64,000 bases of DNA from Pocillopora damicornis (lineage: Eukaryota). Both the position numbers and the translations under genes were made by a program. Under the pieces are notes generated by a model, which saw only the letters and a list, made by a program, of their open reading frames with translations, was not told where the DNA came from and did no database searches. Numbering within the stretch: the first letter of the stretch is position 1; each line of letters starts with the position of its first letter. This document shows, piece by piece, positions 1 through 64,000 of the stretch. The stretch spans positions 1 to 64,000 of the forward strand of contig NW_020847337.1 of NCBI RefSeq assembly GCF_003704095.1. Reading direction: 5' to 3'.

Positions 1-28226: not shown

Positions 28227-29088
28227 CATTTCTTGCTGCTCTCATGAAAAGAAGGAAAATGTCTGACTCAAAAGTTCACTGTACTTGTTGAGATCGTGCT
28301 GATTAAAGATGCACCTTGATCCCACATGTTAAACCAATTTACCGTTCTCTGTGTGTGTGTTTACTTTTCTCTTGTGCCTTTTCATTTCGAGACGTAAACC
28401 CCTTCAATATTTTTGAAAAATTCTTTTCTTCCCCTTCAACGCGATTTGACCACGCGCTTTCCTTGAAAATTGTCTTTCCGTGATAGTCTTGTAGTTCCTA
28501 AATGAATATCTCCAAAGCCTTGCGTAGACCTTAAAAGGAAAGTCTTTTTGATCGGTAAGTTAGCTACTGCTAGCCTGTGAGACAGCTTTAAGAACTTTTG
28601 GTTTTTAAAAACGAACAACGGTTTACTTGCAATTGGTTGTTAGAAACGAGCGACGCTTCTAGAGTCGTTACCGTAACATATAGACAATACTGTTGTCTCG
28701 GTGTACACTGATTTGATGTAATTGTGGTCATGTATTTCAATTCACACCACACAGTCAAATTCTTCATGGTCTCCAACGAAGGTCGCGTTCGATATGAACC
28801 TTTGGTTCTTTTCGATTCGATTTCTTTCATGGAACTCAGGCAAACCGACATTGAGATTGTTGTGGAAAATGAACACCGCTATTTGAGTGATAAAGATTTC
28901 TCAGCAAATTTTAAGCGTATGAGCCTGATCTTAAATGTAAGTTTTTTCTTCTGTTAACTCACAATAAGGCCTTTCGGCGACATTACTCGGGACTTGGGGC
29001 GAAATGACTTAAGCTCATAGGAGATAGTTACTACTTCAGGCGAGATGACTTTCAGGCGACATGAGAGGTTCCGGTCAGCGGATCATAA

Positions 29089-29100
29089 TTTTGGCGGGAA
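29089..29100 (+). promoter_or_regulatory. Canonical E2F site upstream of TIPIN
   Basis: TTTTGGCGGGAA ~50 bp before the ATG, in a CpG-rich stretch. Confidence 0.6.
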
Positions 29101-29151
29101 CTATAGTAAAGGTTGTGCTTCTGACTGATCGGTTGTTCGGAAGAGAGAAAA

Positions 29152-32100
29152 ATGTCGTCTGCAGCAGCGATTTCTTCTGTGGTCGATGAATCTGCAAGAG
29201 ACGAACCTGCTCTGTCTGATGAAGATGATCCTTTTGATTTGCCACCTCCTTTACCACCGCTTTCTCCTCATCGCGACGAAGACGAAATGAACCAAAATGG
29301 CGACGCAGATGGAGATCAGCCGGATGAAGGGGAAGGAAGCAAGAAAGAGTCAAACGCGAAGCGGAAAGTAAAAAGATCGCCGAGGCCGAAGCTAGACGAA
29401 ATCAGGTAGAAAAAATACACTTAAATGAGCAAAGAGAATATATCGACTCGCCATCAAGTTCTTTGCAATTCCGCTAATAGATCAGCCCACCGTGAAATCG
29501 CAATTGACCAGGATCGAATTCTCACAGGGCTCTCGGATTATTTCATTTGACCCACGCTCTTGTAAAATGCTCATCATATTTCTTTGATATCTGAAATATT
29601 TGACAAGTATCTCAGAATAGAAATACGATACGCCGATAATTAATTGGAGCTAAGGCAATATGAAGGCATGGAGCATGAATGAATGTAGTTCAATTTTTTT
29701 CATTAACCCCTTGTAGTATCCCACTTCATATAAAGTAGAAGATTAAAGAACTGATTTTGTATAAAAAAAATTGTGAATTTTGCATTGTAGAGCTAAGGAA
29801 CTTGAAACTTGATTTTATTTGGTAATTGAATTGTCACAATTTTATTACCTTTATGTGCTGGAAGCGACCTTTTGAAGAACCCAGTATGCAGAGTATGGCA
29901 AAACTCAACAACATTTTACATGTGTAAAGACGAATCTTAGGTGTAACATGTACAGTAAGAAGGGAAATAATTGCACGCACGCCATACTCTGGAGACAGAT
30001 AAAGAACTTATACACACTGATGTATATGGCCATGGGTGACAAATACCCCATCCACACCAGCATAACATGTTTAGTTAAACTGTGTGTAACTGAATGAAAT
30101 CAGAAACAGAAAACTAATGCATTTCGGTGGGTACTGACAAGGAGAATTTTTTGAACAATCAAAGAGCTTCTTAGATTAACAATCATTTCATTTATTCTCA
30201 TGATCTTAACGAATGAGCCAGCAGTGATGCTGGAAGGCAAAACAAGATGCTGGTCACTCTTGCAGTTTAAAGGGTTATTTGTTGTTTTTGATCTAATCAT
30301 TATTGAAATCTTCTAAGTAACCTTTACCAGAGTAAACAAAACATTTTAACCTTTGTGGCTCTTACTTTTGGATTTTTATAGGAGCCTAACAAATATATAT
30401 TTTTTTTTTTGCAGGTTGTGCAGTGACCGTGGTCTTCCAGCTTTAACCCACCTTTGTGATGGAGTCAATTTCAAAGGGAAAGGTCATGAGGTACACATGA
30501 TCTGTAAACTTATGATCTGCAAGAATGGTAGAGTATTGGAGCACTGAGTGCAGAAATGCTAGGATGATTCCTCATAGGAATTTAAGTTTTTTTCTTTGTT
30601 CCATGCTTGTGAAAAGATGAATATCAATTTTCTTTGAGAAAAAACTAGTCAGTATAAACTATAAAGTGGGAGACACTGGCCAAATGGTTTGTGTGTTGAA
30701 CTTGAGGTCAAGAGGCTTAGGTTTCAGACCTTGCTGAGTCCTTATGTTCTGTTCTTAGGTCAAACCCTTTTACTTTCACAGTTCCTCTCTCTGCCCAAGA
30801 GAATAAATGGGTATCAGGGAATTGTCAGGGGGTAACCTTGCATGGACTGGCATCCCATCCAGGAGGGAGTAGTGATACTCCCAGTGGCTTCATGCTAAGG
30901 AAACTAGAATAAGTTTGAGCTGGATGAGCCACTTGGCTTGAGTACAGACTTCATCTTTTACCTTTAAACAATGAGCAAGTTTATTTTAGTCAACTTAGAG
31001 CCCTTGGTTCTTTCAGGCCTCGGATCTGAAGCTACTGTTGCAGCGTTATGAGTACTGGGCACATCGCTTGTTTCCCAAGTTTCCTTTTGCAGATGTTGTT
31101 GATCAAGTGGAAAAGTTGGGCAATAAAAAGCTAGTTCAAGTAAGAATTTATAAATATGGTCTCACTTTCCAGGATCAGAAGAAAAGTTCATCTTTATCTT
31201 GTCGTTAAATCTGCCCACATTTGAAATGGGAATATGAGGTCACAGGTCAGAGGTTGTGCTGGTATGTAACCTTAATGAATTGGAAATAGCAGCCAACCTT
31301 TAATGCAAACCACCCTCCCTCTTACCAAGTAACAATACTTACTGGTAAGTCTGTTTTTCAAATGGTACCAGGGATACTTAGATCATTAAAATTAACCAGA
31401 GTGCAAAACTGATATGATAGATTGCAGTACTTTTTTAATCTAGCCATTGAAATGTTCAGTACAAACCAATGGTATGTCTACATGCTTTTTGACTGGTGAG
31501 GTTTTCACAACTAGGGTTTTGGTGATCACAGTTATTCATAGTCTCCACACTGTTCTCTGTACAGTACTTGTGGTTCTGACAAGGAGAGTTTGTTTAACAA
31601 TCAAGAGCTGATGCTGCTGATTTATCAAAAGGAACATGTTTTGTCATTAACTGTAGAACTGTATCAAGAGAGTCAGGCGAGGTGAACATGACACAATTGA
31701 TGATGGAGGAAAATCAGATACAGAGCTTGATGCACAAGAGAGCGGTATGAGCATTATTACCTTGTACTAAACGCTTTATTCAATATTCCTCTACCAAGGA
31801 ATTAACACGTTTTGCCCAAGGACTTTTACTCAGATCGCCTTTATGGTTATAGCTCAGTCTTGTCACACAGCTCATACTCTCCTGTGTTGTGTGACAAAGC
31901 TAAATATTTGCTTCAGACAAGTCAGACATTGATTATTCTGGATGATACATAAAACTTTCTAATTATTGTCATGTTTTAATTTGTCAGTGGGAGACAAAGT
32001 GTTTGGGTGGTTAGTCCACTGGACTCTGGGGAGAGAAGTCTGGGTTCGAGACCTGGTGGGGGGGGGTTAATTATGTTTTGTTCTTCAGTGAAACACTTTA

Positions 32101-34179
32101 CTCTCCCCATGCCTCTCTCCACCCAGGACCCAGGAATATAAATGAATAGCAGTGAACTATCAGGGAAGCCTGTTGAAATGCTAGGGACTGACCTGGGAAG
32201 AAGGGGTTGGAAATAGTGATACTCAACTCTGGAAACCAGGACAAGCTTTGGCTGGATGTGCCACTTGGCTTCAGTACAAAGTTTGCCTACCTGACTATAA
32301 TTTGGATATTAAAATATTCTTTTATTATTAGTAGTATCCAGGGATGATGGAACACAGTCACAAGTTCCTGCTACTCCTGTTTCAAACAATGTATGTATAG
32401 AAGGTCAATTTGTCATCTTTTATCTCCTCCACAAGTCAAACCTTTATGCCCTAACATCAGTTTGCATATTCTCCATAATGTATTCTGTACATTACCCAAA
32501 AAGTACATTTTCCGAAGGATGAATTACAACACGTAATTAACATTTTTTTGAAACATTTTCTAATTATTTCAGGTTCAACCATTTGGTGTACAAGTTGAGC
32601 CAAGAAACGGGATGGTAAGTTAAGAATTGTTTTTCATTATGACAATTTTCCTCAGCTTTGTTTTTCAGCTGATGCACATTAGCTTAATGCAAACTTCTCA
32701 TTTTCTGCCTTAAAGGTCATTTTGACTCCTGAACAACAAGAACGGATGCGTTTGAATAGAGAAAGGGCATTGGCAAAACGCAGAGCTGCTCAGGAGAATC
32801 AGACTGCTCATGGAAACACTCAAATAAGTAAGTGTTACTCTTGAAGGGATTTCAAATCAAGTTCTGAACTACCTTATCACTCACGTGAAAAATTACTGAA
32901 TGCTGATTGGCCCAGACGGAGTGTATTTTTTCACAGACTGAGGTAATTCTGGAAAAAATTCCAAACCCTCAAAAATAGACAAACAAACAAACAAACAAAC
33001 AAGAGAAGTCTAGAATCCCAATATTTTCAACTTTTTCTTGATAAGTCACAGAATACCATACTTTTGTGGACATACCAGTGAATTTTACTACAGTTAGAAC
33101 CTTCTGGTTCAGGCACTAGAAAGTCGAAATCAAAGGCCGAAGTGGTGAATAAATGACTGAAGATGTATGAAAGTCATACATGTGAACTGCGGTTGAAGAA
33201 ACGAATATGGAAGCGATCCTTGCAGGTATTAACACTACCTTAGTAGTAGTGAAAATAAGGCCTGAAAAGAATTCAGGCCCATACGGGATTTGAACCCATG
33301 ACCTCTGTGATACCGGTGCAGCGCTCTACCAACTTAGCTAACAAACCATCTGTCATTAAGATGATTTCAAAGAAACCCTGGAATTGGTGAACCCACAAAG
33401 ACAGATACTTTTCGTGGGACAAAGAAAAAATTATAGGTCCTTAGAGGAATCGAACCTCAGACCTTTGGATTCCGCGCTCCGATGCTCTACTACTGAGCCA
33501 TAGAGACTCTATGGTGAGCGGTGTGTTGTTCAACAAAGAACAACCATAGAAAACTAAACTCATAGTGTCTTGACCTTGAATGTTGATTACATGTCGTTAT
33601 TCCCTGATAGATGACCAGACAACCGTCATCGAGGAACCCTCGCCATCTAATGAAGTTGTGGAGACTGCCAAAGACGCTGACAGCAGAGCAGGAAATGTTG
33701 GAGTGGAGAACGATTCTTCTGCGCAAGCAAATGACATTGAAATGTTTGATAATCAGGTGGACGTAACTGTAGATGTTTCGTTACCTGATGACAGAAGTTT
33801 GGAGTCAGCTGATGGCGCAGGAATGGGTTGTGAGAACAAGAATGTCAGAGAGGAAGATATTGAGATGGAAAATGCTGAAACAACAACGAATCTTGAAAAT
33901 AGCAGCGATATAGCTAAAAATCGAGAAAACTTTCCAACAGTGCAAGATACGAATGTCAGTAAAGGCATTAAAGAGAATGACTTGTCAATCTCTGTCAACA
34001 AAGGAGATGCAGATTCAGAGACTACCTTCCATGAAGACGAAACAACTTCCGCTTCATGGATGGAGGATATCCAGCGAGAAGGGGCACATGAAACACCAGA
34101 AACGCGGCCCTCAGAGCAAGGCCCCACTGAAAACGGGCTTGATGGGGATCAGAACACGGAAATGGAACCGGAATCATAG
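29152..34179 (+). CDS. TIPIN: TIMELESS-interacting protein (Swi3/Csm3 family), 8 exons, ~440 aa
   Basis: Exons 29152-29405, 30415-30490, 31017-31139, 31657-31744, 32332-32390, 32573-32614, 32716-32827, 33611-34179 (1323 nt). Swi3 domain PRPKLDEIRLCSDRGLPAL...[45 protein letters not shown], RPA32-binding-type helix LTPEQQERMRLNREKALAKR, acidic tail. Confidence 0.93.
30670..30960 (+). mobile_element. tRNA-derived SINE with CORE-like central domain (related copies at ~31990-32290 and ~59115-59690)
   Basis: A/B-box-like head (tggccaaatggt...ggtttcagacc), then tgttcttaggtcaaaccctttta...cctctctctgcccaagagaataaatgggta and ggactggcatcccatccaggagggagtagt, shared by all three copies. Confidence 0.7.
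33150..33345 (-). mobile_element. tRNA-derived SINE (second family; decayed copy at ~51230-51365)
   Basis: Reverse strand reads tagctaagttggtagagcgctgcaccggtatcacagaggtcatgggttcaaatcccg (A and B boxes), then a non-tRNA body; no proper acceptor stem. Confidence 0.7.
33410..33525 (-). mobile_element. tRNA-derived SINE fragment (third family; related copy at ~8645-8745)
   Basis: gaggaatcgaacctcagacctttggattccgcgctccgatgctctactactgagcca; the same cgctccgatgct...tgagcca core occurs at ~8710-8740. Confidence 0.6.
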
Positions 34180-37105
34180 ATTTGAATTTCTAGATGGATA
34201 TAAACGGAAATCCTCTATTATTTGTTCGTCTTAGATTAAGAATGTCCTCTGGGTTTGTCGGTGAAGCTCGAAACAGAATAGTATGTAACAGGATACCCGT
34301 ATTTGAGTAAGCTTTGTTTTTTAAAATACTTGAGTTTTTCTGTTCCCGACTTTAGGTCCTTTTACAGATATCTGTGAACGTTTCGATTTTAAGTCGCTTA
34401 TTTTGCGCAACAGCGGTTGTTTCTTATATGTTTCCTTTGAAATTTTGCGCGGGAAACTAGTGCGCGGCCGACGTTTGACCGCTCTGTTGCTCAAGACCAC
34501 GTAACATGCGCATATTCTATTCAGCAATGACCACTGGTGTAGCTACATGTCTCCGCCTTAATCTGCTTCGTGGATACTATTTCTAAAACTAATCGCTGCG
34601 ATTCACGTTCTTCCCGTGATCGAGTTACGGGGACAAAGTTATGTTGCAGGGATGATGAAAGGCATCGCCGGCCGATGTTTCTCGACCTTTTAAGAGCTTT
34701 GTTCGAAATTCCCTAAATCACATTATGCAAGGGATTTCCCCTCTCCTTCTCTAACCTTCCCACGATAGTATTTTTTACTCGCGCTTATGCCTCCGTTTTG
34801 CGTGAGAACCATCAAGTTCGTGAGACCTTCGCATCGTCAACCATGGGGGAAGTTCATTTTTGTTCATTGTAGCTGCGTAGAAAAATCGAAATATATTAGA
34901 AACCTTTAATACCACGCAAATTTCATTTCCGACAATTGTAACGTCTTAGTTGTTTGTACCGCTGTGAAATTGTTAGACAATAATAACCTCATGACTACCA
35001 ATTAAATATATGTAATTTTCTTCTACGTCTTGATTCATGCTTGGGCGTTAGTCAGGGTCGTTAATCTTTGCAGGTGTTTACTGAACGCCTTTCACCTCAA
35101 CATCATAGACGTGGGCTTTTCTCGTGGAAATTACAAGTAGAATTTGTTTAATATGCGAGTCCTTGCATTCGCAATCATTTCCTTTATTCTCAGTACCTTA
35201 ATGTTTGATTCGGGGTTGATACTGTTGGAAGAAATTAAATGGTGATCTTTCCTAAGGACTTAAGGGTTGAGAGTCGATTCCTACGTAGGTTGCCAGGCAC
35301 AGTTAGATTAGATACACCTTTTAATAAAATCTTTATTGTGTATCAGAATTCTTGAATTCTCTTCCACTCTTGTGTTTGATAATAATATTAAATATATATC
35401 AGCCCAAAGAAAGCACTTACGGTGATATTGGTCAAATATCCCCCAGTTTAAATTGAAATAAATACAAAACAGAACCCGTTAAGACTGACTCAAATTGAGG
35501 CCCTAATAAACCACGTACCATTTGCAAACAATAGTGTAACTGACAGGACATTGAAAGGGTCGAAAAGAACCCGTCAGGGGTTAATGTGAGGAAGTTTTAC
35601 GACGAGAAGAAAGATCGGAGATGACAACACCGACAGAAAAAAACAAAGATGCCGCAAGGTGACCTGTAATTTTTAGAGCTACTTGACGAAAATCCAAGTT
35701 TTCTATAGTGAGTAAGGGTGTTCTCAGTTCTTTTACATCATTGGTGGCAAATTTGTTGAAGATTATAAAGAATAGCATAGCATCTTATGGTATTTTTACA
35801 ATCTACTTAACCGGATATATGTGCCCCACGTTACAAACGCAAACCGTTAAATTGTGAAAGAAAAAAAAGACTAACTGAGCCGCTGGATACCATTAACCAC
35901 TTATTTTCTGATGTAAAAGTATTCTGGCTACTATTTCCCACTTATTTTCTGGTGTCAAAATATTCTCTGTTTCCTCATTTAGGCCCAGTAACTGACACGC
36001 TACCTGTCACACATAAGTCACGCTTCTAAAATACACGCCACGCTGCTAAAGCGCCGTTGTCATAACCACCAAAGACAAACAGTGCGACAAATTCTTCAGC
36101 AAGAACAACACAACTGAACAAGATTTTTTTGTGAAATAACCACACTTAAATGACTGTTCTCAAAGATCGTGACTTAACATCGATCGGATCTGAAAGCTCT
36201 AAGTTGTAACAATGAAAGTCTCTAGATAAATATCTTGCTTAGAAATAACTAATATCAAAAGAAAAAAGCTGGTTTTGTAACCCTGCTGACTATAATACAA
36301 CTCATTAACTATAATTATAAACTTTTCTGCAACATTCAAAGATAACCTACGCGCCTCACCCTGCGTTTTTCGCATTAATGGTGCCCTAATGATTCCAAAC
36401 ACAACTATTAGTGTTTTAATAAAGTACATTTATATACTATAGGTGACTCCCAATAACTCGAATCAGATCAGAAATACGGAGTATGAAAAAAAACAACAAC
36501 AAATGGGAAAATTTTGGACCAAAAATTACTTAACCTTACAAGTTCAATTCAAGTAAAAAACAAAATGGTGGTATTTTATATTCATTATAGAGGAAGATTT
36601 TCTTCACCAAACCAAGCAACAGATCTCACAAAATTTTGTACCGCACTTTGACAGAATTTGGAGTTATTGCGAGTAAAATTGTAAAGGACCTGAAGGGTAA
36701 AATCTTTCCGAGTTGACAGGAATTTTGATCTCTACTTGTTTTGAGTTTTTCAATGTAATAAGTTGCGATTAATCTGTACATCTAATTCAGGCAAATTAAA
36801 TTTTGGTTCAGGTTAGCGGGAGATTCGAGTTACCAGGAGTCAATTGAGGTTCAGGTCTTTAAATAGAGCTGAGCACTTTCTCACTATTTTAGTTTTAACC
36901 GAAAAATGATTGTAAATCTTCCAAAGGCAAGCCATTCCATAAAACACCAGAAAATTCTCGGGGAGGGGAAGGAATGCTCTGTCGCAAAAAATTTAGCCAA
37001 ATAATGTTACAAGCATTTGTGATAACCTTACTGAGAACGTATATTGTTTATATTGTCAACATGTTTGAAAAAAATTCTAAGGAAAAGATGAATGACCTCA
37101 TTTTG

Positions 37106-40100
37106 TTAGCGATGTTCCTCCATGGAAGGTCCCTGTGGCATCCAATTCTGATCGCCGTACCAGGAACTTATATCACGCGAGTCCTTCCTGTAATATCCGC
37201 GCTCTATGAACCACGAATCTTCGCCCTTCTGACGCTCAGTTTCACGTCCTTCTGCACGCCGGGTATACCAAGGTACATTGTTCAACCTCTGAAAGGCACG
37301 ATCGTGCGCTCGATCGAAAAACCACGACGGATCTAATGGACCTTTGTAAGGCTTGCGCTTCGTATCACAAGGAAACCAGGACTCGTATTTGTCGGTGCTT
37401 CGTTGGAAATCTCGATCTTCTGCTCGGCGCTCATACCACGGCTCAGACCGCTGATGGGTGCGACCTTTGGCGCGCTCAAATAACCAATTAGGAGGTGGAA
37501 CGGACTCAACTGTCTCGGAATCAACGGAATTGCTTACTTTGTCTTCTTGCATGTCGGTATTTCGCCTATTCTTTCTTTTCTTCCCTTTGCTTGACTGAGT
37601 GCGATACACTTCGTCGGACAAAATCGGTCCTTGAGGGGATAACTTCTTCTGAGAATTTTTTGGCAGATTAAATCTCTTTTCCAACCACTCTTCAACTGAC
37701 AACCCAATATCTTTTGGTGGAATTGGGCCTTCGGGTGAAGATGTATCTAGGGAAACTTTCCTATGATTCGCCTCTTCGTACGAATAATCAGACCTTACTT
37801 GGCCATCTTCGCCAGAAATCGGACCTTGCGGTAACTTAACATCACGCTTCACAGTATTCCTATTCCTATCCTTCCACCACCTATTATCACGTGGCCGTTT
37901 CGGCTTTTCATCGGTTCGCTTCGGTTTCTTAACGGAACTCTTCGGACCTTGTCGTGACTTCTTCTTTCCAACATCGTAAGTCGATTCTTCAGAAACTATG
38001 ACGAAGGCCGTCTCTGTGGTTTTGTCCGAATCATCCGAAGTTTTTTCCGCGCGTTTTGGTTTAACATCTCCCTTAAGCAACATTCTCAACATAAGATCCA
38101 TGTCGAACGTAAAGTTTGTAAAACCAGCAAGCGCTTTATGCTCAGGTACCACTGCTATTTCTGACTTCTTAACTTCTTCTGGCATCTTGCGTTCTTTTTT
38201 ATTTCCCTTCTTCTCAGTCTTCGAAAATATTTCTTTTGCCTGGACTCTTCCATTTTCCCAATCGCATCTTTCGGTCGATTTCTCTCTGTCTTTAGTTCTC
38301 TTGGCCTTTGCCGAGTTCAAATCACGCATGTTAAGTTCTTTTTCTTTACTATCTCCTGCGTCGTGGTGTGTTCCAGAAGTCTTTCCCTCATTGCTTCCAG
38401 CATCAAAATATGGCTTTATCAAACTCCACGGCCAATTGATCGTTTTTCCTGGCTGTTCAAGAGCTTTCTTGGGAACATCACTTAACCACTTTCCAACATC
38501 TTCTAACTTTTTCCTAAAAGACACTTCGCCATCAGTCCACGGCCAATGACCCTGTCCTTGTTGGTGTTCAATGGCACTGTTATGAACATCGGACAACCAC
38601 TTCTGAATACCCTCCAACTGCTTTTTAAAGGACCCCTCGCCATCGCTTCTTTTTCTTTTTTCCTTGGTATTTTTTGGACGTGACGCTTCTTTTTTCACGT
38701 TATCAGACCGCATCTTCCATTCTCCTTTGGAAAACTTACTCTTTGCACCTTCTCCCTTTGCCCTCCGTTTTTCTTTATCATATTCAACTTGCTCAGCGAT
38801 AACAGAGTCATATTCTTTTTTTCGCTTCCTTTTCTTCTCATCCTTTTCCACTTTGATCCTCAGTTTTTCGTTGGCCCGTTTTCCCGTTCGTTTCCTTCCC
38901 TCCTCTTTGACCTTCCAAATCTTTTCCTTGCTTTCTAAATTTTTCCTCTTACGGGGCAGCTCTTTGCTCCGTAAGTTTTCTTCCTCCTTAGCCTCAATCT
39001 CAACTTCTTTGGGTACCCTTCCATCATTTTCCACGGTCTTTCTTAAATCTTGCCCATTAGTTTTGTCTACGGATTCATTTCTTAGTTCATCTTTATCTTT
39101 TAGTTTTTTACTCTCCACTGTACGCCGAGTGTTTTCTTCCTTTTTCCTCCGCTTTTCTTTGTCGAACTTGGGTTGCTCATTGACAACAGAATCATATTCT
39201 TTTTTATGCTGCCTATCAGCTTTTTCTCGTTTCTTCCTCGCCTTTTCGTTTTGTTTCTCCTTCTCCTGTCTTTTTATGTTACGGAGCTCGTTTAACCATT
39301 TTTTATACTCTTCTTTTGCCGCTTTCTTCAAGGACTTCAGTTCTTCCTTCTGTTGCCGCAGCTTGTTCTTCTCTTGAACAATTTTGTTCCTAAGGCGCTC
39401 CACTTCCTTCTTCTTCTCTGCACTTAAAGTTTTCTCTTTAAGCTTCAATTTGTTCCTCTCTTTGGTCAACAGTTCTTTTACTTTCTCCCTAAGTTCCACT
39501 TTCTTTCTCTTCAATTTCTGCTTTTCTCTTTTCAGTGCCACAAAAAAATTGTTCATCTCTGTTCTGTTCCTTTGATGACGTTCTTTTTCGGAAGAAATCC
39601 TCTTCTTCTCTCGTTTAAGTGCCTTCCAAGAGCGCCGCAGGTTTTTCTTCTCTTTCTCCAAACGGCGCCTTTCACGCCGCATCTCTGACACCAAGCGGTC
39701 AGCCTCCTCAGCGCGCAACTTAGCCTTCTTTTCTTTCTTTTTTAACTCGCGCCGGAGAATCCTCTGTTTGCGAATCTCTTGCCCACGTAACTGCGTCAAA
39801 TTTTTCAGCTGCTGCTTCTCTTTGCTGAGGAAGTGTCCATCTGATTGAACAGAAGTTCGGTTTCCCTTTCCTCTCTTCTTCAAGTATCCACTTCGACTGT
39901 GACGTTTTCTCTTGACATTAGAGGCCTCTTCGCTTTTTTTCATAACAGATGCTTCGTATGACTTTAAAAGATGAAAACCCGCAACATTTCCTTCCGATTT
40001 TCTTGATATCTTAGTATCTTCTTTGGTTGGTATGCTAGGCGCTTCCTTAGCATAGGATTCGTCGTCGTGAATCCAATTTCCATCACTTGTACTGTCTACG

Positions 40101-43100
40101 TACGAAATAACTTGGAGGTCTCTTTGCTGCGTTGTTACTGTAGGGGATAAGGTGTTCGCATTTCTTTCTAAATCTATGTTTGAATAATACTCCGGAGTTC
40201 CGTGGCCAAGAGGGAAAATTCCGTTAGGAAATAGAGGATTTTCAAAAGGAACACTTATTTTACGGAAATCTTGGCATATTTCTTCAGAGGGGCTATTGCG
40301 GCCTTTACTTTCTCCGTCTAAAGACTGCGACTTCTCAGTTTTCTTATATTCAAAATTTTTATCGGTTGTTATCGGATCTCGCACGGATTTTTTGGCTGTT
40401 CTATCCAAGAATTTCTCAATAACAGAAGCAGAGTATGACATTATAGAGCGGTCCTCAGGGAGAACACTTAACTCCTTCCTTTCACTGGGATAAGTGCACT
40501 TTCCAGTCTTTGACTGACAACTAGCATCCGTTTCTCCCTTCAAATGCGAATCTACTGTCCAACGTTTTCTAAAGTCCGTCCAGACGTTGTCCCACGTATG
40601 CTCTTTGGTTCTACCTTGAGACTTAATATCTAGTCCTTTGGAACCAATGGTGCCTACAGAGTCTTCGTGTCCCGGCGTTTCTGTCTCAATTGACAACTTT
40701 TGACTTGTATTTACGCTAACGGTTCTGAACCCATTCCTTTTCCAACGATGAAAATAATCCTTCCAGTACCTGCAATAAACGTAAGACAACTCCAGAATCA
40801 TTCAGTTACCCTTTGAAGTAGCTTCCTTGTTAGAGCAACACTGCGCAAATATAATTAACCCTTTACACCCTTACATCAGTATGCATATTCCCCATACTGT
40901 TTTCTACACAATTCCTAAGGTGCTGACAAGAAGAATTTGTTTATCAATCAAGAGAATATTTAGTTGGTGATCATTTCCTTTATTCTCATGACCTCACTGT
41001 GTCATGCAGGGGTTAAATAGTCGGGAGAAATTAGATGTTAGTCGCTCTCAGGGGTTAAAGAGTTAAGCTTGTTTTTACTTTGGGTTCTCGCTAGCTCCTT
41101 GAAATATGGGCTCTGATTGGCTGCCGTGTTCACTTTAGTTTTACGACACTCTCTCGAATTGCGCTCTATTGATACACCTTGTGAAAAGCCCAAAAGTCTG
41201 GAGAGCAAAGAAATTTACTTGATGACTTTCTCCTAAAAACCCTAGACAACACTGGACCTTTGTATATAAATGTACTCCTGTCTTGCTTAATACAACTCAT
41301 TACTAGTCGCTGGTCACAGAGCTGAATAAACACTGAGTAGTTGACATCGACACGCCTTCCCTATTCCTCCAAAGACAACTGAACACAGCTAAGCTGCACT
41401 TACCTATCTATCTTGATGCCTCCAGCCACAGCCTTTCTCAGCTTCGAGTTCTCGTTCATACGGCGCCACAGATCAGCAATTTGTTTTTCCTTTTCGTAGA
41501 GCCTCTCCGTTTGTTCGAGCTGTTCTTGTAAAGCTTTACTCCACTCACTGCTTCCTTTATTAGACTTCTCCTCCTCATACTTCAGCCGCCAGTACCATGA
41601 CATGACTTTGCTCATGCGCAAACGCTGTTTTACACTTTCGTGCATGCTCATGAGCTTGAAATGTTTCAGTTGGAGCTTTTCGTGCAGTGCTTTCGTGTCA
41701 AATAGATCATCTATTTCCTTTTCATTTTCTGACTCTTCATGAGTTTCAAGGCGTTCTTCTAATTTCCACATTTCCAGCTGATCTAGGAAATCAACTGATA
41801 CTTCATCCAAGGGCTCCATGGGATCGGAGTTTAGTGGAAGAGAGGCTGTCTTGGGCCCAGGTCTCTTGATGCTCCCAGACATCTCCAAGGCTCGGTTGCT
41901 GATAAAAACACTCAATCCTAAATAAAGTGGAGATTGGATATGAACCTTCATAAATTCATGAAAAAAATATGTTTCCTTCCATCAGCTAAATTTATTTTTT
42001 TTTTTTTTGGTTGTGGTAATATTTTCAAGCTGTCTCACAGGTACAACCAAAAGTGAAACATTTTAACTCATAACACCTAATCAAGCAGTCAGATAGTTTA
42101 TATACATACATATATTAAGTGTAAAACAGTGCTCAATACATAGGAGTGATCTCACTCTCTCTATCACAGCTCAGAATTTTTCAAAACATTATCCTAGCCA
42201 TGGGTGGAACCTTAAATCAAGAGACTCTTCATAAATTTGAAAACATTAGCCATTTTCCTAGTTTATATTTCATTAATGCCAAACTTGTTTCCCACCTGAA
42301 ATATTAAAGAGTCATCTTTCATTCTTTACAACCTACCATCATTACACACATTTTCCTTACTGTTCTCTATACATTTGATCAGGTGCTTACAAGGAGAATT
42401 TGTTTATTGATCAAGAGCTTCTTTGGCTGGTGATAACTTCCTTTATTTATGTGACCTTAATATGTGATTCAGGGGTGATATTAGACGAAGGAATAAGATG
42501 CTCCTAACTCTTAGGAGAAAAGGGTTTACCAAAAAATTTGTTTCCATTAAAAAAAGGCATCCTCCAAACAAAACCCTTGCAAAATTATCATTCTCTGAAA
42601 TACATTCATTACAGTAGTTAAAGAGCCATTATCATTATCATTATGCCTTACCATAGCCAATACTGAATCCCAGAGCAGTTGTTACACCCAGAACTACGAA
42701 CAAGGTTGGAATATCAACATGGAAGATATTGAAATTGTCACTTCCTTCTGTCGCAGTATGATCTTCCATTGGTTCATCATCCTCATCTCTTCCTTTGTCC
42801 TCATCAATGACTTCAGACACTTTTGTTAAATCAGAACTGCCATTTTCAACCTCATTGTCTTCATCCAAATCACTAGGATTAAATAAATCACTATCAAATG
42901 AGAAAATGCTGCTTGTAGACACAACCATTTCATCATGTGGTTCATTTTCATGACTTAGGTCTTCATAGTCTTCGTTTTCATCTTGTTCAGGGATTGTCTC
43001 AATGGCATTATCTTCGTCAGAACTGTTTGAATCATTACCAAAGGAGAAAGAACCACTCTCTGAGAGTAGAGGAAGTTCTTGCCAAACACAGGAATTACTG

Positions 43101-45394
43101 TCTGTTGATTTAGTGAGGGAATGTACACTTCCTGCATGATCAATGTCCAATTCAGAGGGCAACTGATCATCATTGCCTTCCACAGAAGAAACATCCTGGT
43201 CGACACAGTAGTGATTTGAAATGATCATAATACCATCATCTGCAGCACACTGGCAAGAGCTTTGTTGAACTGTTGAAAGCTCATCTCCTCTCTCAGATTC
43301 TTGACCAAGATGTAAATCATTCTGGGTTTTGGTTTTTGTTGTAAGATCAGAGTCCAGGTTCTTCTCTTCGACTGGTGGTTGATGACACTGAAATCCACTG
43401 AGGACCTCAAACTCTGCCTCTCCTTCACTGTCATCTGTAGCACTGGGTGACTCAAATGTGGAAACTAACCCATCAGCATTTGAAGGTGACTTGGAATAGG
43501 ATACAGAGTTCTTCCTTGGCTGAAAAAACCAAAATCTAGCTTTGAAATTTTGTTTCCTAGAATTTAATTTTTCTGCACACTAGTATAAGTTTCTTAATTC
43601 AATAAATAAATTAAAAAAGACATTAGACAATTTAATAAGATAATACATGGATGAATAACAAATTCAATTTTAAAAAAGAAAGAAATAGGCTGAATTAAGC
43701 TGTTTTTTATGGTTTCTTTCAAGTACTAAACATTTCAACAAAGGAAACCAAATAAAACTTTTAAAGCAAGGAAATATAAAAACAAAGAATGTTCTTCATT
43801 CACAGCTCCCTGAAATTCTAAGATTTAACCCTTTAACTCCCAGATCAAATTTATTATTCTCCTTCCTGTCTTATCATACAATTCTTATAAGGTTAGTTTG
43901 GAGAATTTAGTATTGGATCAACTAATTATACACAAATTGATATTTTTCTTTATTCTTATCACCTATCTAGTTGATATTGTATTGATATTGTAAGGAGAAA
44001 TTTTGTCTTGGTCACTCATGGGAGTTAAAGGGTTAAAAGAAACAAATTGCTTGGCCAGCAAAAATTTCTTCAAACAGAATCAGCACCAAATGCTATTGGA
44101 TCCATACAATTACTGTATTTATGACAGTAATTATTTTAAATATTGTTATTTATAACAGGTATTGCAGTAATTTTGGAATTTAAAGTAAACATTTATAAGA
44201 TCATTATTAAAAATAAAATCAAAAAACTTCTCTGCCTAAGTAGGCATGGCTAGTAACTTAAAATAATTTCAAGAACTTAGGTGGTGGCAATTGCTTAGCA
44301 TTAAAACACATTTCTCAGTTTTTGTTAATATTCTTGAAACAATCTCTGGTAGCTTGAAAATCAATGACTCCTTATAGCAATCAATTAAAGTAAACATTCT
44401 ATTTTTCTTTCTTCTTTCTCTGCACCTACAAATTTCGTGGCCAAATAAATCTGAAATTAAGATGATCATCTACTGATGAATTCAACATTAATTTTATTTA
44501 CATAAATTGAGTCAAAATTATAGAAATTCTACTTATCCAAAGTGAATTCTCAACATAAGAATCTGTATCACTAAAAATTTTCTAACTTAAGATCAAATCA
44601 GCCAAATAGTGAGAAGGTATCATTATGAAGCTGACAATTCCCTTGATATTTCTATTAAAATTAAAATCACTCCAATTTAATGAAGAACTTTGACCTTGAC
44701 AAAGAAATTATTTAACAAAAGTTACAGTTTGCTCGGCAACATAATTTTTTCGCCCAGTGCGGACTGCTGAATGTAACAACAGCAATGGGCTGAGAAAAGG
44801 AGGTAGAGAGTACAACAAATTTGTTATCATTTTCACGTTTAATAATAAACACCCGGCTTATGTAATCACAGGTGTAAAACGAACGTGGTTATCACGTGGT
44901 TATTGTTGACAGGCGAAAAGGTAAATACGACAAGTCCAAAATGCAAATTTATGGAGACTTGGGGACGTTTTGTAAACAAACAGCCAAAATAATAGTACGC
45001 TTGGCTAACTAGCCGTGTTGCTAATGCACGGGGGGGTTTTGTAACACCCAAAATTGTGCTGCGATTCACCTAAATTAATGCAGGTTTCGAACATCCTGAA
45101 TTTACACTCCAAATGGCGGAAAATCCCGGCGCCAAAATTTTGGGCGGTTGAAGCATTTGCATTTAGAATATACCCCACCTAGATTAGACGATTTCCACAA
45201 ATTTACCTATGTAGAAGGACTAGTTAAACTGAAGACATATTCATTTTTAAGCATGAGAGTGTGGAAAACCAGAACATTTCTTTCGCTGAAAACGACAAGA
45301 AACTTAAGATGCACTTTACCTCGATGTCAACTTTTCCATCCTTATCGACAAAAGTCCACTCGTTTTCAAAATCGTCTGACATTTTGGAAGCCAT
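37106..45394 (-). CDS. CCPG1: CCPG1/PBXIP1-like type II membrane protein (putative ER-phagy receptor), 4 exons, ~1706 aa
   Basis: Exons 45320-45394, 42652-43519, 41404-41917, 37106-40769 join in phase (5121 nt). N-terminus MASKMSDDFENEWTFVDKDGKVDIE resembles human CCPG1 ..SCGWTVISHEGSDIE (LIR + FIR1). Then an acidic disordered region, a single TM IPTLFVVLGVTTALGFSIGYGLSVFI, and coiled coils. Next to PIGBOS1/PIGB as in human. The gene model is solid; orthology is inferred. Confidence 0.65.
40855..41066. mobile_element. piggyBac-like MITE (TTAA target sites, CCCTT termini)
   Basis: ttaaccctttacaccc...ggggttaaagagttaa. Internal tgacaaggagaatttgttt...atcaagag is shared with copies at ~11418-11645, ~30130-30280, ~35150-35270, ~42330-42530 and ~51505-51710. 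Confidence 0.75.
43825..44036. mobile_element. piggyBac-like MITE, intact ends
   Basis: TTAA-CCCTTTAACTCCC ... GGGAGTTAAAGGG-TTAA: perfect 13-bp TIR plus TTAA duplication. Confidence 0.85.
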
Positions 45395-47037
45395 GACTCC
45401 CGCAGAAAATTAATCACATAATGAAAAGACGACTTAAACAAGAGATTTCTCTAAACGCCGCTACTTACTAGCACACGATTCTGAGATATTTACTATCAAC
45501 AGTCGAATGTTTTGGTTTTTGCTCAACTAAGCGTTTCATGTTGTCAATCCGGGATAGTGGTCATGTGATAGTAACTAGCCAATTACAGCATCTACATTTG
45601 AATATTTTTGCTCCTGTTTCACGCCCCCTGTGAAGCTAACCAATCAAATAAAAGCTGGATGTAAATAAAGTTTACGTTCCTTTAAGTTCGTGGTAAAAGT
45701 GATGCAATTTTTGTCATTTGGAACAACTCCTACGTGTAGAAAAGTATAACTGCCACGTATACTTCAAATCGCTTCATCTGAAGGATTAAATGTCAATAAT
45801 TTCTCAAATAACTCACTCTTCGGCACTTTTACTTTAAAAATGTACACAAGCAGAGCGGTTTCGCTTGCGGGAAGAGCGTCAGAATTTGCATATAGGAAGG
45901 GAAAAAACGCTGGAAAGTTGCCATTTCTGCAACTGAACAGTTTTCAAAATATGCCAAGAAACTGAAGGTGTCACAGCATATGTTTTTAAGCTGAAATTTT
46001 TCAGCTGTTTAAGTTGGCGTTTTAGACATAGTCTCATAGACATACTATTTCTCAATATGGACAAACGATTGGCTGAGATAGAGAAAGTTGTGAAAAGAGT
46101 GGAAATTTGACAATAAGAAAAGAAAACGAAATAAAGTTAAAAGCCGTTTCGATATATTTTTGAAAACAGTTAATTCTCATGCATAGGGCACCCTGAGAAC
46201 ACTCTTGAGATGAATTCTAGATAGAGAAAGTCAGCCTGCTTCAGTTTTTTTTTTTTTTTTGCTGAGCAAACAATGCAAAATATTAGCTTGGTAAATAGGA
46301 GTATTGAAGCACTACAAGCATTAATCTTATAATTTTCTTCAATAGCAATGTCTTGCTTTTCTACACAGCTCACTCAAGGTCATGGTTAAGAAAAAACCCT
46401 TTTTAGGTGTATTCCCTTACTATACATTACTTGAAGGAACATCACCACAGCTACCTCTTGTAAATAAATATGTGTATTGTAAAATTTCTCCCTTTGATTT
46501 CCATGTACATTATTATCCAATCATAAAATTCTTTACATTCACTAAGTGACATCAAGTTGCTAAACTATCATGTTTTTATTTGCCTACTTTTATTTCAAAT
46601 ACAATTATACAAGGCAATTAACATTACAGTTCACTTTTGATAACAAGTGTTGATCACAAGAGTATCTGATTTAAGTACAAATATTAGCTAATACAGAGTG
46701 AGATAGCTGGTGGTCGTGAATTACATCGCTTAAAAAATCAACACAAAAATTAAAATCCCTTGGAGCAAGAACCATTACAAAAGTTTGTTTGAGCATACTT
46801 CTAAGTTCCAAGGCATTAATGCATGCATTTTTGGCTCCTCCTGAACCCCAGGGAACCCACTAGGACATTGAGAAGGAAAAGGAATTCAAAGAACATCTGA
46901 TGTGTAACCACAATTTGTCAGAGCGATGACAAAGGGCCTAAGCTTGAAACATCAGCTTTGAAACTCTTTATGGTGGTTAATTTACACTATCAACTCCTTG
47001 ATAAGACTAAATTACCCTGTTACACTCTCCCACCAAT

Positions 47038-47068
<31 letters not shown>

Positions 47069-47292
47069 TCTTTATTCAATTGTTTTGAGAATGGTCTAGT
47101 TTAACCAGCAATATATTCTCTTTGAGGTCATTTTTCTCAGTTCTTACTCAAGATGGTCATTGCAGTTCTTTTCACTCTACATAACTTTTGCTGGTCTTCA
47201 CTTGTTAGCTAGAAATGGGTCACAGGCATTGGGAGAAATTTTCTGTAGATTTCATGCTCAAAAGATGGCAAAAAAAATATTTTTATAAATTC

Positions 47293-47500
47293 TGTACACA
47301 AAAAGTTCACACTCAGGGATTGGACAACATTTGCAATTCAGACTTAAGTGGTTCTGATTGTGAAAAATGATTGTAAAAAATGTATGGGAATCTAAATTAT
47401 GTACACAAAAAGTTCACACTCAGGGATTGGACCACATTTGCAGTTCAGACTTAGGTTGTTCTGCTTCTGAGAAATGATTGCAAAAAATTTAGGGGAATCT
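47293..47500. repeat. Tandem direct duplication, 2 x ~107 bp
   Basis: tgtacacaaaaagttcacactcagggattgga...gggaatct starts at both 47293 and 47400. Confidence 0.9.
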
Positions 47501-48119
47501 CTTTGATGAGCAAACTTGAACATTAGCAAAGATCTAATTAGACTAGTTTAAACAATGCCTTTTAAAAATTTGATCACTGAGTAATGTATAATTTTTACAA
47601 CTACCAATAAATGTATTTGAATTATGTATCATGTAGGAATCAATCACATCATTCAAATTCAGTTTTTTCCTCAAGCTTCTGTTTGCTACCCAAAAAAGGA
47701 AGGCAAAAAAGTGAAAATTAAAAAAAAAAAATTATGACCAATTTTTCCAAGTTCGATTTCCTACAGGATACGAAGTGTAAGCCATTCCCCAAAAATTTCA
47801 CTCCATCAAGGGTTTGCCCCATATGATATTTACCCCTAAAGCACAGTCTATACAGTATTCCACCCCAGCAGGACCGAGTGCATTTAACTTCCTCAGACAG
47901 AGTCATACTAATACTTATATTGCCATCACTGTGCAATTAAGCTTGATTCCACCTTGATTTTCACCTTATGAGGCTTGCGATCGCAGTATTCAGCTTCACG
48001 ATGTCATTTTCGGGATAGAAGTCACCAGCAGCCCACCTTAATTCATATCAAGTACAGGTAAATTCTTGGAGACATCACATTACACATTTCATTTCAGCGA
48101 GCGACATAAGAGAGGTTAA

Positions 48120-48386
48120 TTACTTTTCAGATGCTTTTTCTTCCCTTGCTTTTTCTTTTGCAGAATTCTCACTAGGACGATCTTTCTTTTGGGCCGACGT
48201 TGTGCTCTTTGCCTCAACTGCAGCTTGAATGGTGGCGCTATCCTCCTTCTTTGTACCATGTTCACTCACGTATCTCTCGAGCAACGGTTTGTAGATATAT
48301 ACACCACTTGTAACTCCGACTAAAGTCACTATAAATAACTGATGTAGAGGCATTCTTCCGATGCTTCTGATGAAGGAAAGCACCAT
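48120..48386 (-). CDS. PIGBOS1: PIGBOS1-like microprotein (88 aa; single N-terminal TM, charged tail)
   Basis: RMPLHQLFIVTLVGVTSGVYIYKPLLERY aligns with my recall of human PIGBOS1 [30 protein letters not shown]. Good start context aaaATGG. Divergent from PIGB, as in human. Confidence 0.88.
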   Translation of the reverse strand: MVLSFIRSIGRMPLHQLFIVTLVGVTSGVYIYKPLLERYVSEHGTKKEDSATIQAAVEAKSTTSAQKKDRPSENSAKEKAREEKASEK

Positions 48387-48505
48387 TTTAGGACCAGATC
48401 GTTACGGTCTATCAAATATCATCAGGCGTTACTCGTTAGCGATAGAGTTGAGACTAGGCTCCACACTATAGAGACGCCTTGTTGATTTTGATACCGAAGG
48501 TGAAA
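48387..48505. promoter_or_regulatory. Very compact bidirectional promoter/5'UTR region for PIGBOS1 and PIGB
   Basis: Only 119 bp between the divergent start codons; CpG-containing. Confidence 0.7.
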
Positions 48506-51500
48506 ATGGAGGTCGAAGAAATTGGAGGATCTGAGCTCAAAAGAAGAAAACAGGCTCAGATGGATAAGGAATCAGAGCAGCCATCTTCTATCTACCAGGG
48601 AGAAATCACCATGGTATCTCCAAATGTTATTTACCCGTCAAAAAATTGGCTGTTTCCGGCATTACTCTTCTTTAGGGTCATCAATGCTGTGGTGATCCAG
48701 ACATTTTTCGTCCCGGATGAATTTTGGCAAGGACCCGAAGTAGCCCATAGAATTGCATTTGGATATGGATATTTGACGTGGGAATGGAAAGAGGGTCTTA
48801 GAGGCTGGACTTATCCTTTGATCTTTGCAACAAGCTACAAGTGCTTAGCCCTATTTGGGATTGACACCGCCAAGTTCCTTGTTGTCATTCCCAGGGTGTT
48901 GCAGGCATGTTTTGCGTCGTGTGGCGACTTGTTTTTGTACAAATTAGCAGCAAAGAGGTTCGATGTACAAACTGCTCGATGGACACTCATCTGCTACTTG
49001 ATCTCGTGGTTTACACTTTACTGTGTGACTAGGACGCTGACAAATTCCCTAGAAACCGTGTTGACAACAGTAGCACTTTATTACTGGCCATGCGGCAGCA
49101 AAAAAGATGGCTTTAAACAAGTGTTCAAAGCTCTCTGTATTGCAGCGTTTTCTTGTACTATCAGACCAACAGCTGCAGTCATGTGGATTCCATTGTGTGC
49201 TTTTTATTTATTTTCATCACCAAACAAATTATCATTTATAGTTAACTGTATATTTCCCATTGGATGTCTGGCTATTTTATGGTCCCTCATTGTGAACAGT
49301 TGGTGTTATGGCACATGGATACTGGTGGAACTCAACTTCATCAAGTTTAATGTTATTAATGATATGGGAACATTTTATGGAAGTCATCCATGGCACTGGT
49401 AGGTAAAATTTGGACTCCTCTAGCTTGGAGCAGTTCTTTCCTTCAATAAAGGAAAGGGAGCTCTTTTTGTAGAATACAATATGTGAGTTGTTCTTCAAAA
49501 ATTATGCTTCTGCCTTGGCTAATACCTGCATATTTCACAGGTATTTCACCCAAGGATTTCCTGCTGTGATGTTTACACACTTGATTCCATTTGTTGGTGG
49601 TGTTTACAAATCTTCCCAAAGGCAGCAAACCTTGACTTTTCTAATCTTTTGGAGCATCGTTGTCTACAGGTTTGTTGCAAATGGAAAGAGAACCCTAAAT
49701 CTTTCTTTTTTAAATAAGAGCTAAACTTTTGTGATAATGTTTTGCCAATCTCTGAAAACCTGGCGATTAAATATTGGGGATGTTTGGTACAGACTGTTCT
49801 GAGTGAAAAGTGCACCATCCTGATTTTCTGCAACATTTGAATTATTAGTCAGTAGGATCAGTTGTATAGTTAAATACCAGATTATAATAAAAACTATTGT
49901 TTTCCCCTTTTTTCTAGTTTCTTGGGACACAAGGAGTTTAGGTTCATTTTTCCAGTGGTCCCCTTAGCCATGTGCTACTGTGGTTTCTATCTAAGCTTCC
50001 TTTCTGGGTATCCGTGTGAGAAAAAGGATCATGCATTTAGTCGTGGTTTTTCAAGGAAGATGAAATCTGGTTGGAAAGCAAAGATAATGGTACTATTTCT
50101 AGCGCTAACAAACATTCCATTGGCTATATACACTAGCACTGTTCACCAAAAGGGAACTACTGATGTCATGGAGTACATTCAAATTGAAAGCTCCAAACTG
50201 AGAAGTGCTAATGACATGTCTGTATTATTTCTGATGCCATGTCACTCGACACCATTTTATAGGTACAGTACTGTTTTTAATTTTGATGGTTGCTCCTGTG
50301 AAACTGTTTTCAGCTTTTTTTGTACATGTATTTGCTTTCCTTTTCTTTAGTATCTAACTACCCCATTCCAAGTTTTAGTTCAAGGAAGATGACTGAAAAA
50401 TAGGAAGTTCAAAAAATTTTTTTTGCATGCAAACAAGATAGGATCCATTAGGTTACAAACTTCATCATTTTTCTCATTTACCTCCTTGTAATTCACTCTT
50501 CTCCATGAATTGAAAGCCTAACACAAGAAACAGATTTGACCCATGACAGTAGTTACGAGTTACTGGGAATTACTGTTCAAACGAGGTTCAACATTATAAA
50601 AGTTTTCATGACTTCTAAAAGGAATTTGATCTTGTTGGAAAGGTCACATAAAGGCAAGATGTCGAATCTTGATGTTAAGGTAATTTACCTTGTAGGGGAC
50701 AACCTTGTCCTATTGTGAATTTACCTGCCTTCAGCAAATTATTAAATAAATAAACTTGCAAGAAAATACACAGTTTCTGAGCATCAGAATGCAAAGAGAA
50801 CATAGTAACACTCATAAGGAGTAGATTGAATCTAACTGAATCAGAAGTTTATGTCCTACTTCATCTTCGGTTGTGGATGAATATAAACCTAATAACTCAT
50901 TAAATAACAGGGTTTTTTTATAGTTTTGTACACAGAAACATAAGCATGAGGATATTAGAATGTCCCCCAAGTGATGAGGCAGGGTACATTGATGAAGCTG
51001 ATCAGTTTTACAGAAATCCCACATTGTGGCTATCAGAAAAGTATGGACTCTCTTCAGGTCATCAGGATCAGCTTCAATTTCCTACACACATTGTCCTGTA
51101 CAATGTGCTTTTACCCGTTAGTTGATCTTTCTTCACCATACTTGTATCATTCTCTTAGTCTTACAATTTTAAATGAAACAAGTCTAAATTTACCTTGGAT
51201 GAAAATCAGGTAAGAAAATGATTCTTACAGGTGAGCTGCAATTCACAATTTTAGTAGTTGCAGAAAAAAGCCTGGAAAGATTCAAGTTTTGATGAGATTC
51301 AAACCATGCCTCCCAGATTCTAGTTTAGCACTACTACCAACTGAGCTACAAGACTTCTTGTTGGGTGTCATCATCTCTTCTCCCCAACCCTTGTTGATTT
51401 GTAGTCTTGTAAAAATTCCCAATCATCAGCAAACAATTACTTTTTGTTCCACCATACAGTAAATTACCACCAACGGCAGTAATACTGCCAACCAAAAACT

Positions 51501-52425
51501 CCCTTTAACCTGTAGGAGTGACTATCATTTAAATTCTCCCTATATTATCAACCCTGAATCACGCACTAATGTGATGAGAATAATTAAAATGATAACCAAT
51601 TAAAGAAGCACTTGATTGTCAAACAAATTCTCCTTGTCAGCACCTTAAGAAATATATAGAGAACAGGATGGAGAATATAGATACTGATATTAGGGTGTTA
51701 AGGGTTAATTTAGCTTTTAGTCTGCCAGTAACCATTGTTCACTTTTTGTACCTCCTTTTTTCATAATTTTGTTGTTGTTTTGTTTTTACTTGTTACAGAC
51801 TCTTTGTTTTGTTCATTCATAATTTAGTGTTTTTTCCTCATAGGATGTAACGAACTGGTTGGGAAATTTTCATTTCAAAGAGGTAACATTGTTTGACAAC
51901 CACACTTTTTTATTGTAATCTTAAGTCTTAGATACTTGCAGTAATAATCAGTGGTTATATATTTTAGGGTTTTGCCTTGATCAACATTCTAAAATTTATA
52001 CTTTATTGCCTGGTGATGTTAAACTGCCTCCCTCACTTTAAATGATTTGAGGTTTCTCATTATGATGGAAGATATAAGTAATGACATATCAATCAAATTA
52101 TTGCATCAGTTTGGATTTTTTTTCAATCTCCTACCACTGCCATTAAATAAGAGATGGCAGCCATTTTTTTTTGCTAGGGAAATATTGAGCATTAGCTCGC
52201 CAAAATTACACCTACTTTCCAGGCTAACCATTCACAAGAACATATGTTCTTCATGATTGTTTAATCTTAAGCAAGGGTTATAATGATAAACTTTGAAAGC
52301 CGCATTTTAACCAGTGAAATTTGTTTTGGTTTTTTCTGTTGCAGTGTGCAAGATTCTTTCACACCCATTTCCCAGAGGGTCGCATTGGATCTGAAGTATT
52401 GGTGTACTGCCATCAGAACACATAG
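48506..52425 (+). CDS. PIGB: GPI mannosyltransferase 3 (GT22), 6 exons, ~559 aa
   Basis: Exons 48506-49398, 49541-49669, 49918-50262, 50924-51116, 51844-51882, 52345-52425 (1680 nt). Motifs QTFFVPDEFWQGPEVAH, GYGYLTWEW, RTLTNSLE, FYGSHPWHWYFTQG, HKEFRFIFP, FLMPCHSTPFYS, DEADQFY, FFHTHFPEGRIG. Confidence 0.97.
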
Positions 52426-53569
52426 CTAACATCATATCAAATGAAAACTTTTTGAATTTAGTGCTTTGTATTGTGTGCTCTCCTCTTGTTTGGGTTTTTT
52501 TTTTCTTTACATAATGAACATAAAAAAGAATGAGTTGAGGGGACAGCTGTAAACAGGCCACAAGTTAAGGAGTTTTGTATTTTTGTGCTCCATGTGCAGG
52601 TAACTAGAAAAAAATAAAATATCCAGCCATTTTAAAGATATATTGTCTCCAAACCCTCTGAAGTTTTAGCAGTGAGATGTTAACACTTTAACTGTCTCAA
52701 TTTTTGTTCTGAACAAAAGTAGTTGGCAAAATCACTGACCCTTTGAACTTCTAGGCCTGATCTTTTACTTGAGGCCAAAGAGGACAACAGTATGGAGTAC
52801 AGGGGAATTTTTTTTCTTTTTCAGGTGAGCCAAGGCAAACATTAGGCAGGAAAAAGATGGGGTTTCTCACTTTTTTCATTCCCCTCACACTTGACTCCAT
52901 TCATTTCAATGATATAAAACAATTAAAGCTTGTCCTGCAGCCAGGAGAACAATTTATGCTTTGCATCAAGCTGGGGATCGAATGAGCTTCAGTTTGAAAT
53001 CCTCTTGGGGCCTGGGAGGTTCTTTTGCACACCCCATGTTAAATCTATTAATTAGCCAATTTTCATATCTAATACACCAATGATCAGAGGCTTCTTGACG
53101 ACAGAAACTTATTTAATTTGTATTAAACTAATCATTACATATCACAAAAATCTTACTTAAAGTAAAATTAAAAGCGGCATGTTTTTCCATGATTGAAACA
53201 CATGAAAATTTTGAGGCAAGAACATTCTAACAAGGTCAAACATTTTACCACCAATAAGGTGACTTGAGAGCAAGCATGCAAAGACAGCTATCTAAGACTT
53301 CCACAGTAAAAAAAATTGCATTTATATGTACAAAATATAACTAACAGGCCCACAATAAGTCCTGGAGAGGCAGACATTGACAGCATGTTAAATCTGAAGC
53401 AGCCCCTTGATGATTTTGCAAGCGCTTGATCGTATTGTTCATGCACCCATTTAAAATGCCTCTGACAGAGTGGACAAGAATATGATCCCTGTTTTTATCA
53501 TTACATTTCAAATCCAACTTAAATTCATTTCATAAATGTCTGTACAATATGTTTCCTGAGCAAGGCTTT

Positions 53570-54368
53570 TTACTTCACTTTCTTCCTGAATAAGAGTATA
53601 TGTGGCTCTGTAGAAAAATTGTAGAATATGGGTTACAACTTTTAACCGTATTCTTCGCAATTAACAGCTTCTTATACGACAAAAGTTATTTAGATTTACA
53701 ACCAAGTTACCTATTTTAAATTTGTAAATTTGCCTTGGTGAGGGCATGGGATCATTTTGGAGCTTAAGTGTGTTGTTGATTGTTCTCTTAAATTTGTATT
53801 TGGCTTGTGCCTACAAAGTTTGTCACACAGTTCAACAAGAACATAGCCAAAACGGTAACAATGGCGGAGAGATTTCTACTTCATTCCACACATTTACTAG
53901 TTACAGCTATTCTTAACAGATTTAGATTTGAAACGTAATCAGAGACAAGTAACAGGCAATAAGCAGTCTTACTCTGTTTCTCATTTCTGAAACCGTTACA
54001 CGTTGTTTTGAAGCTGTTTACCTGGTCCGTGTCTCAAGTAATGTACCCATCCTTGTGATTGCTGAACCCCCAAATTTCGCCACTCTTGTTCTGTCATAAG
54101 CCTCTGAGGAACTTTCTTGGCGATGTCCTTTGGTAAGATAACATGTCTTGTAGGTACAAAAAATAGAACACGCTATTAGGAAGAAGCTGTTACACTATTT
54201 GTAAGTTTGACCAAGCAGCTGTTATCACTTCTTCGCGTTTCGAAATCAAGGAAGAAAAGGGAGCAAACATTACTAATAACTACTCCGGATTTTCAAGTCT
54301 TACCTGAATTCGTATTCACCTGCGTCATCGGCGTATCTTGGGGAATAATAAATATCTCTCACAGACAT
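53570..54368 (-). CDS. CKS: Cyclin-dependent kinase regulatory subunit, divergent paralogue (75 aa)
   Basis: Exons 54304-54368, 54022-54146, 53570-53607: [75 protein letters not shown]. Missed by the ORF track. Confidence 0.93.
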
Positions 54369-55601
54369 TCTGCGCGAAATTACTGGCGGCAAACGTTAGG
54401 AAACGAAGCAAATGCAGTGAAAATCGGTTACAACTGAGAGTCGGTAACTGTCTGATTGAATTGAAAAATTATGAACGTGTGCTTTCGTTGTGATTGGCCG
54501 AAAGTAAAAGGATTGCACAAGTTGATTGGTTCATGATTTTCTAGCCCAGTCTTCCGTTGTTTGTAACGCAAGGCATGGCGTGACAAATGAACGTCTCGAA
54601 TGACTTTGTTCATGAAGACTCGTCTTCTGATTTTCTGTTTCTAAGGGACGTCAGCCAGGGGCTTGAGAAAAGTCAGCAGTTTCAGTGACAGTACCCATCA
54701 AATAAAGTGGTGGTTGTTGTATAGGAAATTGGTTTTGCAAGAGATGTCTTGGATTTTGATGTGCTTGTGGTGCACATATTTTTACGTTGGACAGTTCCAA
54801 TGTTTTCGTTTTTTTTTTTTTTTAATTTCAGACTCAAAGTTTATTGTTATAACCCTGGTTAAAATGAGAAACATGATTACGGTATTTTGAAGGGGAAGCA
54901 AGACACAGAAAGAACGTTGCTGGGTTTTCAGGTTTTTGTGAGTTAGGAAGGTTCACTAGAGTCAGGCTCAAAGCAAACCTTGAGGAAGTGCAGATTGGCA
55001 ATCCAAAATCATGTCCAGGGTTTATTTTCGCCCTGATTTATGTGATTCAACCCTGGCTCATAAGAAGGAGCCATTAATTTTTTAGAGAGTGATGTGTTAA
55101 AAACTCGATGGACAATGAGTTGCTTTGGGGCCAAAAAGACATTTCCACAACATACAGTTCAAAGAGATACAAACTTCATTTATCCCATTAAACATATCTT
55201 GGACGGCCTTTGACTTGTGGAAAATCAAAGGTATGCTTAACTCTCGACTACTTTTTAATAAACAAATTTCCATTTGCTATTTCTATTAATGCAGCAAATT
55301 AAGCAAACAATACATTTTATGTAAGAAAGCTCAAAAGTGCAGTCAAATAAATAATTTGAATTAATTGATGAATAAATTATGTTGTACATTATGAAGTTCC
55401 TTGAGTTCATTTATCTGAACTATGAATCAATGAAACACAAATAATTACATTTGTACAATCAAACAATTTAAATGAACTCTGGAAAATTTACATCATAAAC
55501 TTAATATCATTAATATTGTTATATTTTAATGTAGAGGTTAGCATTAGTACACTGTTCCAGCTTCATTCCATTGACAGTTACTACAATGGCATTCTTGTGT
55601 T

Positions 55602-57091
55602 CTAATTCTTGCGCAGATCCGTCCTTTCTCTTCTAAATAACAAAATGTGAGGCTCTGAAAAGACACAGTCAATCATAAGTAGAATTTTGGATGTACCCAG
55701 TTCCCCAGCCCCTAAAAGCTTGAAAAGACCTGTATAGTACTGACCTGTTTACACTGGTCCCAAAAACTTGATAATGAAGAAAAAAAATGATCATTGCAGG
55801 TGTAATGCAATTAAAGTAATAGAAGAAATGAAGCCTGACAAATTTCATTAAAAAATTGTAATGAAAGTTGATGATCTTAAGCATTGCAAAAAATTCTTTC
55901 AATCCAAGCAAAATAGGTTTTTTCAACACTCACTTGACCACATGAAGTACGTCTTTCCCGTAGATTTAACAATTTAGTGCTAAATATGGAAAATATTCAT
56001 ACAGCAAGGAGAAATAGTATACATTCAACTCATTCCATCTAACTCATAAAACTAATAGTGCAAAATAATCTCATATTATTGGAGGATTGTGTTTCTGAGG
56101 GTCAAACACATACCCACAACCATGGAAAAGACAGTTTCTCTCCCTTTCTGTCTAATGTTTTTTTCAAAATATTTCCATATATTTGCTTGCAATTAATTCA
56201 GCTGAAGAACTTTCTTTTCACTTCTGTTAAGAGAGGTTTAATTGCATGGAGTCTACTACTCTTGAGGGGGATTTAGATGAGAGAATATACTATTTGTGGT
56301 CAAAAATTACAAACAGAGCTCTCCTTGCTAATTTTCAAGTTTTAAGAAAATTCAGACGGGATGAACGTCACACTTTGCAAGTGAATGCTGACCAGACTAG
56401 ACTGTATATGCGTTTCTGAAAGGCTCTTTAAACTTTTATGAGCTACAAATTAAGACAGTGCAGTACGTAACAAAATCTAAAACTCACCAGGGTCATGTTT
56501 CATGTAATGTTCCCAACCCTGAGATTGTTGAACACCAAGACTTCGCCATTCAGTTTCTGACATAAGATGCCGTTTTGGGACAAGCTTAGCTATTTCCTTC
56601 GGCAACAGGACATGTCTAGAAAAGCAGGCACCAAATGATCAACACCAGTTGGTCTTAACGAAAAAACTTACATTTTCATAAATGACGCGTAAAAAGAAAC
56701 GTCGCCATTTTTTTTTTTTTTTAATGAACCTTCGCCTAAACTGATCTGTTCTTACAACATAAGACTTTAAACGACAGTTATATATTCAGATATTTTCTCA
56801 AATGAAACAAACTGGACAACTTACAGTAGTTAGAGAGTATTAGTTGGTGCCTCTTCCAAGTCAAAATTGTAACAACGACAATTGGAGAGAAGACTAATTC
56901 GTTTGAAACAGGAGCAAGTAAGAAGTAAAATTTGCCAAGATGTATTAGACTGTGTTGGTTTTCGCTTCAAAACCAGCTTACGAGCCATCTAGAATGAAGA
57001 GATAAAAGGTAGCGAGTTTTTAGTGTCTTTACCTGTACTCGAATACGTCGTCGTAGTATTTCTCTGAGTAATAAATTTGCTTCACTGACAT
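55602..57091 (-). CDS. CKS: Cyclin-dependent kinase regulatory subunit CKS1/2-like, canonical paralogue (79 aa)
   Basis: Exons 57033-57091, 56488-56615, 55602-55654: [79 protein letters not shown]. Confidence 0.95.
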
Positions 57092-57365
57092 TTCGACGAC
57101 CTCTGACGACCCAAACCAACTTCTTCCCGGTAAATGTCACATTAGAAATATTTGTCTCGACTTTTAAGATTGGCGCGCTGCTTTCTGATTGGCTACTCGT
57201 TTAGACTGAGTTCCCAGACTGCTTTACCAATTTCAAGATGGCGGACGTTTACGTGGCCTTATGCGATTGCAAACATCTCCCGAAGATGCTCCCTTGGTAA
57301 CTAGTTGTATGGGGAAATTATGTGGAAAGTGATAGCCCGATAAAAATTCTTACACACTGGAAAAA
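57092..57365. promoter_or_regulatory. Putative bidirectional promoter between CKS and PARP16
   Basis: 274 bp between divergent ATGs. CCAAT boxes (ATTGG at ~57170 and ~57188, CCAAT at ~57227), E2F-like TTGGCGCG at ~57171, YY1 consensus CAAGATGGCGG at ~57234-57244. Confidence 0.72.
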
Positions 57366-60300
57366 ATGGAACCTGAAGAAGCGAAGGAACGTGTGCTACA
57401 AAGACTTGAATCTGACCTCACATCCGCTGACCTGCAGTGGAGTTTGTTTATTGCAGCTCTGGAAAGTTATAGACACGACAGCATATTAAGACCCTTTCCT
57501 TCTGCATACGTGGTTGGTGATGATAATAAGAATTTTCAAGGGCTGGTGAGTGTCGGTCACCTAAAAATCTGAGTTCAGCTGTACTTTACATTTTAGAGCT
57601 GGACATTCCGTTTTCCCCTAATTCCCTCTCCACTCCTCCTCTTCTCACTTCCCCTCTTCCCAAATCCATTTTTGCTTTCAGCACCTTTGACGACTGTATC
57701 GAATGATTTAAAAAAACTTTAAGGCCTCTTGAAAAAATTGTGGCCATCTTTTAACACATACACCCAAAAGCTCTTTGGCAAAGATGGCTACTCACTTGTT
57801 AATTGTGGTACTTCATTGTGATGGACAGCACCACTAAAATTGGTCTTCACAGGTTCAAGTTTGCAGTACAGTTCCTGCATTTGACAAGCTATTGACAGAA
57901 ACCAGTGAGAAGGTATATGCTCAAGAAACTTGGGATATCTTGGACTGGGCACTGGATAGAACCTTTGCACTGAGATCTGTTAAGAAATCTGTGGTATGTT
58001 TTTCAATAAAAATTTGCCTGATTATGGATCCTTCTGTCTTTTTTGCCTTATGATAATTGTAAAATTGCACTCCATGTACCTGAAAGAAGTCAGATTTTTA
58101 GACTAAAATATTACATAATTTTATTATAGATTAATAATATTTCAATAACAGCCTGGGCAATATTATGTTGGTGAAATGATCAACTTAGCTGTTACTTTTG
58201 CTGGTGCTACCAGGACTCTTATATTAAGCACAGTAGGTGAAGGAAATTGTCAAACCAGCACAGCAAATCTCTAACCTGTTGAATTTGCAGAATTTTAGGC
58301 AACTGTAGGCAGCTGCAAGAAGTACCACAACTGGTGAATGTTAGTGGTGTCTGCCTGAAAAAGTAAACCCTGTGTTACATAAGTTAGTATCTTATAATTT
58401 CCGTGACAATTATTTTTGCTATTATTAATGCCAACAGTTCTTGGAGATTGAGAAAAAAACTGGTCAAGCAAGTTACTGCTCCACCACACCTGACTTCATT
58501 TTCGAAGTTGTTTACAGGGAGACAAATACTCTCAGTGCAATGTTTGATGACATGTCACAGACTCGTGATGTTTGGTACGCTTACCATGGAAGTAGAGTGG
58601 ACAATTTTCATTCTATTTTGAATAATGGATTACATGCACATCTTAACAAAGTGAGTCTTGTCAGCTGTTTGCTTAGTTGAGTTACTTGGTAATCCCTCAA
58701 AGATTCTCACTGATCAAGTGGCTGGCTGGCTATGTGACTGACTGATTGGCTGACTGACTGACGGATTGACTCACTGGCTGATTGACTGGCTGACTCACTG
58801 ACTCACTGACTCACTGGCCATCTGGCTGACTCACTGGCTAACTGACTGACTGATGGACTGGCTGACTGGGTAACTCTCTGGCTAACTTACTGGCTTGCTG
58901 ACTGACTGGCTAACTCACTGGCTGGCTGACTGACTGACTGGCAGACTGGCTGACTGTCCAACTAACTGTAAGCCCACAAAGTAAGTTTGCCATAAACTGA
59001 AATCGCTCCTTTATTTTACACTTGCCCTTTCATTATTTTCCTCTGGATCTCCAAGGATGAATGGCTGATATGTATATGAACATTAATAAACATGTCGAAT
59101 AATTAGTGGACAGGAGATCCAGTGGCCTGATGGTCAGTGCACTGGACTCTGGATCAAGTGGTGTATGTTCAGGACCTGGTCAGGTCAACGTGTTGTGCTC
59201 TTGGACAAAACACTTTTCTCCCATAGTTCTTTCTTTTTCTCTCATAGCACCTCTCTCCACCCAGGGCCCACTTGTTTGAAAGAGGGTTAGCAACAATCCA
59301 GGATTAAAAGTTTACCTTGTCCTTGATTTATCTTGAAATAAAGCAGATACTAGGGCTTACCTCTTGAGGGGTTTTGCCATAAAGTTAGTGTAAGACAAAA
59401 CTGAAGGAGTAAATAAAAACTGTTCTCAAAGCTACAAAACAAAGTAAAAAATTGTTGGCAAACCCTCAGTTAGCTTAATTGTCCTTTGGACAACCCAACC
59501 AAGGAGTATATTTAATAGGTACTGGTGAATTGTCAGGGAAGCCTGATGAAATGCTTGGGGGGTAACTGTGCACGGACTGGCATTGGATCCAGAGGGGAGT
59601 AGTAATACTCCCAGTCGCTTCATGCTAACATGGAAACCGGGATAAGCTCTGGTTTGGCTGGGCAAATAGGCTTAGTACAGACTCAATCTAATCAGTTGAA
59701 AGACTTATGGTTTACTCTATTTATGTTTCATTTGTTAAACTGAGTAATTTTGTATTATAAACTGAGTTGATAACAGAAATTTGCCACCATAAAGAGTTTG
59801 AATGCTGATGTTTCAAGTGCTAACCCTTTGTCAGGGAATGACCATGACCAACATTCACCCTGATGTTTAAAATTTTAGCTTTGAAACTCAGCTCAGCTGA
59901 TAATACTAAATACCCACTTATACTCTCCCACCAATGCAACACCACAGTTTCTTCAGAAACTTACCCTCTATGATGTTTAATTAGATAAATTGAGTAGTAA
60001 ACCAAACCGCTTTTCTTCATTTTTTTAGACATCATTTTTTGGAGAAGGGACCTACCTGTCAAGTGATTTAACTGTTTGTATGAATTACAGTAGTTTTGGT
60101 TCAGGCTGGAAAAACAGCACAATTGGAGAAAAATTAAGTATCGTGGCTGTCTGTGAGATCCTGGACCATCCAGATGTGAAGTGTACTATCAAATCTAAAG
60201 CAAATGACAACAGACTAACTCGTTCTAGGGCCAGAGCAAGAAACAGTGAGGGAGGAGATGTCCCAGAGAGATATTATGTGGTTACAAACAACCAAGTTGT

Positions 60301-61383
60301 TAGGGTGAAGTATATGCTGGTGTATGCTGAGAAGAAAGCACCTACAAGGTATAGTAAATGTAGCATTACAATCATTAGTAGTAATAAAATTTATTCTTTC
60401 TCCTAGATAGTTGATACCTTCTCATTTGTGCATTCTTGTTACTTGGGTAGCTGAGAATTAAACAGGAAAGAACAATATTAGATGACCTTCTCGAACACTT
60501 TTTGATTGAGTGTCATAAATTCAAGAACAAAATTCCTATGACAACAGGCAATCAAAAGATAGGAAAAAACCTTAAAGAATCTCTGAGAACTTAAAGAAAA
60601 AACCACCAAACTCCTTAAAGCATGGTAAAATGTAGGCACCCAAGCCACGATTGGTTAGTTCTGCATCTGATTGGTTGAAATAGAGGTGCAAATTTTCTGG
60701 GCCAATCACAGGGCAAAGTGAAGCAAAACTAATGCAATCCCAGATGACTTTTGATACTCAATTGAAAATTGCTCTTATATCAATGTTCACTACTTTGGAA
60801 AATTTTGTTTGACGTTTCCTGATCAGTTACATTTTGTACCTGGTGTTTTTTAAACTGTATTGTCCTTCTTTCTGGGGTTTATCTGAACTACTAGTGAACC
60901 ACTTACCTCCAAGATCATATGGGTAATTCTCCCATCTTGTTACTTTTCATTTCCTTGAAAGTATGTTAAGAGAAGCTGATGCTATATCAGGATAGTACCC
61001 TTCCACTGATCATTTTGTCTCTTTTCATCATTTGTTTGCAGGATAGTTTATTAAATTTGAGAAGGGAAAGCATTAGTTCATCACTTCTGGGATTTAAATG
61101 ATGTACATAAACTTTGTTGTGTGACAGACAGATCCCTACATCTCTGTACATATTTTGTGGAAACTGTGGTTATGTATTTTCACATTTAAATTTCTATCCT
61201 AATTTTGATTTATGGTAACTTTCTTTTGTCTCCTGATCCAGGACTCAAGCTCGTAACTGGCTGATATTCCGATATCCGTTAGCCTCAATCATGGTTGCCT
61301 ATATCTTAGTTTTAATTTGTGTGGGTTTCTCCAAAACAAGACTTTTCCAAAAGTTTTATAGGAAATATTTCAAAGGAAGCTAA
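57366..61383 (+). CDS. PARP16: Mono-ADP-ribosyltransferase PARP16 (ARTD15), tail-anchored, 5 exons, ~331 aa
   Basis: Exons 57366-57545, 57853-57993, 58438-58650, 60029-60348, 61242-61383 (996 nt). ADLQWSLFIAALESYRHDSILRPFP; H-Y-Y triad in AYHGSRVDNFHSILNNGL, FGEGTYLSSDL and VPERYYVVTNNQVVRVKY; C-terminal TM LASIMVAYILVLICVGF. Confidence 0.95.
58718..58968. repeat. Degenerate tetranucleotide microsatellite (GACT/GGCT/CACT)n; shorter tract at ~24920-24990
   Basis: ggctggctggct...gactgactgact...cactggct arrays. Confidence 0.9.
60500..60775. mobile_element. TIR MITE family with CCAAT-rich interior (copies at ~12778-13055, ~26300-26470, ~41070-41170, ~62520-62690)
   Basis: Shared accaatcagatgcaaaactaaaaccaatc core (or its reverse complement); termini resemble agagcaatttt...ttgaaaattgctct. 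Confidence 0.6.
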
Positions 61384-62692
61384 CTTACCTAAGGTTAAAA
61401 TATATTTTTAATTCTTTCAAGGGAATATTTAAAATTATGCAATACTTTAGCTCAGTATCTGGTGGCTAGGAAATGAAGGGTGTGTTTTTAGGTTATTAGG
61501 AATTTTTAAATTGTTCTAGGTAGTTTAGTTGTTGCATTGAAAACACAGGCAATTTTCTGATAAATGGAAGGAATTAACATCAATGAGAGCTACTTTCATT
61601 CCCTCCCAGTAGGTTACATAATTAGGGACATTATTGAAAAGAAATGAAGCTTTGAAATTTTTTTTGGACCTGATGATCCTCAGCAAATAACTTATGAATT
61701 ATTTCAGAACCAAAGATCTTAATGTAAAGGAAATAGCTACTTTTAGTCTTATAAGTTTTGCTACGCTCAAATGTTTAAGTACAAAAACTATTTCAATGTA
61801 TAATTTTAAGTATTCAGTGTATCACTGCATCTACCTGACAGGGTAAGGACCTTAGAGTCTTCTCCTTAGTTATTACATAACTTGCAGTGTTGATGTCNNN
61901 NNNNNNNNNNNNNNNNNNNNNNNNNNNNNNNNNNNNNNNNNNNNNNNNNNNNNNNNNNNNNNNNNNNNNNNNNNNNNNNNNNNNNNNNNNNNNNNNNNNN
62001 NNNNNNNNNNNNNNNNNNNNNNNNNNNNNNNNNNNNNNNNNNNNNNNNNNNNNNNNNNNNNNNNNNNNNNNNNNNNNNNNNNNNNNNNNNNNNNNNNNNN
62101 NNNNNNNNNNNNNNNNNNNNNNNNNNNNNNNNNNNNNNNNNNNNNNNNNNNNNNNNNNNNNNNNNNNNNNNNNNNNNNNNNNNNNNNNNNNNNNNNNNNN
62201 NNNNTGATTTTAAAATTGTTACAATTTAATACACTCTAATGCAATTAAATATCTTATTTTAAAACAATGTTAAATATAGGCTGATGATGAGTTCTAACTA
62301 ACACACATTCTTGTATGGCTTGGTCACACCAAAAGTGAGTCCACAGTTTTCTCACAGTTTGGTGCAAAATGAGAACTATGCAAGCAATCAAATTAATGCT
62401 TTGATTTTCCTTGGTTGAATCATGATAACTACTATGACAAAAACACTAGGCAAGGCACTGTTACCTTACAATTATCAATAGCCCTTTTTACAGGGTAATG
62501 TCTGAATTCAAAACCAATGTCAGTGATTACAAAAACCAGTCTTAGTCAAAAAAAAAAACAAAAAAAAATGAAAAGAAGCCGAGGAGAACTTGCAGTCAAA
62601 ACAAGCAAATGGCACTGGATTTGTCATTGACAAAGTAGTGATTCTTTTTATGGTTGAATTTGATTGGTTAAAAAGCTTTGAGCTCTCTCAAA

Positions 62693-64000
62693 TCAGTGAT
62701 GAACCTTGCCTTGTCCTGTTCCAGTCCAAAGCTCTTTAAGTTCCACATCACAACCAAGATCTCTGAGAGCTGCTTTAGCTAAATCCTCACAATCACCCAT
62801 CTTGCCATGTGCTTTCCTGATCAAGCTTTCAGCTCCCGCTTCAAGGATGATGTCACAGTGATCAGGATTACGAGCCACCAGGTTGCGCAGAGCCAGGCAG
62901 GCATGTTTCTGGAGAGAAGAAATGATCAAGTCATTTATTCCAGCCTAAACTTGACTTGATCATAGTGTTGAACTACAGGTTGACTCACAAAATAATAGTT
63001 ATTTGGTTCTACAAAATCTTAATCCATTACAGATAGTTTTCAAAGTTGTCTTCAATTTTTTCATACAACTTTGTTAAGGCATGCATATTTGAAAAAAATG
63101 TTGACATAATTTATTCAAATCATAATGGGAATTATGAAATAAACATTTTTTTATTATTTTACTGATCCAAATTTACATTGGTGATATCTGGCGAGACAAT
63201 GGTATTTAGTATGATTAGCCACCCAGAAAGACACTGGTAAAGAGCCAATCAATTTGAAGCTTCAACATGCCCATCTCCCCAGGAAACCCACAGGCATTTG
63301 ACCATTGTCTGTACCCAGTGGGATGAGGAATTTGAACCTTAAGTAGAAAGTCTTTCCAGCAGAATACAGCTGTTATGCTTTTAAATATGGAGGTGTTTGA
63401 GGTAAATAGTTTATATACCTAAGTGAATGGCTCAGACAAATAGGTCTAAAAGGTCCAGTTTTTAAGCTCAGTCAATGTGTAGAAAGTCACTGTTGCTAAT
63501 TTTGCCTTTTACAAAAAGACTGGGTGGAGTATTTGAACTCAGGAGTGGGAATTTGAACAAACCAATGCTCAAATGCCGGGGGGGGGGGGGGGGGGGGGGG
63601 GGGGAAGGGGGGATGTTGAAGCTTTGGATTGATTGACACTTAAGTTGACAAAAATGTTTTGGAGAATTTGAAAACATGTTGAGTTTTACTCAATTTATTT
63701 TGCAAAGGAAAGCAAGAAAGAAGGTTTTGCACTTCAAAGCATGAAAAATAATGTAGAATGGAAACCTGAGGGAAACCACAAACTTGATAAAACATACTAC
63801 AAATGTCCAGTATTAGATAGAAATATGGTTTTCATAAGACATAATTTCTAGCCATAACTTATTCTTGGAGCACAACTGTGATTAACTTCAATCTCTACAC
63901 CCACTATTCCACTGAACTTAAGGCTTCTACCATGAAGAAAAATATTTACTTCTTGTAAATTGATATGAAAACCTTTACCTGTACTCCAGCAACATCAGGA
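62693..64000 (-). CDS. ARMC6: Armadillo repeat-containing protein 6, last two exons (gene continues beyond the window)
   Basis: Partial exon 63979-64000 (..PDVAGVQ|gtaaag) plus terminal exon 62693-62908 [14 protein letters not shown]...GAESLI...[24 protein letters not shown], the characteristic ARMC6 C-terminus. Confidence 0.9.

What the first reader, a model, noticed from the sequence alone, without database searches (positions are those of the whole stretch)
37106..61383. Candidate ancient ER-stress/UPR gene neighbourhood: CCPG1-like, PIGBOS1, PIGB, PARP16
Seen: four genes within ~24 kb. Known mammalian functions: CCPG1 is a UPR-induced ER-phagy receptor, PIGBOS1 modulates the UPR at ER-mitochondria contacts, PIGB makes GPI anchors in the ER, and PARP16 is ER tail-anchored and activates PERK and IRE1. 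Inference: this may be a co-regulated ER-proteostasis cluster, relevant to heat stress if the organism is a coral. It may also be passive linkage of housekeeping genes.
Basis: inference. Interest (0 to 1): 0.7.

Follow-up and report, generated by a model that had tools for sequence, protein, structure and literature searches.

The report
Ancient gene block with coral CCPG1
Four ER-related genes sit together in this stony coral, with an unrelated cell-cycle gene among them; they likely form an old block of mostly housekeeping genes rather than a jointly switched stress cluster, and one is likely the coral counterpart of CCPG1, an ER-recycling receptor described as vertebrate-only.

Summary
All four genes are real and intact, and RNA contigs cover them. 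Two corrections: the CCPG1-like gene starts at 45394 in an unnoticed first exon with a LIR motif, and the cell-cycle gene CKS lies between PIGB and PARP16. The block is old. PIGBOS1 and PIGB are head-to-head (ATGs 119 bp apart) here and in 7 of 7 other coral-like loci with upstream DNA. In Oculina, the CCPG1-like and PARP16 locus tags are four apart. PIGBOS1-PIGB-CCPG1 are neighbours in human, where PARP16 is not in the interval. Joint ER-stress control is not supported by promoter motifs: no ERSE or heat-shock element occurs in the block, though the same scan finds them at BiP, calreticulin and HSP70. Only the CCPG1-like promoter has ATF4-like and XBP1-like sites conserved in three corals. 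Expression under stress was not tested. The better lead is the 1706-aa CCPG1-like protein: its LIR/FIR motifs and membrane anchor are conserved to Nematostella, its position matches, and its nearest Atlas clusters are CCPG1/PBXIP1 (0.87, a lead only). Papers call CCPG1 vertebrate-specific. No direct alignment to vertebrate CCPG1 was obtained.

The parts
37106..45394 (-). CCPG1-like gene, coding exons 45394-45320, 43519-42652, 41917-41404, 40769-37106; 1706 aa: acidic N-terminal region (aa 1-295), one membrane helix (about 296-316), conserved helical region, K/R/E-rich region, five C-terminal Trp-Arg repeats; long 3' UTR to about 35292
   Evidence: RNA joints; model; Oculina orthologue 44.5% over full length; Nematostella orthologue; no second match of exon 3 in the genome
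45320..45394 (-). First coding exon with the LIR/FIR-consensus motif E-W13-T-F-V16 and D23-I24-E25
   Evidence: Joint 43519-45320 in 4 of 4 runs; motif conserved in Oculina and Nematostella; human W14/I17 and S22-D23-I24-E25 from PMC5791736
45561..45864 (.). CCPG1-like promoter: E-box 45561, CCAAT 45579 and 45640, ATF4/CARE-like TGATGCAAT 45700, XBP1-like GCCACGT 45752, unexplained conserved block about 45834-45864
   Evidence: Scan and three-way alignment; exact shared words; motif names are recalled consensus
48120..48386 (-). PIGBOS1, 88-aa single-exon ORF
   Evidence: PF23670 E 4e-14; RNA contigs 47033-48417; 12 homologues; one match in the genome
48387..48505 (.). 119-bp spacer between the divergent PIGBOS1 and PIGB start codons; likely a shared bidirectional promoter; no UPR motif found
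   Evidence: RNA contigs reach 48417 and start at 48494; short conserved blocks in 8 aligned loci; scan
48506..52427 (+). PIGB, GPI mannosyltransferase III, 6 exons, 559 aa
   Evidence: PF03901; five GT-AG joints in RNA; model
53570..54368 (-). CKS, cyclin-dependent kinase regulatory subunit, 3 exons, 75 aa; non-ER gene inside the block; E2F-like sites upstream
   Evidence: PF01111; joints; model; motifs
57366..61383 (+). PARP16, 5 exons, 331 aa, C-terminal membrane anchor; one GCCACGT at 57251 upstream of the ATG
   Evidence: Pfam; four joints; named homologues; alignment; scan
29152..34179 (+). TIPIN (flank), convergent with the CCPG1-like 3' end; last exon assigned by position only
   Evidence: PF07962 Swi3 E 2e-14; ORFs
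62693..64000 (-).
   Evidence: ARM matches

Best explanation
The four genes and CKS lie together in this coral as a likely remnant of an ancestral animal gene block that is likely held at its core by the shared PIGBOS1/PIGB promoter, and only the CCPG1-like gene is predicted to be a stress-induced member. Shown: gene structures, the head-to-head spacing, conservation among corals, and motif presence or absence. Inferred: a break in the 119-bp spacer would damage two genes, which keeps that pair together; CCPG1-like, CKS and PARP16 ride along through tight packing and slow rearrangement, and PARP16 left the block in vertebrates. Inferred for the CCPG1-like protein: a type II ER membrane protein whose cytosolic acidic tail binds ATG8 (and possibly FIP200) through the motifs at aa 13 and 62, whose long lumenal part captures cargo, and whose own promoter answers to ATF4/XBP1-type factors, so that it would work as a UPR-induced ER-phagy receptor like vertebrate CCPG1.
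For: Head-to-head PIGBOS1/PIGB in 7 of 10 loci fetched, which is 7 of 7 coral-like loci with upstream DNA, about 5 distinct sequence types. CCPG1-like exon 1 lies upstream in 2 of 2 loci long enough. Oculina tags G001682 and G001678 are on one record, leaving three tags between as here. Human interval lists PIGBOS1, PIGB, CCPG1 and no PARP16. Human PIGBOS and PIGB may share a promoter (PMC6814811), and 5'-5' pairs with short spacers are the commonest conserved ancient pairs (PMC3514665). CKS1B lies near PBXIP1 in cattle and chicken. No ERSE or ERSE-II in the 64 kb, no HSE near the block; BiP has ERSE and ERSE-II, calreticulin an ERSE, 2 of 5 other HSP70-family loci scanned have HSEs; 0 ERSE in 260 kb of background. 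CARE-like and GCCACGT sites are 2 of 7 exact blocks shared by three coral CCPG1-like promoters. Two LIR-type motifs are conserved across window, Oculina and Nematostella. Atlas top hits are CCPG1/PBXIP1 clusters, 0.87, 180 of 256 features.
Against: No alignment to vertebrate CCPG1: phmmer with exon 3 gave 13 hits, none named as a vertebrate protein. The Atlas score is under 0.9, and the C-terminal repeats gave no hit. The FIR1 and FIR2 equivalents (DIEPR, DDGIMII) do not meet the strict FIR consensus. CCPG1-like lies on the other side of the PIGBOS1/PIGB pair than in human. The CARE plus GCCACGT pair occurs 4 times in the genome against 3.9 expected, so it is not enriched, neither ChaC locus has a strict CARE, and the two comparison corals are related to each other (85% in PIGB). 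PARP16 has one GCCACGT near its start. An unchecked note says Trichoplax PIGBOS1 is back-to-back with PARP16, not PIGB, which would weaken the shared-promoter anchor. The three Oculina genes in between were not identified.
Confidence: 0.62

Rival explanations
1. A co-regulated ER-proteostasis cluster: the four genes are kept together because shared enhancers or chromatin switch them on together in ER or heat stress.
For: All four have ER or UPR roles in mammals. The block is old; unchecked notes put all four together in Trichoplax. GCCACGT occurs near both the CCPG1-like and PARP16 starts, 2 of 4 such sites in 64 kb.
Against: CKS interrupts the block. No shared ERSE, HSE or strict CARE, while control genes have ERSE and HSE. 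PARP16 is outside the human interval. PIGBOS-CLCC1 binding is unchanged by ER stress. GCCACGT occurs in 7 of 169 CpG-rich 600-bp background windows. An ER-rich run is expected by chance at modest assumed shares.
Confidence: 0.12
2. Wholly passive linkage: no constraint at all, only slowly rearranging coral genomes and genes drawn from one ancestral linkage group.
For: Gene order differs between coral and human. Neighbours are mixed housekeeping genes: TIPIN, CKS, an ARM-repeat gene, chondroitin synthase, a CoA transferase. Gene bodies of PIGB and PARP16 are CpG-poor, which by recall marks methylated, steadily expressed coral genes.
Against: PIGBOS1/PIGB keep the same divergent layout in corals and human, with spacers of 82-119 bp in corals and conserved short blocks in the spacer. 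Three adjacent genes staying neighbours from coral to human is unusual (established knowledge; no genome-wide rate was computed here).
Confidence: 0.2
3. The CCPG1-like protein is not a CCPG1 orthologue but an anthozoan membrane protein with chance LIR-like motifs, so only three known genes are present.
For: No Pfam hit, no vertebrate hit, twice the length of human CCPG1 (1706 against 757 aa), Trp-Arg repeats without an Atlas hit, and three papers call CCPG1 vertebrate-specific.
Against: Same architecture, LIR and D-I-E at nearly the same residue numbers as human, motifs conserved to Nematostella, position beside PIGBOS1/PIGB, and Atlas features pointing to CCPG1/PBXIP1 from a query chosen without those families.
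Confidence: 0.15

Closest known systems
Human 15q21.3 block RAB27A-PIGBOS1-PIGB-CCPG1 (PMC11972509; PMC6814811)
   Same: PIGBOS1 divergent from PIGB; a CCPG1-type gene adjacent and on the same strand as PIGBOS1.
   Different: In coral the CCPG1-like gene lies beyond PIGBOS1, not beyond PIGB; CKS and PARP16 follow PIGB; the coral PIGBOS1 ORF starts 119 bp from the PIGB ATG, whereas the human ORF is in exon 2.
Vertebrate CCPG1 / PBXIP1 (PMC5791736, PMC10092646; Pfam 38.1 PF27636, PF27631)
   Same: Acidic N-terminal tail with a Trp LIR near residue 13-14, FIR-type motifs, one membrane helix, long C-terminal region.
   Different: 1706 aa; FIR1/FIR2 equivalents deviate from the consensus; K/R-rich region and C-terminal Trp-Arg repeats; no sequence alignment shown.
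Conserved ancestral microsyntenic pairs, 5'-5' class (PMC3514665)
   Same: Divergent orientation, very short spacer, conservation across distant animals.
   Different: Whether this pair is in the published list could not be seen (supplements not readable); PIGB is not named in the main text.
PARP16/ARTD15
   Same: ARTD15_N plus PARP domain, catalytic region aligned with vertebrate PARP16, C-terminal membrane anchor.
   Different: Nothing notable; activation of PERK/IRE1 is untested in corals.

Membership tests
CCPG1/PBXIP1 | N-terminal LIR (W-x-x-I/V/L after acidic residues) | tested here: met
   E-W13-T-F-V16, conserved in Oculina and Nematostella; human W14/I17
CCPG1/PBXIP1 | FIR1 and FIR2 motifs (acidic, hydrophobic, x, x, hydrophobic) | tested here: inconclusive
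   EFEVL at 61-65 meets the consensus and is conserved; the positional equivalents DIEPR and DDGIMII do not meet it strictly
CCPG1/PBXIP1 | Single membrane helix after an acidic N-terminal region, long C-terminal region | tested here: met
   One hydrophobic segment at about aa 295-316; aa 1-295 are 26% D+E. Orientation in the membrane is inferred.
CCPG1/PBXIP1 | Significant sequence or profile match to vertebrate CCPG1 (PF27636, PF27631, cargo-interacting regions) | tested here: inconclusive
   No vertebrate-named phmmer hit; PF27636 not in the local library; Atlas lead 0.87
CCPG1/PBXIP1 | Position next to PIGBOS1/PIGB | tested here: met
   Window; L004 and L007; human list; side differs
CCPG1/PBXIP1 | ER location, ATG8/FIP200 binding, induction by ER stress | not testable with these tools
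   ATG8 genes are present on 4 contigs; the FIP200 claw domain was not located
PIGBOS1 | PF23670 microprotein with one hydrophobic helix, opposite PIGB | tested here: met
PIGB (GT22) | PF03901 multi-pass mannosyltransferase | tested here: met
   PIGB rather than ALG9/ALG12 rests on recall and on position, no tree was built
PARP16 | ARTD15_N, PARP domain and C-terminal anchor | tested here: met
Co-regulated UPR gene cluster | Shared UPR or heat-shock promoter elements | tested here: not met
   against positive controls
Co-regulated UPR gene cluster | Co-induction under ER or heat stress | not testable with these tools
   Only contigs were served, which cannot rank expression
Co-regulated UPR gene cluster | ER genes stay linked better than non-ER neighbours | tested here: inconclusive
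   PARP16 absent from the human interval while CKS1B stays near PBXIP1; no multi-genome count was possible
Conserved 5'-5' microsyntenic pair | Divergent orientation, spacer under 1 kb, conserved in distant animals | tested here: met

The most novel reading that the evidence does not exclude
A CCPG1-type, UPR-induced ER-phagy receptor predates bilaterians and anchors an ER-homeostasis neighbourhood (CCPG1, PIGBOS1, PIGB, PARP16) that selection has kept since the placozoan-cnidarian-bilaterian ancestor, with joint control in stressed corals. The receptor part alone I put at about 0.6; the probability given is for the whole reading with joint control.
Probability: 0.12. Interest if true: 0.72.

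Novelty: new member of a known kind. Interest (0 to 1): 0.45.

Why it matters
If the coral protein is CCPG1's orthologue, an ER-phagy receptor that three papers call vertebrate-specific is far older and can be studied in Nematostella and Aiptasia; its conserved promoter gives a concrete candidate link between the unfolded-protein response and autophagy in heat-stressed corals. The old PIGBOS1/PIGB head-to-head layout supports the untested proposal that the two share a promoter. The four-gene stress cluster itself is probably not a functional unit.

Tried and rejected
Pfam on three exon frames of the CCPG1-like gene and on 11 homologues: no informative family. phmmer of exon 3 over 1.84 billion representatives: 13 hits, none named vertebrate. 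Atlas with the C-terminal repeats: no usable hit. FIP200 claw domain in the genome: not found, the one weak candidate is not convincing; introns probably hide it. CARE plus GCCACGT as a genome-wide signature: 4 seen, 3.9 expected, rejected as enrichment. ChaC genes as a positive control for the CARE: no strict site, inconclusive; the calnexin promoter was not covered by the fetched DNA. An intron control was badly built and is not used. Rfam: only two tRNA-like matches. RNA depth was not used to compare genes. No related genomes are held for this window, so no multi-genome linkage count. No fold or complex job was sent: ATG8 is split into exons and a LIR-ATG8 pair is a textbook case. Searches for a citation of the human PARP16 position gave none. 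Supplements of PMC3514665 could not be read and may list the PIGB pair.
Full report
Organism and locus. The window is the first 64 kb of a 127-kb contig of a 234-Mb genome. Its PARP16 falls in a 90% cluster with Pocillopora and Stylophora proteins, so it is a pocilloporid stony coral. No related genomes are held.

Observation. I laid RNA contigs from 7 different runs of the 19 listed. They join every intron of the CCPG1-like gene, PIGB, CKS and PARP16 and cover PIGBOS1. Models built from these joints are open: CCPG1-like 1706 aa, PIGBOS1 88 aa, PIGB 559 aa, PARP16 331 aa, CKS 75 aa. Pfam confirms PIGBOS1, the PIGB family, PARP16 and CKS; 110 of 168 candidates passed E 1e-10 in the PARP16 search and the named ones are PARP16 or hypothetical. 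The order is TIPIN(+), CCPG1-like(-), PIGBOS1(-), PIGB(+), CKS(-), PARP16(+), ARM-repeat gene(-). CKS is therefore inside the proposed cluster. With an assumed 5-15% share of ER-related genes, 4 of 5 neighbours being ER-related is expected 0.8-56 times per 25,000 windows, and 0.1 times at 3%.

How old is the block. A PIGB scan of metagenome contigs gave 10 loci. Eight are coral-like (61-74% identity) and two are distant (30-36%). PIGBOS1 lies head-to-head with PIGB in 7 of the 10: all 7 coral-like loci with upstream DNA (one by an 18-residue match at a contig end); L009 has no upstream DNA and the two distant loci lack it. These 7 are about 5 distinct sequence types. The spacer is 119 bp here, 82 bp in L004 and 113 bp in L008. 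CCPG1-like exon 1 lies upstream in 2 of 2 loci that reach far enough. PIGBOS1 and CCPG1-like relatives also sit on contigs of identical length in three cases, which is indirect evidence. In Oculina patagonica the CCPG1-like gene is ACROYT_G001682 and PARP16 is ACROYT_G001678 on the same record, which leaves three tags between, as in the window; I did not see those three genes. In human a 420-kb interval holds RAB27A, PIGBOS1, PIGB, CCPG1, PIERCE2, DNAAF4, PYGO1 and PRTG, without PARP16 (PMC11972509, passage); CCPG1 and PIGBOS1 are 38 kb apart on one strand (PMC9315513, table passage); a chicken window lists CCPG1 and PIGBOS1 together (PMC10480639, passage). That human PARP16 and TIPIN lie about 10 Mb away on 15q22 is my recall; two searches gave no citation. 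CKS1B is listed with PBXIP1, PYGO2 and SHC1 in cattle and chicken (PMC3680339, PMC12649552, table passages), so the non-ER gene has kept closer to a CCPG1-family gene in vertebrates than PARP16 has. Two unchecked AI notes place PIGBOS1, PIGB, PARP16 and a CCPG1-like gene together in Trichoplax, with PIGBOS1 back-to-back with PARP16. I could not test this. It makes an old PARP16 link more likely and weakens the idea that the PIGBOS1/PIGB spacer is the only anchor.

Is it co-regulated. I scanned for recalled consensus elements. The 64-kb window holds no ERSE or ERSE-II, and its one HSE is at 3851. The scan works in this genome: BiP has an ERSE and an ERSE-II upstream, 2 of 5 other HSP70-family loci scanned have HSEs, calreticulin has an ERSE near its 5' end, and 260 kb of background has no ERSE. 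These genes and CLCC1, the partner of PIGBOS, are on other contigs. The PIGBOS1/PIGB spacer has no UPR motif, CKS has E2F-like sites, PARP16 has one GCCACGT, a word found in 7 of 169 CpG-rich background windows. The CCPG1-like promoter differs: E-box, CCAAT boxes, TGATGCAAT and GCCACGT recur at matching distances in L004 and L007, and the last two are among only 7 exact blocks shared over 900 bp. Against this, the pair of sites is not enriched in the genome (4 seen, 3.9 expected), 0 of 2 ChaC loci have a strict site, and L004 and L007 are related. Human CCPG1 is induced by ER stress and possibly through PERK (PMC5791736, passages), and falls on ATF4 knockdown (PMC9917250, passages). Human PIGBOS and PIGB fell together under LPS and were proposed to share a promoter (PMC6814811, passages). 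Divergent pairs with short spacers are the main class of conserved ancient pairs (PMC3514665, passages; supplements unreadable). Expression under stress was not testable.

The CCPG1-like protein. It has an acidic N-terminal region, one membrane helix, a conserved helical stretch, a long basic region and five Trp-Arg repeats. Orthologues are an Oculina hypothetical protein (44.5% over the full length) and Nematostella LOC5517779. Of 3, 4 and 2 LIR-type motifs in the three N-terminal regions, two are shared: at W13 and F62. Human CCPG1 has its LIR at W14/I17 and FIR1 at S22-D23-I24-E25; the coral has W13/V16 and D23-I24-E25, though without the later hydrophobic residue, and the conserved DDGIMII does not meet the strict FIR consensus (PMC7946963, passages). 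The Atlas search with Nematostella residues 1-620 ranks CCPG1/PBXIP1 clusters first (0.87; 180 of 256 features; 7 of the 10 best family hits agree), which is a lead only. No vertebrate-named protein appeared among 13 phmmer hits, the repeats gave no Atlas hit, and the CCPG1 Pfam families are not in the local library. I put orthology at about 0.8 and a conserved ER-phagy role at about 0.6.

Novelty. CCPG1 is called vertebrate-specific in PMC5791736, PMC9126229 and PMC10092646 (passages). Seven searches (listings only, capped at 12-30 rows) showed no paper on a cnidarian CCPG1 or on this block; orthology databases that I could not consult may already group them. PARP16's ER role was read from a review (PMC12402623, passages). 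Verdict: an old microsyntenic block of a known kind, no support so far for joint stress control, and a worthwhile candidate for a pre-bilaterian CCPG1. Interest 0.45.

Noticed in passing
window 45834-45864: Conserved non-coding block about 440-470 bp upstream of the CCPG1-like ATG, shared with L004 and L007, matching none of the motifs scanned and no Rfam family.
   Followed up: partly
window 37109-37480 (-): Five Trp-x-x-x-Arg-Ala/Gly-x-x-Arg repeats at the C-terminus of the CCPG1-like protein, conserved in corals and Nematostella, expanded in some homologues (P0029, P0069) and absent from P0073-P0076; a candidate lumenal binding module.
   Followed up: partly
window 33275-33347 and 33436-33507 (-): Two weak tRNA matches in a TIPIN intron, probably tRNA-derived repeats.
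   Followed up: no
window 52345-53607: RNA contigs cover the stretch between the convergent 3' ends of PIGB and CKS, so the two 3' UTRs may meet or overlap.
   Followed up: no
window 37106-40769: The 3.7-kb last exon of the CCPG1-like gene is CpG-rich (observed/expected about 1) while its upstream exons and the neighbouring gene bodies are CpG-poor.
   Followed up: no
window 10500-28300: An exocyst Sec10/EXOC5 gene (PF20667), a gene that looks like a voltage-gated proton channel (recall, no Pfam hit on single exons) and a 223-aa ORF at 27555-28226 without a Pfam hit.
   Followed up: no
L012-L018 (G000:C3972:64001-127193): The rest of the contig holds the ARM-repeat gene, a PSI-domain membrane protein, a chondroitin synthase, a CoA transferase III, a tyrosine kinase and long repeat-protein ORFs.
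   Followed up: partly
L029:3819-4234: An intronless HSP70 lies head-to-head with a gene that resembles the GPI enzyme PIGN (recall); its upstream region has GCCACGT and no HSE by this scan.
   Followed up: no
Atlas rank 9: An arthropod cluster without a Pfam family ('Trichohyalin-like', 73 members, 0.85) may hold further invertebrate CCPG1 relatives.
   Followed up: no

What the first reader, a model, noticed from the sequence alone, without database searches (positions are those of the whole stretch)
37106..45394. Giant CCPG1-like candidate ER-phagy receptor assembled from four exons
Seen: three separately listed ORFs plus a 75-nt first exon splice into one ~1706-aa protein. It has an N-terminal acidic LIR-type motif (DDFENE-WTFV) followed by G-KV-DIE, further candidate motifs EAE-FEVL and ADD-GIMII, one TM segment, then coiled coils. 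Known: mammalian CCPG1 is a type II ER protein with a WTVI LIR and FIP200-binding motifs (SDIEML, SDIVTL), encoded beside PIGB. Inference: a very divergent CCPG1/PBXIP1 pro-orthologue more than twice the human length, identifiable mainly by topology, short motifs and synteny.
Basis: partly seen in the sequence, partly recalled or inferred. Interest (0 to 1): 0.8.

Follow-up and report, generated by a model that had tools for sequence, protein, structure and literature searches.

The report
Coral CCPG1-like membrane receptor gene
A real four-exon coral gene next to PIGB encodes a 1706-residue single-pass membrane protein that is probably the very divergent cnidarian counterpart of the ER-phagy receptor CCPG1, which the literature calls vertebrate-specific; sequence searches alone do not show the relationship.

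Summary
Four minus-strand exons with GT-AG borders and matching phases give 1706 codons. The same structure is found in six other coral loci and in annotated proteins of Oculina and Nematostella.

The product has an acidic, disordered N-terminal part with an invariant acidic-WTFV motif at residues 13-16. One hydrophobic segment follows, then a long helical, basic C-terminal part.

Evidence for a CCPG1/PBXIP1 pro-orthologue:
- The gene lies directly beside PIGBOS1/PIGB in corals, Nematostella and a further relative. PIGB and CCPG1 are also neighbours in human and hoazin.
- A phase-1 intron splits the glycine codon ending a GFxxxYG motif at the end of the membrane segment, in the same place in hoazin CCPG1.
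- ESM Atlas neighbours of the N-terminal 520 residues are CCPG1/PBXIP1 clusters.

Evidence against:
- Precomputed Pfam CCPG1_N and CCPG1_C hits mark the bird protein but not the cnidarian ones.
- A profile search of 1.84 billion proteins found only unnamed (apparently cnidarian) relatives and Nematostella.
- hhalign against bird CCPG1 exons is not significant.
- "DIE" and "DDGIMII" do not fit the published FIP200-binding consensus.

No RNA evidence could be obtained. My verdict is a probable divergent positional orthologue. ATG8 binding and ER-phagy function are inferred, not shown.

The parts
45320..45394 (-). Exon 1, 25 codons from the ATG; phase-0 GT donor at 45319-45318
   Evidence: A 25-codon (corals) or 26-codon (Nematostella) first exon ending in the same place is conserved.
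45344..45376 (-). Candidate LIR: acidic run plus W13-T-F-V16 (DDFENEWTFVD)
   Evidence: W13, T14, F15 and V16 are invariant in 7 corals. Oculina has NDWTFV, Nematostella SDWAFI, L008 NDWTFV and L007 EDWGIV. The motif fits [DE]-W-x-x-[IV].
45320..45328 (-). D23-I24-E25, at the same residue numbers as human FIR1 D23-I24-E25
   Evidence: Variable among cnidarians, and the following residues (P-R) break the FIR consensus.
42652..43519 (-). Exon 2: acidic disordered N-terminal region (net charge -58) with conserved short islands, and most of the membrane segment
43400..43420 (-). EAEFEVL, a conserved motif that fits the LIR/FIR consensus (F62..L65)
   Evidence: EPEFEIL in Nematostella and EAEFEVL in L008.
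43220..43240 (-). DDGIMII island, FIR2-like in position
   Evidence: IMIISNH is invariant in corals and the first D is E in one locus. DDGIMIIS is also present in Nematostella and L008. It lacks the acidic residue before the first hydrophobic position that the consensus of PMC7946963 requires.
42653..42712 (-). Membrane segment, exon 2 part (IPTLFVVLGVTTALGFSIGY), ending in the GFxxxY(G) motif
   Evidence: Bird CCPG1 has ...AISMGFGHFY(G) in register.
41918..42651 (-). Intron 2, phase 1, inside the Gly codon that closes the membrane segment
   Evidence: The same position and phase are seen in 6 other corals, Nematostella and hoazin CCPG1.
41404..41917 (-). Exon 3: end of the membrane segment, a basic flank (IKRPGPK), then a conserved helical juxtamembrane domain (VMSWYWRLKYEEEK ... 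ADLWRR)
   Evidence: alignments; AlphaFold2 helices 37-70 and 74-166, pLDDT 80-95; family search.
37106..40769 (-). Exon 4 (1220 codons plus stop): a variable linker, a K/R/E-rich helical region, conserved N-x-T sequons and a basic W-rich C-terminus
38669..39871 (-). Strongly basic K/R/E-rich stretch (exon 4 residues about 300-700; K+R 32-39 per 100 residues), presumed coiled coil
   Evidence: No coiled-coil program was run, so the helical character is inferred from composition and from the consensus.
38108..38116 (-). N885-F-T sequon, present in 13 of 13 family members aligned
   Evidence: Consistent with luminal exposure, but not proof of it.
37169..37486 (-). Five copies of a roughly 14-residue module W-x3-R-[AG]-x2-R-x3-R (for example PWYERRAEDRDFQR); copy number varies among species
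   Evidence: AlphaFold2 gives short helices here at low confidence. None is present in hoazin CCPG1.
48123..48386 (-). PIGBOS1 microprotein gene, immediately upstream on the same strand
   Evidence: Pfam PF23670, E 4.1e-14, 52.9 bits against a cut-off of 27.
48458..50347 (+). First two coding exons of PIGB (GPI mannosyltransferase 3), head to head with PIGBOS1
   Evidence: Glyco_transf_22, E 6.6e-72 and 2.6e-18. Nearly all named relatives are GPI mannosyltransferase 3/PIGB.

Best explanation
This is one real gene. It encodes a single-pass membrane protein found across hexacorallian cnidarians (stony corals and the sea anemone Nematostella), with further unnamed relatives. It is most likely the very divergent positional orthologue, or pro-orthologue, of vertebrate CCPG1/PBXIP1.

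Proposed working (inferred, none of it tested here):
- The membrane segment anchors the protein in the ER.
- The roughly 295-residue acidic, disordered N-terminal part faces the cytosol.
- That part presents a conserved N-terminal LIR (E-W-T-F-V) and further acidic-hydrophobic motifs (EFEVL, D[FY]xDL, DDGIMII) to ATG8-family proteins and possibly to FIP200.
- The long helical and basic C-terminal part (about 1390 residues) lies in the ER lumen and would hold luminal content or ER subdomains.
- Receptor-rich ER would thereby be delivered to autophagosomes.

Shown here: the gene structure, its conservation, the motif conservation, the PIGB linkage and the shared intron.
Inferred: orthology, topology, ATG8/FIP200 binding and the ER-phagy role.
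For: Gene model:
- Splice sites and phases were read.
- The same four exons are found in six coral loci.
- The exons are colinear with single annotated proteins in Oculina and Nematostella.
- The gene is single copy in this genome.

LIR:
- W-T-F-V is invariant in corals.
- [DE]-W-x-[FI]-[VI] is kept in Nematostella, L008 and the distant L007 clade, which shares only 28% identity in the juxtamembrane domain.

Synteny:
- The order PIGB(-)/PIGBOS1(+)/this gene(+) is seen in the window and in L001, L004, L005 and L008.
- L003 and Nematostella L011 show PIGB beside the gene, but no PIGBOS1 was called there.
- PIGB and CCPG1 are adjacent in hoazin and in human.

Shared intron:
- A phase-1 intron sits in the Gly codon after GF-x3-Y at the end of the membrane segment: coral tat g|gtaagg ... 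ag|ga, hoazin CCPG1 tat g|gtgagt ... ag|gt.
- The same intron is present in Nematostella.
- hhalign puts LGF and MGF in register, four residues before the exon end in both.

ESM Atlas:
- For Oculina residues 1-520 the nearest clusters are PBIP1 and CCPG1 (scores 0.85-0.87, 178-180 of 256 features shared, 9 of the ten best in one family).

Topology:
- The more positive C-terminal flank also occurs in bona fide CCPG1. In hoazin the N flank is 0 and the C flank +4, so the charge asymmetry does not argue against an N-terminus in the cytosol.
- An N-x-T sequon in the C-terminal part is present in 13 of 13 members.

Machinery and rivals:
- ATG8 genes are present in the genome.
- No other locus in the genome resembles bird CCPG1's luminal exon (best E 0.2).
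Against: - No significant sequence similarity to vertebrate CCPG1/PBXIP1 was found. The exon 3 profile against 1.84 billion representatives gave 13 hits: 12 family members, all unnamed except Nematostella, and one spurious repeat protein.
- hhalign of the cnidarian alignments against hoazin CCPG1 exons gave E 0.27, 0.016, 0.14 and 0.31, with probabilities below 3%.
- Precomputed Pfam hits list CCPG1_N and CCPG1_C for the hoazin product. They list nothing for the Oculina or Nematostella full-length proteins or for the coral exon ORFs.
- The C-terminal third has no Atlas neighbour and no confident fold. Nothing like CCPG1_C is seen.
- The FIR1-position 'DIE' is followed by P-R and varies between species.
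- 'DDGIMII' has Gly where the FIR consensus needs an acidic or phosphorylatable residue.
- The gene sits on the PIGBOS1 side of PIGB, whereas vertebrate CCPG1 is tail-to-tail with PIGB. In the L007 organism the relative is about 430 kb from PIGB.
- The N-terminal part also has an invariant N-S-S sequon and four invariant cysteines, so sequons do not settle the topology.
- There is no RNA evidence.
- A FIP200/ATG11 Claw domain was not detected exon-wise in this incomplete assembly (inconclusive).
Confidence: 0.6

Rival explanations
1. It is a cnidarian-specific membrane-anchored coiled-coil protein unrelated to CCPG1. On this reading the N-terminal W-x-x-V motif, the architecture and the PIGB neighbourhood are convergence or coincidence. 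It could still be an autophagy receptor by analogy.
For: - HMMER and hhalign find no link to vertebrate CCPG1.
- There are no precomputed CCPG1_N/CCPG1_C hits on the cnidarian proteins, against hits on the bird protein.
- The C-terminal W-x3-R-A modules and the juxtamembrane VMSWYWR domain have no vertebrate counterpart.
- The gene's orientation relative to PIGB differs from vertebrates.
- Atlas scores under 0.9 are only leads.
Against: - Several independent coincidences would be needed at once: immediate PIGB/PIGBOS1 adjacency in corals, L008 and Nematostella, as in vertebrates; an identical intron position and phase in a GFxxxYG motif at the end of the membrane segment (my rough estimate is about 1% by chance); an acidic W-x-x-[IV] motif at residues 13-16 against 14-17 in human; and Atlas neighbours that are exactly the family proposed beforehand.
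- No alternative CCPG1-like locus was found in the genome.
Confidence: 0.25
2. The topology is the opposite of CCPG1. The acidic N-terminal part would be luminal or extracellular and the giant basic coiled coil cytosolic. The protein would then be an ER-shaping or ribosome- or cytoskeleton-binding anchor in the manner of p180/RRBP1 or kinectin, and the 'LIR' would be irrelevant.
For: - The flank before the membrane segment is net -1 to -5 and the flank after it +1 to +3.
- The N-terminal part is net -58 to -95 and the C-terminal part +61 to +123. The positive-inside rule then favours a cytosolic C-terminus.
- There is an invariant N-S-S sequon and four invariant cysteines in the N-terminal part.
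- Very basic K/R-rich helices are typical of cytosolic nucleic-acid or microtubule binders. This last point rests on my own knowledge.
Against: - Bona fide CCPG1, whose N-terminus is reported to be cytosolic (PMC5791736), shows the same flank asymmetry in hoazin (0 against +4).
- There is no signal peptide, and 295-466 residues would have to be translocated after synthesis.
- The pattern of conservation in the N-terminal part, short acidic-aromatic islands in a variable acidic background, is that of cytosolic short linear motifs.
- The N-[FL]-T sequon in the C-terminal part is present in all 13 members.
Confidence: 0.12
3. The model is a gene-prediction artefact, with exons of two or more genes joined by eye.
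For: No transcript data could be obtained. None of the fetched Logan- or ENA-derived proteins spans an exon junction.
Against: - Exon order, splice phases and GT-AG sites are conserved in seven coral genomes.
- The Oculina and Nematostella annotations join the same parts.
- The membrane segment itself is split by intron 2, so exons 2 and 3 must be joined to make it.
Confidence: 0.03

Closest known systems
Vertebrate CCPG1 (cell cycle progression 1), ER-phagy receptor
   Same: - Acidic N-terminal region with a W-x-x-[IV] LIR at residues 13-16 (human W14/I17), followed by D-I-E at residues 23-25 in both.
- A DD..I..[IL]-type island about 100-120 residues in (human SDDSDIVTLE at 101-110).
- A single membrane segment ending GFxxxYG, with a phase-1 intron in the final Gly codon.
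- A basic flank after the membrane segment.
- A long helical, lysine-rich C-terminal part.
- A position as neighbour of PIGB.
   Different: - 1706 aa against 757 aa.
- No CCPG1_N or CCPG1_C Pfam hit and no significant profile similarity.
- FIR1 and FIR2 equivalents do not satisfy the published FIR consensus.
- It has its own conserved juxtamembrane domain and C-terminal W-x3-R-A modules, which are absent from bird CCPG1.
- It lies on the PIGBOS1 side of PIGB in divergent orientation, not tail-to-tail.
PBXIP1/HPIP, the vertebrate paralogue of CCPG1
   Same: PBXIP1 clusters are the top Atlas neighbours of the N-terminal 520 residues. If the orthology holds, the cnidarian gene would be co-orthologous to CCPG1 and PBXIP1. 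That inference rests on my own knowledge that the two are paralogues.
   Different: No PBXIP1 sequence could be examined here, so no sequence-level test was made.
Nematostella vectensis LOC5517779 (XP_001637837.1 / A7RSA3) and Oculina patagonica XP_078377094.1, both unnamed
   Same: These are true orthologues. They share the motifs, the membrane segment, the juxtamembrane domain, the C-terminal modules and the PIGB neighbourhood, and Nematostella shares intron positions 1 and 2.
   Different: Nematostella has a longer N-terminal part (466 aa) with several extra GW[NDK]EL motifs and no third intron. Oculina has an internal duplication in the fourth exon.
p180/RRBP1, kinectin and CLIMP-63 type ER coiled-coil anchors
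   Same: Single-pass ER proteins with very long charged coiled coils (my own knowledge).
   Different: They lack a long acidic N-terminal region rich in LIR-type motifs. No sequence relation was seen in any search.

Membership tests
CCPG1/PBXIP1 family | Match to the Pfam models CCPG1_N (PF27636) and CCPG1_C (PF27631) | tested here: not met
   The local Pfam copy lacks both models. The collection's precomputed hits include them: the hoazin CCPG1 product carries both. Oculina P0004, Nematostella P0072 and the coral exon ORFs carry none. The precomputation covers only part of the collection, so this is not airtight.
CCPG1/PBXIP1 family | Detectable sequence or profile similarity to vertebrate members | tested here: not met
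   - hmmsearch of the exon 3 profile over 1.84 billion proteins gave no vertebrate hit.
- hhalign against hoazin CCPG1 exons gave E 0.016-0.31.
- The weak local matches (ADLWRR with SDLWEKL; WLSDVHKK region with FSDSV/HHKEK) are colinear but not significant.
CCPG1/PBXIP1 family | Canonical LIR near the N-terminus (human W14-x-x-I17, acidic context) | tested here: met
   E/D-W13-T-F-V16 is invariant in corals, and [DE]-W-x-[FI]-[VI] is kept in all cnidarian relatives examined. This is at motif level only; binding is untested.
CCPG1/PBXIP1 family | FIP200-interacting FIR motifs (psi-Theta-x-x-Gamma with preceding acidic residues; PMC7946963) | tested here: inconclusive
   - D23-I24-E25-P-R fails at Gamma.
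- DDGIMII fails at psi.
- EAEFEVL and D[FY]xDL fit and are conserved.
- The L007 clade has EDDVEIIQI and SDDVVIV, which fit.
CCPG1/PBXIP1 family | Single membrane segment after the acidic N-terminal domain, with N-terminus cytosolic and C-terminus luminal | tested here: inconclusive
   There is one hydrophobic segment. Orientation cannot be computed reliably. The flank charges resemble those of hoazin CCPG1, and there are sequons on both sides.
CCPG1/PBXIP1 family | Shared gene structure around the membrane segment | tested here: met
   A phase-1 intron lies in the Gly codon after GFxxxY in the window, six other corals, Nematostella and hoazin CCPG1.
CCPG1/PBXIP1 family | Genomic neighbourhood of PIGB/PIGBOS1 | tested here: met
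   Adjacent in the window and in L001, L003, L004, L005, L008 and Nematostella L011. Vertebrate adjacency is shown. The side and orientation differ.
CCPG1/PBXIP1 family | Direct binding to ATG8 proteins and FIP200; induction by ER stress; ER-phagy activity | not testable with these tools
   ATG8 genes exist in the genome. No ERSE-type element lies upstream of exon 1. No expression data could be obtained.

The most novel reading that the evidence does not exclude
The CCPG1/PBXIP1 lineage is not a vertebrate invention. It would date back at least to the cnidarian-bilaterian ancestor as a PIGB-linked, single-pass ER protein. Its N-terminal LIR, the end of its membrane segment (GFxxxYG) and an intron there have been kept, while the luminal part has been almost wholly rebuilt. 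An ER-phagy receptor with a large luminal domain would then be an ancestral eumetazoan feature, open to study in Nematostella (LOC5517779).
Probability: 0.5. Interest if true: 0.7.

Novelty: new variant of a known kind. Interest (0 to 1): 0.6.

Why it matters
Papers and reviews state that CCPG1 is vertebrate-specific (PMC5791736, PMC10092646, PMC9126229).

A cnidarian counterpart would move the origin of this receptor type back by several hundred million years. It would also show which parts are the conserved core: the N-terminal LIR, the membrane anchor and the long luminal rod. The parts that look replaceable are the FIR motifs, the cargo-interacting regions and the C-terminal domain.

It would give a genetically tractable non-bilaterian model, Nematostella. 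It would also offer a candidate for ER quality control under stress in reef corals.

The case also shows orthology that is visible through synteny and intron position while profile HMMs are blind to it.

Tried and rejected
- Local Pfam scan of the four exons: nothing. Later I found the local copy lacks CCPG1_N and CCPG1_C.
- Word-index protein search with exon 4: only coral ORFs plus the Oculina protein.
- Word-index search with the divergent P0078 clade: only unnamed relatives.
- PDB sequence search with the exon 1 and exon 2 profiles: nothing relevant.
- ESM Atlas on the C-terminal 514 residues: no usable hit.
- AlphaFold2 of the C-terminal 361 residues: mean pLDDT 49 and no fold, so no fold search was run.
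- ERSE-type UPR element upstream of exon 1: none.
- ATG11/FIP200 Claw Pfam model in the genome: no hit; the control genomes did not ring either, so this is uninformative.
- A look-up of a fish PIGB isoform, meant to reach a compact ccpg1 locus, found nothing on record.
- The hoazin locus ends, and has an assembly gap, before the CCPG1 N-terminal exons. The gap was left as it is, and the vertebrate position of intron 1 could not be checked.
- One literature query was badly framed and gave nothing.
All searches were exon by exon or used database proteins.
- Primate PIGB hits were not followed.
- Resemblances I recalled from memory between human CCPG1/PBXIP1 and the coral protein were used only as leads. 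Those that could be checked against the hoazin exons turned out not significant.

Full report
**Observation**

On the minus strand the sequence shows four exons:
- An ATG at 45394 opens 25 codons ending GKVDIE, followed by GTAAAG.
- After TTTTTCAG at 43520 an open frame runs from 43519 to 42652 and ends G|GTAAGG.
- After TTTAG, 41917..41404 ends AG|GTAAGT.
- After TTGCAG, 40769 runs to the TAA at 37108-37106.

The phases (0, 1, 2) fit and the sum is 1706 residues. The three long ORFs are those.

The joined protein was not sent to any tool. All work was done exon by exon or on database proteins.

**Is it one gene?**

The exon 4 search found coral ORFs and one annotated protein, Oculina patagonica XP_078377094.1 (1813 aa). 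That protein starts MASRALDDFENDWTFVDKDGKVDVE and carries all four parts.

Six coral loci were fetched around the exon 4 homologues. They contain all four exons in order, with GT-AG sites and the same phases.

The profile search added Nematostella XP_001637837.1 (A7RSA3, 1548 aa). Window exons 2, 3 and 4 match it colinearly. Its gene has the same first intron (after ...SSIE, phase 0) and second intron (phase 1), but no third.

The membrane segment is itself split by intron 2. The gene is single copy in this 234-Mb assembly.

Transcript evidence is missing.

**Anatomy**

- *Exon 1.* W13, T14, F15 and V16 are invariant, and D/E precede them.
- *Exon 2.* This is an acidic region (69 D+E against 11 K+R) with islands of invariance in a variable background:
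  - PRKNSVSYSK
  - DDSEGEAEFEVLSGF.CH
  - C.CAADDGIMIISNH.C
  - GW.ELP.LSESG
  - SNSS..DN.IEPIPE
  - FSFDSDLF
  - the membrane segment PTLFV.LG.TTALGFSIGY
- *Published FIR/LIR core.* Against psi-Theta-x-x-Gamma (PMC7946963), three motifs fit and are conserved in position: E-W13..V16, E-F62..L65 and D-[FY]210..L213. D23-I24-E25-P-R and DDGIMII do not fit.
- *Hydrophobic segments.* Only one exists.
- *Exon 3.* It is 72-82% identical among corals. AlphaFold2 models it as a disordered 36 residues, then helices 37-70 and 74-166 with pLDDT 80-95.
- *Exon 4.* It has a variable first third, then a stretch with 32-39 K+R per 100 residues. Sequons are present in 9, 12 and 13 of 13 aligned members. The C-terminus has P-[QE]-G-P motifs and five W-x3-R-[AG]-x2-R modules. 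AlphaFold2 sees only short helices there at low confidence.

**Family range**

hmmsearch with the exon 3 profile over 1.84 billion representatives gave 13 hits. They comprise corals, Nematostella, several unnamed relatives in which exons 3 and 4 are fused, one spurious repeat protein, and a divergent clade (P0077-79).

In that clade the upstream exon (L007:6650-7162) encodes a short acidic N-terminal part with EEDWGIV, EDDVEIIQI and SDDVVIV, and the membrane segment LTTVLGFVIGHG. No vertebrate protein reached E 0.001.

**Tests of the CCPG1 idea**

*Literature*
- Human LIR is W14/I17, FIR1 is S22-D23-I24-E25, and the N-terminal domain is residues 1-230 and cytosolic. The protein is called "vertebrate-specific" (PMC5791736).
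- The FIR2 peptide is SDDSDIVTLEPPK and the LIR is CGWTVI.

*ESM Atlas*
- For residues 1-520 of the Oculina protein the nearest clusters are PBIP1 and CCPG1, scoring 0.85-0.87 with 178-180 of 256 features shared.
- The tool rates scores under 0.9 as leads. Even so, the neighbours are exactly the family proposed beforehand.
- The C-terminal part gave nothing.

*Synteny*
- Upstream of exon 1 on the same strand lies PIGBOS1 (PF23670, E 4e-14). It is head to head with PIGB, identified by Glyco_transf_22 and by relatives named GPI mannosyltransferase 3 almost throughout.
- The same trio is found in L001, L004, L005 and L008.
- L003 and Nematostella L011 have PIGB beside the gene, but no PIGBOS1 was called there.
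- The human order is RAB27A, PIGBOS1, PIGB, CCPG1.
- In hoazin, PIGB is followed tail-to-tail by a 786-aa gene carrying CCPG1_N and CCPG1_C.
- So the neighbourhood is shared, but the cnidarian gene is on the other side of the PIGB/PIGBOS1 pair.
- In the L007 organism PIGB and PARP16 lie about 430 kb away on the same contig.

*Gene structure*
- The hoazin locus gave bird CCPG1 exons by reference.
- Its membrane-segment exon ends ...AISMGFGHFY + g|gtgagt, and the next exon starts ag|gt ACA (G-T-I-Q-I-Q-K-R).
- The coral exon ends ...TALGFSIGY + g|gtaagg, and the next starts ag|ga TTG.
- Both therefore have a phase-1 intron in the Gly codon that closes a GFxxxYG motif at the far end of the membrane segment.
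- hhalign aligns LGF with MGF in that register.
- Given three coral introns in 1706 codons, I estimate an exact coincidence of position and phase at roughly 1% by chance. This is my own estimate.

*Profile comparison*
- hhalign of the cnidarian alignments against the 478-residue hoazin luminal exon gave only weak local matches, at E 0.27, 0.016 and 0.14.

*Pfam*
- The precomputed hits, made with a newer Pfam than the local copy, mark the hoazin product. They do not mark the Oculina or Nematostella proteins or the coral exon ORFs.

*A better orthologue elsewhere?*
- The hoazin luminal exon, including CCPG1_C, finds nothing in this genome (best E 0.2).

**Topology**

The flanks and the overall charge would favour a cytosolic C-terminus by the positive-inside rule. 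However, hoazin CCPG1 has the same asymmetry (0 before, +4 after), and CCPG1's N-terminus is reported to be cytosolic. Sequons are conserved on both sides. Topology therefore remains an inference.

**Conclusion**

The gene and its conserved features are real.

Membership of the CCPG1 family as defined by sequence models is not met. Four independent lines point the other way:
- PIGB linkage across stony corals and the sea anemone Nematostella;
- the shared intron in the shared motif at the end of the membrane segment;
- the N-terminal LIR at the same place;
- the Atlas neighbours.

Together they make a very divergent pro-orthologue the best reading, at about 0.6. Function as an ATG8-binding ER receptor is a reasonable inference from the motif conservation, but it is untested.

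The rivals are a lineage-specific look-alike (about 0.25), the opposite topology with a cytosolic basic rod (about 0.12), and a model artefact (about 0.03).

Noticed in passing
window 48123-48386 (-) and 48458-50347 (+): A PIGBOS1 microprotein ORF (88 aa, PF23670, E 4e-14) lies head to head with PIGB, as in vertebrates. The pair is also seen in other coral loci and in L008.
   Followed up: yes
window about 57336-60403 (+): PARP16/ARTD15 exons (ARTD15_N E 9.5e-18; PARP E 4e-11 and 1e-9) lie downstream of PIGB. PIGB-PARP16 adjacency recurs in L009, from another organism.
   Followed up: partly
window about 10573-18946 (-): Exons of an exocyst Sec10/EXOC5 gene (Sec10_N at 18614-18946, Sec10_HB at 16079-16303 and 10573-10917). 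A bZIP-domain ORF also lies somewhere among the open frames scanned outside the candidate gene; it was not localised.
   Followed up: partly
window 1-2000: The window holds 2584 N, and GC is 0.11 in the first 2 kb, which suggests an assembly gap or masked stretch. It was left untouched.
   Followed up: no
window exon 4, about 38500-39200 (-): There is an internal duplication in this species. Two copies each of an EYDSV..EQ..DKEKRR block and of an SF[KR]KQLE..WLSDV...WPW block are present, where several other corals have one.
   Followed up: no
P0073 / L008:9830-13207: The C-terminal module is amplified to five near-identical tandem copies (NWEPWYERRAKGRDEWRA) in one relative. Copy number of these modules varies from 2 to 5 or more among species.
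   Followed up: no
L007:13795-22982: Next to the divergent family member lie Use1 exons and two large genes combining ankyrin repeats, a protein kinase domain and Ribonuc_2-5A (IRE1/RNase L-like).
   Followed up: no
L007:19-591: An ORF made of repeated GVLAGVVEDFSEGFVEG units lies at the contig end. It is probably a simple repeat, not a gene.
   Followed up: no
L010:27355-27432: An assembly gap (a run of N) lies inside hoazin CCPG1 just upstream of the membrane-segment exon. It was not filled. The N-terminal exons lie beyond the locus end.
   Followed up: no

Follow-up and report, generated by a model that had tools for sequence, protein, structure and literature searches.

A coral relative of the vertebrate microprotein gene PIGBOS1 and its divergent pairing with PIGB

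Human PIGBOS1 lies opposite PIGB, the first exons of the two genes overlapping and their promoter perhaps being common (Chu et al., 2019, PMC6814811). Its 54-residue product is held in the mitochondrial outer membrane by a signal anchor, with the transmembrane segment at residues 7-29 and a cytosolic C-terminus; it homodimerises, binds the endoplasmic reticulum (ER) protein CLCC1 through residues 30-54, and influences both Ca2+ transfer between ER and mitochondria and the unfolded-protein response (PMC6814811; bioRxiv 10.64898/2026.01.08.697870). The paper characterising the human protein stated that PIGBOS is without any paralogue or homologue (PMC6814811), and the table of a 2026 review gives Drosophila CG34210 as the PIGBOS1 counterpart (PMC13240139). 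No mention of cnidarian PIGBOS1 relatives or of conservation of the PIGB pairing was found in the literature examined, and the literature searched on PIGBOS with invertebrates or fungi yielded no description of such relatives. To our knowledge, PIGBOS biology has been studied in mammalian cells only.

A PIGBOS1-like coding sequence was identified on the minus strand of the window (48120..48386), the window being the whole 64,000-nucleotide stretch of Pocillopora damicornis DNA analysed here. The single-exon open reading frame (ORF) comprises 88 codons plus stop, running from an ATG to a stop at 48120-48122, and encodes an 88-residue product with the core QLF..T..G...GVYI..P..E.Y and a second in-frame Met as residue 12; it was found just as the initial annotation had described it. 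The PIGBOS1 identity proposed there was borne out by the Pfam profile PF23670 "PIGBOS1-like", which matched the product over profile positions 3-52 of 54 (E 4.1e-14, 52.9 bits; about twice the gathering score of 27), and by BLASTP against XP_053575879.1 "protein PIGBOS1 [Bombina bombina]" from a frog, with 21/46 identities (46%) and a pairwise E of 2e-12. When all 234,350,878 bases of the assembly were searched in six frames, this ORF was recovered as the sole PF23670 locus of the genome, with the same match at that site. A word-indexed search returned 12 close relatives, each with PF23670, and a profile of these coral relatives gave 67 matches at E<=1e-3 among 1.84 billion representative proteins, including the Bombina bombina PIGBOS1 at E 6e-6. 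PF23670 independently matched 67 of the 68 aligned family sequences (window protein plus recovered relatives), and relatives named PIGBOS1 in an alignment-based homologue search came from sturgeon, paddlefish, gar, lungfish, and whale shark. None of the retrieved cnidarian relatives was an NCBI- or UniProt-derived entry or carried a name from either source, which fits the view that coral gene sets miss such genes, as had been suggested for small ORFs in invertebrate annotations. One public gene call (P0019, 225 aa, at L020:6001-6168) looks over-extended, the family-matching frame stopping after 56 residues. The ORF is very probably a genuine single-exon PIGBOS1-family gene and the cnidarian orthologue of vertebrate PIGBOS1, divergently transcribed from PIGB across a putative shared promoter of ~120 bp.

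The 88-residue product is predicted to have a single N-proximal transmembrane helix followed by a hydrophilic C-terminal region. The stretch matching the PIGBOS1 profile spans residues 10-59 (48210..48359, minus strand) and takes in the helix and a juxtamembrane P-L-L-E-x-Y, while hydropathy and dN/dS place the predicted transmembrane segment at residues 14-32 (48291..48347, minus strand), including a G-x3-G motif (G24, G28). Residues 14-32 hold no charged residue, the most hydrophobic 19-mer is residues 17-35, and the short N-terminus ahead of the helix contains two Arg and no acidic residue. The signature G-x3-G-x-Y-I-x-x-P falls within the hydrophobic helix and just past it; among 68 sequences from animals and fungi, G24 and G28 were invariant and Y30, I31, and P34 were conserved in at least 90%. 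AlphaFold2, run with the family alignment, gave one helix at residues 14-43 and a disordered remainder, with block-mean pLDDT of 83-94 over residues 11-40 and of 41-48 for the 10-residue blocks spanning residues 51-88. A disordered Lys/Glu/Ser/Thr-rich C-terminal tail was assigned from pLDDT, composition, and dN/dS to about residues 44-88 (48120..48257, minus strand), and the C-terminal 56 residues include 13 K/R, 11 D/E, and 11 S/T. The longer Lys/Glu-rich tail noted initially is present and exceeds the vertebrate tail by ~30 residues.

The second in-frame Met (RMPLHQL) to which the initial annotation drew attention does exist at residue 12 but is not conserved, relatives having V, I, L, or T at that position. 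A Met located 8-11 residues ahead of the P-L-H-Q-L-F core was present in 8/8 ORFs, each with A at -3; since this upstream Met is universal and M12 varies, translation more likely starts at the first Met, and M12 was ruled out as a general start. Two near-identical relatives (P0003 and P0005) had tail ends in an alternative frame (…LQKKKQGKKKH…; compare window 48116-48265, minus strand), which implies that the Lys/Glu-rich 3' end carries either indel variants of one base or errors of assembly, and that constraint there is weak. A further tail motif near the C-terminus, (V/M)(T/S)G(A/V)LLI(R/K/N)x(K), was common to the coral relatives L002, L024, P0014, P0016, and P0023 and was missing from the window protein and its closest relatives.

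Selection was assessed in a codon alignment of the window ORF with orthologous ORFs from seven related loci, with dN/dS taken relative to the window. The ORF was intact in 8/8 loci (the window and the seven related), and its dN/dS against the coral orthologues was 0.14-0.31 over the whole length. Core residues 12-40 had dN/dS values of 0.016-0.106, with dS ranging from 0.44 to saturation and the amino acids almost invariant, and the tail was fast-evolving (dN/dS 0.18 to about 1). A dN/dS comparison among corals had been suggested at the outset as a check for a broken or neutrally evolving frame; it instead revealed an unbroken frame under purifying selection.

The gene on the opposite strand is, from its sequence matches, PIGB and not ALG9, ALG12, or PIGZ. 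The plus-strand frame beginning with the ATG at 48506 is 298 codons long and its product matches Glyco_transf_22 (PF03901, E 6e-72); exon 1 of PIGB (GPI mannosyltransferase 3) extends from this ATG to a GTAGGT donor (48506..49398, plus strand). Exon 2 lies at 49541-49669 (plus strand), with splice sites read from the sequence, and a six-frame PIGB-profile search placed further exons approximately, within the plus-strand open frames 49874-50347, 50904-51122, and 52318-52422; the exons beyond the first, searched singly and not joined, span 49541..52422. Exon 1 had 155 relatives at E<=1e-20, and the names among the best 120 of these 155 were GPI mannosyltransferase 3, phosphatidylinositol glycan class B, PIGB mannosyltransferase, and APTG1 (the plant orthologue), in taxa ranging from corals and vertebrates to plants, the lone differently named entry being one plant protein; the nearest named PIGB relatives in this set were those of Acropora and Montipora. 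A solved-structure search with PIGB exon 1 gave no match. Four GT22 loci were detected in the genome, the PIGB locus included, a number that would fit PIGB plus three other animal paralogues. The other loci were an intronless 518-codon GT22 frame (L010, G000:C2073:66447-67751, minus strand; PF03901, E 3e-55) and two multi-exon loci on C4119 and C2814, collectively presumably the PIGZ, ALG9, and ALG12 paralogues.

Elsewhere in the window, a 1231-codon ORF (37106-40801, minus strand) drew no Pfam match at E<=0.1, nor any usable match in the Atlas, and more ORFs lay beside it at 41400-41951 and 42641-43228. CCPG1, a close neighbour of PIGB in human, was considered as the identity of the 1231-codon ORF, with the prospect of additional synteny with human chromosome 15, and was dropped on the lack of any Pfam or Atlas match.

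The initial annotation placed the microprotein on the strand opposite PIGB with 119 bp from ATG to ATG, and both the distance (exactly 119 bases, 48387-48505) and the neighbour proved correct. The divergent pairing of microprotein and PIGB recurred in 8/8 anthozoan-like loci with 93-302 bp between the ATGs. In addition to the window, the gap was 93 bases in L001 (568-kb contig), 128 in L002 (1.59-Mb contig), and 135 in L020 (456-kb contig), and on short contigs it was 137 bases in L003/L004, 117 in L005, 302 in L021, and 113 in L024. The labels "anthozoan-like" and "scleractinian-like" refer to taxa inferred only from PIGB similarity: identity to the window over PIGB exon 1 was 50-75% across the related loci, a sizeable depth of divergence, with L020 and L021 the most distant, and every related-locus exon 1 had only 35-40% identity to Hydra.

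The 119-bp spacer between the ATGs (48387..48505) would contain a putative bidirectional promoter together with both 5' UTRs. Three blocks, all in minus-strand reading, were conserved in this spacer across 6/6 scleractinian-like loci: block A (CAAGGCGT, 48474..48481, minus strand), which was invariant; block B, a central TGTGGAGCCYAGTC (TGTGGAGCCTAGTC, 48452..48465, minus strand), with 10/14 positions invariant; and block C (AACGCCTG, 48423..48430, minus strand), again invariant. An AGGCGTT core is present in block A and, as an inverted copy about 45 bp away, in block C; block C occurs nowhere else within the window. The A...C composite had 24 matches genome-wide compared to 15 for a reversed control, ruling it out as a common genome-wide promoter element. 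The spacer may therefore be regarded as a putative locus-specific conserved bidirectional promoter.

Members of the family were also recovered well outside the cnidarians. A mollusc member was found in the gastropod Nucella lapillus, where it is named a hypothetical protein (P0025), and fungal members as uncharacterised proteins of Phyllosticta citribraziliensis (XP_066659298.1) and Cystobasidium minutum (XP_066822813.1). The fungal genes have an intron within the region coding for the transmembrane helix (L006:5905-6210, also L007; L008:5911-6060), such that the profile matched two separate frames at positions 12-33 and 32-53. Two proteins of the diatom Cylindrotheca (P0230 and P0236; 78-81 aa) had precomputed PF23670 matches and matched the family profile over the helix core (E 3e-11 and 1e-9), so the family may reach beyond opisthokonts. 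The presence of the family in fish, a mollusc, and two fungi places the origin of the gene before the cnidarian-bilaterian split, and the corresponding claim of the initial annotation was, if anything, an understatement, since fungi carry family members; we infer that the family is older than animals and probably at least as old as opisthokonts. An equal age for the shared promoter, the accompanying claim, is plausible though supported only in part, the pairing being present in all eight anthozoan-like loci and, from the literature, in human, but missing from two protostomes and two fungi. No PIGBOS1-like frame was found within 10 kb on either side of PIGB in the limpet Lottia gigantea or the beetle Tribolium madens, in flanks searched with the family profile, which is sensitive to half-domains as judged by its detection of the intron-split fungal genes. 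Nor was PIGB linkage of the PF23670 genes found in the two fungi, the neighbours there being Mus7 and NIF/BRCT genes.

A homologue of the human binding partner is encoded in the coral genome as a CLCC1/MCLC-family single open frame (PF05934, E 3e-25, profile positions 60-297; G000:C2762:47355-48047, plus strand, L025), the product of which is a candidate ER partner of the coral microprotein. Based on the shared protein layout, the properties of human PIGBOS1, and this homologue, the same mode of action is proposed for the coral protein. With its moderate hydrophobicity, the helix would act together with the short, basic N-terminus as a signal anchor for the mitochondrial outer membrane, and the G-x3-G face of the helix could mediate self-association. 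The charged tail would then be cytosolic and contact an ER partner of the CLCC1/MCLC family, and this interaction may tune ER stress or Ca2+ signalling at the sites where ER and mitochondria touch. The human CLCC1-binding region (residues 30-54) is conserved in coral solely at the juxtamembrane stretch; partner binding may differ, since the coral tail is longer and fast-evolving and only the first part of the region is conserved.

Among rival explanations of the locus, one would see in the ORF a frame left open by chance within the promoter or 5' region of PIGB, with a profile match reflecting only a generic hydrophobic helix. It could appeal to the 25 ATG-initiated ORFs of at least 88 aa in the AT-rich window (37% G+C), which make the length of the ORF unremarkable on its own, and to the tendency of short transmembrane profiles to draw spurious matches, the long repeat proteins P0028 and P0031 being among the profile-search matches. 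The ORF nevertheless stands above chance because of its profile match, purifying selection, and repeated synteny: its score is double the cut-off set by Pfam, the amino-acid core stays invariant where synonymous change is saturated, the frame is single-copy in the genome and intact in eight divergent genomes, and each upstream Met has A at -3. A chance frame is effectively refuted and its probability is very small indeed. Another explanation accepts a true PIGBOS1-family gene and supposes that the PIGB pairing arose independently in anthozoans and vertebrates, or was not ancestral to both. The unpaired limpet, beetle, and fungal loci speak for such a history, in a comparison that covered anthozoan-like, limpet, beetle, and fungal loci and, from the literature, human. 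Much ancestral microsynteny has been lost in protostome genomes, however. The same two genes occur divergently, with very short gaps or overlapping 5' ends, in 8/8 anthozoan-like loci and in human, and it would be very unlikely for one particular pair out of many thousands of genes to be brought together again by chance; inheritance followed by loss elsewhere is the simplest account of finding one pair, identically oriented, in two distant lineages. An independent origin is consequently considered improbable, and the divergent PIGB-PIGBOS1 pair likely goes back to the cnidarian-bilaterian ancestor, to be broken up later in some protostomes.

A weightier alternative concerns function, namely that the coral gene is an orthologue by descent of which only the membrane anchor has been kept, with a tail that neither binds CLCC1 nor affects the unfolded-protein response. 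Conservation confined to about residues 12-40, the rapid evolution of a tail 30 residues longer than in vertebrates (dN/dS 0.18 to about 1), the frameshifted tail ends tolerated by the near-identical P0003 and P0005, and the presence of the family in fungi are all in keeping with a changed function. From corals to vertebrates, nonetheless, the juxtamembrane P-x-x-E-x-Y is kept and the tail stays charged, and a CLCC1/MCLC gene exists in coral, so that such a divergence in function appears rather unlikely, if deserving of serious consideration. Orthology with an ancestral PIGB pairing is retained as the preferred reading. Its fullest form is put forward tentatively, as possible though short of probable: PIGB-PIGBOS1, joining an ER GPI-anchor mannosyltransferase with a mitochondrial-surface microprotein, would be among the oldest conserved bidirectional pairs of animals, with an inverted-repeat promoter of ~100 bp kept since before the cnidarian-bilaterian split because co-expression couples ER secretory/GPI load to ER-mitochondria signalling, and the family descending from an opisthokont or earlier eukaryotic ancestor.

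The PIGBOS1 gene is ancient and the PIGB-PIGBOS1 pair probably is too. A constrained coral orthologue, together with mollusc, fungal, and possibly diatom relatives, points to a G-x3-G transmembrane helix plus P-x-x-E-x-Y as the minimal conserved core, in which case the long C-terminal tail would be lineage-specific, and simple systems are offered for probing ancestral PIGBOS1 function. The anthozoan pairing, the promoter blocks, and the human arrangement also make co-regulation from one promoter, the question raised by Chu et al., testable by comparative genomics.

Compared with the described relatives, the fungal PF23670 proteins share the profile family, the G-x3-G-x-Y-I-x-x-P core, and a similar scale (71-86 aa), whereas their genes differ from the coral gene in the intron within the helix and in having Mus7 and NIF/BRCT neighbours in place of a PIGB orthologue. 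Drosophila CG34210, a microprotein of 74 aa from an invertebrate, has already been treated as the equivalent of PIGBOS1, such that conservation beyond vertebrates is on record; in contrast to the coral locus, the sole insect PIGB locus examined, that of Tribolium madens, is without a PIGBOS1-like neighbour. Vertebrate PIGBOS1 proteins are shorter than the coral protein (53-66 versus 88 aa), which has about 8 extra N-terminal residues and a tail that cannot be aligned past the juxtamembrane part, and the coral coding sequence apparently occupies one exon, at a distance of 119 bp from the ATG of PIGB; that of human PIGBOS1 lies in exon 2. The vertebrate and coral proteins are alike in PF23670, in one N-proximal transmembrane helix with G-x3-G, Y-I-x-x-P, and E-x-Y, and in a charged C-terminal tail, and the genes are alike in diverging from PIGB with closely apposed 5' ends (the human arrangement being taken from the literature). 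The coral gene is a well-supported extension of a known family, Pfam-defined and RefSeq-named in many vertebrates, to which it adds synteny and promoter conservation.
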